Source: Parachlamydiales bacterium
Lineage (GTDB): Bacteria; Chlamydiota; Chlamydiia; Chlamydiales; Rhabdochlamydiaceae
Length of the DNA: 64,000 nt
Assembly (NCBI GenBank): GCA_963705295.1
Contig: OY970065.1
Location: 1,888,001-1,952,000 of the forward strand
Direction of reading: 5' to 3'
Shown: positions 1 to 64,000 of the stretch, in pieces
Numbering within the stretch: position 1 is the first letter of the stretch
How the letters are laid out: every line of letters starts with the position of its first letter
Notes under the pieces: model-generated
Told to the model about the DNA's origin: nothing
Seen by the model: only the letters and a program-made list of their open reading frames with translations
The model's database searches: none
Made by a program: the position numbers and the translations under genes

Positions 1-353
1 ATATTGGTGGAACAACCGGTCAAACGGTCAGTATGCCGCTTAGCGAGCTGTGCCAATTTAAATCGTTCACGGACGGAAATGGGAATACCTTGGTCGTTTC
101 CAATGGTATCATGGACTTTAATGACCTTGCAACGTACTTAAACAGTGCGATCAGCAACCCGACTAACCAGCTCCTCCAACAGATTGAGGAAGGGCAGAAC
201 CTTCTGAGCAGCCAAACTCCGGTGATTAACCAGGAGATCCAAACGCTCACAAACCTACAGAACACACTCGAAGGTATGATCGAGAAGGCTCTGGACAGTA
301 GGACCCAATTTCAGACACAAATCGTCTCAAATATGGCAGCAGCTAACGCTTAA
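1..353 (+). CDS. Partial Q/N/T-rich helical protein upstream of the translocator genes (possible T3SS-secreted structural protein); 5' end probably outside the window
   Basis: The frame is open from position 3 to the stop at 353. The amphipathic C-terminus is QTLTNLQNTLEGMIEKALDSRTQFQTQIVSNM, and the gene is co-oriented with the CopB/CopD-like genes. Confidence 0.6.
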   Translation, partial: IGGTTGQTVSMPLSELCQFKSFTDGNGNTLVVSNGIMDFNDLATYLNSAISNPTNQLLQQIEEGQNLLSSQTPVINQEIQTLTNLQNTLEGMIEKALDSRTQFQTQIVSNMAAANA

Positions 354-385
354 TAAATAAAAGATAATAAAAAAGGAAAAAAAAT

Positions 386-844
386 ATGGCTCAAGCTCAA
401 GCAACAACTAACATTAATGGAAGCATGATATCGGTTATCGGCGCAGCTAATGATAACTATAGTGAGATTTCACAAATCGTCCTCATGTTAATGCAAATCT
501 CCGCGCTACAGACACAGGCTCAGTCGGCTTTGACGGATCAATTCAATCGGGTCGAAAATGAAAACCCGACTGAGTTTGCAAGCGATCCCGATAAAGGCGG
601 ATTTACAAACTGTATTTATAACATTAAAAACCCCGATAAGTCAGATCCCAACTGGATGCAAAAGTATAGTGCTCTTTTTGCGGCAGATAATGCTGATGAC
701 CAAGCCAAGATGAACCAGTTTGGCGCTGGAATTTCGCAGCTGAATACATCGGTGAACAACGATACGACGGGCGAAAGTACGATCTTAAGTATCTGTTCGG
801 CGATTAACAATTGTATCGCAGGATTGACACGGTACCTCGGTTAA
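386..844 (+). CDS. Hypothetical 152 aa protein in the T3SS translocator operon
   Basis: AAGGA RBS upstream of the ATG, A/Q/N/S-rich helical composition, and short A-rich spacers on both sides. Confidence 0.7.
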   Translation: MAQAQATTNINGSMISVIGAANDNYSEISQIVLMLMQISALQTQAQSALTDQFNRVENENPTEFASDPDKGGFTNCIYNIKNPDKSDPNWMQKYSALFAADNADDQAKMNQFGAGISQLNTSVNNDTTGESTILSICSAINNCIAGLTRYLG

Positions 845-871
845 AAATAATAAAATAAAAGGAACGGACCT

Positions 872-2032
872 ATGTCCACAGCAATAAATAACAATCAGAC
901 AGATATGCAAAAGCTCCTGTCGCAGCTTCCCTCTTCGGACGGGTCGCAGTACATGGCGCTCATTGCAAAAATCTTGAGCCAGCTCGGGGTCGAGATGGCC
1001 CATATTATGAGTGCAGGAACCCAGTCGATGAACGACCAGGTTTTGATCTCGACTACGATGGCGGATCAAGCCCATACAACGGCTGTCAACTATGAGAACC
1101 AACTCGAGAAAGCCCAGCAAGCCCAGGCCAAAGCCCACAGTGGTTTTTGGGGTGTGATGGGAGAGGTTTTCGGTAACAAGTGGGTTCAGATCGGTATCAC
1201 TATCTGCGTCGGACTCCTCCTGTGCGAATCGCCCGTTGGATTTGCGATGCTCGCAGGAACTGTCGCCCTCCAAGCTTCCGGCGCTCTCAATAAAGCGACC
1301 ACAGCCCTTGGAAGTGCGATGGGAGGCTCTCCTACTGCTAACCTGTTTGCCAGCTTGATTATCACCGGTGGTCTCACCCTCGGTAGCGGTCTGGTTGAAG
1401 GTGCAGGGATGATTGCCGTCACGAAAGCCCTTCCTACATTCTTTGCAAAAGAAGGAACCTCTGTCGCAGAAAATACAGCAGCCAAAGTTGCTGAGCAAGA
1501 AGCTACCAAAGAAGCGGCAACCAGTGGTGCATACTTCCGGTTTGGCAATGCGACCTCTCTTGTTACTGTCAACGCGCTTTCTGCAACGAACCTCGTGCAA
1601 AACATCCTCATGCAGTGCGGTGTCAGCAAAGATAAAGCAGCAATGATCGGTGCGATCATCACGGCCATCCTCTCAATTGCCGTCGTGATAGGTGCCTCGG
1701 CCCTCAACTCCGGAAAAACTCTTGGAGAACTGATGCCGAAGCTTCTCAAAGTCGGAAGTCAAGTTGCCCCTGGAGTGATGACAGGAGGTGCACAGATCTT
1801 CAACCTTCACGCCGGTGTCACCAACATCGAGTACGCTGATGCGTTGAACGCTCTAGCCCCTATTTCTGGCCAAGTCGCCGAAACAGGAACGCTTGCTTCC
1901 TTCTATGGAAAGCAGGTTGAAACCTCGGAAAGTGCCCTCGCCAACCTTGTCGAGAACGAAAGTGATATTTTTAAAATAGACTTTTCAAGAGCCATTGCAA
2001 CGGTTGCAAATGGACTTGAAAATTCAGCATAA
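872..2032 (+). CDS. Major hydrophobic type III secretion translocator (SctE / CopB / YopB-like)
   Basis: Coiled coil ending QLEKAQQAQAKAHSGFWG, followed by long Gly/Ala-rich hydrophobic segments (WVQIGITICVGLLL; AAMIGAIITAILSIAVVIGAS) and a C-terminal helical region. It precedes a second translocator-like gene. Confidence 0.7.
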   Translation: MSTAINNNQTDMQKLLSQLPSSDGSQYMALIAKILSQLGVEMAHIMSAGTQSMNDQVLISTTMADQAHTTAVNYENQLEKAQQAQAKAHSGFWGVMGEVFGNKWVQIGITICVGLLLCESPVGFAMLAGTVALQASGALNKATTALGSAMGGSPTANLFASLIITGGLTLGSGLVEGAGMIAVTKALPTFFAKEGTSVAENTAAKVAEQEATKEAATSGAYFRFGNATSLVTVNALSATNLVQNILMQCGVSKDKAAMIGAIITAILSIAVVIGASALNSGKTLGELMPKLLKVGSQVAPGVMTGGAQIFNLHAGVTNIEYADALNALAPISGQVAETGTLASFYGKQVETSESALANLVENESDIFKIDFSRAIATVANGLENSA

Positions 2033-2059
2033 AGTTAAAAAATAATAAGGAGAATTTAT

Positions 2060-2830
2060 ATGGATCTGGATCTAAGTTTTAAAACCAGCATAGCAGGTCT
2101 TTCGATCGGTGCCCTGTTTACGCAGATACAAGACAATGCTGACATCGAATCAAAGATGTACGATCTCAGCAGTCAAAACGCCCAGCTTTATGTCGACATG
2201 GCCAACCAGGCGAAGAGCTACACTGAGGCTGCAGGTCGTGACCAAGCTAGAGGACAACTCCTCAGTGCCATCAGCTCTATCGCAGGTAGCGGTGCCAACT
2301 TGCTCGCAACAGGAGCTTCGTTCTATTTCACGAGCCAAGCAAATGTTGAAGAGCCTGCGGCTGGAAGCGTCAAAGCGACCATCGAACAGGAACCTGCAGC
2401 TGTTACAACAAGCGCAGGAACTCCCTCTTTAGTGAGAGAGCCCAGCGGTCCAGAAGGTGAAAGAGCGATCGTTACAGGAAGAAATGTTAAGCCTGAAAAA
2501 CCAGAAACGGTCACTCCACAAACAGACGAAGAAAAAGTCGCTGCAGCGAAAAAAGCGAGAGAGACTAAATACAACAACTACTCGCAATTCGCTCAAATGG
2601 GCGGAAAATTCGGAAGCGAAGCGATTGTAGGTGCCGGAGGCATTGCTCAATCGGTTTACACCGATAAGTATGCTTCTGATAATGGTCAGCAAGCCTTGTA
2701 CTCAGGACTGATCCAGATATTCGGCAGCACTCGAGATGGAATCAACGGTGCTATCCAGACCGCTGAAGCTGCGAAGCAAGCTGCAAGACAGCTCGCCGAA
2801 GCTCTCATCAGTGCGAACGCGCGCGCATAA
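2060..2830 (+). CDS. Minor type III secretion translocator (SctB / CopD / YopD-like)
   Basis: Ala-rich, with a single hydrophobic stretch (LLSAISSIAGSGANLLATGASFYF) and an amphipathic C-terminus. AAGGAG RBS; directly follows the SctE-like gene. Confidence 0.65.
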   Translation: MDLDLSFKTSIAGLSIGALFTQIQDNADIESKMYDLSSQNAQLYVDMANQAKSYTEAAGRDQARGQLLSAISSIAGSGANLLATGASFYFTSQANVEEPAAGSVKATIEQEPAAVTTSAGTPSLVREPSGPEGERAIVTGRNVKPEKPETVTPQTDEEKVAAAKKARETKYNNYSQFAQMGGKFGSEAIVGAGGIAQSVYTDKYASDNGQQALYSGLIQIFGSTRDGINGAIQTAEAAKQAARQLAEALISANARA

Positions 2831-2857
2831 CGAAGAAAAAACCGTCTTGTTCTCACG

Positions 2858-2885
2858 AGGCCCCGAAAATGGGGCCTTTTTTTTT
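2858..2885 (+). terminator. Rho-independent terminator of the translocator operon
   Basis: AGGCCCC-gaaaat-GGGGCCT hairpin followed by a T run. Confidence 0.9.
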
Positions 2886-2914
2886 ATTAGCCAACCTCAT
2901 ACTCTAAATTTGAG

Positions 2915-3925
2915 GTGAATATGGCTTTCTTTTCACGTAAATGGCTTAAGTTAGTGATTGTATCGATTATCGTGCTCATGGAGCCTCTTGCTGCAGAGCC
3001 TGATGAAGTTGTCGACGACGGACCCAAACACTGCGAGGAGAAAGGAGAGTTTGTCACGTGCAATGACGGTGTCAAGGTGTTTTATCGGAGACGGGGGAAT
3101 AAAAAGAAACAGGCGATTGTATTCATCCATGATTGGGGACAAGATAGTCAGCAGTGGCGGTGTGAACAAAAGCTACTCTGCCCTAAATACTTTACCGTTG
3201 CAGTCGATTTACTAGGTTGTGGAAAGTCGGATAAGCCCGACACCGATGCTGCCTATATGTTGTCAAATGTGACGAACCACGTTATCTGTGTCATCAATGC
3301 TCTCAATCTCAAAAATCCGATCGTCGTAGGCCACTCGATCGGTGCTATCGTCGCTGCGCAACTCGTGCTCGATGGAATAGCCGCCAACAAATTGGTGATG
3401 ATCGATTCAACCTCTCAAATTTCTCCCTACGCCCCCACCAACGTCCTCGGCTTTAATGGACCTTTTTTAATGGAATTCATCAGCCTTCTTCAGACCAATA
3501 ATTTTAATGCCGGTATCCAAGTCTATCTCAATACCAATTTTGCAGAAAACTGCCACAATGAAGCTTTTCATAATGTGAAAAAGCAGATCCACAAGCAAAT
3601 CTCTGAATCGGTTAAAGACCCTCTTTACATCAGCGCCCTCCAACACTACTCCAACAATTTTGCCCAGGGCAATTGGAATTTCACCACCCCTCAACTCCAA
3701 ACCATCACCATCCCCACCCTCATCATCAACGGCTCCATGGATAAAACCGTTGCCCCCGCTGCTTCCGAATCGCTCCGAGATCAAATTACCAATTCATTCC
3801 TCGTCATGTTCCATGGAAAATACCACTTCCCCTTCCTCACCGACCATATGCGGTTTCACTCTCTCCTCCTCGGCTTCCTCAACGGTACCGACCTCAACTG
3901 CACCGGCTGCGGCATGGGAAAATAA
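2915..3925 (+). CDS. Alpha/beta fold hydrolase with N-terminal signal peptide (ATG at 2921 is the likely start)
   Basis: VFIHDWG oxyanion region, DLLGCGKSD, nucleophile elbow GHSIG, PTLIINGSMD and GKYHFP. Hydrophobic N-terminus ending PLAA. Confidence 0.85.
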   Translation: MNMAFFSRKWLKLVIVSIIVLMEPLAAEPDEVVDDGPKHCEEKGEFVTCNDGVKVFYRRRGNKKKQAIVFIHDWGQDSQQWRCEQKLLCPKYFTVAVDLLGCGKSDKPDTDAAYMLSNVTNHVICVINALNLKNPIVVGHSIGAIVAAQLVLDGIAANKLVMIDSTSQISPYAPTNVLGFNGPFLMEFISLLQTNNFNAGIQVYLNTNFAENCHNEAFHNVKKQIHKQISESVKDPLYISALQHYSNNFAQGNWNFTTPQLQTITIPTLIINGSMDKTVAPAASESLRDQITNSFLVMFHGKYHFPFLTDHMRFHSLLLGFLNGTDLNCTGCGMGK

Positions 3926-3926
3926 A

Positions 3927-3952
3927 GGTCGTAATTCTTTCATTCCTGTAAC
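3927..3952 (+). repeat. Direct repeat copy 1, left of the GNAT gene
   Basis: GGTCGTAATTCTTTCATTCCTGTAAC; 23/26 identical to 4445-4470. Confidence 0.8.
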
Positions 3953-3958
3953 CTGTGA

Positions 3959-4444
3959 ATGAATTGGAAAATGAAAATCGAATTTAAACGGCTTTCCACG
4001 ATTGATAAAGATGAAATCATAACACTTATGAACCATCCTCTTGTAAGACGGCATATGCCTCTTGCCAAGGGTCATTTTGATGATGCAGCCTATGTAGCAT
4101 TTATTATCGATAAAGAAAACCTATGGGTTGAGCATGGATATGGACCCTGGGGATTTGTCATCGAGGATAAATTTGTAGGCTGGGGAGGGTTACAATTTGA
4201 AAATGGTGATGGTGATCTTGCGCTGGTTTTACATCCAAATTATTGGGGTCTTGGAAAGACAATCTATAATGCGATCATCGAGAAAGCTTTTGACGAGATG
4301 GGTTTTAAATCGATCACGGTTCTATTTCCTCCATCCAGAACACGTATCAAAGGTTTAATGAGACTCGGCTTCAAAGGTGATGGTGAATTAATCATCAAAG
4401 ACGAACTGTTTCTACGTTATCGCTTACTCAAGCAAGAGAATTAG
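3959..4444 (+). CDS. GNAT family N-acetyltransferase (RimJ/RimL-like)
   Basis: HGYGPWG...FVGWGGL...LHPNYWGLGK motifs and the MRLGFK C-terminal motif; 161 aa. Confidence 0.85.
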   Translation: MNWKMKIEFKRLSTIDKDEIITLMNHPLVRRHMPLAKGHFDDAAYVAFIIDKENLWVEHGYGPWGFVIEDKFVGWGGLQFENGDGDLALVLHPNYWGLGKTIYNAIIEKAFDEMGFKSITVLFPPSRTRIKGLMRLGFKGDGELIIKDELFLRYRLLKQEN

Positions 4445-4470
4445 GGTCGTAATTCTTTCTTTCATGTAGC
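4445..4470 (+). repeat. Direct repeat copy 2, right of the GNAT gene
   Basis: GGTCGTAATTCTTTCTTTCATGTAGC, immediately after the GNAT stop codon. Confidence 0.8.
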
Positions 4471-4613
4471 ATTTTTGCAAAAAAAATTTGCTAGGAAGGG
4501 AATGATCTCCACTGCACGGGGTGCAGCTCGGGGGATTAACTCATTTAAATCGAGCTAATCCAACCTTGTTTTTCTCTTTATAAAAACGTCCTGTCGGTAT
4601 ACCCTAGATACCT

Positions 4614-5627
4614 GTGAAAAGGGCACTCTTTTTCTTCCTAATATCGTATCGGTTTCTTTGGAGTAACCTGGCAACAACAGAAAACCATCCTTCCTCTTTA
4701 GTTGAAGGCTGTATCAGTGCTATCACCGGAGATGCCTATGTTGCCGAGGAAGATATGGTTATCGCAGGAGCCGAGCCGATTCATTTACGGCGATATTACA
4801 TCAGTGCACAAGGCATGGGGACATGGCGGTATTTCAATCATTTGGTTGTTTTGAGAGAAGGGGATCATTTTCGTGTTACCGAATCGAATGGAACATCCCT
4901 GGTCTATGTCTACGATAAGAAAACCGATAGGTATCTGCCCGATCTTAAGAAATCTCAAAAGGGTTTAACAAATACGGCGCGGGGAAAAATCTCCGGTTTA
5001 ACAAATCTGAAGAATCAATACCTAACTAAAAATCATAAAGGTCTGTTTGTCCATGCACCCGACGGGAGCGAGCGTCTTTATACACGTCATTCCAAAAGAA
5101 CGTATATTCTGGATATAGGAAGTGGGGATATTCGATACGATAGCTGCTTATTGTTGCAATATGAGCAACTTCCCAATGAAAATTATATCTTCTACGATTG
5201 GTTTGAGGATGGTCGACCTAAGAAAATTTATTCTACGGATGCGAAAAAGAAGACCATTTTTGCATGGGCTAAGATTGAATATGATCACGAGATCAGGATC
5301 ACAAGTGAAACCGATGTCAGAGGAATCGAAATAAGAGGGACCGATTTTGAGATTAAAACAAGCGATGGAAGAAGGTTAACTTTTGAACATGAAAAATATA
5401 TCCATGAACTCAATCATGAGCCCTATAGAAAAAAAGATTATTGGCAGTTGTCCGCTATAAAATCTCGTTATTTACCCGAAGAAAAATTTAGCTATAAAGT
5501 TACACCTCACAAAAGTCTCTTAACTTCGATCTATTTAGATCAAGGAAGGTCCCTCAACTTTAACTATTACAAAACGGGCCACAATTCAGTTGCTTTGGGG
5601 TGGCGATTGGGTAATTACGGAAAATAA
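4614..5627 (+). pseudogene. N-terminal fragment of an Rhs/YD-repeat protein (DUF6531-like start), apparently truncated
   Basis: Signal-like N-terminus, then PSSLVEGCISAITGD...DMVIAGAEPIHLRRYY and a beta/YD-like composition. It stops after 337 aa with no Rhs core or toxin tip. Confidence 0.6.
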
Positions 5628-5660
5628 TGAAGAGGATTCTCATTAATGAAGTTCACATTT

Positions 5661-7511
5661 TTAGATATCGGTTAAAAGAGAGGGCTTTTTGAGGGTTCTT
5701 AGGGCGTTGGAAATCGATATGACATCGATAATCTCTTGGAGGATGGCTCCAGCAACGGGTGTAAGATATCCGAAGGCAGCAATGATCATTCCGACCATAG
5801 AAAGCATCATCCCTAAGATAGCACTTTGCAAAGCGATTTTTCTCATTCTGGCGCTGATATGAATAAACTCATCGACTTTCGAGAGAGTGTTATCCATGAT
5901 GACGGCTCCAGCTGCTTCTGCTGTGATATCGCTGTTCCCTCCTAAAGCAATCCCGACGGTCGCTACAACTAAAGCAGGAGCATCATTGATGCCATCTCCG
6001 AGAAAAGCTGTTTTTCTTTTTTGAACTTCTCTTTCGACGATGCTGACTTTTTCTTCGGGACTCTGGCTAGCATAAATATCCGAAATACCGACAGCATTTG
6101 CCAAATATCGAACTTCTTCCTCACGATCTCCGGAGACAATCATGACTTCTTTAAATCGATGCTTTGAGATTAAATGTTGTACGAATGACTTGCTTTCCTT
6201 TCGAGGGGTATCTCGAAATCGAAAAAGAGCTTCCAATTTTCCATCGACAAGAATGAGACATTCTAGACCTGTTCCCGCAGGGAGGGTTTTATTTTCTAAA
6301 CCCAATTCTCCCAACTTTTTCCGACTGGTTATGATGATCTCATGCCCTCCCACAATCCCCTTAAGCCCTTTCCCCTTGGGTTCATTCACTTCTTTGGCAT
6401 CGACGAGCTGAATCTTTTCTTCTTGTGCTTTGTCAAGGATGGCTCCCGCCAACGGATGTTTGGAGTATCTTTCCAGGCTGGCAACAAGTTTTAAGATTTC
6501 CCTTGGGGGCAGTTGATCCAAGATAATTTGGTCCGTTAAGGCTGGCTTGCCATACGTCAATGTTCCTGTTTTATCAAAGATCATGGTTTGGCACTCGGTG
6601 ATTTGTTCTAATACAACCGGATTTTTGATAAGAATTCCCCGACGCGCAGAAAGAGAAATTGATCCAATAATGGCGACAGGGATTGCCAGCAGTAGCGGAC
6701 AGGGAGTCGCGATCACCATGACCGCAAGGAACCGAATCGATTCACCGCTGACGAACCAAGCCGCCAGTGCAATAAAAATAGCTAGCGGCGTATACCAGGC
6801 TCCTAACTGATCGGCAAGCCTTCGAATCCGAGGTCTTTTTTGCTCCGACTCTTTCATCACTTGCATAATCTTAGCATAACGTGAATCGATCGCCGGTTTA
6901 GTTGCTTTGATTGTCAGAGAGACATCTCCATTGATGGCACCCGAAATCACTTCTGTTCCAGGGGCTTTGTCAATTAAAAAAGGCTCGCCTGTAAGGTAAG
7001 CTTCATCCATCACTCCATGACCTTCGATAACGACCCCGTCCACTGGGCAGATCTCATGAGGAAAAATCGTAATGATATCTCCCACAGAAACATCCCCCGT
7101 GGGAATATCCTCAACTTCCCCATTTTTGCGGCGGTGGGCGATGGTAGGAACCCTTTCGGCAAGAGCTTCAAGACCCTTAGAAGCCGTTCTAACGGCATAT
7201 CTTTCGAGCGACTCCCCTCCCGATAGCATTAATATCACCAATGCACCTGCCAAATATTGTCCTAGAATGACCGAGGTGACAATGGAAATCCCGGCCAGCA
7301 AATCGGAACTAAAATTGAAAGAGAAGAGTTTCCTTAGCAGATCATAAACAAGGGGACCGCCACCAAAGACAAATACAATATAGAGCGGATAATTAGCATA
7401 CGCTTGAAAATCGGTAAATATATACCGAAGGATCAGATAAGCAATAATTCCTGCAATGGCAAGGATAGCGATATAGTTCTCCTTGCCATAAGTGTTTTCT
7501 TTCTTAGCCAT
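5661..7511 (-). CDS. Heavy-metal translocating P1B-type ATPase (TPCP / QExxD, P1B-5-like)
   Basis: LTGE, ATPCPL, DKTGTLT, SKHPLA, GDGINDAPAL and LQEIIDV motifs. No N-terminal HMA domain. Confidence 0.92.
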   Translation of the reverse strand: MAKKENTYGKENYIAILAIAGIIAYLILRYIFTDFQAYANYPLYIVFVFGGGPLVYDLLRKLFSFNFSSDLLAGISIVTSVILGQYLAGALVILMLSGGESLERYAVRTASKGLEALAERVPTIAHRRKNGEVEDIPTGDVSVGDIITIFPHEICPVDGVVIEGHGVMDEAYLTGEPFLIDKAPGTEVISGAINGDVSLTIKATKPAIDSRYAKIMQVMKESEQKRPRIRRLADQLGAWYTPLAIFIALAAWFVSGESIRFLAVMVIATPCPLLLAIPVAIIGSISLSARRGILIKNPVVLEQITECQTMIFDKTGTLTYGKPALTDQIILDQLPPREILKLVASLERYSKHPLAGAILDKAQEEKIQLVDAKEVNEPKGKGLKGIVGGHEIIITSRKKLGELGLENKTLPAGTGLECLILVDGKLEALFRFRDTPRKESKSFVQHLISKHRFKEVMIVSGDREEEVRYLANAVGISDIYASQSPEEKVSIVEREVQKRKTAFLGDGINDAPALVVATVGIALGGNSDITAEAAGAVIMDNTLSKVDEFIHISARMRKIALQSAILGMMLSMVGMIIAAFGYLTPVAGAILQEIIDVISISNALRTLKKPSLLTDI

Positions 7512-7807
7512 CAAAGATTTTTAACTCGAGATTGTTGCTTTATTTCTTGGTAAAACATCTCTACTTTTAAATAAACAAACAGATGAATCCTCAGAAATTT
7601 CGCCGCTCTCCTCTCGGCTGCTTTTACGATTTTTGATGATCATCAAATCCCCCTCCATGGCGCGGCTCTTTTTCTCCTCGTCTTCTTTGTCCAAATGTCA
7701 CTCTACCTCCTAGTTCCCCACCTTCACGGTATTGTAAAGACTTTCTTCTTTTGAAAAAATAATTCCATGTCTATATATTTTCTTACGGAATTTGATTGGA
7801 GGTGTGG

Positions 7808-10123
7808 ATGGCAAACAAAATCCATCGAGCGATTGCTGATTATGCACTGTACGATCCAGGATTCGATCAGGAATTGTATCCGAAGGCTCTTTGTACAGAG
7901 AAAGAAAATACCGTCTATTTGAAGCTCGATGCTTCTCAGGGTATTTCGTATACCGTAGCCGTCGATGAAACGGTGGGTCGTTTGGGAATCAATGGAGATT
8001 TAACCAAAAAAATTCGGATTCTTTTTCGAAGATTTAAATTACACGATATCGATCTTGCAGGATTGACACACAAAATCACGAGTACTACGGTCTCTTATGC
8101 TCCCGAAATACAGGCGGTTATTCAAGGGAATAAGCAGAAAGCTGCCTTGGCAATTAAACTCCGAGAAGTCTTACAAAGACAAGATTTTCAAGCAAAATAC
8201 AATTACAGAGTTGATCCTATTAAATTAGAGCAGAAAATAGCTAAAATCATAAGAGTTACTTTCGAAAATGAGTTGATTTTAGACGATGAAACCCAAGACG
8301 ATATCAATACACAAGCTGCTGAACTTTTTAAGGCTGGAATCCAGGCAACCCATCAGGCGAGAGATGAAGAAGTCGTTTTTCTTGTAGGAATCACCGGATC
8401 GGGAAAAAGTACTACCACCAATTTTTTGATGGGATGCGAGATGCACAGGGTGGATAAAAAGGTATTGGGAATTGAAAGCTTAAGTCCAAATCTTATCCTA
8501 GCAAAAAATCCCGTTGCAAGAATTGGCCATAAAGACACGTCTAAAACAAGTTACCCGACTGTGGTCAAAGGAAGTGAAAAACTAGCGTATTGCGACACTC
8601 CGGGCATGAGGGGCACACAGGGGAAAGCCACTGAAATCTACAATGCGCTGTGCATCAAGGAAATCATCGATCAATGCGAGATAGTCAAAGGTTTTCTTTT
8701 TCTGATCGAGCGGTCCAATTTAGAGGGTGGAAGAAACCAAGGCATTCTAGAGAATATCGAATTCCTCTTCCGTCTCTTGAAGGGAGATTTTGTGCGTCAC
8801 CAAAGGGCTATTTTATTCGTTGTGACGAAAGCAGATTCAAAAGAACTCGAAGCTGTGAAAAGTGCTTTAAAAAGCGCAGTCTCTAAAATTATTGCTGATA
8901 AATCACAACCTTTAGCCCTCCGAAAATTTACCAAACAGATCTTTGATTCTAATATACTCAACGAGAAGGTTGTCATTTGTGATCCGTGCGGTAAAACATG
9001 GCTGCTCAATAGACAAACCATCTTGGAGCACATCGAGCGATTTACCTACGATATCCATACAAAAGACTATGGATATCCCATCTCGGAGAAGGTTGAAGCA
9101 AAACTCGAACAAACTCGGACCTCTTTTATCTTCCATGCTCAGAATACCTTAAGACTCCTCCAAATAAAACTCCGTGAATATTACTTAGGCAAAACCGAAA
9201 AAACAGATGTGGAAGAGACAAAAAAGTATTTAGATGAAGTCACTGCTTTATTCACTGAATTCCAAGAAGAGTTGAGTCATTTCACCTCGGAGAAATACAA
9301 GGTTATTTCTGCAACCGTTGTCGATGAATTAAAAAAATGTCTCACTTACTGGGAAAAAATCAACGACATCAGCGATAGCAAGAAACCAAAAATTGAACAT
9401 CTCGAGCACCTGTTTGAGAGTCTGAAAAAGGAACTCGGAAGTCTCGTTCAGATCCTTGAGAAACGGTATTACGATCGGATGTTTGAGGTGATTAAAACGT
9501 CCTTAGAAGCAAAATTAGGAACGTATTGCATCCAAGATAAACTACCTGAACTCAGCAAGAACTTAAGTGCAGCTGACCTTGACAAGAAAACAGCTGCAGA
9601 ACTCACGGAACTTGTGGGTGCTCTTGTGAAGGAATCGAAAACCGAAGCTTTAAAATACGCCGACCACTTAGAAACCGTTTTATCCAAAGAGAAATCGAGA
9701 GTCTTAGAACTCAGAAACCTCATCCGAAACACTATTCTGGAGCCGTTTCACTTCGATGGGATTATTGTTCAACCGACCGCAAAACGGTTTACTTTAAATG
9801 AAGTCTTAAGACGAGTTAAAGACTCTATGGAAAAGCTGCAATATCTGAAGATCATTTGTTCCTTTGAGTCCGGAGATGGAACCCTCTATTTCAACGCCGA
9901 TTTGGCGGAATATAAAGGGAAAAATATCTTCATCCAAGCAGATCGAATAGAGGTGAAAGGAAACCCCTCGGTAGATCTCGGCTTCTCGATGTTCCTGGGA
10001 GGCGCTTTAGCGATCAAAGGAAAGCTCGTTGGAACCTGCGAAATTCGGGATAAACAGTTCATTCTGCATGAAAAAGATGAAACCCAAGAATTTAAAATCA
10101 TTCGATGCCAATGGCCGTTATAA
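7808..10123 (+). CDS. Large protein with a central P-loop GTPase domain and a helical C-terminal region
   Basis: G1 GITGSGKST, G3 DTPG, G4-like VVTKAD. GGAGG RBS before ATG 7808. Confidence 0.8.
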   Translation: MANKIHRAIADYALYDPGFDQELYPKALCTEKENTVYLKLDASQGISYTVAVDETVGRLGINGDLTKKIRILFRRFKLHDIDLAGLTHKITSTTVSYAPEIQAVIQGNKQKAALAIKLREVLQRQDFQAKYNYRVDPIKLEQKIAKIIRVTFENELILDDETQDDINTQAAELFKAGIQATHQARDEEVVFLVGITGSGKSTTTNFLMGCEMHRVDKKVLGIESLSPNLILAKNPVARIGHKDTSKTSYPTVVKGSEKLAYCDTPGMRGTQGKATEIYNALCIKEIIDQCEIVKGFLFLIERSNLEGGRNQGILENIEFLFRLLKGDFVRHQRAILFVVTKADSKELEAVKSALKSAVSKIIADKSQPLALRKFTKQIFDSNILNEKVVICDPCGKTWLLNRQTILEHIERFTYDIHTKDYGYPISEKVEAKLEQTRTSFIFHAQNTLRLLQIKLREYYLGKTEKTDVEETKKYLDEVTALFTEFQEELSHFTSEKYKVISATVVDELKKCLTYWEKINDISDSKKPKIEHLEHLFESLKKELGSLVQILEKRYYDRMFEVIKTSLEAKLGTYCIQDKLPELSKNLSAADLDKKTAAELTELVGALVKESKTEALKYADHLETVLSKEKSRVLELRNLIRNTILEPFHFDGIIVQPTAKRFTLNEVLRRVKDSMEKLQYLKIICSFESGDGTLYFNADLAEYKGKNIFIQADRIEVKGNPSVDLGFSMFLGGALAIKGKLVGTCEIRDKQFILHEKDETQEFKIIRCQWPL

Positions 10124-10145
10124 GGGCCACTTATAGGAGGAAATT

Positions 10146-11399
10146 ATGGCAACAATTGTAACAGGTGTCGTTGTAAAAAATCTGTTAGACGATTTTTTTA
10201 ATAAGACCAATCAAACCATCACCCATTTAGGGAATGAAGGCCGTTATCTCGAAATGGAAGCGGGCGTCCAACTGAGGCAAACCATTGAAGCAGCAAAATT
10301 GGCCTACGCAGATTCTCTAGAGCTTACTGAGAGTAAAGTCAATACCACGGTAAAAAATACCCTTTCACAATTACAATCTCTCGTCGATGGTTTTCAGGCT
10401 AAAAACAAAGAGATTCTCGAAAGTTTGGCAACCAGGTCCCAGCAGGTCGCCAATTCTCTCCCTTTCCATAATGATACACCTCAACTTTCCATCGTAAAAC
10501 CGCGGTATGTTCTAAGAACAGACGATTCTCCCATCAAATTCACCTTCATTGGCAACTTCGAACATGCCAAAACACTCTCCCCCACTCTCAAATTTAAAAC
10601 ACATGCTTTTCAGCCCGTTCACGTAACAACCCAGCAACTGGAATTCTCTGTAAAACCGAGCGAAATTTTTTCTGGAACATCCAATACCAAATTGATTTCC
10701 TTTACCGAAGGGACACTCGAGATTCCATACCCTTCCAAGGGCCTCCTTTCAAGCCAACTGACAGCGATTTTTCGAATCACCATCGGTTCTCTTCCTCCCA
10801 CCCCAGGAACCATAAAATTAGATTACACAGAAACGTTATCAAAAAGGGTTACCCAGTCCAAACAGTCGAGCAACAAACATTTAGATTCTTGCAAATACAG
10901 CCCGAGACACAGCTCTCCAAATAACGCGATCGGAGGTCATAATAATAATGAAGACCAAGATTTCTATTTGGATGCTACACCCGGCTGGACAATCATACAA
11001 GAGACAGTTGGTATAACCGGCCCTACAGCACGCGGTACCTACCAGGGTCCTAAGCGTATAAATCAAAATAATCCAACAAGAGTGACTTATAATGTCAAAA
11101 CAGAGCATATAAGTGCCGGCACCTCAGGCATTATCGACTTTTGCATTCGATTTGAGGAAGAACAGAATCAGCAATATCCAAAGGATCAAACGACTTCGTA
11201 CGATGTGAAATGGGGTGATCAAAAAACCTTCGTCCCTGCAGCGAATTGGTTGAGTTGGAAACTCACTTTCGAATGTTTCGATAACCGTCATATTGAATTT
11301 GTCGGTGCAGATAGTAAAGATCCTTATCTCAAAATCGAATCCCAAGGAAATGGTTATGCGATCCGAGCGGTGCGACTGTCAGAATTAGATCGACTCTAA
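10146..11399 (+). CDS. Hypothetical 417 aa protein (helical N-terminus, beta-rich remainder)
   Basis: AGGAGG RBS; starts 22 nt after the GTPase gene; long clean ORF. Confidence 0.8.
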   Translation: MATIVTGVVVKNLLDDFFNKTNQTITHLGNEGRYLEMEAGVQLRQTIEAAKLAYADSLELTESKVNTTVKNTLSQLQSLVDGFQAKNKEILESLATRSQQVANSLPFHNDTPQLSIVKPRYVLRTDDSPIKFTFIGNFEHAKTLSPTLKFKTHAFQPVHVTTQQLEFSVKPSEIFSGTSNTKLISFTEGTLEIPYPSKGLLSSQLTAIFRITIGSLPPTPGTIKLDYTETLSKRVTQSKQSSNKHLDSCKYSPRHSSPNNAIGGHNNNEDQDFYLDATPGWTIIQETVGITGPTARGTYQGPKRINQNNPTRVTYNVKTEHISAGTSGIIDFCIRFEEEQNQQYPKDQTTSYDVKWGDQKTFVPAANWLSWKLTFECFDNRHIEFVGADSKDPYLKIESQGNGYAIRAVRLSELDRL

Positions 11400-11457
11400 T
11401 AATTCTTTCATTAAATTATTTTTTAGGACTAATCTTGTTCCGAAAAAGGAGAGTCTT

Positions 11458-11768
11458 ATGTCAGCTGTAGCAGTCGTAAAATCACCCACAGTTACTACCG
11501 GGAGCGTCAATGCGGATTTCGAACAACAACCCATTCTTGGAGGACAACTCCAACAACGGAGATATCAAAGGATGACCCTTTGCGATGGAATCATGTATCT
11601 TGTAGGAACCATGGTAGGGGCTATAACGGTTTTTGCCGTCACACAAATTCAAATCTGCAACCTCTTCTCATGTTAGGGGGCGGTTTCACGATTGGAGCCA
11701 ATGCGATCGGATTTGCAAGAGCAATGGTATCCGTAAGAAATAATGAGGATCAAAGTTTCTTCGGATAA
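11458..11768 (+). pseudogene. Small membrane protein with a bilobed hydrophobic domain (Inc-like), split by a 1-nt frameshift near 11651
   Basis: AAGGAG RBS. The first hydrophobic helix lies in ORF 11458-11676 and the second in overlapping frame 11580-11768; adding one A in CAAATCTG joins them. Confidence 0.5.
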
Positions 11769-11835
11769 AGGTATATCTTGCAATGGGCAAAACAAAGTGT
11801 TATGGGGAAGTAAAGTTTTAATTTGAGGAGAATTT

Positions 11836-13722
11836 ATGCGGTTATGGAAGTTTGTTTTATTAACCCGGAACGCAAAAAAGAGACAAGATGCGCTGCGAGG
11901 CAAAGCCAGATTGATTCTCGCGAGGCATACATTCTTGAATACGAAGGATTCCGAGCGAGAATCGATATGGCGAAGCCGCAGCCAGCAGGTTGTCTCTTTT
12001 TTGCGTTCCGGGTTAATAACCCTTTTTATCCCTGGTCTTGTTCTGGCAAAGGATACTATTTCCCCTACTTTATTGGTGGAAGCCGATTATGTGATTATTG
12101 GAGCAGGGACGAGTGGTGCAACGCTAGCCGCCAAGCTTTCTGATCGAGATCCGAAGACTGGGAAGTTTAAAAATAGAGTTCTTGTTTTAGAAGCGGGGGT
12201 GAATTTAACAACCGATTCTGAAGTTCTTGCAAGCAACCTTTTCGCAACAACGCCTCTGGCTTTCGATCCAAAATACTCAAAAATGTACACCCCTCTTCTC
12301 ATGGATGATGTGGAAGGTCCTTATACGGATGGAAGAATGTGGGGAGGAAGTTCGGGTCATAATGGGTTGCAAGCCTATCGGGGCACCCCTTCTCTTTATA
12401 ATCAATGGGCGGCGATATCCCAAGATAATCGTTGGTTATATAAGAAGTTGCTGAAAAATGTGATGAAAAAAATGGAGCATTATACTCCGAATGGGACCAC
12501 TGTGGATCGTCAGCAAAGAGGAACGAAGGGGCCTCTTTTTATTACACAAGAGCCTCCTCTCAATACCGATCCTTTCATGATCGCCGTTTCTAAAGGGACG
12601 AATGCACCTCTTGTAGATGATCTCAATGATCCTACTCTGGGAGATGTTGGAATCGGAGCGAATCAAGATTGGGTGACCCCTCCTTTTCTAGGCCCCAAGA
12701 GCATCCGGTCATTTTCAGGAAATTCTTATTTGAGAGGAATACCTGGTAAAGGAATTAAGCCGATCGTGACTAAAACTGGGTTTGGAAGAAAAGGGAGACT
12801 GCTCCGTGTTGTATCGAATGCCGTTGTCAGTCGTATCGTGTTTGATGATACGAATACGGCAACCAGTGTCGAGTTCATCCTCAGTGAATCTTCAGAAACG
12901 GTCCGCAGTGTCAAGGTGAATAAGAAAGTGATTGTGTGTGCGGGTGCCATTCAAGATGCTGCTATCTTACAAAGATCGGGTATTGGTGATCAATCCCTGC
13001 TCCAATCTTTGGGTATTCCGGTCGTGTTCGACAATCCTAATGTCGGCGCCAACATGCAAAACCATTACGGCCCGGAAGCGATTATCGGAGGTCCAGTGAC
13101 AGGCGTGTCACCACCGCGTGTCGGCAGTGGATTTATCGATCTTTCTCCCTTCATGTCCCCAGGAGTCCGTCGTTATCAACTTTTTATGACAAATGCATTT
13201 TTCTTTTTCCCCGCAGGTATATCGAGTGCTTTGGGAATAACGTCGGGGAGTGTTGTTGCAGGCACAAATGTGACTCCACAGAGTACGGGTCTTATTCAAA
13301 TTGTGAGTCAGAGTCCATTCGACGATCCACGGATCAACATGAATTTTTATTCGGACGGACCCTACACAACTCCTGGTACAGATGCTTATAAAGCCGTTGC
13401 TTTTTATAAGATCATGCAAAGTGTTGCCGCTGCAAATGGGGGAACTGTTCTCTATCCTCCTCCTGCAGATTATGCAGCCGGTGATGCAGCTCTGTTTAAT
13501 GATGCTGTTAACACGAACTTTTATGCATACCACTTTTGCGGAACATGTCGCATGGGCTCGTCGCCAGAAAACGGCGTTGTTGACTCTAAGCTCAATGTCT
13601 TTGGAGTTTCCAATGTGATGGTCGCAAGTTGCTCAGTTGCTCCTGTGATCAACGATGGCAATACAGCGTACATTGCCTTCGTCATTGGTTTGGAAGCCGC
13701 TCGAATTTTAGGTGCTCCCTAA
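11836..13722 (+). CDS. GMC family FAD-dependent oxidoreductase (glucose-methanol-choline type) with an in-frame palindromic insertion in its signal peptide
   Basis: DYVIIGAGTSG FAD motif, VLVLEAG, GRMWGGSS, LQRSGIG, VGANMQNH, YHFCGTCRMG and GNT. GAGGAG RBS. Confidence 0.9.
   Translation: MRLWKFVLLTRNAKKRQDALRGKARLILARHTFLNTKDSERESIWRSRSQQVVSFLRSGLITLFIPGLVLAKDTISPTLLVEADYVIIGAGTSGATLAAKLSDRDPKTGKFKNRVLVLEAGVNLTTDSEVLASNLFATTPLAFDPKYSKMYTPLLMDDVEGPYTDGRMWGGSSGHNGLQAYRGTPSLYNQWAAISQDNRWLYKKLLKNVMKKMEHYTPNGTTVDRQQRGTKGPLFITQEPPLNTDPFMIAVSKGTNAPLVDDLNDPTLGDVGIGANQDWVTPPFLGPKSIRSFSGNSYLRGIPGKGIKPIVTKTGFGRKGRLLRVVSNAVVSRIVFDDTNTATSVEFILSESSETVRSVKVNKKVIVCAGAIQDAAILQRSGIGDQSLLQSLGIPVVFDNPNVGANMQNHYGPEAIIGGPVTGVSPPRVGSGFIDLSPFMSPGVRRYQLFMTNAFFFFPAGISSALGITSGSVVAGTNVTPQSTGLIQIVSQSPFDDPRINMNFYSDGPYTTPGTDAYKAVAFYKIMQSVAAANGGTVLYPPPADYAAGDAALFNDAVNTNFYAYHFCGTCRMGSSPENGVVDSKLNVFGVSNVMVASCSVAPVINDGNTAYIAFVIGLEAARILGAP
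11857..12019. mobile_element. Non-autonomous palindromic element (MITE / Rickettsia-palindromic-element-like)
   Basis: Perfect 30-bp inverted repeat TTATTAACCCGGAACGCAAAAAAGAGACAA at 11857-11886 and 11990-12019, with an internal stem GATTCTCGC/GCGAGAATC. Net insertion of 153 nt including a TA (or TTAA) duplication. Confidence 0.85.
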
Positions 13723-13768
13723 CTGCACTTCCTGTAACATCTTCGCAAAAAATTTGTGAGGATGGGTT

Positions 13769-14821
13769 ATGGCAACGGTGAGTTTAGTAAAATCAATTCC
13801 AGGAGAAGCGGACTATCAGAAGGGTCTTGCCTGTGAAAAGGCCAAGGTGAATGAGGCATTTCTTTGTTATCAACGAGCAGCTCTGGAAGGACATGTGCTG
13901 GCGCAAGTACAGCTAGGCTTTTTCTATAGCAGGGGGCTCGGTGTTGCGGCAAATCAGGGTGAGGCATTTAGATGGTTGAAGAAAGCGGCCGATCAAGGGG
14001 ATGCCCATGCGGAGTGTTGGGTGGGAGATTGTTATCTCAAAGGGAATGGTGTCAAAAGAGATGTGAAAATGGCTTTTGAATGGTTTAAAAAGGGAGCAGA
14101 GAAAGGAGAACCCACTGCACAGTGTCATCTTGGACTCTGTTATGTGAATGGAGAAGGAGCCCTGAAAGATAAAGAAGAAGCTTTTAAATGGTTCAAAAAA
14201 GCAGCCGAAGAAGGAGAGGGTGTTGCGCACTACCATTTAGGACTATGTTACCAGAATGGAACAGGTGTTGAAAAAAATCTTCATTTGGCAATGGAGTGTT
14301 ACAGAGAAGCCGGCGCAGATGAAAAGTTGAGGGAAATCAAAAATACACTCAGTGCCATCGGCAGGGAAAAATGGATCCGCTTCCTTTCTTACGAGATTGG
14401 TGAAGAACCCCCTATTCCCACACAGACGATAGAGACATACGTCTTGATTCCAAAAGGGATGACTTACAACCTATTATCACAACTTGTAAAAACGAACACC
14501 AAAGCTCCAGGATTATCCATTGATCCACGCATTTTAAAAGAATTGGGTGATGTTCCTGCTCCCACGTCGTACTGGGCCAACATCAGCGGAGACAAACCTC
14601 CCAAAATGGTGGAAGCGGTGATCACCTTTTTGATCGATTCTTTCCAAACCGAATCTCGTTGGATAAAACCCCACTATACCGTTTGCGAAGAACAGCTCAG
14701 GGATGGATCTCCCGTTGTTGTTGGGAAATTGAATGAACCATGTCCCGAATATCCTCTCTATGGCCGCAACCAACTCACCATTGGTACAACTTTAGGTCGT
14801 TTCTTGGACAACCCATTCTAG
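13769..14821 (+). CDS. Sel1-like repeat (SLR/TPR) protein with an unknown C-terminal domain
   Basis: About four repeats of AQxxLGxxYxxGxGVxxxxxxAxxWxKKAA. Confidence 0.9.
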   Translation: MATVSLVKSIPGEADYQKGLACEKAKVNEAFLCYQRAALEGHVLAQVQLGFFYSRGLGVAANQGEAFRWLKKAADQGDAHAECWVGDCYLKGNGVKRDVKMAFEWFKKGAEKGEPTAQCHLGLCYVNGEGALKDKEEAFKWFKKAAEEGEGVAHYHLGLCYQNGTGVEKNLHLAMECYREAGADEKLREIKNTLSAIGREKWIRFLSYEIGEEPPIPTQTIETYVLIPKGMTYNLLSQLVKTNTKAPGLSIDPRILKELGDVPAPTSYWANISGDKPPKMVEAVITFLIDSFQTESRWIKPHYTVCEEQLRDGSPVVVGKLNEPCPEYPLYGRNQLTIGTTLGRFLDNPF

Positions 14822-15333
14822 GTAAGCTGGGCTGCATGTGTGGATGAAAATACAATTGTTCTCGAACTTGAAACTTCTCTACTGAGAGTGGTATTTTTAC
14901 TACGAAGTTCTGTGACTTGTTGTTTAAGCCTAGCATTTTCGTCTAGGGTTTCTTGTGCAAGAGCTCCGGTCATTTCTTGTATGGCTCTGGCGATGCTCTC
15001 TTGGGCTTGTTGAATAAATTGCAATTCGGGTTTTTGATAATGCTGTCTGACATAATTCAAACCGAGATGGGCGCTGCGTATTAATTCGATTTTTGTGATG
15101 AGAGGATCGGTGCTTGCTTTCAAATCTATGATAGAATGATCAACGAGCACGGGAAGGTTTTTTAAACTGTAGCTTCCTTTTGTAAAATATGAAAAATACG
15201 CTCCCCTATCTTGTAACCAGATGGAATTTGGGTATATGACAAGGATCGAATTTGCATGTTGAGGAGCTCTTAAACATGTCAGTTGGAGAAAAATATCTTT
15301 ATATCCATTCGGGGTTGGGAAACCAATTGCCAT
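14818..15333 (-). CDS. Hypothetical protein with a C-terminal coiled coil
   Basis: 171 aa ORF with an AAGGAG RBS; heptad-like ETLDENARLKQQVTELRSKN. Confidence 0.7.
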   Translation of the reverse strand: MAIGFPTPNGYKDIFLQLTCLRAPQHANSILVIYPNSIWLQDRGAYFSYFTKGSYSLKNLPVLVDHSIIDLKASTDPLITKIELIRSAHLGLNYVRQHYQKPELQFIQQAQESIARAIQEMTGALAQETLDENARLKQQVTELRSKNTTLSREVSSSRTIVFSSTHAAQLT

Positions 15334-15421
15334 AGAAGCTCCTTTTTATAGCCCCCGATAATAAGTCTTTTTTGGAAAAAAATCAAATCTTAACTGATCC
15401 AAGTAACTAATTTTCTTGAGC

Positions 15422-15450
15422 TTGAAATTTGTTTTGTTTTTTTGTAGACT
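15422..15450 (+). promoter_or_regulatory. Sigma70/sigma66-type promoter for nrdAB
   Basis: TTGAAA-N17-TAGACT immediately upstream of the NrdR boxes. Confidence 0.65.
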
Positions 15451-15462
15451 TTAGGACTTTCG

Positions 15463-15510
15463 CTACTATATATGGTGTGTTTAAGAGCATTTGACTACTA
15501 GCTATGGTAG
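15463..15510 (+). promoter_or_regulatory. Tandem NrdR boxes
   Basis: CTACTATATATGGTGT (15463-15478) and CTACTAGCTATGGTAG (15495-15510), 32 bp apart start to start. Both resemble the acaCwAtATaTwGtg consensus and lie upstream of nrdA. Confidence 0.8.
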
Positions 15511-15560
15511 AGAGCGCTCGAGTTGAGTTCTATAAAAAATCATAAAAGAGAGTGTCCGCC

Positions 15561-18500
15561 ATGTCAAAAAAATCTGCTACTGCCTCCCAGTTCGAGCTGA
15601 TCTCTTCTTTGAAAGAGAAAGCACCGACCGTTGGAACGTATACGGTTGTTAAACGGGATGGAACGATTGTTCCATTCAGAAGAGAGAGAATCCAACGAGC
15701 CATTGATCTGGCTTTTCACGACACAAAAAAAGTTTCGTTTGAAATTTCTCTTTCGGACGATATTTTGCTGGAGGTGGAGAAAGTCACTGACCGGGTGATC
15801 CAAGAACTGGTGACACAATCGGCGAAAGGGGCCAGTTTGACGGTGGAAGGGATTCAAGACATGGTCGAAGTGATTCTCATGAAAATGGGGCATCACGATG
15901 TGGCGCGCGATTATATCATCTACAGAGACCAACACAAATATCTCCGGGACGACTCTCCTCGCCACTTGAAAGTCCAAAGAAAGGACGGATCTCTCGTCCG
16001 TTTCAATCCAATGAAAGTGGCCGCTTCGATTGAAGAGGCCTTCAGGAGGGCCGAGAGTATTGAAGGACAAACTCCTCCTAAAATCATCGAAGCGGTGAAC
16101 ACGCTGACACAAAAAATTGTAGCACGGGCTCTTGGTGCAAAAATAACTCTCCACGTTTCCTCGATCCAAGATGAGATCGAAACGCAGCTCATGAAGGAAG
16201 GGTATTTTCTCGTTGCGAAAGATTATATTTTATACCGGGCGTCCCAAGGAGAAGAACAGCAAAGTATCGAAAAGCCGGCAGACGGGAAACGGGAATTTAC
16301 CATTGTCACCGAAGATGGCTCGACACGGGTGATCAAAGAAACCCATCTGAAACGGCGGATTCAACATGCGTGCCGAGATTTGCCGGAAGTATCAGCTGAG
16401 GAACTTTTAGAAAACTTGATCCTCCATTTTTACGAGGGGATGAAAGAAGCTGAGGTGGATCAAGCAGCCCTGATGGCGGCTCGCACCAAGATCGAGATCG
16501 ATCCAGCCTATTCGAAAGTCGCAGCACGCCTTCTCTGCGACATCCTCTACCGAGAAGCAATGGATACAAGCGCTGCGGATAATTCTCTTGCTAAAGCCCA
16601 TCGAGATTATTTCAAAAAATATATTAAGTTCGGAATCTCCATTCAACGGATCAGCCCCTCCCTTCTTGAGTTTGATCTCGACAAACTCGCGCAAGCGATG
16701 GATCTCAAGCGGGATGATCTGTTCTCCTATTTGGGACTCCAAACCCTCTATGACCGGTACTTCATCCACAACCAAGAAAGACGGCTTGAAACACCCCAGA
16801 TCTTCTGGATGCGGGTCGCCATGGGGCTGGCTCTTTGCGAAGGAGAGAATAAACACGAAAAAGCGATCGAATTCTACCACCAACTCTCTCAATTCTACTT
16901 CACCTCTGCAACACCCACCCTCTTTAACTCTGGGACAACCCACTCGCAACTCAGCTCATGCTACCTCTCCACCACCATGGACGATCTATCCCACATCTTC
17001 AAAATCGTCTCCGATGATGCCCAGCTCTCCAAATGGGCCGGCGGCATTGGCAACGACTGGACCAACGTCCGCGCCACCGGATCGATGATCAAAGGAACCA
17101 ACGGCCGCAGCCAAGGAATCATCCCGTTCCTCAAAGTCGCGAATGATACCGCCGTAGCAGTTAACCAGGGCGGAAAACGTAAGGGGGCGATGTGTGCGTA
17201 TTTGGAGACGTGGCACCTCGATATCGAGGACTTTTTGGAGCTGCGGAAGAACACGGGGGATGAGAGGAGGCGGACGCATGACATGAACACGGCGAATTGG
17301 ATTCCCGATCTGTTCATGAAGCGGATTGCTGAAAATGGGAATTGGACGCTGTTTAGTCCGAGCGACACGCCCGATTTGCATGATCTGTACGGGAAGGCGT
17401 TTGAGAAGCGGTACGAAGAGTATGAGAAAATGGCCGAGGTGGGCAAGATCAAGCTGCACAAGAAGGTTGAAGCGGTTGACTTGTGGCGCAAAATGCTCAG
17501 CATGCTTTTTGAGACGGGCCACCCTTGGATCACGTTCAAAGATCCGTCGAATATTCGCTCGCCGCAAGACCATGTCGGAGTGGTCCATAGCTCGAATCTG
17601 TGTACAGAGATTTTATTGAATACGTCTAAAGAAGAGACAGCCGTGTGCAATTTGGGTTCGATCAATTTGGCTCTCCACTGCACACCGAAAGGGATCGATG
17701 AAAAGAGGCTGGCCGCAACAATTCGAACTGCAGTACGGATGCTCGACAATGTCATCGATATCAATTTTTATCCGATCCAAGAGGCTCAAAACTCGAACGT
17801 GCACCACCGGCCTATTGGGCTTGGCATCATGGGATTCCAAGATGCTCTGTATATCCAAGATATCAGCTACGCCAGCCATGAAGCGGTTGAATTTGCCGAC
17901 AAGTGCATGGAGATGATTTCCTACTATGCGATTTTAGCATCGAGCGAACTTGCCAAGGAGCGGGGCACCTACAGCACTTACAAAGGATCGAAATGGGACC
18001 GGGGCCTTCTCCCCATCGACACCCTTGAGCTTCTGACAAGAGCACCGGGGAAGCAATCTCGAAGTCGATCGTACGGTCCGTATGGATTGGAAAGTGGTGC
18101 GCGATTCGATTAAGAAACACGGGATGCGCAATAGCAACACGATGGCGATTGCACCGACGGCTACCATTTCCAATATCACGGGAATCACCCAGTCAATCGA
18201 GCCGATGTATAAACATCTCTTTGTGAAATCGAATCTCTCGGGGGAGTTCACCGTTCCGAATACTTACTTGGTGGAAAAACTGAAATAGCTCGGTCTTTGG
18301 GATCAAGAGATGCTCGATGATCTCAAATATTTCGATGGCTCGATTGCTGAAATCGAGCGGATCCCTGAAGAGGTCAAACGGGTCTATCTCAACGCGTTTG
18401 AAATCGATCCTGAATGGGTGATCGAATGCGCCAGTCGGAGACAAAAATGGATCGATATGGGACAATCCCTCAACCTCTATATTGCGGAACCTAGCGGCAA

Positions 18501-18731
18501 AAAACTCCATCAGATGTACATGCTGGCGTGGATGCGTGGCTTGAAAACCACCTACTATCTCCGCTCCGTTGCTGCAACACAGATCGAGAAATCGACCACC
18601 GATATCAATAAACGGGGACTGCAGCCTCGCTGGATGAAAAGCAAATCAGCATCCAGCAATATCACAGTTGACCGGAAGTGAGCCCAAAAGCGTGCAAGCT
18701 AGGCGATGAAACCTGCGAAAGCTGTCAATAA
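15561..18731 (+). pseudogene. nrdA: Ribonucleoside-diphosphate reductase alpha subunit; interrupted as sequenced (+1 near 18036, TAG at 18286, -1 near 18675), possibly sequencing error
   Basis: Three ATP-cone-like starts (VVKRDG, VQRKDG, VTEDG), TPTLFNSG, SSCYL, SNLCTEI, CNLGS, APTATIS and TTYYLR. The C-terminal CKLGDETCESCQ ends at 18731 in a shifted frame. Confidence 0.9.
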
Positions 18732-18742
18732 GGAGTAATAAC

Positions 18743-19772
18743 ATGAAAGATACCAGTAAAACGGGTCCAAGTCGACCAAAAAAGACTGATCAATTGCAAC
18801 AAGGTCGATGTCAATCAACTCATGCCACTCAAATATAAATGGGCATGGGAGCACTATCTTAACGGGTGTGCCAACCACTGGATGCCGACTGAAGTACCGA
18901 TGGGAAAAGATATTGAAATCTGGAAATCGAATGGGCTCACTCCGGATGAAAGACAGGTCATCATGCGGAACCTTGGGTTTTTCAGCACTGCAGAGAGCTT
19001 GGTGGGCAATAACATCGTGCTGGCGATTTTTAAACATGTCACCAATCCCGAAGTGCGGCAGTACTTACTCCGTCAGTCGTTCGAAGAAGCGATCCATACT
19101 CACACGTTCCATTATATTGTAGAATCGCTCTCCCTTGATCAGGGTGAAGTGTTCAACATGTACAACGAGGTCAATACGATCCATGCGAAAGACCAGTTTG
19201 AGATGACCCTGACTGAAGACATTATGAAACCAGACTTTACAACCGATACGCACGAGGGAGCTCAAAAATTCTTAGAAAATCTGATCGGTTATTACATCAT
19301 CATGGAAGGGATTTTCTTCTATAGCGGCTTCGTCATGATCCTCTCATTCCACCGGCAAAACAAGATGACTGGTATTGGCGAGCAGTTCCAATACATCTTG
19401 AGAGATGAAACAGTCCACCTCAACTTTGGTATCGACCTCATCAATGGAATCAAAGAAGAAAATCCACAGCTTTGGACTCCCCAGTTCCAAAACCACATCA
19501 TCGATCTCATCAAACAAGCTGTCGAACTGGAATATCAATACGCACAAGACTGCCTTCCACGGGGCATTCTAGGACTGACCGCACCGATGTTCCGCGAATA
19601 TGTCCAATACATCGCCGATAGACGACTAGAAAGAATCGGACTCAAACCAATCTACAAGTCGAAAAATCCATTCCCCTGGATGAGCGAAACAATTGATCTC
19701 CAAAAAGAGAAAAACTTTTTCGAGACCCGAGTGAACGAATATCAATCAGCTGCGAATCTGACGTGGAATTGA
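18743..19772 (+). CDS. nrdB: Ribonucleoside-diphosphate reductase beta subunit, class Ic (R2c) type; +1 frameshift within the first codons as sequenced (ORF track starts at 18822)
   Basis: AAGGAG RBS before ATG 18743. The [27 protein letters not shown]-terminus is in the main frame. Motifs [31 protein letters not shown] and [10 protein letters not shown]. Confidence 0.93.
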
Positions 19773-19778
19773 CGAGAG

Positions 19779-20612
19779 TCACGATTTGGACATAATTTTT
19801 ATCTGCATCCGATTGGGCAATATGCATTTAAATGCTCTCATTAAATGAGCAAATAATGTAACTCGGTACCGGAATTTAGGACGTTTTGTCTCTAACGCAT
19901 GAATGATTTTTTTAACCACAGCCGTTGGCAATTGAATAAAAGGTAATTTTTCTCTCTCCTTTAAACTAGATTTAGTCGAGGCTAAAAATGAGTCATATTT
20001 ACTTTGATGGAGGCTCTTCTCTCGATTTGGAATCGTTGAAACGGACTTGCGCAATTCAGTTGCAATAAAGCCTGGCTGGATGAGGGAAACATGTAGATGA
20101 CTCCCATATAACTCCATGGCTAATGACTCAACAATTCCTTCAAGTGCAAATTTCGATGCACAATAGGCCCCTGCATAAGGAACTCCGATAAAACCATTGA
20201 TCGAACTGATAAATATAATTCTTCCTTCCTTTTGCTTGCGCATAATAGGAATTATTTTTTTCGTAAGATAAATGGTACCAAAGAAATTCGTCTCAAATTG
20301 TTCCTTGATCATCTCTAAAGGCAAGTCTTCTACCGCACCCATGACTAAGTATCCCGCATTATTTATTAGTGCATCTAAATGCCCTTCTGTTTTCTCTAAG
20401 ATGTTCTTTACAGCTTGATCCATACTGAACGTATCAGCTAGATCTAATCTCTCTACTTCAAATCCTAAAGTTTGTAGAAGTACTAGGTCTTCTGCTTTCC
20501 TCACAGTTGCAAATACCCGGTAACCTCGAGCTTTCAATTCTGTCGCCGCACAAAGGCCGATTCCCCGCGAAGCGCCGGTGATTAATACTGTTTTTTGCCT
20601 TGTAGAATGCAT
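19779..20612 (-). CDS. Short-chain dehydrogenase/reductase, last gene of the PKS/NRPS operon
   Basis: TGASRGIG, NNAG and YCASK motifs. An AGGAG RBS overlapping the NRPS stop supports ATG 20612. Confidence 0.9.
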   Translation of the reverse strand: MHSTRQKTVLITGASRGIGLCAATELKARGYRVFATVRKAEDLVLLQTLGFEVERLDLADTFSMDQAVKNILEKTEGHLDALINNAGYLVMGAVEDLPLEMIKEQFETNFFGTIYLTKKIIPIMRKQKEGRIIFISSINGFIGVPYAGAYCASKFALEGIVESLAMELYGSHLHVSLIQPGFIATELRKSVSTIPNREKSLHQSKYDSFLASTKSSLKEREKLPFIQLPTAVVKKIIHALETKRPKFRYRVTLFAHLMRAFKCILPNRMQIKIMSKS

Positions 20613-20620
20613 GATTTCTC

Positions 20621-23600
20621 CTATAATGAAATGGGTAAAAAATCCACTTTTTCCAAATATCGAATATATTTGCCTAATAATCGGGGTCCTATTTTTGGAT
20701 AACGAATTCCCAATTTTTTTAATTGTAATTGTGTCTTTGAACAATGAACTTGTCGATGAGCGGCATTGTCAAAACCATCGGCATAAAGTGAGGCTAAAGC
20801 AAATAAGGCATTCTCTTCAGTCAATGACGACAAATAGTCTTGATGCCACTGTTTTTCATCTATTAATTGGATGGGATATCCGTATCGAGTGAGTGCATCT
20901 ATCAAGGTATTCCAATCTGTCACTTGTGGATTATTCAGGTGGTACACCACCGGTAAATTTGATTGAAGAGAAAGCTGCACGACTGACTTGCTAACAATAT
21001 CGACAGGAGTCATTTCAATCGGCATATCTAACCGGGGGGCTACCCCAAATTGGATACAGCTTTTTAATAACAGGGTGACGTGATTGCCTTCATTGACAAT
21101 GCCTGTGGTTTGTTGCCCTTGTACTGTGCCCAGACGGTAAATGGAACCCTCCATCCCGCGGTCCAAAGCCTGCACCATTAATTGCTCTGCTACCCATTTA
21201 GATTGGATATAGCCTTGCTTAAAATGGGTTGGCAACACCTCGAAGGTCACGTTCTCATCCAATGAATTAGCAGCGCTGATGGTTGAGATAAAATGTAAAC
21301 GTTTATTTTTGATTTCAACAGCTAATTGAATCAATTCAACCATACTCACGACGTTGGTTGCTCTTAAACTCTCGTAATCATAGATGTGATGGACATAGGC
21401 ACCATTGTGATAGATCGTATCTATTTCTCGAGCCAACCACTCGAATTGTTGCTCTGGCAAACCCAATTTAGGTTTGCTTAAGTCTCCGACTAATATTTCG
21501 ACTCGATTTAAATCAACTTCATCGATCAGTTCATATTTTGTTAATTGCTGTACGAGCTTTGATCTAGCTCCACTTTCATCCTCGCCTCGAATTAAACAAA
21601 CAACATGAGCGTCGGTTGAATTCAGCAATTCTTTTAATAGATGGACTCCTACAAATCCTGTCACTCCGGTTAATAAAATGACCTTTGGAGAAAGAAGGGG
21701 TTTATTTTTAGCTGTAATCTTTATAGAGCGGGGCAACTGTGCATCGGCTTCAATACGATGGATGAGTTTATTAAAACTACCGTCGCCTGTTCCACTCAGG
21801 GCTATCATCCGGGCAATCGTTGGTTGTTCTATGAAATCTCGCACGGTATATTCTAACTTCAACTGTTTTTTCACATTCGCAAGCAGGCGCGTAATCAATA
21901 GGGAATGGCCTCCTAAATTGAAAAAATTGTCATTGATGCTGATCTTGGCTTCATCCACGCCCAGAAGAGATGCCCAGAGGGACGCCAGTTTTTTTTCAAG
22001 CTCTGTCTTTGGAGCTATAAATTGATTTTCCTGTTGCCGATAGAGTTTATCGGGCTTCGGTAGACTGTGACGATCGACCTTACCGCTCTGTGTCAAAGGG
22101 ATATTTTCCAAGAATACAAATACAAGGGGAATCATGTAATCAGGGAGGATCCGAGAAATATGGTCTCGTAAATGTACAATAAAATCTGCGGAGGCTTCCT
22201 CTTTAAGACGGGTTGATGTGACTAAGTAAGCGACTAGTTTTTTATCTCCTTCATCTTCCCGAGCGATGACGACACACTGTTTTACATCTGGATAGGAAAT
22301 GATCGCAGATTCAACCTCTCCTATTTCTATTCTAAAACCTCGGATCTTCACCTGATCATCCATACGACCTAGGTATTCAATATTCCCATCTTGTAAATAC
22401 CGGACGGTGTCGCCTGTACGATACAAGCGGAGGTTCTCTTCGCTGGAGGCAAAAGGATGCGGAATAAATCGGCCCGCTGTTAACTCAGGACGATTCAGAT
22501 AACCTCGAGCCAGTCCCACTCCTCCGATATACAACTCCCCTGAGACTCCTATAGGAACAGGCTGCAACAGTTTATCTAGGATATACAGCTGCATATTTGC
22601 GATCGGTTTACCAATAGGAACGGTGTGCAATGGACAATCTTGTTTACAATGCCAATAACTCACATCAATGGCAGCTTCCGTAGGTCCATACAAATTATGT
22701 AATTCTGCATTCAATCTATGATAGAATCGGTCTTGCAATACAGTAGACAATGCTTCCCCGCTCGCAAAAACCAGCCGCAAAGAATGACACGTCTCTACTT
22801 TCTCTCCTTCGAGAAAATTACTTAACATGGAGGGGACGAAATGGATCACACTAATTTTTTGTTGCTGAATAGACTCGATTAATGCCTCTGCATCTTTGTG
22901 AATATGAGGACGAGCGATAACTAAACATGCTCCAGTGATGAGAGGCCAGAAAAATTCCCATACCGAAACATCAAAACTAAAGGTTGTTTTTTGCAATACC
23001 CGATCCGTACGTTTTAATAGGTATTGTTCCTGCATCCATAGAATACGATTGACTAATCCCAGATGGGTATTCATTACACCTTTAGGCTTACCGGTAGATC
23101 CCGAAGTGTAGATCACATAAGCTAAATCAGAGGGGTGATTGACAAAAACTGGATTATCAAAACCGGTTTCATTATTAGCAAAACAGTCTTGAAATTTAGA
23201 GTGAGTAATTAACAAAAATGATTGACTATCTTGCAGCATAAATTGCAATCGATCTTCAGGATAGCTTGGATCTAGAGGCACATAAGCGCCGCCTGCTTTG
23301 AGAACACCCAAGATACTAATCACAAGTTCTAGACTTCGCTCTAAGCTAATTGCTACTAATGTATCTTGCTTCACACCTTGAGAGCGGAGATAGTGAGCTA
23401 ATTGATTCGCTTTTATGTTCAGTTCTGCATATGTCAATTCCTTCTCTTCGAACACGACTGCTACAAGATTAGGAGTTTTTTCCACTTGTTCTTCAAATAA
23501 CTGATGGATTGTCTTATCTCGTGGATAGTCTTTAAAAGTATCATTCCATTCAATGAGTTGCGTGCAGCGATCTGATTCTGTAAGTAAATTTAAGTCATCG

Positions 23601-26600
23601 ATACGTTTGTCTACATTCTCAATGACTGCGGCGATGAGGTTTACAAAATGATCCGCCATCTTCTCGATCGTACTATCGTAAAACAAGTCGGTTGCGTATT
23701 CGATTGTAAGACCCAACTCACCCCATTCATGTTCGATAAAACTAAACGTTAAATCGAATTTAGAGAATTGATAATCAATAGGAAACAGCGCAGCTTCAAG
23801 TTCCTCTAAATTCACCCGCTGAGCTCGTGTATTTTGCAAGACCAACATGACTTGAAACAAGGGATGTCTATCTAACATCCGATTCACTTTAAAATGATCA
23901 ACCAATTGCTCAAAGGGAATATCTTGATGCCCATACGCTTGCAATGTAGTCTCTTTGGCTTGCTCTAATAACTCAGCAAATGTAGGTCGATCAGCTAAGT
24001 TGCCCCTCAATACCAGAGTGTTGACAAAAAACCCGATCAACCCCTCTACATCCTTCTCTTTCCGGCCTGCCATAGGGGATCCTATGACAATATCTTCCTG
24101 GTGGCTATACCGATATAGCAACACTTGAAGCAAGGAAAGCAAAGTCATAAATAGAGTAACTTGGTGCTTCTCTCCTAAGCTTTTTAAACCGGAAGCGAGA
24201 TTTTTGTGAATCATTCTCTGATAGACTTTCCCCCGATGACTTACCATCGCAGGTCGTGGCTTATCGGTAGGAAAATTTAATATCCCAGTTGCTCCTTTTA
24301 ATTGCTCATGCCAATATGATAGCTGATTCTGCAAGACGTCCCCTTTCAGCCAACTCCGTTGCCATAGTGTGTAGTCAACATATTGGACTGGCAATTCATC
24401 AAATAACAGAGGCTTCTCGTACGCATAATGATTATAAAATTGATTCAATTCCCTAACCATAATATCCAATGACCAACCATCTGAAATAATGTGATGCATC
24501 GTGATTAATAACACATGTTCGGCAGGGGTCAATGCGACTAAAGCAACCCTCATTAAGGGAAGTTTCGTTAAATCAAACGGCTCCATCGCTTTCCTGCTAA
24601 TCCATTCAATGGCTTCTTCTTCCAGATCATATCTCTCAAGAGTGAACAGGTAGGGTGTGACAACTTGCTGAGGCTCTCCCTCCACTGCCGTGAAATATGT
24701 GCGTAACGATTCATGCCGATTCACTAGTTTTTGGAAAGACCTCTCTAAAGCAGCCTCATTCAATCGCCCTGTTAACTTCAAAGCGACAGGTATATTATAG
24801 GTCGCTTTGTTCTCAATGAGTTGATCCAAAAACCATAACCTCTGTTGCGCAAAGGAAAGAGGGATCGTTTCCCCAGGTTCTTGTTTCGTCAACATAGGAA
24901 TCAAAGATTGTTCCTGCTTCAAAGTAACTTCGACTAGCTTGGCCAGCTCCTCGATTGTGGGATGTTTAAACAAACTGCGCAGAGGCAAATCCATCCGATA
25001 GTGATTTTTTATTCTAGCCATAAGCTGAGCGCCATTCAGCGAGTGGCCGCCCAACAGGAAGAAATTGTCATGGATTCCTATTTGCTTTACATCGAGTAGT
25101 TCGGACCACATGGAGGTTAGTTGGAGTTCTATGGCCTTGGTGGGCGCCACATAAGAACTTTTTGCATGTAGAACGACTGAATTACTCGATAAAGAAAGGG
25201 CTTTTCGATTCACTTTGCCGCTGGGAGTTAAAGGTAAACTTTCCAATGGAACAAAGGCGGTTGGCACCATATAACTAGGTAGTTTTTGTAGGAGATATCC
25301 GTTCAATTCATTTAACAGGTCGTCTTCCATGACACTATTCAAAACGATGTAAGCAATAAGACTGTTTTGCCCATTTTCTTTGTGCGGTGCTACGATACAT
25401 TGCTTGATCTGAGAATGAGAGGTAATCGCTATCTCGATTTCTCCCAACTCTACTCTAAAACCTCTAATCTTGACCTGTTCATCCAACCTTCCTAAATATT
25501 CAATATTCCCATCTGGCAAATAACGGACTAAATCTCCTGTCTGATAAAGAGAAGAATTTCTACTTTCAAATGGATTTCGGATGAACCGTTCCTCCGTTAA
25601 TTCAGGGCGATTTAAATAACCAGAAGCAACCCCTTTACCTCCTATGTACAATTCTCCTGCTACACCTTCAGGAACAAGTTGCCGATGTTTGTCTAATATG
25701 TATAACGACGTATTTGCAATCGGGCGGCCAATAGGCGGCAGATCAGAATAGGGAGGCTGCAGTGTAAAGGAAGTGACAACATGAGTTTCTGTAGGGCCGT
25801 ACTGGTTCACTAATGTACAATGCGGGTGGTCTTCTAAAAAATTTGCGACAGCTGTAGAAATCACCAATTGCTCTCCTGCCGTGATGACTTCACGCAGATC
25901 TGCCAAAACGCCTCTCTGATTTTTGTAATGTTCAACAAGTGCAGACAAGGCAACAAACGGCAAAAAGATACGGTTGATCTTTTTCTCTTTCAATATGTGT
26001 AATACTGCGCTGATATCTCTTTTCTCGTTTTCAGAAAATAGAACTAAAGTAGACCCATTTAACCAAGTTGAAAAACACTCTTGGAAACAAACATCAAAAC
26101 TTAAAGCGGAAAATTGCAAAACATTTACCTGCTCTTTAAATACAAAATTTTGTTTCTGCCACTCCAGCAAGTTACACAATGAACCATGAGACATCATGAC
26201 ACCCTTGGGTTGCCCGGTGGAGCCTGATGTATAAATCACGTACGCTAAATTGGATGGATCTCCTGATGAATCAAGATTCGTTACCGGCAAATCTTTCCAC
26301 TTAGACTTTTCTTCTATATCATTTTCATTGAGTAAAATAGAGGCTTTTGAATCTTCCAGCATGAAGTCCAATCGCTCTTTCGGATAATTGGGATCCAGGG
26401 GGACATAAGCACCCCCTGCTTTCAGAACTGCCAGAAGTCCGATCGGCAGGTTTAGTCCCCGGTCCAAGCTCAATGCTACCAGACTATTAGGCTTCACTCC
26501 TTGGATGCGTAAATAATGGGCTAGCTGATTGGCCTTTGCATTCAACTCCTGATAGGTCAATTGTTCATTTTCAAAAATGACGGCAATATCGTGCGGGGTT

Positions 26601-29600
26601 TTCTCGACTTGGTCTTCAAACAATTGATGGATTGTTTTCCCTTTTTGATAGGCAATCTCTGTCTGGTTCCTCTCCTCTATCAATTTGTGTTTTTCTTCAT
26701 CACCGATGAATTCCAAGTTCCAAACAGAACTATTCTGATTTGAAAGGGCACTCTCGAGTAACTTCAGATAGTTTACAAGCAGTTGCGTAATAAATGTTTT
26801 ATCAAACAAATCACCATTATATTTTAATGCCAATCTAAAACTATCTTTTTCCTCTATTATTGTCATATTTAAGTCATATTCAGTTTGCCCTTCTTCATAC
26901 CAAATAATGTGAGATTGAAGTCCTGCAAGCTTAAGATCGGAAATCGGCATATTGATAAAATTAAAAATAACTTTAAACAAATGATTTCCACTTAAATCCC
27001 TCTGAATATTTAATTTTCTGATTAATTTTGACATGGATAATGTTTGATTTTTTTGTGCCTGCATGATGAAGGATTGATTTTCTTTCATTAAGTCGGCAAA
27101 ACTCAATGAATCAGACAATTGAGTACGGCATGGCACTGTATTAATAAAATATCCTATGGTATTTTCAAACTTTTCATCTTCTCTGCCAAAAAATGGAATG
27201 CCGATTATAAGATCGGGTTGATTGGCATAGCGAGCCAAGAGAACCTGATAAGCAGATAGCAAACAAACAAATAAACTTGCGCTTTCCCTTTTAATAAACC
27301 GTTTCAATTGTTCCGCTAGTAGCTGCGGAAAAACAATATTTTCCCCAGCAGCTCGATACATCCCTGTCCGACGTTGAGCTGTAGGCAGCTGGAGCGGATC
27401 GGGCAGACTCGATAATTTCTGCTGCCAAAAATGCAATATCGATTGCTCCTCATTACCCAGCAACCGGTGTTGCCAATGAATGAAATCGGCGTAGCTCGTT
27501 TTCAAAGGCGAGGCTGTATATTGAGAATGGATGATCAGTGCATTATAATTTTGCATGAGCTCTTTGTTCAATATACCGAGTGACCATCCATCTGTGATGA
27601 TATGGTGCATCGCGTAGATAAATACATTTCGATGATTAGGAAACTGCAATAGACAGCATCGAAAAAGAGGGGCTTTTCCTAAATCGAAAGGCTCCCCATG
27701 CAGTTTTTCGATAACCTCATTTATTTCTAGTTGTTGAACATCCAGACCAGTCTCAAAGCTCTTTTTTATCGGTAAATCTATTTCTATTTTTCTTTGTACA
27801 ACCGCCTTGGTCTCTTCACCATTTATTAAAAAGCTCATGCGTATCGCATCATGTCGCTCTACGATTATATTTAATGCTTTCCTCAATGCCGCAATTTCTA
27901 CCTCTCCTATTAACTCCCATGCCATGCCAATATTATAAGTGGCAGCATTGGGAGTTAATAAACTAGTTGCAAAAAGCTGCTCTTGGCCAATGGATAAGGA
28001 ATTCGATGTCTCAGGGAAGGATACAACAATTTCTGGCATCTGTGCTTCCGTATAATGAGCCATCAGCTGAGGGGTATGAGTACGCCAAAGATGTTGAGAA
28101 AGTCCTTCAATTGTGGGGTATTCAAAAAACGAATTTTGTGACACAGAAAATCCATAGATCTGCTTCAATTGATTTGCAAGTCGAGTAAAAGCAATGGAAT
28201 CAAATCCATAAATACTCAGTTCCTTTGCTGGGTGAATTGCCTCTGGCTCAAGCTTCAATACCAAAGCTACAGTTTTCACGATGTCTCGTCTCATATATTC
28301 CAATATCTGTTCTTGCTGAGCAAAAGGGAGATCGGAAGTGTTTGAAAGATTCACGGAAGGGTTCGCTAGATCGTTTTGGTTCCCATATAACACAATAAAT
28401 TGAGGTGCTGAGGTCTGGCTTAAGCATCGAACGAATGCTTCCATCCCCTGTTTGCTAGGAAGGATTTCCATTCCCAAAGCTTTTAAAGCTTCGATGGTCG
28501 TTTCATTGCGGCCCATTCCCCCTTCCGCCCATAGCGGCCAGTTCATAGAAAGAGTTCTTCCCCTGCGCTCTCCTTTCTTCACTTGTTCAGAGCGAAAGTG
28601 GGCAAACGCATCTAAAAACGCATTCCCCGTCGCATAATCGGTTTGTCCTACGTTCCCAAAGCAGCTCGCTAAAGAGGAGAACATCACAAAGCACTCTAAG
28701 TTTTCGTGTGCTGTGGCAGCATCTAAATGGATTGTCCCTAATACTTTGGGCAAGAGGACCGACCTAAAACTACTCCAATCCTTCTGAAATAGAAGCCGAT
28801 CTTCTACGATTCCCGCGCTATGAATAATCCCCTGTAAACTACCAAAACGGGCTTTAGCGGCTTCTATCCATTTCTCTACTGTCTCTTGATCGGTGACATC
28901 TCCTTGTAAATAGAGAATCTCTCCTCCCATGCTTTCGATCTGCTTTTGCTTCTCCGGTGTTAATGCGCTACGCCCTGTGAGAATAAGTCTTGCCTGGTAT
29001 GTTTTTGCTAAATACTCAGCGAAAACAAGACCGAGTTCTCCCAGTCCCCCGGTAATCAGGTAAACACCCTTCTGGCGCAAAGGAAGATCTCCGGGGATTT
29101 GAGGTGTTGCCTCTTTGACATAGTGTTCTACCTGCCGTTCATCTCCCACATATCTTATATGGAACTCTTGGGCGTATTTCAGTTCATCGACCAGTTGGGT
29201 AAAAGAATTATATCCCACAACATGCATCCGATATCGGGGATTTTCCTGGGCCAGGCTCTTGGCCAGTCCCGTGACCATTATTCCCGGTTCTAATTTTGAA
29301 GACTCATAGGGATACGGCACCACAAAATGGAGATCTCCATCCACTTTTGCCTCCATGAGGCTTTGCAATAATACGGTGAGAGAATGTATCTGTGTGTCGA
29401 TATACGCAGGCGCATCAGACTCGTTTGCTAAAATAAAGTGGCTGAGCTTGATGTTGTCCTTGCGCATGGATTGAATAAATAAGGCGTAATCTTCTTTCTC
29501 ATCGAGATGAAGAACACGGTGATCGGGGAGGTGCTTTCTCAATTCAGAGACCAATGCACTATCTCTTCCCACAACACATAGGCTGTGTATTGTCCTTTCT

Positions 29601-32323
29601 TTCTCTTTAAGAGGGGCAGGTTTCCACTGAGGGGTGTAATAGGCTAATTCAGCAACTTTTGTGTTAGAACGTGCTTCGAGATTTTCCAGTTCGACGCAGA
29701 CATGTCCGTCTTTATCTAAAATCTGCAAGTCAACATGGGAAGTCTTTCGTCGAACGTGAATATACCCGGTAGAATCTGGTTTTCGATTGATCTTCACCTT
29801 TTCTAGAGAAAAGGGAAGTGCCAATCCGCTTAAGATGTCTATGCCACTTGCATGCAATGCTCCGTCGATAATACTGGGATGTAAACCATACTTTTCTGTT
29901 TCGGCAATCCCACTGGGGAGGGTGTAATATGCCAAAACTTGCCCTTCTTCTGTTCTTGCCCAATCGATGACTTGAAATGTTTTCCCATAATGCAAGCCCA
30001 TCTTTGCAAAATCGTGATAAATCTCCTCTTTTGTAAAGTGTTGAACGAGCTCCTTCTCTAACTCAGAGACGTTCGACCAAGCAGATAGATCGTTTGATTC
30101 ATCATAAACCAAGGTCCCTCGGCCGTGAATATCCTCTTTTGTATAAACGACATACTGGATTTGCCCCTCTTGGGATTCTAGCCGGATACTGACTTCCGCT
30201 TCTCTATCTACAACTAAAGGTTCTGCCCATATGATATCTTGAAAACCAGTGACTTTCTTTCCAGGCCATGCCAAATCACCTGCTGCTCGAGCCATCTCTA
30301 GATAGACAACTCCGGGTAAAACTTTTTGCCCAGAGACAATATGGTCGGCTAAGTAAAATTCGTCGCCTGTAAGTACGGTTCTAAAGCATTGCTCATTCAA
30401 CGTCGATACATTCGAGCCTATAAGGGGGTGGAGTTGAAGCGATGCTCTAATTCCGTGTTTTTGATGGGTTGTAGTAGGAGCCCAATGACGCCTCTTTAAA
30501 AATGGATATGTCGGCAAGTTGATCCGTTGATACCCTTCGCCTGGATGCAAAATCTTCCAATCGATCTCGTACCCCTTGATATACAAATCGGCCAATACGA
30601 GTAACTTTTTCCGGTAAGTTACTGGGTCAAACTGTTTGGTAGAAAAATCGTCTAAAAGCCGCTCTAAGAGCTCCTCAAAAATAGGCTCTCTTTTTTCTGT
30701 TTGCTCCGCTTTTGGCTGAGCGGTTTTTAGAGTTGCTTGTAACTCTTCTATCGAAGAGACTACCAAGGCAAACCGATATTCAAAGTGAGCGCGTCCTACA
30801 TTGAGAGTATAAGCGACCGCCTCGAGAGGTAAATCTGAATGTCGATCTAGGTGAACAGCTAAATCTTTTATCCGCTGTTTCAACGATTCGGGATGTTTTG
30901 CAGAGATGGTCAAGAGATAATAAGGTTTTGATTGCCTTGTAGATAGAGCATACTCAGGCGCCTCTTCGACAATCAAATGTGCATTGGTGCCCCCAGCTCC
31001 AAATGAACTGATTCCTGCGCGACGACGAGTCCCTCCTATAGTTTTCCAATCAGCGGCCTCTTGTTGCACATAGAAGGGCGTCTCCTCGAATTTGATATAC
31101 GGATTCAATTCCTTCGAATGGAGAGAAGGTACCAGTTGTTTATATTTAAGCTGCAAGAGCACTTTCGTCAATGCAACAATCCCAGATGCACCTTCTAAAT
31201 GCCCCAGGTTTGATTTCACTGAGCCCAGCGCACATGTTTGTTTCCGAATACTTTCTCCAAAAGCTTTACATAAACCGGTTATTTCTATGGGATCACCAAG
31301 GGTAGTCCCTGTACCGTGTCCTTCGATATAGCTAATGCTCTCGGAAGAAATCGCACCCTTTTCAAGCGCTTTCTTAATGAGTTCGGCTTGCGCATCTGGA
31401 TTAGGAACCGTAAATCCATTCGCCTTTCCCCCATGATTCATATGCGAGCTAAGAATCGTGCCGTAAATTCGGTCTCCATCCAGGAGTGCCTGTTGTAGAG
31501 GTTTGAGGAATACTACCCCAATTCCTTCCCCTGGCACATAACCATCACCTCCCGCTCCAAAGCTGCGGCATCTTCCTTTCTCAGAAAGCATTCCCATCTT
31601 ACTCAGAATCAGGTATTTAGTTGGATGCAAGGATAAATTCACACCCCCTGCTAAAGCATATTGACAATCGCCTCGCCAGATACTTTCACAGGCCATGTGA
31701 ACGGCAACGAGGGAGGAGGAGCAAGCCGTATCAATCACGAGGCTAGGCCCTGAAAAATCAAGATAATAGGAGATCCGATTCGCTAAAAAAGAATTGTTGG
31801 AGTTCCCAAAGCAAACTCCCGCTTCCGTTTCCTCTTTATATAATAATTGGTACTCATTCCACATGACACCCATGAACACCCCTACCTGGCCCTGTCCCTC
31901 GCATTGGTGCCCCAGACTCTGTGGATCATAACCGGCGTCTTCGATGGCAGACCAAGCAACTTCTAAAATCATCCGCTCTTGGGGGTCCATCCCTGCTGCT
32001 TCATGTGGAGAAATGTTAAAAAATAAAGAATCAAACTTGTCAATCTCTGTTAAAAAACTTCCCCATTTACTATAGATTTTATGTGGAGTATTTTTTTCTG
32101 GATGATAAATGGAACTCGAATCCCAACGTTCAATTGGAACTTCCTTAACACAGTCCTTGCCTAATTTAAGATTTTCCCAAAATTGTTCTAAATTATCTGC
32201 CTCTGCATAACGGCCACTGATCCCAACAACAGCAATGGGATCAGGCTTCGAACCGCTGACTTTTTCTAAATAAGCCCTTTTCTGTTCCACACTTAATTTT
32301 GACCATTCAGACTTCGTTAACAT
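20621..32323 (-). CDS. Hybrid trans-AT PKS/NRPS: dock-KS8-DH-KR-ACP-C-A(Pro-like)-T-C-A(Ser)-T-R, 3900 aa
   Basis: KS: DTACSSS, HGTGT, NLGHLE. DH: HIVSGQKVLPG. KR: TGGLGELG. ACP: GFDS. C: HHIITDG and HHIISDG. Two YTSGSTGxPKG A domains and two GGHS T domains. R: LTGVTGFVG...YIQSK. No AT domain. Confidence 0.95.
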   Translation of the reverse strand: MLTKSEWSKLSVEQKRAYLEKVSGSKPDPIAVVGISGRYAEADNLEQFWENLKLGKDCVKEVPIERWDSSSIYHPEKNTPHKIYSKWGSFLTEIDKFDSLFFNISPHEAAGMDPQERMILEVAWSAIEDAGYDPQSLGHQCEGQGQVGVFMGVMWNEYQLLYKEETEAGVCFGNSNNSFLANRISYYLDFSGPSLVIDTACSSSLVAVHMACESIWRGDCQYALAGGVNLSLHPTKYLILSKMGMLSEKGRCRSFGAGGDGYVPGEGIGVVFLKPLQQALLDGDRIYGTILSSHMNHGGKANGFTVPNPDAQAELIKKALEKGAISSESISYIEGHGTGTTLGDPIEITGLCKAFGESIRKQTCALGSVKSNLGHLEGASGIVALTKVLLQLKYKQLVPSLHSKELNPYIKFEETPFYVQQEAADWKTIGGTRRRAGISSFGAGGTNAHLIVEEAPEYALSTRQSKPYYLLTISAKHPESLKQRIKDLAVHLDRHSDLPLEAVAYTLNVGRAHFEYRFALVVSSIEELQATLKTAQPKAEQTEKREPIFEELLERLLDDFSTKQFDPVTYRKKLLVLADLYIKGYEIDWKILHPGEGYQRINLPTYPFLKRRHWAPTTTHQKHGIRASLQLHPLIGSNVSTLNEQCFRTVLTGDEFYLADHIVSGQKVLPGVVYLEMARAAGDLAWPGKKVTGFQDIIWAEPLVVDREAEVSIRLESQEGQIQYVVYTKEDIHGRGTLVYDESNDLSAWSNVSELEKELVQHFTKEEIYHDFAKMGLHYGKTFQVIDWARTEEGQVLAYYTLPSGIAETEKYGLHPSIIDGALHASGIDILSGLALPFSLEKVKINRKPDSTGYIHVRRKTSHVDLQILDKDGHVCVELENLEARSNTKVAELAYYTPQWKPAPLKEKERTIHSLCVVGRDSALVSELRKHLPDHRVLHLDEKEDYALFIQSMRKDNIKLSHFILANESDAPAYIDTQIHSLTVLLQSLMEAKVDGDLHFVVPYPYESSKLEPGIMVTGLAKSLAQENPRYRMHVVGYNSFTQLVDELKYAQEFHIRYVGDERQVEHYVKEATPQIPGDLPLRQKGVYLITGGLGELGLVFAEYLAKTYQARLILTGRSALTPEKQKQIESMGGEILYLQGDVTDQETVEKWIEAAKARFGSLQGIIHSAGIVEDRLLFQKDWSSFRSVLLPKVLGTIHLDAATAHENLECFVMFSSLASCFGNVGQTDYATGNAFLDAFAHFRSEQVKKGERRGRTLSMNWPLWAEGGMGRNETTIEALKALGMEILPSKQGMEAFVRCLSQTSAPQFIVLYGNQNDLANPSVNLSNTSDLPFAQQEQILEYMRRDIVKTVALVLKLEPEAIHPAKELSIYGFDSIAFTRLANQLKQIYGFSVSQNSFFEYPTIEGLSQHLWRTHTPQLMAHYTEAQMPEIVVSFPETSNSLSIGQEQLFATSLLTPNAATYNIGMAWELIGEVEIAALRKALNIIVERHDAIRMSFLINGEETKAVVQRKIEIDLPIKKSFETGLDVQQLEINEVIEKLHGEPFDLGKAPLFRCCLLQFPNHRNVFIYAMHHIITDGWSLGILNKELMQNYNALIIHSQYTASPLKTSYADFIHWQHRLLGNEEQSILHFWQQKLSSLPDPLQLPTAQRRTGMYRAAGENIVFPQLLAEQLKRFIKRESASLFVCLLSAYQVLLARYANQPDLIIGIPFFGREDEKFENTIGYFINTVPCRTQLSDSLSFADLMKENQSFIMQAQKNQTLSMSKLIRKLNIQRDLSGNHLFKVIFNFINMPISDLKLAGLQSHIIWYEEGQTEYDLNMTIIEEKDSFRLALKYNGDLFDKTFITQLLVNYLKLLESALSNQNSSVWNLEFIGDEEKHKLIEERNQTEIAYQKGKTIHQLFEDQVEKTPHDIAVIFENEQLTYQELNAKANQLAHYLRIQGVKPNSLVALSLDRGLNLPIGLLAVLKAGGAYVPLDPNYPKERLDFMLEDSKASILLNENDIEEKSKWKDLPVTNLDSSGDPSNLAYVIYTSGSTGQPKGVMMSHGSLCNLLEWQKQNFVFKEQVNVLQFSALSFDVCFQECFSTWLNGSTLVLFSENEKRDISAVLHILKEKKINRIFLPFVALSALVEHYKNQRGVLADLREVITAGEQLVISTAVANFLEDHPHCTLVNQYGPTETHVVTSFTLQPPYSDLPPIGRPIANTSLYILDKHRQLVPEGVAGELYIGGKGVASGYLNRPELTEERFIRNPFESRNSSLYQTGDLVRYLPDGNIEYLGRLDEQVKIRGFRVELGEIEIAITSHSQIKQCIVAPHKENGQNSLIAYIVLNSVMEDDLLNELNGYLLQKLPSYMVPTAFVPLESLPLTPSGKVNRKALSLSSNSVVLHAKSSYVAPTKAIELQLTSMWSELLDVKQIGIHDNFFLLGGHSLNGAQLMARIKNHYRMDLPLRSLFKHPTIEELAKLVEVTLKQEQSLIPMLTKQEPGETIPLSFAQQRLWFLDQLIENKATYNIPVALKLTGRLNEAALERSFQKLVNRHESLRTYFTAVEGEPQQVVTPYLFTLERYDLEEEAIEWISRKAMEPFDLTKLPLMRVALVALTPAEHVLLITMHHIISDGWSLDIMVRELNQFYNHYAYEKPLLFDELPVQYVDYTLWQRSWLKGDVLQNQLSYWHEQLKGATGILNFPTDKPRPAMVSHRGKVYQRMIHKNLASGLKSLGEKHQVTLFMTLLSLLQVLLYRYSHQEDIVIGSPMAGRKEKDVEGLIGFFVNTLVLRGNLADRPTFAELLEQAKETTLQAYGHQDIPFEQLVDHFKVNRMLDRHPLFQVMLVLQNTRAQRVNLEELEAALFPIDYQFSKFDLTFSFIEHEWGELGLTIEYATDLFYDSTIEKMADHFVNLIAAVIENVDKRIDDLNLLTESDRCTQLIEWNDTFKDYPRDKTIHQLFEEQVEKTPNLVAVVFEEKELTYAELNIKANQLAHYLRSQGVKQDTLVAISLERSLELVISILGVLKAGGAYVPLDPSYPEDRLQFMLQDSQSFLLITHSKFQDCFANNETGFDNPVFVNHPSDLAYVIYTSGSTGKPKGVMNTHLGLVNRILWMQEQYLLKRTDRVLQKTTFSFDVSVWEFFWPLITGACLVIARPHIHKDAEALIESIQQQKISVIHFVPSMLSNFLEGEKVETCHSLRLVFASGEALSTVLQDRFYHRLNAELHNLYGPTEAAIDVSYWHCKQDCPLHTVPIGKPIANMQLYILDKLLQPVPIGVSGELYIGGVGLARGYLNRPELTAGRFIPHPFASSEENLRLYRTGDTVRYLQDGNIEYLGRMDDQVKIRGFRIEIGEVESAIISYPDVKQCVVIAREDEGDKKLVAYLVTSTRLKEEASADFIVHLRDHISRILPDYMIPLVFVFLENIPLTQSGKVDRHSLPKPDKLYRQQENQFIAPKTELEKKLASLWASLLGVDEAKISINDNFFNLGGHSLLITRLLANVKKQLKLEYTVRDFIEQPTIARMIALSGTGDGSFNKLIHRIEADAQLPRSIKITAKNKPLLSPKVILLTGVTGFVGVHLLKELLNSTDAHVVCLIRGEDESGARSKLVQQLTKYELIDEVDLNRVEILVGDLSKPKLGLPEQQFEWLAREIDTIYHNGAYVHHIYDYESLRATNVVSMVELIQLAVEIKNKRLHFISTISAANSLDENVTFEVLPTHFKQGYIQSKWVAEQLMVQALDRGMEGSIYRLGTVQGQQTTGIVNEGNHVTLLLKSCIQFGVAPRLDMPIEMTPVDIVSKSVVQLSLQSNLPVVYHLNNPQVTDWNTLIDALTRYGYPIQLIDEKQWHQDYLSSLTEENALFALASLYADGFDNAAHRQVHCSKTQLQLKKLGIRYPKIGPRLLGKYIRYLEKVDFLPISL
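28510..31080 (-). repeat. Module-8 post-KS/DH/KR region, near-identical in long blocks to module 5 (about 39500-42060)
   Basis: About 29060-30140 matches about 40050-41130 almost base for base (offset 10991); the translated blocks are shared between both proteins. Confidence 0.9.
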
Positions 32324-35300
32324 TAACCTTTCTCCCCAGTTAATTTTTCAAATAATAAATCCAATTCAGACTCGATCATTTCTTGAAATGGGACTGAGTC
32401 ATTATGGTCAGAAGAAGGATTTGTACTTGTAACGGACACACCATATAAGACTTTTTCGAGAGCTGTCCGTTGTTCTTTTACTAAATAACGAGCAAGTCCT
32501 TCTAAATTCCGATATTCAAACAACAAAGTTTTACGCAAGCTAGTAAAATCTTTGCCAAGCTCCCGATTAATATTAATAATTGCTATGGAATCCATCCCAT
32601 ATTCTTCTAAGGCTTTCTTACTTTCGATTCGATCTATCGGAAGATGAGTCACTTTCGAGATCACCTCTTTTAAATATCTCTCTGTCTCTTGCACTAATTC
32701 ATGATCTCCTTGAGCTGGCGGTGGTGTTATGGATGGTTTTAAAGATACGACTCCCAATACCCGCTCAACTCTTGATTTTTCACCTACTGCGACAAATACC
32801 TGTGTGGTAGAAGTTGCTATAGCGCGGCATAACAGCTGAGTAAAAATCTGCAACCCCTGTTCTGTGGTTAAAGCCTTCATTCCAGAGTAACCAAAATAGA
32901 CTGCTGCCTCTTCTTCTGAGAGTCGAAGTCCACCTTTTTCCCAATACGGCCAATTAATGGATAAACTGATCCCATGCCGTCGCCCTTCATTGACGAATTG
33001 CTGACGCAAGGCCATGTAACTATCCATAAATCGATTTCCTACGGCATAACTACCAGCACCATAATCTCCTACCTCAGCAGAAATAGAGGAAAATACAACA
33101 AAGAAATCCAAAGGGTGATCTTTCGTTAATTCATCCAAATGGCGTGTTCCCTCCAATTTGGGAGCCAAGATCGCTGAGAATCTTTCCTGATCCGCTTGGG
33201 TGTAAGGAACTCGATCAACGACTCCCGCAGCATGCAGGATTCCATCTAAGTCACCGAACCTAGCTTTTGAAACTTTAAGCAAGTTTACGATATCTTCTGA
33301 TTGACTAACGTCCCCTTGCACATACAAAACCTCACCACCTTTTGCTACGAGGTTTGCCAAAAACTGTTTTCGCCCTTTGTCTAATGGACTACGCCCCATG
33401 AGAACTAGCCTAGCTTGGTATTGATCGGCTAGATACTCGGCAAAAAGCAATCCTATCCCACCCAGACCACCTGTGATCAGGTAGGTTCCTCGAGGTTTTA
33501 AAAGAGTCTTTGGCTCTCTATCATAAGGCATTTCGAAAGGCTGAAGTTGGCGAATAAACCGCTGTTTATTCCAATATTTAATTTCACGACTAACCTGAGC
33601 TTTTAATTCTTTAACTAGGGATTTTAAACCTTGAGAGGAGATCAGTTCTAACTCGTCCATTTGCACCATGTTTAATCGCCAATTGGGCTTGAGAATTTTT
33701 ATTGCGCTCGCAAAGCCCGCGATAGCCTCGTGTTGTGGTTGATGATTGGAAGTATGGCTTGCAAAAGCAAATAGACAACTCACCCCTTTTACACGATCTT
33801 CTACTGCATCAAAAGCTTGAAACAGGGCAAGGCATGAAAAAAGTCCTTCTTCTAAACTTGTCTTCAGTTTTTCGTTGACATCTGGCCAAGTTAACTCCTC
33901 CGTTCTATTCCACAAATGCAGAACATGACGGATGGGAATTCCTTGATGGACTAAGTGTTGCAGAAACTGCTGGTAATCACTCGCCTGATTTACTCGCAGA
34001 GTATAGGTGTCTTTTCCTATTTGTTCATAACATCTCCCGGGACATACCAAAATAACCCGGTGCGCCAATGACCGTAAGGCGTCTTGAGAGAGACCTTCCT
34101 TGCCAAACACAATTAAGGTGTCTATTTCCTTCCCCTCTTCCTCATGAAGATCGACGGGTACCCACTGAGGTTGATAGAGCAGCAGGTCTTCTTTTTTTAA
34201 AGCTGATTTGTCCTCTAACCAATACCTCTCTTTCAAAAACGGGTAGGTGGGAAGATTCACTTTTTGGTGGGCTTCTCCTTGATGCAATACATCCCAATCT
34301 AAATTATAACCTTTCACATAGAGGGTCGCCAAAGATTCCAATTCGACTTCCCTCAACGCACCGAGCGCTTTTTGATGATCTACCCTATTTTCGGGCAAGT
34401 GACTAGTGTCTCCATAAAAATATCCCGGAAATTCGTGTTTTAGCTGCTTCATAGCTTGACTCAGCTTTTCCCGCAGATCTGCTTTATTTTTCACAACAAA
34501 TGCGCACCGATATTCAAAGTGAGTCCGCCCTGTATTTAAGGTATAGGCGATTGTCTCTAGACATAAGTCGGGATGAGCATCGAGATGTTCCAGTAAATCT
34601 TCGATCCGTTGCTGTAAAGAATCTGAATGTTTCGCAGACAAGGTCAACAAATAATACGGCTTATTTTGCTCCGTCGATAAAATATATTCTGGTCCTTCTT
34701 CGACAATCAGATGGACATTACTCCCTCCTGCACCAAAGGAGCTAATCCCAGCTCGGCGAGGATATTCTAATCTAGGTTTCCATTCTGTTAGCCCCTGTTG
34801 GACATAGAACGGAGTCTTATGAAATGCAATGTTGCGATTCAAAATTTCAGAGTGAATAGAGGGGACAAGTTGTCGATTTTTAAGTTGTAAGACCACCTTG
34901 GTCAATGCGACAATTCCAGCAGCTCCTTCAAGATGTCCAACATTCGATTTTACTGAACCTATAGAACACGATTGATGGACTATTTTTTCACCAAAAGCCT
35001 TACATAACCCTGTTATTTCTATGGGATCCCCTAGACTCGTTCCCGTTCCATGTGCTTCGACGTAGCTGATACTTTCAGCTGGGATTTCACCCTTTTCTAA
35101 AGCTCCCTGAATTAATTCTGCATGCGCATCGGGGTTAGGAACCGTGTAACCATTCGTTTTTCCACCATGATTGGTATGGGAACTTCGGATAATCCCGTAA
35201 ATTTGATCGCCGTCTGCTACCGCTTGTTGAAGAGGTTTTAGCAATACGACCCCAACCCCTTCGCCCGGCACATAACCATCGCCACCGTCGCCAAAACTTC

Positions 35301-38300
35301 GACATTTTCCTTCGGTTGAAAGCAAGCCCAATTGACTCATGTTGACATATTTACTGGGATGCAAAGATAAATTCACTCCACCCGCTAAAGCATACTGACA
35401 ATCTCCTTGCCTTATGCTCTCACATGCCATATGGACCGCCATGAGTGAAGAGGAACAGGCGGTATCTATGACCAAACTCGGCCCAGAAAAATCAAAGTGA
35501 TAAGAGATGCGATTGGCCAAGGAAGCATTATTAGAGTTCCCGAAAATCAATTCTTGACCCGCATACTCTTTCTGTAACAGCTGGTATTCATTCCACATCA
35601 TTCCTACGAAGACTCCCACACGTCCTTTCTTCAAACGTTTGAAGCTAGATGGATCATAACCGCCGCTCTCGTAGGCTTCCCATACCATCTCCAGCATGAG
35701 CCGTTCTTGAGGGTCCATCATGACAGCTTCGCGGGGAAGAATATTAAAAAATAAAGGATCAAATTTATCTACATCGGCCAGAAAGCTTCCCCATTTGCTG
35801 CTGCTTTTATGAGGAATATTTTTCTCTGGGCTATAGAAGGAACGCCAATTCCAACGGTGGGCTGGGATCTCGGTCACACAGTCCCGTCCATTTTTTAGAT
35901 TCTCCCAAAATTTCACCAAGTTATTCGCTTCTGCATAACGACCACTGAGACCGATGATAGCAACTGCATCGCTTCTACTTTGCACTTTTGATTTTACGAT
36001 GGCGATCGATGGAGCATTATCCCCGGAGGATTTTATCTGGCCCTTGCCCAATAATTTTTCTAGGTGCTCTGGATAATGTTGAACCAGATAGGCTGCTAAA
36101 CCCTCAAGGGTTCGATATTCAAATAGGAGAGTTTTACGCAAATCAGGAAAATCTTGGGTTAATCGTTGATTGAGGGTGACAATCATGACCGAATCAATCC
36201 CATAAACTTCTAAAGGTTGATGAATATCGATGCGCTCTATCGGAAGCTTTGCTGCAGCCGCTAAAAGATTCTTCAAATAGTTTTGCATTATAGATGAAGC
36301 CTCTAAAGATGTTTGATTGAGAATGGGTTTGTTCGAAGAGGCGAAGGGTCTTACGCTAAAGCCCCGAAGCTTTACACAAACCTGACCCAATAGATCCACT
36401 AGGGTGATATCATTATAACGAACCTCTTCTCCTTGAGAATAATCAGAAAGAGTTGCATAGGCATAAGATTCTTCCGGAATTTGCTTATAAAAAATAAGCT
36501 CTTCTAAATAAAACGGGATTGCTAGCTGTCCGACTTGATCAAGACTCTGGCGAATGCCAAAACTCGACCTTAATCCACCATCGAGCAAACTGGGATGTAA
36601 ACTATAGGCAGCAAAATCATCGATACAAACGCTGGGAAGACTCAGTTTTGCTAAACCTTCCCGTTCGTTCCCATAAAGAGTTGACATAACCTGAAAACTC
36701 GGACCGTAAGCAAATCCCAATGCTTCCAACTTGGGATAAATCGTAAATTTGTCTCCAAGAAAATCGGAGCGAGATTCAATATCCTTTACAGATAGCGACT
36801 CTAAAGACTCCCTTGCAGGACTATAGTCGACCTGACCTTCCACATGCACGATAACATTGCTATTTTTCTTTGTGTAGATTTGGAAATCCGCACTTTGCTG
36901 ATTCTCATGCGGGGAGAGTTGAATCCAAACTTCTATAGAGGAACCATCGGAAACAATAGGCTGTATCCACATGACATGTTTTAATCGTGTCACTGATTTG
37001 CCAGCAGCTATCGAGCCTGCAATTTTGGCCATCTCTAAATAGGCTGTACCAGGCAAAATGGATTGACCAAGTACAATATGGTCCGCTAGATTTAAATCGG
37101 CTGAAGTGAATGTTTTTTTAAATATCTGATCCTTAAATGTAGACTCATTGGTATCGATAAGTGGATGTAAAGGTGCAGCAGGTCGGCTCTCAGCTGCAGG
37201 CACCCAATAACGTTCTTTCAAAAATGGATAGCCTGGCAAACTAATGCGCTGCTCTGGTTCATTTAAATGGAGAGTCTTCCAGTCCACTTCACACCCTCTA
37301 ACATATAAATTTGCCAACATCTCCAAGGTTTCTTTTGTCGTTTCACGGAGATCTATTTGCTTTAACTGCTGAATAGAATCTTCTGAAACTTGACCAGCAT
37401 TCCCTTGAAAACATCCGGGCGGGTTCTTTTGCGCTAGCAAATCTTCCAATTTATTTTGCAATTCCTCTTTAGAAGAAACCACCAAAGCGCACCGATAATG
37501 AAAATGACTCCGTCCTACATTCAACGTGTAAGCAATCGCCCCTAAGGGGTCATCCGCATGTTTATTTAGGTATGTGTATAAATCTTTTATCCGTTGTTTT
37601 AAGGAATCTGGATGTTTGGCTGATAAAGTTAATAAATAATACGGTTTCGATGGCTCCGTCGATAAAATATATGCTGGTCCTTCTTCAACAATAATATGTG
37701 CATTGCTTCCTCCCGCACCAAACGAACTGATCCCAGCTCGGCGTGGATAGCCAGGTTTTGGTTTCCATTCGGCCATCTCCCGCTGTACGTAAAATGGAGT
37801 CTGATCGAATTCAATGTAGGAATTTAAATTTTCACAGTGTATCGAAGGCATTAACTGTTTGTATTTAAGTTGCAAGAGCACTTTAGTTAATGCAACGATC
37901 CCTGCGGCTGATTCTAAGTGACCTACATTCGATTTAACAGAGCCAATAGAACAAGATTGCAAGGGGATCCCCTCTCCAAACGCTTTGCTGAGGCCCCGAA
38001 TCTCAATCGGATCTCCTAGAGTTGTTCCTGTTCCATGGGTTTCAACATAACTGATACTTTCGGGTAAAATATGCCCCTGTTTCAAGGCAGTATCAATCAG
38101 CGAGGCTTGGGCATTTGGATTTGGAACTGTATACCCATTGCTAAATCCTCCATGATTCACACTGCTGCCTCGAATCACGCCATAAATTCGATCGCCATCT
38201 TCTAGAGCTCGGTCGAGAGGTTTGAGCAGCACAGCTCCTACTCCTTCTCCGGGAACATATCCATCCCCTCCTTCGCCAAAACTGCGACATTTGCCATCGG

Positions 38301-41300
38301 TAGATAAAAACCGACCTTGGCTCAACAAGAGATATTTATTCGAATGAGAGGCAATATTGACGCCACCAGCTAAGGCAGTTTCACATTCGCCACTGCGGAG
38401 ACTCATACAAGCTAAATGTAAAGCTGTTAATGAAGAAGAACACATCGTGTCTACTGCTAAACTAGGTCCATGCAGATTCAAATAATAAGAGACTCGGTTA
38501 GCAATCGATGAGAAAGAGGAACTAAGAGCAATATTTTCTTCCGCACCAAATAATTGGTAGGGGCCATACATGACTCCAACGAATACCCCGACAGCTCGTT
38601 TTGCTGCCTGACTATCGCCTAGATTCAATCTCTCAGGGGTATACCCTGCATCTTCTAATGTCTGCCAAGCCACTTCCAAAAATAGCCGTTCTTGAGGATC
38701 AAGTATTTCGGCCTCACGCGGCGAAATGTTAAAAAATAGTGGATCAAACTTGTCGTGATCCGCAATAAATCCCCCCCATTTTCCATAACTTTTCCCACTT
38801 GTTCCTTTGCTTGGATCATATTGGGCATTGCCATCCCAACGGTCTTGTGGAATCTCTGTAACACAATCTTTTCCGCTCTTTAAATTTTCCCAAAACTCAT
38901 CCAGATTGTTTGCCATCGGATACCGACCGCTAAGTCCAATGATCGCAATTCCCTCATCACGAATTCTCTTCTCAACTGAACCTAAACCAGTGCGTATCTT
39001 TGCAGGCCCGTCCCGTTCGATCAGTTGTGTTATCTTTAATTTATCTTCTAATTTCCCTTGATGGCCTCTGACCAAGTACCCTGCTAATGCTCTGACACTT
39101 TGATATTCAAAGAAGAGTGTCTTAGGCAGGTTACCCATCTCTTCTTCCAATCGACGGGTCAGAGCGACAATCCTCACTGAATCTAAGCCGTAACGCTCAA
39201 AAGGCACATCTTCTTGAAGCCGTTCTATGGGAAGTTTTAAAGTGCCTGCAATTTTCTCTTTGAGATATTGAACCGTTTTTTCCAGTAACAGATCTTCATT
39301 CATTCCTCCAGTTTTAACTCGATCTTCTTCGACAGGCGCCTCAAAAGTTGAGCGGGCAATCTGGTCTTGGTAACCATAAAAGACCAAAGACTGTGGAGAG
39401 TGTAAGGAGAGATTCTCTAGGAATGCCCGTATCCCCATCTCACTGGGGAGACTGAGCAGTCCCCATTGTTGAATGAGGTACTCTTCGGTTGCTTCGTTGC
39501 TACCCATTCCCCCTTCCGCCCATAGCGGCCAGTTCATAGAAAGAGTTCTTCCCCTTCGCTTACCTTTCTTCACTTGTTCAGAGCGAAAGTGGGCAAACGC
39601 ATCTAAAAATGCATTTCCCGTCGCATAATCGGTTTGTCCTACATTTCCAAAGCAGCTCGCAAGAGAGGAGAACACCACAAAGAACTCTAAGTTTTCTTGT
39701 GCTGTGGCAGCATCGAGATGGATTGTTCCCCATACTTTTGGCAAGAGGACCGACCTAAAACTACTCCAATCCTTCTGAAATAGAAGCCTATCTTCCACGA
39801 TTCCAGCGCTGTGAATAATTCCATGTAAGCTCCCAAAATGGGCCTTCGCAGCAGAAATCCACTTCTTTACCGTCTCTTCATCGGTCACGTCTCCCTGCAA
39901 GTAAAGAGCCTCTCCTCCGTGGCTCTCGATCTGTTTTAGTTTCTCGGGCTTTAATGCGCTACGCCCTGTGAGAATAAGTCTTGCCTGGTATGTTTTTGCT
40001 AAATATTCAGCAAAAATGAGGCCTAAACCTCCTAGTCCTCCTGTAATCAGGTAAACACCCTTTGGGCGCAAAGGAAGATCTCCGAGAATTGGAGGTGTTG
40101 TCTCTTTGACATAGTGTTCTACCTGCCGTTCATCTCCCACATATCTTACATGGAACTCTTGGGCGTATTTCAGTTCATCGACCAGTTGGGTAAAAGAATT
40201 ATATCCCACCACATGCATCCGATATCGGGGATTTTCCTGGGCCAGGCTCTTGGCCAGTCCCGTGACCATTATTCCCGGTTCTAATTTTGAAGACTCATAG
40301 GGATACGGCACCACAAAATGGAGATCTCCATCCACTTTTGCCTCCATGAGGCTTTGCAATAATACGGTGAGAGAATGTATCTGTGTGTCGATATACGCAG
40401 GCGCATCAGACTCGTTTGCTAAAATAAAGTGGCTCAGCTTGATGTTGTCCTTGCGCATGGATTGAATAAATAAGGCATAATCTTCTTTCTCATCGAGATG
40501 AAGAACACGGTGATCGGGGAGGAGCTTTCTCAATTCAGAGACCAATGCACTATCTCTTCCCACAACACATAGGCTGTGTATTGTCCTTTCTTTCTCTTTA
40601 AGAGGGGCAGGTTTCCACTGAGGGGTGTAATAGGCTAATTCAGCAACTTTTGTGTTAGAACGTGCTTCGAGATTTTCCAGTTCGACGCAGACATGTCCGT
40701 CTTTATCTAAAATCTGCAAGTCAACATGGGAAGTCTTTCGTCGAACGTGAATATACCCGGTAGAATCTGGTTTTCGATTGATCTTCACCTTTTCTAGAGA
40801 AAAGGGAAGTGCCAATCCGCTTAAGATGTCTATGCCACTTGCATGCAATGCTCCGTCGATAATACTGGGATGTAAACCATACTTTTCTGTTTCGGCAATC
40901 CCACTGGGGAGACTGTAATGCGCCAAAACTTGTTCTCGTGCTGTTCTTCCCCAATCGAGGACTTGAAATGTTTTCCCATAACACAAGCCCATCTTTGCAA
41001 AATCGTGATAAATCTCCTCTTTTGTAAAGTGTTGAACGAGCTCCTTCTCTAACTCAGAGACGTTCGACCAAGCAGATAGATCGTTTGATTCATCATAAAC
41101 CAAGGTCCCCTGACCGTGAATTTCCTCTTTTGTATAAACGACATACAGGATTTGCTCTTCATGGAGCTCTAATCGAATATGGACCTCTACTTCTTTATCG
41201 ACGACTAAAGGTTTTGCCCATACGATATCTCGAAAACCAGTGACTTTCTTTCCAGGCCATGCCAAATCACCCGCTGCTCGAGCCATTTCTAGATAGACCA

Positions 41301-44300
41301 CGCCGGGTAAAACTTTTTGCCCTGCGATAATGTGGTCGGCTAAGTAAAATTCGTCGCCTGTAAGTACGGTTCTAAAACACTGCTCATTCAGCGTCGATAC
41401 ATTCGAGCCTATAAGGGGGTGGAGTTTCACAGAGGTCATTTGTTCTCTTGTGGAAACCCAGTATCTCTCTTTCAGGAATGGATATGTCGGCAAGCTGATC
41501 TGTTGATGCCCTTCGCCTTGATGTAGAATCTTCCAATCGATCTCATAACCCTTGGTATACAAATCCGCTAATACGAGTAATTTTTTTCGGTAAGTTACCG
41601 ACTCTAATTGTTTGGTAGAAAAATCTTCTAGGACCCGCTCTAGGATTTCCTCAAAAATGGGTTCTCTTTTTTCTGTTTGCTCCGCTTTTGGCTGAGCGGT
41701 TTTTAGCGCTGCTTGCAACTCTTCTATCGAAGAGACTACCAAGGCAAACCGATATTCAAAGTGAGCGCGTCCTACATTGAGAGTATAAGCGACCGCCTCG
41801 AGAGGTAAATCTGAATGCCGATCGAGATAAATAGCTAAATCTTTTATCCGCTGTTTTAAAGATTCTGGATGTTTTGCAGAGATGGTCAGTAGATAATAAG
41901 GTTTTGTTTGCCGTGTAGATAAAATGTACTCGGGCCCCTCTTCAACAATCAAATGTGCATTGCTGCCCCCAGCTCCAAACGAACTGATGCCCGCGCGGCG
42001 AGGAATTCCTGATTTATGTTGCCACTGAGTGACCTCTTGTTGCACATAGAAGGGCGTTTGACTAAATTCAATATAGGGATTCAACGTTTCTGAATGGATC
42101 GATGGCACTAATTGTTTATGTTTTAGTTGCAGGAGAACTTTGGTTAAGGCAACGATTCCCGCAGCGGATTCTAAGTGGCCCACATTCGATTTTATGGAAC
42201 CAATAGGGCACGATTGAAAAGGAACTCCATTTCCGAATGCTTTGCTTAAACCCCGTATCTCAATGGGATCTCCTAAACTTGTCCCAGTCCCATGTGTCTC
42301 GAGGTAGCTGATACTCTCAGGAACCACACCTGCATCTTTGAAGGCTTCGATGATAACTTTTGCTTGGGCATTTGGACTGGGAACAGTGTACCCATTGCTA
42401 AATCCACCGTGATTGACACTACTGCCCCGTATGACACCATAAATCCTGTCACCATCGTTCAGAGCTTGAGACAACGGCTTGAGGAGTACAGCTCCCACTC
42501 CTTCACCAGGGACATATCCATCGCCCCCTTCGCCAAAACTTCTGCATTTTCCATCGCTGGATAAAAACTGTCCTTGGCTCAAAAAAAGATATTTGTTGGG
42601 ATGGGAGGATATATTTACACCGCCGGCTAATGCTACTCTACACTCGCCTCTCTGCAGACTTTTGCAAGCCAAATGGAGCGCTGTTAGCGAAGACGAACAC
42701 ATCGTATCGACTGCTAAACTAGGCCCTTGGAGATTTAAATAATAAGAGACTCGATTGGCAATAGAAGCGTAAGAAGGATTAACCTCGGCACCATACAGTT
42801 GGTAAGAGCCGTACATCACACCGACAAACACACCTACAGCTGAGTCGTTTTCTCGACTGAGCCTCTCAGGGGTATATCCAGCGTCTTCTAATGCCTGCCA
42901 AGTTACTTGTAAAAACAGACGCTCCTGAGGATCTGTTGTCTCAGCCTCGTGCGGAGAAATATTGAAAAATAGTGGATCAAATTTGTCATGATCTGCAATG
43001 AATCCACCCCATTTTCCGTAGCTCTTCCCATCAGCCTTATTAGGATCCCAACGTTCTAGAGGGATCTCGGTAATACAATCTTTGCCAGCCTTTAAAAGTT
43101 CCCAAAGTTGTTCCGTATTCTCCGCTTGTGGATAACGGCCGCTCATCCCAATGACAGCGATCGCCTCATTTAAACCGATCTCGGAGGATGGTTTCTCATT
43201 GGAGAATTTCGTTTTCATATCTCTAAACTCCAGATTACTCTTCCTATTAGTCCCAAATTTTTGATGAAACACGTCTCTATGATTTTGCATAAAATATTCT
43301 GCTAAGGCTTTGATGCTTTGATATTCGAAAAAGAGTGTTTTTGGTAATTTCCCCATCTCTTCTTCTAAATGACGGGTAAAGTTCACAATCATCATCGAAT
43401 CCAAACCATACCGCTCAAAAGGGGTATCCTCTTTCATGCGCTCTAGTGGGAATTTCAATAATGTTGTGATTTTCTCCTTGAGATAGTGGATGATCTTCGG
43501 GAGTAGATCGTGTTGCAAGGACGACGGTTGCGGGGTTTCTTGCTCTTCTAATAGAGAAGAGATGGGGCTTGGATCTCCATAAATGATGAGAGATTCAGCC
43601 ATCATACTCCGGCTCAAACAGTCTGTAAAAGCTTTAATACCTAGGTCCGTAGGAAGCGGCTCCATTCCCAAGGCTTTTAAAGCTTGAATGGTCGTTTCAC
43701 TCCGGCCCATTCCCCCTTCAGCCCATAGAGGCCAGTTCATAGAAATCGTTCTTCCTCTTCGCTCCCCTTTTTTCACTTGTTCAGCACGAAAGTGGGCAAA
43801 TGCATCTAAAAACGCATTTCCTGTCGCATAATCTGTTTGTCCTCTATTTCCAAGGCGACTCGCGAGAGAGGAGAATACAACAAAACACTCTAAGTTTTCC
43901 TCTGCCGTAGCGGCATCTAGATGGATTGTCCCCCATACTTTGGGCAGGAGGACCGATCTAAAACTTTCCCAATTCTTTTGCAAAAGAAGCCTATCTTCCG
44001 TGATTCCCGCGCAGTGAATAATTCCGTGTAAGCTTCCAAAATGGGCTTTACCAGTCGATATCCACTTCTCTACGGTCTTTCGATCCGTCACATCTCCTTG
44101 CAAGTAAAGAACCTCTCCTCCAAGGCTCTCGATCTGCTTTTGTTTCTCTGGCGTAAGTGGGGAGCGGCCTGTGAGAATGAGCCTTGCCTGGTATGTTTTT
44201 GCTAAATACTCTGCAAAAATGAGGCCCAGACCTCCTAGTCCTCCTGTTATCAGGTAAACACGCTTTGAGCGCAAAGGAAGATCCCCGGGGTTTTGAGGTG

Positions 44301-47300
44301 GGGTCTCTTTGACATAGTGTTCTACCAGCCGCTCACCTCTCACATACCTGATGTGGAACTCCCTAGCGTATTTCAGTTCATCGACCAATTGGGTAATAGA
44401 ACTATATCCCACCACATGCATGTGATAATGGGGGTTTTCTCGAAAGAGGCTCTTTGCCAGTCCCGTGAGCATCATGCCTAATTCAAGTCTTGTAGATGCG
44501 GATTCATACGGCACCACAAAATGGAGATCTTCATCTATGTTTGCCAGCATGAGGTTTTGCAACAACCCTGTAATGGGGCGTACCTGTGTATCGATGTATG
44601 CCGCTGCATCTAGATGAGACTCGTTCAGCAAAATAAAGTGGCTGAGCTTGATGTTATTCTTCTGCACGGACTGAATAAATTGGGCGAAATCTTCCTTTTC
44701 TTCGAGGTGAAGAATTGGGTGGTTTGGAAGGTCCTTTCTCAACTCAGAGACAAATGCGGCATCTCTACCCACAACGCACACGCTATGTATCGTATTTTCA
44801 ATCTCTCCAATGCGTCTTTCTTTCCACTGAGGGGTGTAATAGGCCAATTCAGCACCTTTTGTAACGGAATGGGCTTCGAGATTTTCCAATTCGACACAGA
44901 CACGTCCTTCTCTGTCGAGAATCTGCAGGGCTACATAGGAAGCGTTTCGTCGAACATGGATGTACCCGGTAGATTCTGGCTTTCGATAGATCTTCAGTTT
45001 TTCCAGCACAAACGGCAGCAACAGGTTTTGGCTTGCAATATCCAGAGTAATGCTCGATTGCAATGCCGCATCCAAAATGGCAGGGTGTAAGTCGTATTCT
45101 TCTTTTTCGGTTGGCAAAGAATAGAAACCCAACCCTTCATCCACCCCCGTTTTCATCCATTGGAGAGCTTGAAACGTTTTCCCATAGTTCAAACCTATCT
45201 TTGCAAAATGGAGATAGATCTCCTCTTTTGTAAGGTGCAAAGCAAGCTTTTTCTCCAACTCTGAAACAGTCGACCAGGCATTTAATTGATGTGGCTCATC
45301 ATAAACCAAACTTCCCTGGCCGTGAATACCCTTTTCTGTATAAACGACGTACTGGACCTGTCCCTCTTGAGACTCTAGCCGAATATTTACCTCTACTTCT
45401 CTCTTATCGACGACTAAAGGTTTTGCCCATACGACATCTCGAAAGCCGGTGACTTTCTTTTCCGGCAATGCTAAATCGCCCGCTGCTCGAGCCATCTCTA
45501 GATAGACAACACCAGGTAAAACCTTTTGCCCAGCGACAATGTGGTCTGTCAAATAAAATTCACCGCCTGTCAGTACGGTTTTAAAACACTGCTCATCAAG
45601 CGTCGATACATTCGAGCCTATAAGGGGGTGGAGTTTCACAGAGGCCGTTTGTCGTCTTGAGGAAACCCAGTATCTCTCTTTTAGGAACGGATATGTCGGC
45701 AAGCTGACCCGTTGATGCGCTTCACCTTGATGCAGGGTCTTCCAATCGATCTCGTGCCCCTGCAGATACAAATCAGCGAGGGCCCATAATTTTTTCCGAT
45801 TGCTATCTGATTCAAGCCCCGCTTCTGGCTGAGCATTGTTTAGCCCAGCTTGCAACTCTTGTATCGAAGAGGCCACACAGGCAAACCTGTATTCAAAGTG
45901 AGTGCGCCCTGTATTGAGAGTATAAGCGATCGCCTCAAGAGGTAAGTCCGGATGCCGATCTAGATGAGTAGCTAAATCTTTTATCCGCTGTTTTAAAGAT
46001 TCTGGATGTTTTGCAGAGATGGTCAGTAGATAATAAGGTTTTGTCTGTCTTGTAGAAACGGTATACTCAGGACCCTCTTCCAATAAAACATGGGCATTTG
46101 CCCCTCCAAAACCAAACGAGCTGACTCCTGCTCTTCTTACTGTAGAGGAAATCCACTTTTGCGTTTCAGCTACAATGTAGAAGGGGCTTTCCTCAAGCTC
46201 AATGTACGGATTTTGAGTCTCGAAATGGACTTGCCCAGGGATTAGTTTATATTCCAACATCAACAATACTTTAATCAACCCTGCAATCCCGGCTGCAGCT
46301 TCGAGGTGACCGATATTGCCTTTGACAGAGCCGATGCCACACTGGTGGTTCGTTAATTTTATCCCTTTCTTATCGGCTAGAGTCCGGAACGCTTTTTTCA
46401 ACCCATTTATTTCAATGGGATCACCTAAACTTGTTCCTGTTCCATGAGCTTCGATATAGGTAACCGTTTCAGGATGTATGTCTGCCTGCTCATAGGCATC
46501 TACAATGAGTTGAGCTTGCGCTGTCGGATTAGGGGCTGTAAGAGTATTGACATGCCCTCCGTGATTTACAGCTATACCTCGAATCACTCCCCAGATATGA
46601 TCCCCATCTGCCAATGCTTGACTCAATGGTTTTAAAACAACGGCTCCGACCCCTTCGCCACGGACATACCCATTGGCTGCTTGATCAAAGGTTTTGCAAC
46701 GGCCATCGGGTGATAACATTCCCGCTTGCGCAAAGGTTCTAAATAACGTGGGTGTTAATAAAGCGTTCACCCCTCCAACTATTGCTGCATCGCAATCTCC
46801 ATCTTGAATCGCACGGACGGCTCTATGAAGGGCTACAAGAGAACTCGAGCAAGCTGTATCGACTGCTTCGCTTGGACCTGTTAAATTCAATAAATATGAA
46901 ACTCGATTTGCCAAAATGCTATGAGCAAAGCCTGTTGTCGTGTGAGCCTCAACGTTGTCTGTCTCGCAAAGCAATTCAAAATAGTCTTGAGCACTCACAC
47001 CTACAAACAAGCCCGTCTTATGCTCAGATAACTGCTGAGGTGTGTAGCCAGCATTTTCAATTGCTTGCCATACCACTTGCAGAAATAATCTTTGTTGGGG
47101 ATCCATTAACTCGGCTTCACGAGGAGAAATAGAGAAAAATTCGGCATCAAATTTATCGATGTCACTGATAAATCCACCCCATTTTGGAATCTCATACTTG
47201 CCCCCATCAAAACGATCAGAGGGAATTTCATTAATTAAGTCTTCTTGAGCCTTCAAATGGTCCCAAAAAGAAGCAAGGTCTTCACTACCGGGAAACTTCC

Positions 47301-50300
47301 CTGCCAGTCCAATGATGGCAATTGCATTTTCCTTGCCTTGCTCTTTCACAGGCATAAATCTCTGGGTTGGTAACTCTTTAGGCATAGAATAATGAGAAAG
47401 CAAAGGATTGCTGTACGTTTTCGAGAGGTACACAGCAAATGCTTCAATTGTTGGATATTCAAAAAATAAGGCAGGTGTAACAGGAAACCCATACCGTTGC
47501 TTGAGACGATTTGCCAGTTGGGTAAAAGAGATCGAATCAAAGCCGTAGCTACTAAGGTTCTTTAGAACATCGATTGTCTTTGTAGAAAGCTTTAATACAC
47601 CTGCAGCAATGAGGATCAAATCTTGTCTGATTTTTTCTAATACGTGATCACCCTCGGCAATTGCCGTTTGAAATATCGTCTCAGGGTCTACTTTTCCACC
47701 CGAACGAGCTTCAAGATTTTCCAGTTCGACATTCACATTGCCTTGTTTATCTCGTATTTGTATGGAGAGACGCGGTGTGCTGCTAGAGACCCGCTTACAA
47801 TGAATGGTCCCTTCGCTTTCAGGAAGAGTGTGAAAACGGAGACTACCTAATGCAAAAGGCAATGCTTGTTGATGATCAAGGAAGGCAATCGCAGCCTGTA
47901 ATGCTCCATCGAGAATACTAGGATGTAGGTCATAAGGCTCCTGGTTGGTGAAACTACTGGGCAAGGAATAATATGCTAAAACTTCTTCTCCATCTGTCTT
48001 CACCCATTCCAACGATTGTAAATGCTTCCCGAGCTGCAATCCTCTTGCAGCAATGTGAGAGTATATCTCTTCTTTTTTATACTGCTGCTGTAATGGCCGT
48101 ATCTCTAACTCTGAAAGGGTCGACCACGCCGACAATACGTTTGTTGGCTCGTAAACTAAAGCCCCCTGACCATGAAGCACTTCTTCTCCCTCCGATCGAG
48201 TATAAATCGCATACTGGACCTGTCCCTCTTGAGACTCTAGCCGAATATTTACCTCTACTTCTCTCTTATCGACGACTAAAGGTTTTGCCCATACGACATC
48301 TCGAAAGCCGGTGACTTTCTTTTCCGGCAGTGCTAAATCGCCCGCTGCTCGAGCCATCTCGAGATAGACCACACCTGGTAAAACCTTTTGCCCTGCGACA
48401 ACATGATCAGCTAAATAAAATTCATCGCCCGTCAGTACGGTTTTGAAACACTGCTCATGGAGCGTCGATACATTCGAGCCTACTAAGGGATGGAGTTGAA
48501 CGGAGGCCGTTTGTCGTCTTGCGGGGACCCAGTATCTCTCTCTCTGGAACGGATATGTCGGCAAGCTGACCCGTTGATGCGCCTGGCCTTGATGCAAAGC
48601 TTTCCAATCGATCTCGTACCCTTTGGTATAGAAATCGGCCAGTACGAGTAACTTTTTTCGGTAACTTGGCTGTTCAAATTGCTTGCTAGAAATTTCGTCT
48701 AAAATGCGCTCTAGGAGTTCCTCAAAAATAGGTTCTTTTTTTAATATTTGGTGCGTTTCTGGCTGAGCGGTTTTTAGCGCTGCTTGCAACTCTTCTATCG
48801 AAGAGACTACCAAGGCAAACCTGTATTCAAAGTGAGTGCGCCCTGTATTGAGGGTATAAGCGACCGCCTCAAGAGGTAAGTCCGGATGCCGATCTAGATG
48901 AGTAGCTAAATCTTTTATCCGCTGTTTTAAAGATTCTGGATGTTTTGCAGAGATGGTCAGTAGATAATAAGGTTTTGTCTGTCTTGTAGATAAAATATAC
49001 TCAGGCCCTTCTTCCAATAAAACATGGGCATTTGCCCCTCCAAAACCAAACGAGCTGACTCCTGCTCTTCTTACTGTAGAAGAAATCCACTTTTGCGTTT
49101 CAGCTACAATGTAGAAGGGGCTTTCCTCAAGCTCAATGTACGGATTTTGAGTCTTGAAATGGACTTGCCCAGGGATTAGTTTATATTCCAACATCAACAA
49201 TACTTTAATCAACCCTGCAATCCCGGCTGCAGCTTCGAGGTGACCGATATTGCCTTTGACAGAGCCGATGCCACACTGGTGGTTCGTTAATTTTATCCCT
49301 TTCTTATCGGCTAGAGTCCGGAACGCTTTTTTCAACCCATTTATTTCAATGGGATCACCTAAACTTGTTCCTGTTCCATGAGCTTCGATATAGGTAACCG
49401 TTTCAGGATGTATGTCTGCCTGCTCATAGGCATCTACAATGAGTTGAGCTTGCGCTGTCGGATTAGGGGCTGTAAGAGTATTGACATGCCCTCCGTGATT
49501 TACAGCTATACCTCGAATCACTCCCCAGATATGATCCCCATCTGCCAATGCTTGACTCAATGGTTTTAAAACAACGGCTCCGACCCCTTCGCCACGGACA
49601 TACCCATTGGCTGCTTGATCAAAGGTTTTGCAACGGCCATCGGGTGATAACATTCCCGCTTGCGCAAAGGTTCTAAATAACGTGGGTGTTAATAAAGCGT
49701 TCACCCCTCCAACTATTGCTGCATCGCAATCTCCATCTTGAATCGCACGGACGGCTCTATGAAGGGCTACAAGAGAACTCGAGCAAGCTGTATCGACTGC
49801 TTCACTTGGCCCTGTTAAATTCAGTAAATACGAAACTCGATTTGCCAAAATGCTAAACATCATCCCGGTCGATGTATACGCTTCAATGGCATCTTCCTGC
49901 TGCAGCAGGTCCCCATAATCGTGAGAACTTACCCCCACAAATAACCCTGTCTTATACTTAGATAATTGCTGAGGTGTGTAGCCACTATTTTCAATCGCCT
50001 GCCATACTATTTGTAAAAATTGTCGTTGTTGGGGATCCATCAACTCGGCTTCACGAGGAGAAATAGAGAAAAATTCGGCATCAAATTTATCGATGTCACT
50101 GATAAACCCACCCCATTTTGGAATCTCATATTTGCCCCCATCAAAACGATCCGTTGGAACTTCAGTAATTAAGTCTTCTTGAGCCTCCAAATGATCCCAA
50201 AAAGAAGCTAGGTCTTCACTCCCGGGAAACTTCCCTGCCAATCCGATGATGGCAATTGCATTGTCATTGCCTTGCCCTTTCACCTCTTTCACAGGCATAT

Positions 50301-53300
50301 CTTTAGGCATAGAATAATGGGAAAGCAATGGATGGGTGTAGGTTTGCGAGAGGTACACAGAAAATGCTTCAATTGTTGGATATTCAAAAAATAAGGCAGG
50401 TGTCACTGAAAACCCATACTGCTGTTTCAGACGATTTGCCAGTCTTGTAAATGTGATGGAATCAAATCCATAATCACTCAAATTCTTATTTACTTCGATG
50501 CGCGGCAATGGAAGATTCAAAATATCTCCAACTGCTAGAATCAGCTCTTGTTTAACCCTTTCGTTATTTTTTTCTGTTGATGTATTTTTTAGATCGGGCG
50601 AAGGATCCTGAGTCTGCTCAAAAAGACGTCTCTTTCCGTACACGACTAGACATTGCGCACTCTTTTTTTGGGTCAAACATACTTTCAATGCTTCAATGCC
50701 AAGAGCCGTCGGCATGCCTTCCAAGCCCCACTCTGCTTTCAAAGCCTGCTGGGTTAATGGATCCATCTGCATACCACCCTCCAACCAGTAAGGCCAGTTA
50801 ATGGCGAGGCTTTTCCCGTGCCGCCGTCCCTGCTGATGCTCCCCTTCGCGCCATGAAGCAAAATGGTCTATAAAAGCATTTGCACTCGCATAATCGGCCT
50901 GTCCTATGTTTCCCAAACAGCTAGCAAGAGATGAAAACATTATAAAACAGTCCAAATTCTCATGCTGGGTTGCTCGATCTAAATAGACGGCACCTAATAC
51001 TTTTGGTAAAATAACGGATTTAAAACTTTTCCAATCTTTTTGTAATAACAACCGATCTTCTACAATTCCTGCGCTATGAATAATTCCCTGTAAGCTACCA
51101 AAACGAGCCTTCGCAGTCGAAACCCACTTCTCTACTGTTTCCTGATCGGTAACATCTCCCTGTAAATAGATAATCTCTCCTCCCGCGCTCTTGATTTGTT
51201 TATCGGGTGTTAATGCGGAGCGGCCAGTGAGAATCAATCTCGCTTGATACGTTTTTGCTAGATACTCAGCCAAAATACGTCCAAGTCCACCTAAACCTCC
51301 CGTGATCAAATAAACCCCATTTTGACGGAATGGGTCTGTATTGACGGATTCCTCATGGGCAAGTTGAGTAAAGCGTGCAACCTTTCGCTGCCCATTTTGA
51401 TAGCAGACATGGTGTTCTCTACTCTCTTTTAATTCGTGGATGATTTGCGAAGAATGATCCACGCCCATGACACGTAGATAGTAATGAGGATATTCGTATT
51501 GAAGAGACTTAGCCAAACCGATTAACATCGTTGCTGGCTCCACTCGTGTTCCCTTTACGTTATAGGGAATCATCAGATCGACATCACCACTCACTTTTTC
51601 CCTCATTAAGGCCTGGAGCAACCTAACAATTTCGAACAATGTGGTATCGATATAACTCGGGGTCGTTTCCTCGCTTTGGCCAAAAATGAAACAGTTGGGC
51701 TGTAGACCCCGCTTTTGCAGATCTTGAATCATCCGTTGATAGTCACCGATCTCATCCTTTCGAAATTGAATGACTGTGGATTCCTTCAACTCTGATCTGA
51801 AAGCATGGACGAATGATACGTCATCACTGAAGATACATACGGTTTTGATGGATGATCGTTGATTCTTATTTGTAGAAACGGGATCTTCCCAGCTGGGTCT
51901 ATAGTAACTAAGTTCTATAGCAAGCGGACGTACACAAAACCCGTTAATTTCCATGCATACAGATCCAGAATTATCTACAACTTGTAAATGATACCTTCCC
52001 GAACCAGGTTTAGATTCTGCAGCCAAAACATATCCCTCATCAGGTAGAGTTGAATAAATGGCGACTGTCTCGATTGAAAAGGGAACATGCAATCGGCCGG
52101 TCGTTTCTCTTCCAGTCACAACATGAAGTCCCTCGGTACTCTGCAATATTCCGTCTAATAAACCAGGATGTAAAAAATATTTCCCTCGATCTGCCTTTGA
52201 TTCTTCCGGTAGCCTAAAATACCCCACGGATTCTCTTTCATCACTTTTAATCCACGCTAGTGTTCGAAATCCTTGTCCTAACGACAGCCCAGCTTGATTA
52301 AACCGGTCATACACTGTGTCGGATGTCATGTGAGAATTCAAACGGGCAATTTTTTCCTCAACATTGATCTGGGAAATAGGTTGGATCCTTTCACCATATT
52401 TCAATTCTCCTTCACAATGCACAATCTCACTTCCATCGGGACCGAGTGATATTATCTTAAAGGTGCTTTCGTCTAAATAAATGGCAACTTCCATTGTCTC
52501 TTGTTTCATCACAAGAGGTTGAAGCCAAACAAGATTGGACACATGAGTCACTTGCCTGCCAGGCATAGAAAATTCTCCAGCAGCTCTTGCCATTTCTATA
52601 TAGGCGACACCTGGTAAAATCTTTTCCCCTCTTACAATATGATCTGCTAAGTAAAATTCATTTCCGTTAAAGACAGTCTTGAAACACTGTTCTTTGAATG
52701 AAGAAGCATTCCACCCCACTAATGGATGCAATAAACCTTGACCGGACAAGGCGATCTTGTTGGTGGCTTTAGGGATCCAATAACTTTCTTTTTGAAAAGG
52801 GTAAGTGGGTAAACTGATCCGTTGACGAGATTCATCTCGGTGTAAATGGTTCCAATCGAGCTCATAGCCTTGGATATATAATTCAGCTAGAGAAAGACAT
52901 TTTTTGCGATACTCTTCTGACTCTAACCGTTCCATTCGCTCCTCAAAAATAGAGTCCCGCTTTTTGATCGGAGCTGAAGAAATATGATACTGATTGGACT
53001 GCAGTGCTGTCAGTAAGTCTTCTTTTGAGGGAACTACGAATGTACACCGGTGTTCAAAATGAACGCGCCCATAATTCAAGGTGTACGCGATGGCATCTAT
53101 TGGTAAATCTGGATAGCGGAGCAAATAGTGCTCTAAATCTCGAATCCGTTCTTTTAATGAATCGACATTTTTTGCCGATATAGCAAGCAAATAATACGGT
53201 TTCGGTTTATGCAGAGAAGTTAAAAAAGGATCTGGACCTTCCTCAATAATCATATGTGCATTGCTGCCGCCCGCCCCAAATGAACTAATCGCAGCAAGTC

Positions 53301-56300
53301 GCTTAGTTGCAGAGGTCCAGTCGGAAAGTTCGCCCTGTACATAAAAGGGAGTCTGATCAAAATCAATGTTAGAGTTTTTTTGTTCTGAATGGAGAGAAGG
53401 GACAAGTTTTTTATGCTTCATTTGGAGTAATACCTTCGTAAGACCGCAAATACCTGCGGCAGCCTCCAAGTGGCCAACATTTGATTTAACGGAACCGATC
53501 GAACAAAATTGCTTGTCTTTTGTATGTTGTCCAAATGCCTGACTCAATCCAGTGACTTCGATCGGGTCACCAAGTGCAGTACCAGTGCCATGTGCTTCCA
53601 TGTAGCTGATCGTCCGCGGATTAATTCCCGCCTGTTGGATTGCTTCGGTAATCAAATCCCTTTGAGCATTAGGACTTGGCACTGTATAACCATGCGTTCT
53701 TCCACCGTGATTGACCGCTGAGCTTTTTATAACGCCATAAATTCTGTCGCCATCTTCCAAAGCCGCTGATAAAGGCTTGAGCAAGACGACACCCACTCCT
53801 TCTCCGGGTACATAACCATCTCCACCTGCACCAAAACTGCGGCAGTGACCCTCCGTTGACAGAAATTGATTCTGGCTTAAAAAAAGATATTTACTGGAAT
53901 GGAGAGATAGATTGACACCACCAGCGATGGCGTAGTGCGACTCTCCTTGTTTTAGGCTCATGCACGCCATATGTAAAGCTGTCAGCGAGGAAGAGCAGGC
54001 TGTATCGACAACAAGGCTAGGGCCTTGAAAACCAAAAAAATAAGAAACGCGATTTGCAATACTGTAAAGTAAACCGCTAGGAGCTACCGTATTGCCTTTT
54101 AACGTCTCTTCCACTCCGATGTTGACGTAAGGTTGCCACAAAGCTCCAACAAATACGCCGACCTTGTTCGATTTTTTTCGAATGGTTTCTGCTGTGTAAC
54201 CTGCATCTTCAAGTACTTCCCAAGATGCTTGTAAAAAGAGCCGCTCTTGAGGATCTAGAAGAGCAGCTTCACGAGGTGAAATGTTGAAAAATAAAGGATC
54301 GAATTGATCTATCCCATCGATAAAACCGCCCCATTTGCTATAGATTTTTCCGCTCTCTCTATCACCGTCAAAATAATTTAGATAATCAAAACGGTCAGGG
54401 GGAATTTCTGTAATGCAATCCAAGCCATTTTGGAGATTGTCCCAAAATTCACTTAAGTTTTTTGCTTTAGGATAACGACCGCTTAATCCGATTATCGCAA
54501 TATCTTGTTGGATATTCGAAATTGGTTTTATTTCGCTTGGATGTGTTGGAGACACTTCTACTAATTCAAGGAGACGCTTAGAGTGATGTGTGGTGAAATA
54601 TTGGGCTAGTTCAGCTATATTGCTGTATTCGAAAAATAAAGTCTTCGAAAGTCGCCCAAATTTTTCTTCTAATAGGCTATTTAATTGCATAACCATAATG
54701 GAGTTAATGCCGTATTTCTCGAATGCCGCATAAGAGTCCATTTCGTCAGGTTGTAACTGAATAGCTTTTGAGAGAATTTCTTTAAGATATTGTTCTGCGA
54801 CTGCGGAAGAGGATGTTGCTACAGGATGACGTTGATCGTCCCCTATCTCTGAGCTCACTTGCAGGCTTTCTTCTTTCAATCCTTTAATGGCAAAAGCATT
54901 GAGCTTAATCAGTAAGTCTCCTTCTTTATTGCAGACAATTAAGTTAAATTTTTTCAGAAATTTATCATTAGTTGTGGGAACAACTTGCGAATACACATAA
55001 CAAGAGGATGTCAATGGTTGGTAAATCTCAAGTTCATCAATTGCGATAGGAATATAGTGTAGGCCATCACAATTACAAGTAAATCGATTGCTAATTAATG
55101 CAGTTTGAAAGACCCCTGTTAATAAACTGGGGTGCAAGAAATACTCATCTGCTCCATCGCTGATTTCCTTCGGTAAAACTAAGGTTGCTAATGCCTCGTG
55201 CTTATTTAAAGCGATTTCTTGCATGGGCATAAAGGTTGGACCTACATGCAAACCCTCGGAGATGATTTGTCGATAGATTTCCTTGGGATATTGAATAGTA
55301 TTGCACCTTTGTCGAATGGCAGCCAAATCCAACCGCTCAGCACTCAGAGAAGATTGGACATTTGTTTCAAATATCACGTCACCAATCGCGTGAATCACCT
55401 TATTGCCTTGAGTGTCGATGCTACTAATCTCATACCGGGTTTTATCTTTCTCATGGACAAGCTGAGTGTAAGCAGTAAATTTGTCCCCCTCAGAAGAAAG
55501 CTGTTTAGCCCAATAATTATTCATCAATTTTTTTATTTGTTTGTGAGGGCCTGAAAGCATTGCAGCTTGTCTGGCCATTTCAATATAACAAGCCCCTGGC
55601 ACGTTATATTTTCCATTCACAATGTGATCGACCATGTAAAATTCAGAACAATCAAATGTTTTTTCAAATCGGTCGGATCCTTGTGATGAATCCATTACAT
55701 CAATAAGAGAAGATTGGATCGAAGCAGAATCAGATAAGATTTGGTCTTGGTACAGAACAAGCAGGGATTGAATCAATTCTTCAATCGTACTCCCTTCAAA
55801 GAAAACAGTCGGTTTAACGTAGATTTTGTATCTGTCTTTTATAACACTGACCAACTTTAGAGAAATCAGTGAATCTAATCCAAAATCACTAATATATTTC
55901 TTCCGATCGAGGGCAGATTCTTCACAATTAAATTCCTTAGCTAAGATTTTAACTATATTTTCCTCAAATTCTTTAAGAGGAACTTGTGTTCTTATTTTGG
56001 AACTGAGCCTAGAAATTCCAAATTGTCGATCAATTTTATGTTGATCTCCGTTGATAGCAATCAACTGGTGAAAAGAATGGTCTCGCGCCATAAGCAGCCC
56101 CTCTTCAAAGACCTGCATACCTAATTCTTTTTCTAATGCTTTCATTCCAAAATTTTCGAACAGATGAGTTTCCTCTTCTACCGTGACCGACATTCCCCCT
56201 TCACGCCATAAAGGCCAATTAATGCTTAAGGTAATTCCAGTCCGTTCTTTTAAAGAAACCAGCTTGTTTCGATAGGCAGAAAACTCATCTAGAAAGCTGT

Positions 56301-59300
56301 TGGCAGCAGCGTAATCACACTGACCCTGGTTTGGAATAAGGGCAGCAATGGAAGAAAATAAGACAAAGAAATCGAGCGGCCATTCTTTTGATAGATCGTC
56401 GATATGGATAGCGCCGTACAATTTAGGTCCAATGACTTTGGCAAAAGATTCGTGTTTTTTACGTAAAATGAAAGAATCATCGATAGCACCAGCTCCATGA
56501 ATGATTCCATGCACATGTTTAAATTTTTTATGGATTGATCTGAAAACTTTTTTTAATTCTTTAAAATCAGTAACATCAGCAACAAAATACTCTGCCTGTC
56601 CTCCCTCTTGATTGATCTGAGAAAGTAAAGATAGAATAGAATCATTAACAGGTGTACGACCGATTAATATAATTGTCGCCTGATAATTTCTAGATAAATA
56701 AGTCGCAAAAAATGAACCTAATCCTCCTGCCCCACCGGTAATAATATAAACGCCCTTGTTTCTTATCAAACTCGATAGAGAACTAGATCGACTTTTGTCT
56801 TCACATCGCTTAATGACTCGAGCAAGACGGGTTTGATTCACATATCTCACTTCGGACAATACAGTATCCTTAGTATTCATCCATTCTTTGATCACTATTT
56901 CTGTATTAGAGGGATTATCTAATCCGATAGAGAGATAATTAAAGCGAGGATTTTCATACTTTAGAGTTCTTGCGAACCCAGCAACAATGCTATTAAGAGG
57001 ATTGTTGTTTTGAACGTATAGATATAAAAGTTTAACTTGGGACGAAAGTTTACTGGAAATCAACGCACGTGACAGATGCAACAAACTATAAACTCCATCT
57101 TCTAAGAACCGATCGACTCTTGACTTTTGGTTTAAAGCGATCATTTCAGTTATTAAATTCCAAGAATGAACCATGTGGGTAGGCGGGATACGATGCTGAG
57201 CCAGAAAAGAGAGTAATTTTTCATAACTACTTACCTCTTTCGGATTGATGCAAATGACAATAGTATCCGCAGTTTCGCTGAGAATTTTAAATTCAGAGGC
57301 AACCCGAACAGAGACAATTTTGATTTCAGGAGCAAATTGACGCAGCGAAGTTGAAACTTTCCCATCAAACTCAAAAAGAATGATCCACTCTATTTGAGAG
57401 GAAAGTTGACCAACGATCGATTGGGGCTCCCAAACAGAATGATAATAGAGGTTTTCAGACTGCAATACACGTTTGGCAAAAGACCGAATCTGAGCCATCA
57501 GATTTCCGTGCAGATCGTAAAATGACAGGTTAAATCGAACCATTCCATCCTTCTGAGGTTTTAACCTTTCTACATGGACATAAAAGCTAGAAGGTAATGG
57601 AGATAGTATATCGATTGTCTCAGCATAATAGGGTACTAGTTGTCCCAGTGTCTGTCCGATACCATAAATGGTGAATCCGACGACTGTCTGAAATGCACCA
57701 TCAATAATAGCTGTGTACATTCCCGGTTTATTTTTCAGTTCATCCCCAATTCTTAATTCCGCAAATGCTTCATTTTCATTACAATAAAACCGCTCAATTA
57801 CTCTTAACGAAGGGCCATAGGCCAAACCATAAGAACTAAACGACTGGTAAAGCTCCGTTTTAGATATCTCTCGAGAACATCTCGAAAGGATTTGGTTTAA
57901 ATCTGTATGAATGGGTGAATCTAATACTGGGTTGGGCTCGCTGAAGATTCCCTGAGAATGTACAATTCCTTCACTTTGAATAATGAAGTTTTTCTCTTCA
58001 TTCGAAGATCTAATTTGTATTGTGAGATCCGTTTTAGGTCGGATAGGAACCAACCAAAACACATCTTTAAACTGAATTCTTTTACCAACTGCAATACTTT
58101 TTGATAAAACAAGTTCCAAATGCGCTGCTCCAGGCATCATTGAATGCGCTTGGACAACATGTTCACGAATAAAAAAATCGTCTTCGTTTATCACAAGATT
58201 TACTTGATCTGTAGACTCTTTTGGAGAGGGAAGGGATTGTATTAAATCCCTTTGTAGAGCAGGTCTTTTTAAATTTTCTGCCCAACAACTCTTCTTTGAA
58301 AAAGGATAGCCCGGCAATGGCAAACGTTGAAGTTTGGTTTTCCCATACAATCCGACCCAATCAATAATGACTCCCGAAGTCCATGCTTTTGCAAGCTTTA
58401 ACCAATCCCGGTGTTTCCATATATGTTCAATATCAACATCTTTGTTTGCGACAGTTTGCTTTACAATATTATAAAAATACTCAGATTGATTTTTTTGATT
58501 TAAGAAACAATCCAATTTGTTCTTTAATTCAGAAATGGATTTGACAATAAAACAAACACGTTCTTCGTATTCATTTCTTCCAACTTGTAAAGTATAAGCC
58601 AGGTTACTTAACTCACAATTATCAATATTAATTAATTTACCTGAATCATTAAGATAGTTAAATAAACTTTGAGCATAGGGTTGTAAGCGACCTTCTCTAG
58701 CAGAAAGAAGAATTAAGTGATCCCCTGAGATATTTTCATTCTGGACTTTGATAATAGGAGATTCTTCTAATAGAACATGAGCATTCACACCGCCCATACC
58801 AAAGGCGCTGATACCAGCTCTCCTTGGAACAGCTTTATTATTCAATATTACTGGTGACCATACCTTTCTATCAGTAACGATATAAAATTGACTGTTATTC
58901 AATTCAATATGAGGGTTGATTTGCTCAAAATGTAATAAACCTGGCAGTTGTTTATGTTGCATTGATAGTAAGACTTTAATCATGCCCGCGATACCAGATG
59001 CGCTTTCTAGATGTCCAATATTGGTCTTTACTGAACCTAAACCACAATATTGAGTGAGGGGAGCATTTAAATTTGAAAATGCTTTTTTTAGACCATTTAT
59101 TTCGATAGGATCTCCGAGAGATGTACCCGTACCATGTGCCTCGATGTAGGTGATTGTCTCTGGATGTATATCTGCCTGCTTGATCGCAGATTCCACAACT
59201 TTCGCTTGCGCGTTCGCATTGGGTGCTGTGAGAAAATTTGATTTACCACCGTGATTGATAGCAGAGCCTATCAGCACACCGTGAATGTGATCTCCATCTA

Positions 59301-60096
59301 TTCTCGCTTTTTCCAAGGGCTTGAGAACGAAAACTCCCACCCCTTCACTTCGAACATATCCATTAGCTTTCCGATCAAATGTCTTACATTTTCCGTCGAG
59401 TGCTAACATTCCTGATTTGCTATGAGAAATAAACATTGTGGGAGCTAGCAAAGCATTCACCCCTCCGACAATGGCCAATTCACAATCTCCATGATTGATA
59501 TCCCGGATAGCGTGATGTAGAGCAACTAATGAACTCGAACAGGCCGTATCTATAGCTTCACTGGGTCCATGGAAATTTAATAAGAAAGAAACACGGTTTG
59601 CTAAAATAGAATGGACTGTTCCAGTGGAAATAAATGAAGTAATTTCCTCATCTTTTGCTCGCATGAGTTCAGAATAATCATTTTTCGACACACCGACATA
59701 TACACCCACTTTTTTCCCTGATAAATTCTGAGTGCTATATCCAGAATCTTCAATTGCATGCCAGACCTCTTCTAAAAAGATCCGATGTTGCGGGTCAATA
59801 TATGCAGCTTCTTTAGGAGAAAGATTAAAAAATAATGGATCAAACTTATCGATATTTTGAATAAAACCACCCCATTTGATGTTGGTTTTATTCGATTGGC
59901 TCTGAGGATCGCCTTCAAATTCTTTCCAATCCCAACGATCTGAAGGCACTTCTGAAACACTATTAGTCCCATGAATAAGGTTGTGCCAATATTGTTGATA
60001 ATTCTCTGCACCAGGAAAGCGACACGCCATGCCAATAATGGCTATGTCTTGAGAATCCGCTCTTCTTTTTTCTTTTTTCCGAAAAAATCGTTTCAT
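32323..60096 (-). CDS. Giant trans-AT PKS, ~9,260 aa: KS1-DH-KR-ACP-DH*-ACP / KS2-DH-KR-ACP / KS3-DH-ACP / KS4-DH-KR-ACP / KS5-DH-KR-ACP / KS6-DH-ACP / KS7-KR-ACP-dock
   Basis: Seven DT(A/M)CSSS + HGTGT + NxGHLE KS motifs, each followed by the AT-less flanking region ending LPxYPF. Five KR GGxGGxG motifs and eight ACP GxDS/GINS motifs. The stop overlaps the next start (TAATG). The ORF track start is 60138; ATG 60096 has a GGGGA RBS. Confidence 0.95.
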   Translation of the reverse strand: MKRFFRKKEKRRADSQDIAIIGMACRFPGAENYQQYWHNLIHGTNSVSEVPSDRWDWKEFEGDPQSQSNKTNIKWGGFIQNIDKFDPLFFNLSPKEAAYIDPQHRIFLEEVWHAIEDSGYSTQNLSGKKVGVYVGVSKNDYSELMRAKDEEITSFISTGTVHSILANRVSFLLNFHGPSEAIDTACSSSLVALHHAIRDINHGDCELAIVGGVNALLAPTMFISHSKSGMLALDGKCKTFDRKANGYVRSEGVGVFVLKPLEKARIDGDHIHGVLIGSAINHGGKSNFLTAPNANAQAKVVESAIKQADIHPETITYIEAHGTGTSLGDPIEINGLKKAFSNLNAPLTQYCGLGSVKTNIGHLESASGIAGMIKVLLSMQHKQLPGLLHFEQINPHIELNNSQFYIVTDRKVWSPVILNNKAVPRRAGISAFGMGGVNAHVLLEESPIIKVQNENISGDHLILLSAREGRLQPYAQSLFNYLNDSGKLINIDNCELSNLAYTLQVGRNEYEERVCFIVKSISELKNKLDCFLNQKNQSEYFYNIVKQTVANKDVDIEHIWKHRDWLKLAKAWTSGVIIDWVGLYGKTKLQRLPLPGYPFSKKSCWAENLKRPALQRDLIQSLPSPKESTDQVNLVINEDDFFIREHVVQAHSMMPGAAHLELVLSKSIAVGKRIQFKDVFWLVPIRPKTDLTIQIRSSNEEKNFIIQSEGIVHSQGIFSEPNPVLDSPIHTDLNQILSRCSREISKTELYQSFSSYGLAYGPSLRVIERFYCNENEAFAELRIGDELKNKPGMYTAIIDGAFQTVVGFTIYGIGQTLGQLVPYYAETIDILSPLPSSFYVHVERLKPQKDGMVRFNLSFYDLHGNLMAQIRSFAKRVLQSENLYYHSVWEPQSIVGQLSSQIEWIILFEFDGKVSTSLRQFAPEIKIVSVRVASEFKILSETADTIVICINPKEVSSYEKLLSFLAQHRIPPTHMVHSWNLITEMIALNQKSRVDRFLEDGVYSLLHLSRALISSKLSSQVKLLYLYVQNNNPLNSIVAGFARTLKYENPRFNYLSIGLDNPSNTEIVIKEWMNTKDTVLSEVRYVNQTRLARVIKRCEDKSRSSSLSSLIRNKGVYIITGGAGGLGSFFATYLSRNYQATIILIGRTPVNDSILSLLSQINQEGGQAEYFVADVTDFKELKKVFRSIHKKFKHVHGIIHGAGAIDDSFILRKKHESFAKVIGPKLYGAIHIDDLSKEWPLDFFVLFSSIAALIPNQGQCDYAAANSFLDEFSAYRNKLVSLKERTGITLSINWPLWREGGMSVTVEEETHLFENFGMKALEKELGMQVFEEGLLMARDHSFHQLIAINGDQHKIDRQFGISRLSSKIRTQVPLKEFEENIVKILAKEFNCEESALDRKKYISDFGLDSLISLKLVSVIKDRYKIYVKPTVFFEGSTIEELIQSLLVLYQDQILSDSASIQSSLIDVMDSSQGSDRFEKTFDCSEFYMVDHIVNGKYNVPGACYIEMARQAAMLSGPHKQIKKLMNNYWAKQLSSEGDKFTAYTQLVHEKDKTRYEISSIDTQGNKVIHAIGDVIFETNVQSSLSAERLDLAAIRQRCNTIQYPKEIYRQIISEGLHVGPTFMPMQEIALNKHEALATLVLPKEISDGADEYFLHPSLLTGVFQTALISNRFTCNCDGLHYIPIAIDELEIYQPLTSSCYVYSQVVPTTNDKFLKKFNLIVCNKEGDLLIKLNAFAIKGLKEESLQVSSEIGDDQRHPVATSSSAVAEQYLKEILSKAIQLQPDEMDSYAAFEKYGINSIMVMQLNSLLEEKFGRLSKTLFFEYSNIAELAQYFTTHHSKRLLELVEVSPTHPSEIKPISNIQQDIAIIGLSGRYPKAKNLSEFWDNLQNGLDCITEIPPDRFDYLNYFDGDRESGKIYSKWGGFIDGIDQFDPLFFNISPREAALLDPQERLFLQASWEVLEDAGYTAETIRKKSNKVGVFVGALWQPYVNIGVEETLKGNTVAPSGLLYSIANRVSYFFGFQGPSLVVDTACSSSLTALHMACMSLKQGESHYAIAGGVNLSLHSSKYLFLSQNQFLSTEGHCRSFGAGGDGYVPGEGVGVVLLKPLSAALEDGDRIYGVIKSSAVNHGGRTHGYTVPSPNAQRDLITEAIQQAGINPRTISYMEAHGTGTALGDPIEVTGLSQAFGQHTKDKQFCSIGSVKSNVGHLEAAAGICGLTKVLLQMKHKKLVPSLHSEQKNSNIDFDQTPFYVQGELSDWTSATKRLAAISSFGAGGSNAHMIIEEGPDPFLTSLHKPKPYYLLAISAKNVDSLKERIRDLEHYLLRYPDLPIDAIAYTLNYGRVHFEHRCTFVVPSKEDLLTALQSNQYHISSAPIKKRDSIFEERMERLESEEYRKKCLSLAELYIQGYELDWNHLHRDESRQRISLPTYPFQKESYWIPKATNKIALSGQGLLHPLVGWNASSFKEQCFKTVFNGNEFYLADHIVRGEKILPGVAYIEMARAAGEFSMPGRQVTHVSNLVWLQPLVMKQETMEVAIYLDESTFKIISLGPDGSEIVHCEGELKYGERIQPISQINVEEKIARLNSHMTSDTVYDRFNQAGLSLGQGFRTLAWIKSDERESVGYFRLPEESKADRGKYFLHPGLLDGILQSTEGLHVVTGRETTGRLHVPFSIETVAIYSTLPDEGYVLAAESKPGSGRYHLQVVDNSGSVCMEINGFCVRPLAIELSYYRPSWEDPVSTNKNQRSSIKTVCIFSDDVSFVHAFRSELKESTVIQFRKDEIGDYQRMIQDLQKRGLQPNCFIFGQSEETTPSYIDTTLFEIVRLLQALMREKVSGDVDLMIPYNVKGTRVEPATMLIGLAKSLQYEYPHYYLRVMGVDHSSQIIHELKESREHHVCYQNGQRKVARFTQLAHEESVNTDPFRQNGVYLITGGLGGLGRILAEYLAKTYQARLILTGRSALTPDKQIKSAGGEIIYLQGDVTDQETVEKWVSTAKARFGSLQGIIHSAGIVEDRLLLQKDWKSFKSVILPKVLGAVYLDRATQHENLDCFIMFSSLASCLGNIGQADYASANAFIDHFASWREGEHQQGRRHGKSLAINWPYWLEGGMQMDPLTQQALKAEWGLEGMPTALGIEALKVCLTQKKSAQCLVVYGKRRLFEQTQDPSPDLKNTSTEKNNERVKQELILAVGDILNLPLPRIEVNKNLSDYGFDSITFTRLANRLKQQYGFSVTPALFFEYPTIEAFSVYLSQTYTHPLLSHYSMPKDMPVKEVKGQGNDNAIAIIGLAGKFPGSEDLASFWDHLEAQEDLITEVPTDRFDGGKYEIPKWGGFISDIDKFDAEFFSISPREAELMDPQQRQFLQIVWQAIENSGYTPQQLSKYKTGLFVGVSSHDYGDLLQQEDAIEAYTSTGMMFSILANRVSYLLNLTGPSEAVDTACSSSLVALHRAVRAIQDGDCDAAIVGGVNALLTPTLFRTFAQAGMLSPDGRCKTFDQAANGYVRGEGVGAVVLKPLSQALADGDHIWGVIRGIAVNHGGHVNTLTAPNPTAQAQLIVDAYEQADIHPETVTYIEAHGTGTSLGDPIEINGLKKAFRTLADKKGIKLTNHQCGIGSVKGNIGHLEAAAGIAGLIKVLLMLEYKLIPGQVHFKTQNPYIELEESPFYIVAETQKWISSTVRRAGVSSFGFGGANAHVLLEEGPEYILSTRQTKPYYLLTISAKHPESLKQRIKDLATHLDRHPDLPLEAVAYTLNTGRTHFEYRFALVVSSIEELQAALKTAQPETHQILKKEPIFEELLERILDEISSKQFEQPSYRKKLLVLADFYTKGYEIDWKALHQGQAHQRVSLPTYPFQRERYWVPARRQTASVQLHPLVGSNVSTLHEQCFKTVLTGDEFYLADHVVAGQKVLPGVVYLEMARAAGDLALPEKKVTGFRDVVWAKPLVVDKREVEVNIRLESQEGQVQYAIYTRSEGEEVLHGQGALVYEPTNVLSAWSTLSELEIRPLQQQYKKEEIYSHIAARGLQLGKHLQSLEWVKTDGEEVLAYYSLPSSFTNQEPYDLHPSILDGALQAAIAFLDHQQALPFALGSLRFHTLPESEGTIHCKRVSSSTPRLSIQIRDKQGNVNVELENLEARSGGKVDPETIFQTAIAEGDHVLEKIRQDLILIAAGVLKLSTKTIDVLKNLSSYGFDSISFTQLANRLKQRYGFPVTPALFFEYPTIEAFAVYLSKTYSNPLLSHYSMPKELPTQRFMPVKEQGKENAIAIIGLAGKFPGSEDLASFWDHLKAQEDLINEIPSDRFDGGKYEIPKWGGFISDIDKFDAEFFSISPREAELMDPQQRLFLQVVWQAIENAGYTPQQLSEHKTGLFVGVSAQDYFELLCETDNVEAHTTTGFAHSILANRVSYLLNLTGPSEAVDTACSSSLVALHRAVRAIQDGDCDAAIVGGVNALLTPTLFRTFAQAGMLSPDGRCKTFDQAANGYVRGEGVGAVVLKPLSQALADGDHIWGVIRGIAVNHGGHVNTLTAPNPTAQAQLIVDAYEQADIHPETVTYIEAHGTGTSLGDPIEINGLKKAFRTLADKKGIKLTNHQCGIGSVKGNIGHLEAAAGIAGLIKVLLMLEYKLIPGQVHFETQNPYIELEESPFYIVAETQKWISSTVRRAGVSSFGFGGANAHVLLEEGPEYTVSTRQTKPYYLLTISAKHPESLKQRIKDLATHLDRHPDLPLEAIAYTLNTGRTHFEYRFACVASSIQELQAGLNNAQPEAGLESDSNRKKLWALADLYLQGHEIDWKTLHQGEAHQRVSLPTYPFLKERYWVSSRRQTASVKLHPLIGSNVSTLDEQCFKTVLTGGEFYLTDHIVAGQKVLPGVVYLEMARAAGDLALPEKKVTGFRDVVWAKPLVVDKREVEVNIRLESQEGQVQYVVYTEKGIHGQGSLVYDEPHQLNAWSTVSELEKKLALHLTKEEIYLHFAKIGLNYGKTFQALQWMKTGVDEGLGFYSLPTEKEEYDLHPAILDAALQSSITLDIASQNLLLPFVLEKLKIYRKPESTGYIHVRRNASYVALQILDREGRVCVELENLEAHSVTKGAELAYYTPQWKERRIGEIENTIHSVCVVGRDAAFVSELRKDLPNHPILHLEEKEDFAQFIQSVQKNNIKLSHFILLNESHLDAAAYIDTQVRPITGLLQNLMLANIDEDLHFVVPYESASTRLELGMMLTGLAKSLFRENPHYHMHVVGYSSITQLVDELKYAREFHIRYVRGERLVEHYVKETPPQNPGDLPLRSKRVYLITGGLGGLGLIFAEYLAKTYQARLILTGRSPLTPEKQKQIESLGGEVLYLQGDVTDRKTVEKWISTGKAHFGSLHGIIHCAGITEDRLLLQKNWESFRSVLLPKVWGTIHLDAATAEENLECFVVFSSLASRLGNRGQTDYATGNAFLDAFAHFRAEQVKKGERRGRTISMNWPLWAEGGMGRSETTIQALKALGMEPLPTDLGIKAFTDCLSRSMMAESLIIYGDPSPISSLLEEQETPQPSSLQHDLLPKIIHYLKEKITTLLKFPLERMKEDTPFERYGLDSMMIVNFTRHLEEEMGKLPKTLFFEYQSIKALAEYFMQNHRDVFHQKFGTNRKSNLEFRDMKTKFSNEKPSSEIGLNEAIAVIGMSGRYPQAENTEQLWELLKAGKDCITEIPLERWDPNKADGKSYGKWGGFIADHDKFDPLFFNISPHEAETTDPQERLFLQVTWQALEDAGYTPERLSRENDSAVGVFVGVMYGSYQLYGAEVNPSYASIANRVSYYLNLQGPSLAVDTMCSSSLTALHLACKSLQRGECRVALAGGVNISSHPNKYLFLSQGQFLSSDGKCRSFGEGGDGYVPGEGVGAVLLKPLSQALNDGDRIYGVIRGSSVNHGGFSNGYTVPSPNAQAKVIIEAFKDAGVVPESISYLETHGTGTSLGDPIEIRGLSKAFGNGVPFQSCPIGSIKSNVGHLESAAGIVALTKVLLQLKHKQLVPSIHSETLNPYIEFSQTPFYVQQEVTQWQHKSGIPRRAGISSFGAGGSNAHLIVEEGPEYILSTRQTKPYYLLTISAKHPESLKQRIKDLAIYLDRHSDLPLEAVAYTLNVGRAHFEYRFALVVSSIEELQAALKTAQPKAEQTEKREPIFEEILERVLEDFSTKQLESVTYRKKLLVLADLYTKGYEIDWKILHQGEGHQQISLPTYPFLKERYWVSTREQMTSVKLHPLIGSNVSTLNEQCFRTVLTGDEFYLADHIIAGQKVLPGVVYLEMARAAGDLAWPGKKVTGFRDIVWAKPLVVDKEVEVHIRLELHEEQILYVVYTKEEIHGQGTLVYDESNDLSAWSNVSELEKELVQHFTKEEIYHDFAKMGLCYGKTFQVLDWGRTAREQVLAHYSLPSGIAETEKYGLHPSIIDGALHASGIDILSGLALPFSLEKVKINRKPDSTGYIHVRRKTSHVDLQILDKDGHVCVELENLEARSNTKVAELAYYTPQWKPAPLKEKERTIHSLCVVGRDSALVSELRKLLPDHRVLHLDEKEDYALFIQSMRKDNIKLSHFILANESDAPAYIDTQIHSLTVLLQSLMEAKVDGDLHFVVPYPYESSKLEPGIMVTGLAKSLAQENPRYRMHVVGYNSFTQLVDELKYAQEFHVRYVGDERQVEHYVKETTPPILGDLPLRPKGVYLITGGLGGLGLIFAEYLAKTYQARLILTGRSALKPEKLKQIESHGGEALYLQGDVTDEETVKKWISAAKAHFGSLHGIIHSAGIVEDRLLFQKDWSSFRSVLLPKVWGTIHLDAATAQENLEFFVVFSSLASCFGNVGQTDYATGNAFLDAFAHFRSEQVKKGKRRGRTLSMNWPLWAEGGMGSNEATEEYLIQQWGLLSLPSEMGIRAFLENLSLHSPQSLVFYGYQDQIARSTFEAPVEEDRVKTGGMNEDLLLEKTVQYLKEKIAGTLKLPIERLQEDVPFERYGLDSVRIVALTRRLEEEMGNLPKTLFFEYQSVRALAGYLVRGHQGKLEDKLKITQLIERDGPAKIRTGLGSVEKRIRDEGIAIIGLSGRYPMANNLDEFWENLKSGKDCVTEIPQDRWDGNAQYDPSKGTSGKSYGKWGGFIADHDKFDPLFFNISPREAEILDPQERLFLEVAWQTLEDAGYTPERLNLGDSQAAKRAVGVFVGVMYGPYQLFGAEENIALSSSFSSIANRVSYYLNLHGPSLAVDTMCSSSLTALHLACMSLRSGECETALAGGVNIASHSNKYLLLSQGRFLSTDGKCRSFGEGGDGYVPGEGVGAVLLKPLDRALEDGDRIYGVIRGSSVNHGGFSNGYTVPNPNAQASLIDTALKQGHILPESISYVETHGTGTTLGDPIEIRGLSKAFGEGIPLQSCSIGSVKSNVGHLESAAGIVALTKVLLQLKYKQLMPSIHCENLNSYIEFDQTPFYVQREMAEWKPKPGYPRRAGISSFGAGGSNAHIIVEEGPAYILSTEPSKPYYLLTLSAKHPDSLKQRIKDLYTYLNKHADDPLGAIAYTLNVGRSHFHYRCALVVSSKEELQNKLEDLLAQKNPPGCFQGNAGQVSEDSIQQLKQIDLRETTKETLEMLANLYVRGCEVDWKTLHLNEPEQRISLPGYPFLKERYWVPAAESRPAAPLHPLIDTNESTFKDQIFKKTFTSADLNLADHIVLGQSILPGTAYLEMAKIAGSIAAGKSVTRLKHVMWIQPIVSDGSSIEVWIQLSPHENQQSADFQIYTKKNSNVIVHVEGQVDYSPARESLESLSVKDIESRSDFLGDKFTIYPKLEALGFAYGPSFQVMSTLYGNEREGLAKLSLPSVCIDDFAAYSLHPSLLDGGLRSSFGIRQSLDQVGQLAIPFYLEELIFYKQIPEESYAYATLSDYSQGEEVRYNDITLVDLLGQVCVKLRGFSVRPFASSNKPILNQTSLEASSIMQNYLKNLLAAAAKLPIERIDIHQPLEVYGIDSVMIVTLNQRLTQDFPDLRKTLLFEYRTLEGLAAYLVQHYPEHLEKLLGKGQIKSSGDNAPSIAIVKSKVQSRSDAVAIIGLSGRYAEANNLVKFWENLKNGRDCVTEIPAHRWNWRSFYSPEKNIPHKSSSKWGSFLADVDKFDPLFFNILPREAVMMDPQERLMLEMVWEAYESGGYDPSSFKRLKKGRVGVFVGMMWNEYQLLQKEYAGQELIFGNSNNASLANRISYHFDFSGPSLVIDTACSSSLMAVHMACESIRQGDCQYALAGGVNLSLHPSKYVNMSQLGLLSTEGKCRSFGDGGDGYVPGEGVGVVLLKPLQQAVADGDQIYGIIRSSHTNHGGKTNGYTVPNPDAHAELIQGALEKGEIPAESISYVEAHGTGTSLGDPIEITGLCKAFGEKIVHQSCSIGSVKSNVGHLEGAAGIVALTKVVLQLKNRQLVPSIHSEILNRNIAFHKTPFYVQQGLTEWKPRLEYPRRAGISSFGAGGSNVHLIVEEGPEYILSTEQNKPYYLLTLSAKHSDSLQQRIEDLLEHLDAHPDLCLETIAYTLNTGRTHFEYRCAFVVKNKADLREKLSQAMKQLKHEFPGYFYGDTSHLPENRVDHQKALGALREVELESLATLYVKGYNLDWDVLHQGEAHQKVNLPTYPFLKERYWLEDKSALKKEDLLLYQPQWVPVDLHEEEGKEIDTLIVFGKEGLSQDALRSLAHRVILVCPGRCYEQIGKDTYTLRVNQASDYQQFLQHLVHQGIPIRHVLHLWNRTEELTWPDVNEKLKTSLEEGLFSCLALFQAFDAVEDRVKGVSCLFAFASHTSNHQPQHEAIAGFASAIKILKPNWRLNMVQMDELELISSQGLKSLVKELKAQVSREIKYWNKQRFIRQLQPFEMPYDREPKTLLKPRGTYLITGGLGGIGLLFAEYLADQYQARLVLMGRSPLDKGRKQFLANLVAKGGEVLYVQGDVSQSEDIVNLLKVSKARFGDLDGILHAAGVVDRVPYTQADQERFSAILAPKLEGTRHLDELTKDHPLDFFVVFSSISAEVGDYGAGSYAVGNRFMDSYMALRQQFVNEGRRHGISLSINWPYWEKGGLRLSEEEAAVYFGYSGMKALTTEQGLQIFTQLLCRAIATSTTQVFVAVGEKSRVERVLGVVSLKPSITPPPAQGDHELVQETERYLKEVISKVTHLPIDRIESKKALEEYGMDSIAIININRELGKDFTSLRKTLLFEYRNLEGLARYLVKEQRTALEKVLYGVSVTSTNPSSDHNDSVPFQEMIESELDLLFEKLTGEKG
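45350..50470 (-). repeat. Tandem duplication of an ACP-KS-flank-DH(N-half) unit (about 48210-50470 and 45350-47540)
   Basis: KS3 and KS4 DNA is near-identical at offset 2934 (offset 2862 in the DH part, after a 72-nt indel). Identical antisense ORFs at 46444 and 49378. Confidence 0.92.
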
Positions 60097-60146
60097 ACAC
60101 TTTGTCCCCAGTCTTTTAATTTCGAGAACCTTTAGCATTTGATATA

Positions 60147-60175
60147 AATTTATACTTTCTTAAATATATTGTCAA
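60147..60175 (-). promoter_or_regulatory. Sigma70-type promoter directly upstream of the giant PKS gene
   Basis: Minus-strand TTGACA (60175-60170)-N17-TAAATT (60152-60147). Confidence 0.6.
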
Positions 60176-60252
60176 AAACTGATCACATTCGCCTGCGAAA
60201 AGAGCCTTTTGGGTGTGTTTTGTATCAAAAAGATTTTTATTTGATCAAAGAT

Positions 60253-60277
60253 TTATTAGCCCGAGGGGTCAAAAGGT
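60253..60277 (+). repeat. 25-nt repeat copy A, overlapping the TEII stop
   Basis: TTATTAGCCCGAGGGGTCAAAAGGT; 24/25 identical to 61517-61541. Confidence 0.8.
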
Positions 60278-61012
60278 GACAAGATGCTGTGGTATGATTT
60301 TCTGACACAATTCTTGTGACAATTTCTGAAGATAAAAATGATCACCAGGGAAAAGCTGCAGCGTAAAAGAGGCTTTCGTGTATTTCTCCCAAGCCTGCAA
60401 ATTTTTTAAACCGACAAGATAATCTTCATTCCCGCCGAAAACCACAATCGGTGCATTTACAGAAAAAGGAGCTCGATTGAGATATGTTTCAAAAAGAGTA
60501 AAGTCGGCCCTTAAACGCGGGAGAAAAACATCCATAGCTTCTATGTCTTGAAGTAGCTGTTCTGGCATCCCACCATATTTTCTCAAATGGTGAATAAATC
60601 GATCGTTTGGTAATTGATGGAACATCTGTCTGGTATCTATATTATCAGGAGCAGAAGCAGCTGAAATAAATAATCTTAGGAGTGAAATTTTATTCTCACA
60701 TTCAACCTTTTTTGCAAGTTCATAAGCGATAAGACCTCCTAGACTATGTCCAAAAAAAGCAAAAGGGCAATCTAGGACACCTGAAATATGGAACCACATC
60801 TTATCAATGAGCTCGTCCATATTCGTAATAAAAGGCTCCATAAAACGGTTCTCCCGCCCAGGCAGCTGAACAGGACATACTTCTATATGGCTGGGGAAAA
60901 AAGATTGCCAATTCCGAAAACTAGACGCCCCTCCTCCCGCGTGAGAAAAGCAAAATAAACGGAGTTTGACTGGGGAAGTAAAAGTATTATAAGGGAACCA
61001 AGCTGTTGTCAT
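60269..61012 (-). CDS. Type II (editing) thioesterase
   Basis: LFCFSHAGGGAS, VQLPGRENR, GHSLG, LRADF and PGDHFY. An ATGA overlap with the PPTase stop supports start 61012. Confidence 0.92.
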   Translation of the reverse strand: MTTAWFPYNTFTSPVKLRLFCFSHAGGGASSFRNWQSFFPSHIEVCPVQLPGRENRFMEPFITNMDELIDKMWFHISGVLDCPFAFFGHSLGGLIAYELAKKVECENKISLLRLFISAASAPDNIDTRQMFHQLPNDRFIHHLRKYGGMPEQLLQDIEAMDVFLPRLRADFTLFETYLNRAPFSVNAPIVVFGGNEDYLVGLKNLQAWEKYTKASFTLQLFPGDHFYLQKLSQELCQKIIPQHLVTF

Positions 61013-61776
61013 ACGAATTTCTGCTGGATTTGTAAAACATCCAAATCTATTTTCGTTTTTTTTGGATAAACAATAGAACAAATTGCATTGTTGATTTCAA
61101 ATGAAATAGCCTGATATTGAAAAAAATTCTTGAAGTAAATGAATGTAAATTCACGCTGAGGGATTATTTCATTTATTTCTAGTAAATCCAAAGGAATTGT
61201 AAAACCGCATTTTAAAACTTTAGACAATGCTTCTTTTGCAGTCCAAAGCAGAGTTAAAAACTTTATTTCGCTGTGAGAAAATAAAGAAGCAAATTTCAGT
61301 TCAGTGGCTGTTATTTCTTCTTTGATTGCAGTAAGATTCTCTGCGCAAATGGTCTCTACATCAATTGCCATTGGATGGGCTTCAGGAAAAACCAAAGCTG
61401 CGCCTAATTTATCTGTATGGCTGATACTGACTTGGATGTTATTGCAGCTATCATGGTAAACAATGGGTTGCTGGAAAACACCACCTTCAATGAGGATATT
61501 GGAAAGCATATCGTTGTTATTAACCCGAGGGGTCAAAAGGTAAGTTGCAATTGCCTGTTTTGCACAATAACGTCCTAACAAGTAGCTTTCTTGCCTTTTG
61601 GCATGAGTGAGATTCGCTAAGAATTTTTTTTCTTTTGGATGCAAGAAAAGATCGATCCTTGCATGTAATTCATCAAAATTAGCCCTACTCAGACAAAACC
61701 CTCCCTTCCACAACGCCTCTTCATGTTGCAAATTGATGGGCATTCTGTAAGTCGATATCAGAGAATCATTGTCCAT
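61009..61776 (-). CDS. 4'-phosphopantetheinyl transferase
   Basis: SYLLGRYCAKQA, VSISHT, MAIDVE and LWTAKEALSK motifs. Confidence 0.9.
   Translation of the reverse strand: MDNDSLISTYRMPINLQHEEALWKGGFCLSRANFDELHARIDLFLHPKEKKFLANLTHAKRQESYLLGRYCAKQAIATYLLTPRVNNNDMLSNILIEGGVFQQPIVYHDSCNNIQVSISHTDKLGAALVFPEAHPMAIDVETICAENLTAIKEEITATELKFASLFSHSEIKFLTLLWTAKEALSKVLKCGFTIPLDLLEINEIIPQREFTFIYFKNFFQYQAISFEINNAICSIVYPKKTKIDLDVLQIQQKFV
61517..61541 (+). repeat. 25-nt repeat copy B, inside the PPTase CDS
   Basis: TTATTAACCCGAGGGGTCAAAAGGT. Confidence 0.8.
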
Positions 61777-62614
61777 TTTTGATGCGGTTCAATAAACCAG
61801 TGAGGACAACGCCAGGTCCTAGTTCTTCAAATTCGGTTTCTTTTTGATCCATGAGAAAATGAATGGTTTCCACCCAACGGACAGGATTCACCATTTGTTG
61901 TGCAAGATTTTGACGAATATTTCCCATTTGATACGGTCTAGCAGTCGTATTTGCAATCACAGATATGCTAGGTGAAGAAAAATGAAAATCTTTCAGAAAA
62001 ATTTCAAATTCTTCTTGAGCAGAATGCATGTAAGGAGAGTGGAAGGCTCCACTTGTCCTTAATGGGACTACTAATAAAGCTCCCGCTTGCTCTAAAATTA
62101 TTTGAGCCTTTCCGATATCTCCTGATTTTCCCGAAATAACAATTTGCAAGTTTGTATTATAATTTGCTATGGCGACATCCAGCAAAGTGTGTTGCCTTAG
62201 AGCAGCTCTTATGGCTTCCTCTTTAAGTCCCACAATAGCTGCCATACCCCCCTCAACAGCTTGCCCCATTAATTCTCCTCGCTTTTTAACCAACCTTAAT
62301 CCAGTTTCAAAATCGAAAATACCCGCGGCCAGCAACGCATTGTATTCCCCTAAACTGTGCCCTGCTACAAAAGAAGGCATTTTTCCGCTTTCTGCAATTT
62401 TTTTATAATACGACAACGCATTCACTACATACAATGCAGGTTGCGTATATTGAGTTTGGTTCAGACGCTGCTCGGGATCTTCTATGCAAAGAGTTTCTAC
62501 TGAATACCCTAAAATGGCCTTTGCTTTTGCCATGATGTCAGGAAACTGGGGAAACAACTCTTTTCCCATACCTTTTATTTGTGAACCTTGTCCTGGAAAG
62601 AGATAAGTTGGCAT
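61766..62614 (-). CDS. Standalone trans-acting malonyl-CoA:ACP acyltransferase (PksC/FabD-like)
   Basis: YLFPGQGSQ, TQYTQPALY, GHSLGEY, GAFHS (malonyl-type), PVRW and ELGPG. AGAGG RBS before ATG 62614. Confidence 0.93.
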   Translation of the reverse strand: MPTYLFPGQGSQIKGMGKELFPQFPDIMAKAKAILGYSVETLCIEDPEQRLNQTQYTQPALYVVNALSYYKKIAESGKMPSFVAGHSLGEYNALLAAGIFDFETGLRLVKKRGELMGQAVEGGMAAIVGLKEEAIRAALRQHTLLDVAIANYNTNLQIVISGKSGDIGKAQIILEQAGALLVVPLRTSGAFHSPYMHSAQEEFEIFLKDFHFSSPSISVIANTTARPYQMGNIRQNLAQQMVNPVRWVETIHFLMDQKETEFEELGPGVVLTGLLNRIKNGQ

Positions 62615-62620
62615 AAAAAA

Positions 62621-62647
62621 ACCTCTATTTGACCCTCGGGTTAATAA
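62621..62647 (-). repeat. 25-nt repeat copy C (inverted), upstream of the AT gene and including its RBS
   Basis: The minus strand reads TTATTAACCCGAGGGTCAAATAGAGGT. Confidence 0.7.
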
Positions 62648-62696
62648 TAATAAACAAAGCCCAGGTTTACCTGAACTATAAAATTCTGGATTGAAC

Positions 62697-63521
62697 CTAT
62701 CCACGGATAATTGATACTGCTCTTTTCAGCTTGACAAGTCTCTCTTGCCGATCTTTTTCTTGGATGTCGCCTAGGAGAGAAGAAAATTCAGAAAGATTGT
62801 CGGGTGTGACTTGCAAGTTTCTAAAAGCATCATTTTCTCTCTTAAACACCCCAATCTCTTCTCTTAGGAGTTGAAAGAGGGGAACTATATTTTTCTTGTG
62901 CGTTAAACCAAACTGAAGAGCGGTCAGGAGCAAGTGGAGCTTCCGGAAATGGTATAAGAACAAGAAGCTATCGTTATAGTCATCTGAAGGATTTTTAATC
63001 TCCAGCGTATTGGTCGGATCGATATACTCCCAATATTCACTCAAGGTGAGAGGGACTTTCCAAATTTGAGATAGGCGGATTTTCAAGGTTTCTCTTAAAT
63101 TGTCATTTTTTTCTTTTTCTTGCGCTTCAAGACGGGTGAGCAATGCGAGGTACTCCTCAGAGGTATTTAGAGGAGTCTTAAGATCCGTTTTGGTTTTAAA
63201 ATACCCGAAGATATGCCTTTGGTTTCTTTCAAAAAAATCAGGTTGCAGGAGCGTATTTCTCTGTGTCTGAATCCATGGAGGAATTGCAAAATACCCCGAC
63301 GTTTCCAGAATTTGATCTGGAAAAGGATCGTCAAAATGAGGTTTGGGAATCTTGGGAAGTACGAATGTTTGACGAGGTTTATTTCGCAAAAGACTGAGGA
63401 GTAAATAGACACCCCCGATCGCAGCCGAAACCCCTAGGATCGTCACGGTTCGTCCGTACCAGGATATAGGTAGCGACCGATAAATAGGATAAAAAACATT
63501 TGAAATCCGGTTCGTTTTCAT
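62697..63521 (-). CDS. Hypothetical protein with an N-terminal transmembrane helix; probably outside the biosynthetic cluster
   Basis: 274 aa; TVTILGVSAAIGGVYLLLSLL hydrophobic stretch followed by a helical charged region. Confidence 0.7.
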   Translation of the reverse strand: MKTNRISNVFYPIYRSLPISWYGRTVTILGVSAAIGGVYLLLSLLRNKPRQTFVLPKIPKPHFDDPFPDQILETSGYFAIPPWIQTQRNTLLQPDFFERNQRHIFGYFKTKTDLKTPLNTSEEYLALLTRLEAQEKEKNDNLRETLKIRLSQIWKVPLTLSEYWEYIDPTNTLEIKNPSDDYNDSFLFLYHFRKLHLLLTALQFGLTHKKNIVPLFQLLREEIGVFKRENDAFRNLQVTPDNLSEFSSLLGDIQEKDRQERLVKLKRAVSIIRG

Positions 63522-63567
63522 CGATGGAATTGACCTATAGTTTACTTTCCCGTAACCTTTTTCAGCA

Positions 63568-64000
63568 ATGGGATCTGTTACATCTCTTTTTTTAGCTGAT
63601 GTTGTCTACGGCTTAAGACGGGAAAGATACGATCCTTATTTTTTAGAATTTTTAAAACCGGCTGATTTACTGTGTCGCATGCAAGCCGGACGATCTTTAA
63701 GCGAGTATTTAGTCAAAGTCATCGATCAAACGGACCCCATTTTTGAAGGGATTAACCAGGTTTTAACCTTAGTTCAGCAGCAAATGATGCATGAAGCGGG
63801 CGCTCCTTATCGAGACCTTTTTATCCGGATTATCGCTTTTTATCAAACCTATATGAACCGTGTCTGCCAAACATCGGGAGAGGAACGGTCTCTTTTATTG
63901 AAGGGAAAAGCCCTCCTGCATACGAACGACCTCTCTTCGTTTTATGAGGCCTGTGAAAAAAGAGAGGACGAAAAAATCTATGGGATGATCAGCCCTTCAG
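63568..64000 (+). CDS. Partial hypothetical protein running off the window end
   Basis: ATG 63568 (MGSVTSLFLADVVYGLRRERY...) opens a frame with no stop over 144 codons. Confidence 0.65.
   Translation, partial: MGSVTSLFLADVVYGLRRERYDPYFLEFLKPADLLCRMQAGRSLSEYLVKVIDQTDPIFEGINQVLTLVQQQMMHEAGAPYRDLFIRIIAFYQTYMNRVCQTSGEERSLLLKGKALLHTNDLSSFYEACEKREDEKIYGMISPS

Follow-up and report, generated by a model that had tools for sequence, protein, structure and literature searches.

The locus described here raises the question of whether an obligate intracellular chlamydia carries a working trans-AT PKS/NRPS assembly line and, if so, how the genes came to be there and what they would make. The window analyzed was a stretch of 64,000 nucleotides (positions 1,888,001 to 1,952,000 of contig OY970065.1, assembly GCA_963705295.1), and all coordinates are those of the window. 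We consider it probable that the locus is an intact trans-AT PKS/NRPS operon on a Rhabdochlamydiaceae chromosome, acquired horizontally with an insertion of ~71 kb and working as proposed below.

The host genome is a single closed contig of 2,131,910 bp (2.13 Mb) placed in the Rhabdochlamydiaceae. It contained five matches to TLC nucleotide transporters, compared to none in 14 control genomes, and its 16S rRNA gene carried GCTGCGGTAATAC, a variant which we take to be a chlamydial signature, with the universal GCCGCGGTAATAC absent. This short 16S core variant was the only such match, as no exact match to pan-Chlamydiales primer or probe sequences was found in the host. Pfam Hc1, a short and biased domain, had no match in the host genome, nor did Chlam_OMP6, for which the control matched nothing anywhere either. 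The named relatives of the small ribonucleotide reductase subunit (RNR-beta) at 88 to 92% identity were Rhabdochlamydiaceae, “Chlamydiae bacterium,” and Rhabdochlamydia; one metagenome-assembled genome (MAG) labeled Verrucomicrobia and one labeled Anaplasmataceae were also among the relatives. Judged by these markers, the genome that a sequence-only reading had called chlamydia-like belongs to the Chlamydiota, family Rhabdochlamydiaceae.

The gene set described in that reading (AT, PPTase, type II thioesterase [TEII], a seven-KS PKS, a hybrid of one KS with two NRPS modules and a terminal reductase, and an SDR) was recovered between positions 19779 and 62614, with all genes on the minus strand and every ORF intact, including 9,271 and 3,900 codons without a stop in the two megasynthases (Table 1). 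The co-orientation and translational coupling that it had noted were also apparent, with overlaps of 11 nt between the AT and PPTase genes, 4 nt (ATGA) between the PPTase and TEII genes, and 1 nt (TAATG) between the PKS and hybrid genes, an 8-nt spacer containing AGGAG between the hybrid and SDR genes, and a 130-nt gap before the PKS gene. Promoter-like sites numbered 9 in the scanned region against a shuffle mean of 8.1, which is no excess, so the promoter-like sequence in this gap counts for little. The AT gene, with the ATG start named in the sequence-only reading, has the same orientation as the PKS gene and is found 1.6 kb upstream of it; its product passed the NCBIfam FabD equivalog (352 bits; cutoff, 260.9) and is 37% identical to the housekeeping FabD, which is encoded by a separate gene elsewhere in the genome. 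A tblastn search of the genome detected no paralogue of the PPTase. The SDR contains TGASRGIG and YCASK motifs, and all its NCBIfam hits fell under their cutoffs, giving no family-level assignment. ACC carboxyltransferase subunits, relevant to substrate supply, are encoded in the genome. Between positions 19779 and 62704, no regulator, transporter, or integrase was found, and searches for a loading module or starter-activating enzyme were likewise negative, the PKS starting directly with a KS. The cluster had been called self-contained, which is only partly true given that neither of these starter functions accompanies it.

Directly upstream of the cluster, and part of the same insertion, is an ORF of 274 amino acids, separated from the AT gene by a terminator-like hairpin (positions 62677 to 62658). 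This ORF had no Pfam or NCBIfam hit, no match in 18 congeners, one weak repeat-like hit among 1.84 billion representatives (exhaustive HMMER), and no usable hit in the ESM Atlas; its AlphaFold model was unusable (pLDDT, 38.8). Both this ORF and an extra DH-ACP pair in PKS module 1 had been missed in the sequence-only reading. The RNR-alpha gene, a neighbor of the cluster, is broken.

Table 1. Predicted features of the PKS/NRPS cluster and its borders, in window coordinates
Feature	Position	Strand	Basis or detail
RNR small subunit (RNR-beta)	18822..19772	+	native left border of insertion; convergent with SDR gene, 6 nt away
Classical SDR, candidate aldehyde reductase or trans-acting ketoreductase	19779..20612	-	277 aa; PF00106, E 8e-48
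Hybrid protein, KS-DH-KR-ACP-C-A-PCP-C-A-PCP-R	20621-32323	-	3900 aa; Pfam on 13 tiles
Terminal thioester reductase (R)	20624..21673	-	PF07993, E 1e-58; TGVTGFVG, YIQSK (YxxxK)
NRPS module C-A-PCP, predicted serine	21800..24868	-	HHIISD motif; A2 code DVWHFSLIDK
NRPS module C-A-PCP, predicted proline	24932..28000	-	HHIITD motif; A1 code DVQFIAQVVK
PKS module 8 of hybrid protein, KS-DH-KR-ACP	28088..32242	-	Pfam tiles
AT-less PKS, 7 modules	32323..60138	-	9271 aa; Pfam on 31 overlapping tiles plus KS, DH, KR, and ACP alignments
PKS module 7, KS-KR-ACP	32482-35970	-	Pfam tiles
PKS module 6, KS-DH-ACP	36085-38955	-	Pfam tiles
PKS module 5, KS-DH-KR-ACP	39073-43167	-	Pfam tiles
PKS module 4, KS-DH-KR-ACP	43294-47328	-	Pfam tiles
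PKS module 3, KS-DH-ACP	47428-50262	-	Pfam tiles
PKS module 2, KS-DH-KR-ACP	50359-54507	-	Pfam tiles
PKS module 1, KS-DH-KR-ACP-DH*-ACP	54598-60051	-	Pfam tiles
DH1b, aberrant dehydratase-like domain without its own KS, followed by second ACP	54871..55689	-	DH alignment
Intergenic region 5' of PKS gene	60139..60268	-	130 nt; promoter-like TTGACA-17-TAAATT at 60175-60147
Type II (editing) thioesterase	60269..61012	-	247 aa; PF00975, E 9e-49; GHSLGG motif
Sfp-type 4'-phosphopantetheinyl transferase	61009..61776	-	255 aa; PF01648, PF17837
Stand-alone (trans) AT, predicted malonyl-specific	61766..62614	-	282 aa; PF00698; GHSLG, GAFHS motifs
Orphan ORF	62697..63521	-	274 aa; predicted N-terminal membrane helix

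Pfam tiling of both megasynthases (31 and 13 tiles) revealed no AT, MT, ER, ECH/HMGS, E, Cy, or TE domains, in agreement with the earlier statement that no methyltransferase, enoyl reductase, or beta-branching cassette was visible. PF00698 was absent from both proteins at an E value of ≤1e-5 in whole-protein and tiled scans; only KS-AT linker remnants (PF16197, PF22621, and PF22336) followed seven of the eight KS domains, with remnants after KS1 in the tile scan only. The largest unannotated stretches were ~200 amino acids long and lay at the expected positions of KR structural subdomains. With no AT domain in the megasynthases and a free-standing AT encoded alongside them, the cluster is, by its predicted domain content, a trans-AT PKS/NRPS assembly line, as had been proposed. 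The Cys/His/His residues reported for the KS domains were kept in eight of eight by alignment, as an active-site Cys (DTACSSS or DTMCSSS), HGTGT, and N(I/V/L)GH. The phosphopantetheine Ser was present in all nine ACPs and both PCPs, with NS instead of DS in ACP1b. In both C-A-PCP sets of the hybrid protein, the C (HHxxxD), A, and PCP domains followed in the expected order. Of the solved chains that aligned with one adenylation domain only, the top match to A1 was Tyrocidine synthase 2 (474 bits), whose first module activates proline. The A-domain code positions were placed by motif anchoring instead of a reference alignment; an alternative numbering, shifted by a constant from PDB chain 1AMU, yielded meaningless residues and was dropped.

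In the proposed pathway, the Sfp-type PPTase would convert the nine ACPs and two PCPs to their holo forms, and the single stand-alone AT, which has FabD-type motifs, would load malonyl onto every ACP. The eight KS domains, competent as far as their motifs indicate, would catalyze one chain extension each, with modules 1, 2, 4, 5, and 8 (DH and B-type-like KR) predicted to form trans double bonds and module 7 (KR only) predicted to leave a hydroxyl. At modules 3 and 6 (KS-DH-ACP), either the keto group would be kept or reduction in trans, perhaps by the SDR, would lead to more double bonds. An unbranched chain is expected because there is no methyltransferase. The acyl chain would then be condensed with proline and serine, as suggested by the specificity codes, and the terminal reductase may release a peptidyl aldehyde, which could be reduced further to the alcohol by the reductase itself or by the SDR. 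The TEII would clear misprimed carriers. The predicted product is thus an unbranched, polyunsaturated acyl chain (eight malonyl extensions and one hydroxyl) in amide linkage to Pro-Ser and released as an aldehyde or alcohol. The label “polyene” depends on trans reduction in the KR-less modules 3 and 6.

This colinear prediction is uncertain at three places, owing to KR-less modules 3 and 6 and to DH1b, which is without the catalytic Asp. In DH1b, HxxxGxxxxP is intact (HIVNGKYNVP), and the Asp of DxxxQ is replaced by Thr with the Gln kept (TGVFQ). The signature of enoyl-isomerase (EI) domains, as given in the available part of its source, is replacement of the Pro of HxxxxxxxxP by Leu or Val and of the Gln/His of DxxxQ/H by Val or Leu (PMC11672594); DH1b, which keeps both Pro and Gln, does not fit this signature. 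A deletion in HxxxGxxxxP is described for pyran synthase (PS) domains in an excerpt that also names some PS domains without the deletion (PMC5772238). With its motif at full length, DH1b does not fit the PS signature either, a weak test given those PS domains without the deletion.

It is possible, although the less likely outcome, that the line is functional and its product is not a polyene. Modules 3 and 6 would then be unreduced and two beta-keto groups would persist, with DH1b or spontaneous chemistry leading to a cyclized or keto-enol product (e.g., a pyrone, pyran, or hemiketal). The missing KR domains of these two modules are consistent with such a product, as are the DxxxR that replaces DxxxQ/H in DH6, the lost Asp of DH1b, and the generic, classical character of the SDR. 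Against it, the HxxxGxxxxP and DxxxQ motifs of DH3 are intact, and this domain would lack a substrate if no reduction took place. KS sequence in trans-AT systems tends to follow the incoming substrate, and KS4, acting on what module 3 makes, is 93% identical to KS3, whose incoming product is fully dehydrated; this similarity also argues against an unreduced product.

The cluster is unlikely to be a relic, silent or in decay after an earlier transfer, whose product is no longer made in the host. A starter-loading function, regulator, and exporter are absent, as a relic would suggest, and the disruption of RNR-alpha indicates that gene decay does occur at the locus. However, the megasynthase frame is uninterrupted over 39.5 kb and all the catalytic motifs checked were intact, the genes remain translationally coupled, and a dedicated PPTase has been kept. 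Internal paralogues also argue against decay, with dN/dS between paralogous domain pairs at 0.08 to 0.30 in seven of the seven pairs tested. Other internal similarities included DH8 and DH5, which are 91% identical, and 198 nt that are 100% identical between positions 29621 to 29818 and 40612 to 40809.

An intact operon is the preferred reading, and its surroundings bear on its origin. The cluster occupies the leftmost part of a ~71-kb insertion (contig positions 1907770 to 1979128) that separates the genes for RNR-beta and an M16 peptidase; these two genes are 71.4 kb apart in the host genome versus 1 to 5 kb in six of six congeners. RNR-beta matched in 17 of 18 congeners (full-length in 13, at 84 to 94% identity, and partial in the others). 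On the right side, the M16 peptidase and YitT genes, both syntenic, come after a set of Sel1/TPR/ankyrin genes. The synonymous codon usage distance of the cluster was 3.30, compared to a mean of 1.06 (standard deviation, 0.26; maximum, 2.06) for 236 control gene sets, and its GC3 was 37.8% versus 43.0%; the remaining 27 kb of the insertion had a distance of 1.66, inside the range of the genome. In the tetranucleotide comparison with the rest of the genome, the cluster was the most extreme, with a distance exceeded by 0 of 209 windows. The repetitive and unusual amino acid content of the PKS may partly cause these compositional deviations, although the codon test used synonymous sites only. None of 128 other family genomes had a match to the cluster AT (E value of ≤1e-60), and the PKS DH domain was found in none of 13 congeners. 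Mobility genes would be expected at the edges of a horizontally acquired genomic island; searches there for an integrase, a transposase, a tRNA, and direct or flanking repeats were negative. Horizontal acquisition of the cluster, within the ~71-kb insertion, is most likely, because the insertion occupies a conserved site, the codon usage is outlying, and nothing similar was detected in the 128 family genomes.

Chimeric assembly and nonchlamydial flanks had been named as findings that would overturn the sequence-only reading; the genome is one closed contig, and the flanks are native to the lineage. Fusion of foreign DNA to the chlamydial chromosome by assembly or binning error is thus very improbable, since a single contig, lineage-typical genes on both sides, the ordinary codon usage of the other 27 kb, and related parts in other chlamydial genomes (one with an AT at 64% and a KS at 73% identity, described below) stand against the extreme composition, the absence of the cluster from family genomes, and the very tight left junction, where convergent stop codons are 6 nt apart.

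Across the phylum, a modular-PKS DH domain was found in 18 of 401 sampled Chlamydiota genomes, and 5 of those 18 encoded multi-KS, AT-less PKSs beside stand-alone ATs; AT-less PKSs recurred across several chlamydial families. At least five chlamydial genomes besides the present one combine such PKSs with free-standing ATs, which weakens the uniqueness among chlamydiae implied by the earlier reading. The trans-AT clusters of G037, G095, G096, G127, and G271 were rejected as orthologues (KS1-region identity of 35 to 51%; differing architectures). The closest AT relatives (P0242 to P0246) were 72 to 80% identical; searching 401 genomes of the order with P0244 did not locate the genome that encodes it. 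A search of genome contigs found no relative of the first 1,000 amino acids of the PKS, and a protein homologue search with a 1,001-amino-acid region of the hybrid was little informative, its ranking being dominated by multimodule NRPSs. By these protein and contig searches and a KS search covering the best 80 of 697 matching stretches, no close full-length match to a characterized cluster was found, as the earlier reading had anticipated, and no close homologous cluster was found either, the best being in G095 (AT, 64%; KS, 73%). In that genome, which belongs to a different family of the same order, contig C138 carries a trans-AT cluster in which a stand-alone AT is immediately followed by an Sfp-type PPTase, an order shared with the present cluster (AT, 63 to 64% identity; PPTase, 45%; one KR, 57%). 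One of its KS domains is 73% identical to KS6 and 70% identical to KS5, and these three and a Neptuniibacter KS formed a four-member clade in the KS tree (SH-aLRT, 98). The G095 cluster differs in the number and order of its megasynthase modules, has NRPS modules inside the line, and carries an additional AT-like gene; within the 60 kb examined, nothing matched the terminal reductase. The two clusters are not orthologous.

Characterized pathways share parts of this architecture. The bacillaene synthase (pksX/bae) of Bacillus subtilis and B. velezensis is a trans-AT PKS/NRPS with aberrant DH-like domains and split or odd modules that makes a linear polyene with amide bonds, using an adenylation-type loading module, a beta-branching cassette (HMG-CoA synthase and ECH), and internal amino acids. 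B. subtilis was the sole match to the PKS DH family among the 14 control genomes. A bacillaene-type pathway was rejected, since neither a beta-branching cassette nor an adenylation-type loading module lies in or beside the cluster, which is predicted to add two terminal amino acids and to use reductive release. Myxalamid-type pathways combine a polyunsaturated chain with a terminal C-A-PCP-R and reductive release as an amino alcohol, on a cis-AT PKS that takes methylmalonyl units, with one alanine added; the C-A-PCP-R end and, by prediction, the polyunsaturated chain are common to both, whereas the present cluster is trans-AT and predicted to be malonyl-only with Pro-Ser. The best full-coverage relatives of the A-PCP-R region were NcpB of the nostocyclopeptide synthetase, which releases its product as an aldehyde, and Nostoc NRPSs (40 to 43% identity, 98 to 100% coverage); NcpB-type synthetases are pure NRPSs without a PKS, and ~42% identity indicates family-level kinship only. 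The palmerolide cluster of the host-associated “Candidatus Synoicihabitans palmerolidicus” (Verrucomicrobiota, PVC superphylum) is also a trans-AT PKS/NRPS. Among the best 80 of 697 stretches matching the alignment of eight KS domains, two palmerolide KS domains were 56% and 59% identical to KS5 in this KS-level comparison, no closer than those of Bacillota, Pseudomonadota, and Bacteroidota (up to 65%).

To our knowledge, no natural product has yet been characterized from the Chlamydiota. The available portions of chlamydial surveys describe mostly small clusters (NRPS-like, RiPP-like, and type III PKS), and “transAT-PKS” appears in a supplementary table only, for one MAG (PMC9666466, Data S10). 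In our literature search, no paper discussing the recurrence of AT-less PKSs across chlamydial families was found. The enzyme type is well known, and the locus described here is an intact, orphan trans-AT PKS/NRPS cluster in a chlamydial genome. More speculatively, and we regard this as doubtful, the symbiont might keep the assembly line to make a polyenoyl-prolyl-serinal, a lipophilic peptide aldehyde of the protease- or proteasome-inhibiting kind that would act in the host cell (manipulation or protection). Such a compound would be the first polyketide natural product of the Chlamydiota. Its pathway would draw on shared trans-AT parts, namely, the AT-PPTase cassette and KS modules, that pass between intracellular bacteria associated with amoebae (chlamydiae and Legionella, for example).

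One intact assembly line takes up 2% of this 2.13-Mb obligate intracellular genome, and genome-reduced defensive symbionts likewise devote DNA to such assembly lines. The cluster offers a concrete, testable case for chemical defense or host manipulation by a chlamydial symbiont, since its genome is closed, its operon is defined, and the reductive Pro-Ser terminus predicted for the product is searchable by mass spectrometry.

The stretch at 19779-62614 of the window contained six genes, all co-oriented on the minus strand. Gene calls and Pfam tiling recovered the set described in the sequence-only reading, namely, a stand-alone AT, a PPTase, a TEII, a PKS with seven KS domains, a hybrid with one KS, two NRPS modules, and a reductase (R), and an SDR. 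Based on likely start codons, overlaps of 11 nt (AT/PPTase), 4 nt (PPTase/TEII), and 1 nt (PKS/hybrid; TAATG) matched the mostly translational coupling claimed there, and the SDR gene was preceded by an 8-nt spacer containing AGGAG. The sole real gap in the operon (130 nt) was 5' of the PKS gene and held a promoter-like site, with the number of sites in the scan no higher than in shuffles.

Features of the cluster, its surroundings, and related loci (window positions unless marked genome; domain orders from Pfam tiles; DH* is DH1b, the second DH of module 1; L001 and L008 are further stretches of the genome)
Feature	Position	Strand	Content
Stand-alone acyltransferase (AT)	61766-62614	-	
Sfp-type PPTase	61009-61776	-	
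Type II thioesterase (TEII)	60269-61012	-	
PKS	32323-60138	-	9271 aa
PKS module 1			KS1-DH-KR-ACP-DH*-ACP
PKS module 2			KS2-DH-KR-ACP
PKS module 3			KS3-DH-ACP
PKS module 4			KS4-DH-KR-ACP
PKS module 5			KS5-DH-KR-ACP
PKS module 6			KS6-DH-ACP
PKS module 7			KS7-KR-ACP
PKS/NRPS hybrid	20621-32323	-	3900 aa; KS8-DH-KR-ACP, C-A-PCP, C-A-PCP, R
Classical SDR	19779-20612	-	
Insertion remainder	genome 1951568-1979316 (L001 1568-17998, L008 1-13316)		Eukaryote-like repeat proteins
Remainder, TPR + DUF294 nucleotidyltransferase proteins			1436, 1042, 382 aa
Remainder, ankyrin + RasGEF protein			1709 aa
Remainder, Sel1 protein			>2400 aa
Remainder, TPR protein			970 aa
Remainder, other			PP2C-like protein; DAO-family oxidoreductase
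Sole RNR large-subunit gene	15552-18681	+	Disrupted
Housekeeping FabD + adjacent FabG-like gene	genome 1741023-1742526		
AT-less PKS loci, other chlamydial genomes	G037:C17:1-60000; G095:C138:24000-72000; G127:C5, C178; G271:C405, C203, C125; G096:C22		

Both megasynthases were cut into 450-aa tiles (31 for the PKS and 13 for the hybrid) and compared to Pfam. No AT, MT, ER, ECH, E, Cy, or TE domains were found in either, and the unannotated stretches were all too short to conceal one; the reported absence of MT, ER, and beta-branching (ECH) domains was thus borne out. The Cys/His/His triad, said to be kept by all eight KS domains, was present in each on the KS alignment. Ser was kept in 11 of 11 carrier domains, HHxxxD in both C domains, and TGxTGFxG and YxxxK in the R domain. 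Asp at the "LDD" position, the presence or absence of which we take to mark B-type or A-type KRs, was found in five KRs and was missing from KR7. The Asp of DxxxQ/H was present in seven of eight DH domains, with Thr at that place in DH1b; Ala replaced the Gly of HxxxGxxxxP in DH1a, and DH6 had DxxxR instead of DxxxQ/H. The EI signature given in PMC11672594 did not match DH1b, and DH1b also lacked the deletion that PMC5772238 describes for PS domains. With gene set, domain map, and motifs as described, the earlier observation was therefore confirmed in every testable particular.

The cluster AT scored 352 bits on the NCBI FabD equivalog (cutoff, 260.9), contained GHSLG and GAFHS motifs, and is predicted to be malonyl specific. 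It is an additional copy, 37% identical to a housekeeping FabD elsewhere in the genome under study (G000), in which two subunit genes of acetyl-CoA carboxylase carboxyltransferase were also found. Numbering A-domain residues by a constant shift relative to chain 1AMU gave no usable result; code residues were anchored on the A4 (FD...), "GE," and A5 (NxYGPTE) motifs, at presumed anchor positions. The resulting codes were DVQFIAQVVK for the first A domain, one position off what is presumably the classic proline code (DVQ[L/F]IAHVVK), and DVWHFSLIDK for the second, one position off the code taken here as classic for serine (DVWHFSLVDK; EntF). Of the solved chains whose match covered just one adenylation domain, the best for the first A domain (474 bits) was Tyrocidine synthase 2 at residues 468-998, presumably a proline-activating module, which lends some independent support to proline. 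The predicted substrates are proline for the first A domain and serine for the second.

Chain extension by eight malonyl units would yield double bonds at modules 1, 2, 4, 5, and 8 and a hydroxyl at module 7; the chain would be expected to be unbranched, because MT domains are absent and the AT is read as malonyl specific. The chain end would be amide bonded to Pro and Ser and then released reductively as an aldehyde or alcohol. The outcome of modules 3 and 6 is uncertain because each has a DH without a KR. In trans-AT systems, KS sequence usually follows the incoming substrate, and on the KS alignment KS3 and KS4 were 93% identical and KS7 and KS8 were 70% identical. If that rule applied, module 3 would hand on an enoyl intermediate, like module 2, and module 6 a hydroxy intermediate, like module 7; each would require ketoreduction in trans, for which the SDR is the obvious candidate. 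These high identities may reflect just recent internal duplication, which counts against the substrate reading.

Internal duplications have made the assembly line a mosaic. DH5 and DH8 were 91% identical, and positions 29414-29818 (module 8, hybrid gene) and 40405-40809 (module 5, PKS gene), 10,991 nt apart, were 98 to 100% identical in DNA, including 198 nt at 100% (29621-29818 versus 40612-40809); this similarity indicates recent gene conversion or duplication inside the operon. The KS tree contained three supported within-cluster pairs (KS3/4, KS5/6, and KS7/8). The dN/dS values of all seven paralogous domain pairs tested (0.08 to 0.30) indicate purifying selection after the duplications, though not necessarily in the present host.

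In all six congeners examined, genes for RNR-alpha and RNR-beta were followed within 1 to 5 kb by genes for an M16 peptidase and a YitT-family protein. In G000, the latter two were at genome positions 1979129-1983391, 71.4 kb from RNR-beta, and the insertion comprised two parts, the 43-kb cluster and a remainder of about 28 kb, which also includes a 274-aa orphan ORF outside the coordinates of the eukaryote-like repeat stretch. No integrase, transposase, or tRNA was found at the insertion edges; tRNA-Val and tRNA-Asp were located after the M16 gene. The synonymous codon usage distance of the cluster was 3.30, compared to a mean of 1.06 (SD, 0.26; maximum, 2.06) for 236 contiguous control gene sets of G000 of the same size, and its GC3 was 37.8% versus 43.0%; the codon distance of the remainder (1.66) was inside the genome range. 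In the tetranucleotide comparison that had been proposed as a check, none of 209 windows exceeded the cluster. The second most deviant region was at about 1,380,000-1,440,000 of the genome. None of 13 sampled congeners had a match to the PKS DH family, and across the bacterial family one genome in 89 did; at E ≤ 1e-60, the cluster AT had no match in 128 further genomes from this family. Given the synteny break, deviant composition, and distribution, the cluster was probably acquired horizontally, fairly recently, into a variable site. Its placement is unlikely to be an assembly chimera, since G000 was assembled as a single contig (2,131,910 bp, 43.8% GC, estimated completeness of 94.7%) and native genes flank the cluster on both sides. 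Window positions 350-15500, left of the RNR genes, also appeared variable among congeners (ORFs without a Pfam match, alpha/beta hydrolase, GNAT, DUF6531 protein, P-type ATPase, GMC oxidoreductase, and Sel1 protein); this region may be linked to the cluster, although conserved RNR genes intervene.

RNR-beta, which abuts the cluster with 6 nt between its end and the stop codon of the SDR gene, had full-length matches (84 to 94% identity) in 13 congeners and any match in 17 of 18, the remainder partial. Its named relatives (88 to 92% identity) were mostly labeled Rhabdochlamydiaceae, Rhabdochlamydia, or Chlamydiae and included one MAG labeled Verrucomicrobia and one labeled Anaplasmataceae. With these relatives and native genes on both sides, the chlamydia-like host stood, and non-chlamydial flanks were not found. 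TLC nucleotide transporters had five matches in G000 and none in 14 control genomes, and the single 16S gene carried GCTGCGGTAATAC, which we take as a chlamydial signature, in place of the universal GCCGCGGTAATAC. Hc1 and OMP6 had no Pfam match in G000. In the RNR large-subunit gene, homology to the congener protein (one ORF of about 1063 to 1080 aa) changed frame near 18013-18050, with an in-frame TAG near 18287; sequencing error seems unlikely because the adjacent 39.5-kb PKS frame is intact. A second NRPS, with two condensation-domain matches in a 3085-aa open frame, was present at G000:C1:546943-551019.

No close full-length match to the cluster, which would have counted against the sequence-only reading, was found: the hybrid was the only member of its 90% cluster, a search in which each species was represented by one genome gave no relative for the PKS N terminus, and the best KS in a search with the eight-KS alignment was 65% identical among the matches listed, which spanned many phyla (Gracilibacillus, a Legionella MAG, Paenibacillus, Aquimarina, Pinirhizobacter, a Chlamydiia MAG at 63%, and the palmerolide producer at 56 to 59%). 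A similar terminal module with reductase was found in none of five KS-matched genomes checked. Modular-PKS DH domains were found in 18 of 401 sampled genomes of the phylum, G000 included. Five other chlamydial genomes (G037, G095, G096, G127, and G271), from four families, encoded multi-KS megasynthases beside stand-alone ATs of 281 to 326 aa, which are trans-AT architectures; orthology to the G000 cluster held for none. The closest, on G095:C138, shared the order of the AT-PPTase pair (AT, 63 to 64%; PPTase, 45%; one KS, 73% identical) but differed in module order, had internal NRPS modules, and lacked an R match. In a KS tree with taxa picked by likeness to KS5, and hence a biased sample, KS5, KS6, a G095 KS, and a Neptuniibacter KS formed a four-member clade (SH-aLRT, 98), and chlamydial affinity was absent for the remaining G000 KS domains. 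AT relatives at 72 to 80% identity occurred in public assemblies (P0242-P0246); with P0248, these ATs were 66 to 80% identical, and they may mark related clusters; for two of them, the contigs measure 1.55 and 2.28 Mb. Named AT relatives (59 to 61% identity) were from Legionella and Gammaproteobacteria MAGs.

The literature search found no paper describing a trans-AT PKS in chlamydiae or discussing the five AT-less PKS loci. Dharamshi et al. (2022; PMC9666466) describe biosynthetic gene clusters (BGCs) as widespread among Chlamydiae, with NRPS-like, RiPP-like, and T3PKS types making up most of them, and in 11 of the 12 supplementary files of that study "transAT-PKS" appears just for one Parachlamydiaceae MAG (Data S10). 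For a hydra symbiont, five BGCs are listed, all of them small (PMC13229535), whereas an octocoral Rhabdochlamydiaceae MAG is reported to have none (PMC9502895).

The cluster, located in the chromosome of a Rhabdochlamydiaceae bacterium, is a real, intact, and probably imported orphan trans-AT PKS/NRPS operon that shares its components and its logic with a well-known class of enzymes; its function in the host is a matter of conjecture. Its interest lies in that host, an obligate intracellular lineage with, to our knowledge, no known natural product, and in similar assembly lines, on which no paper was found, recurring across chlamydial families.
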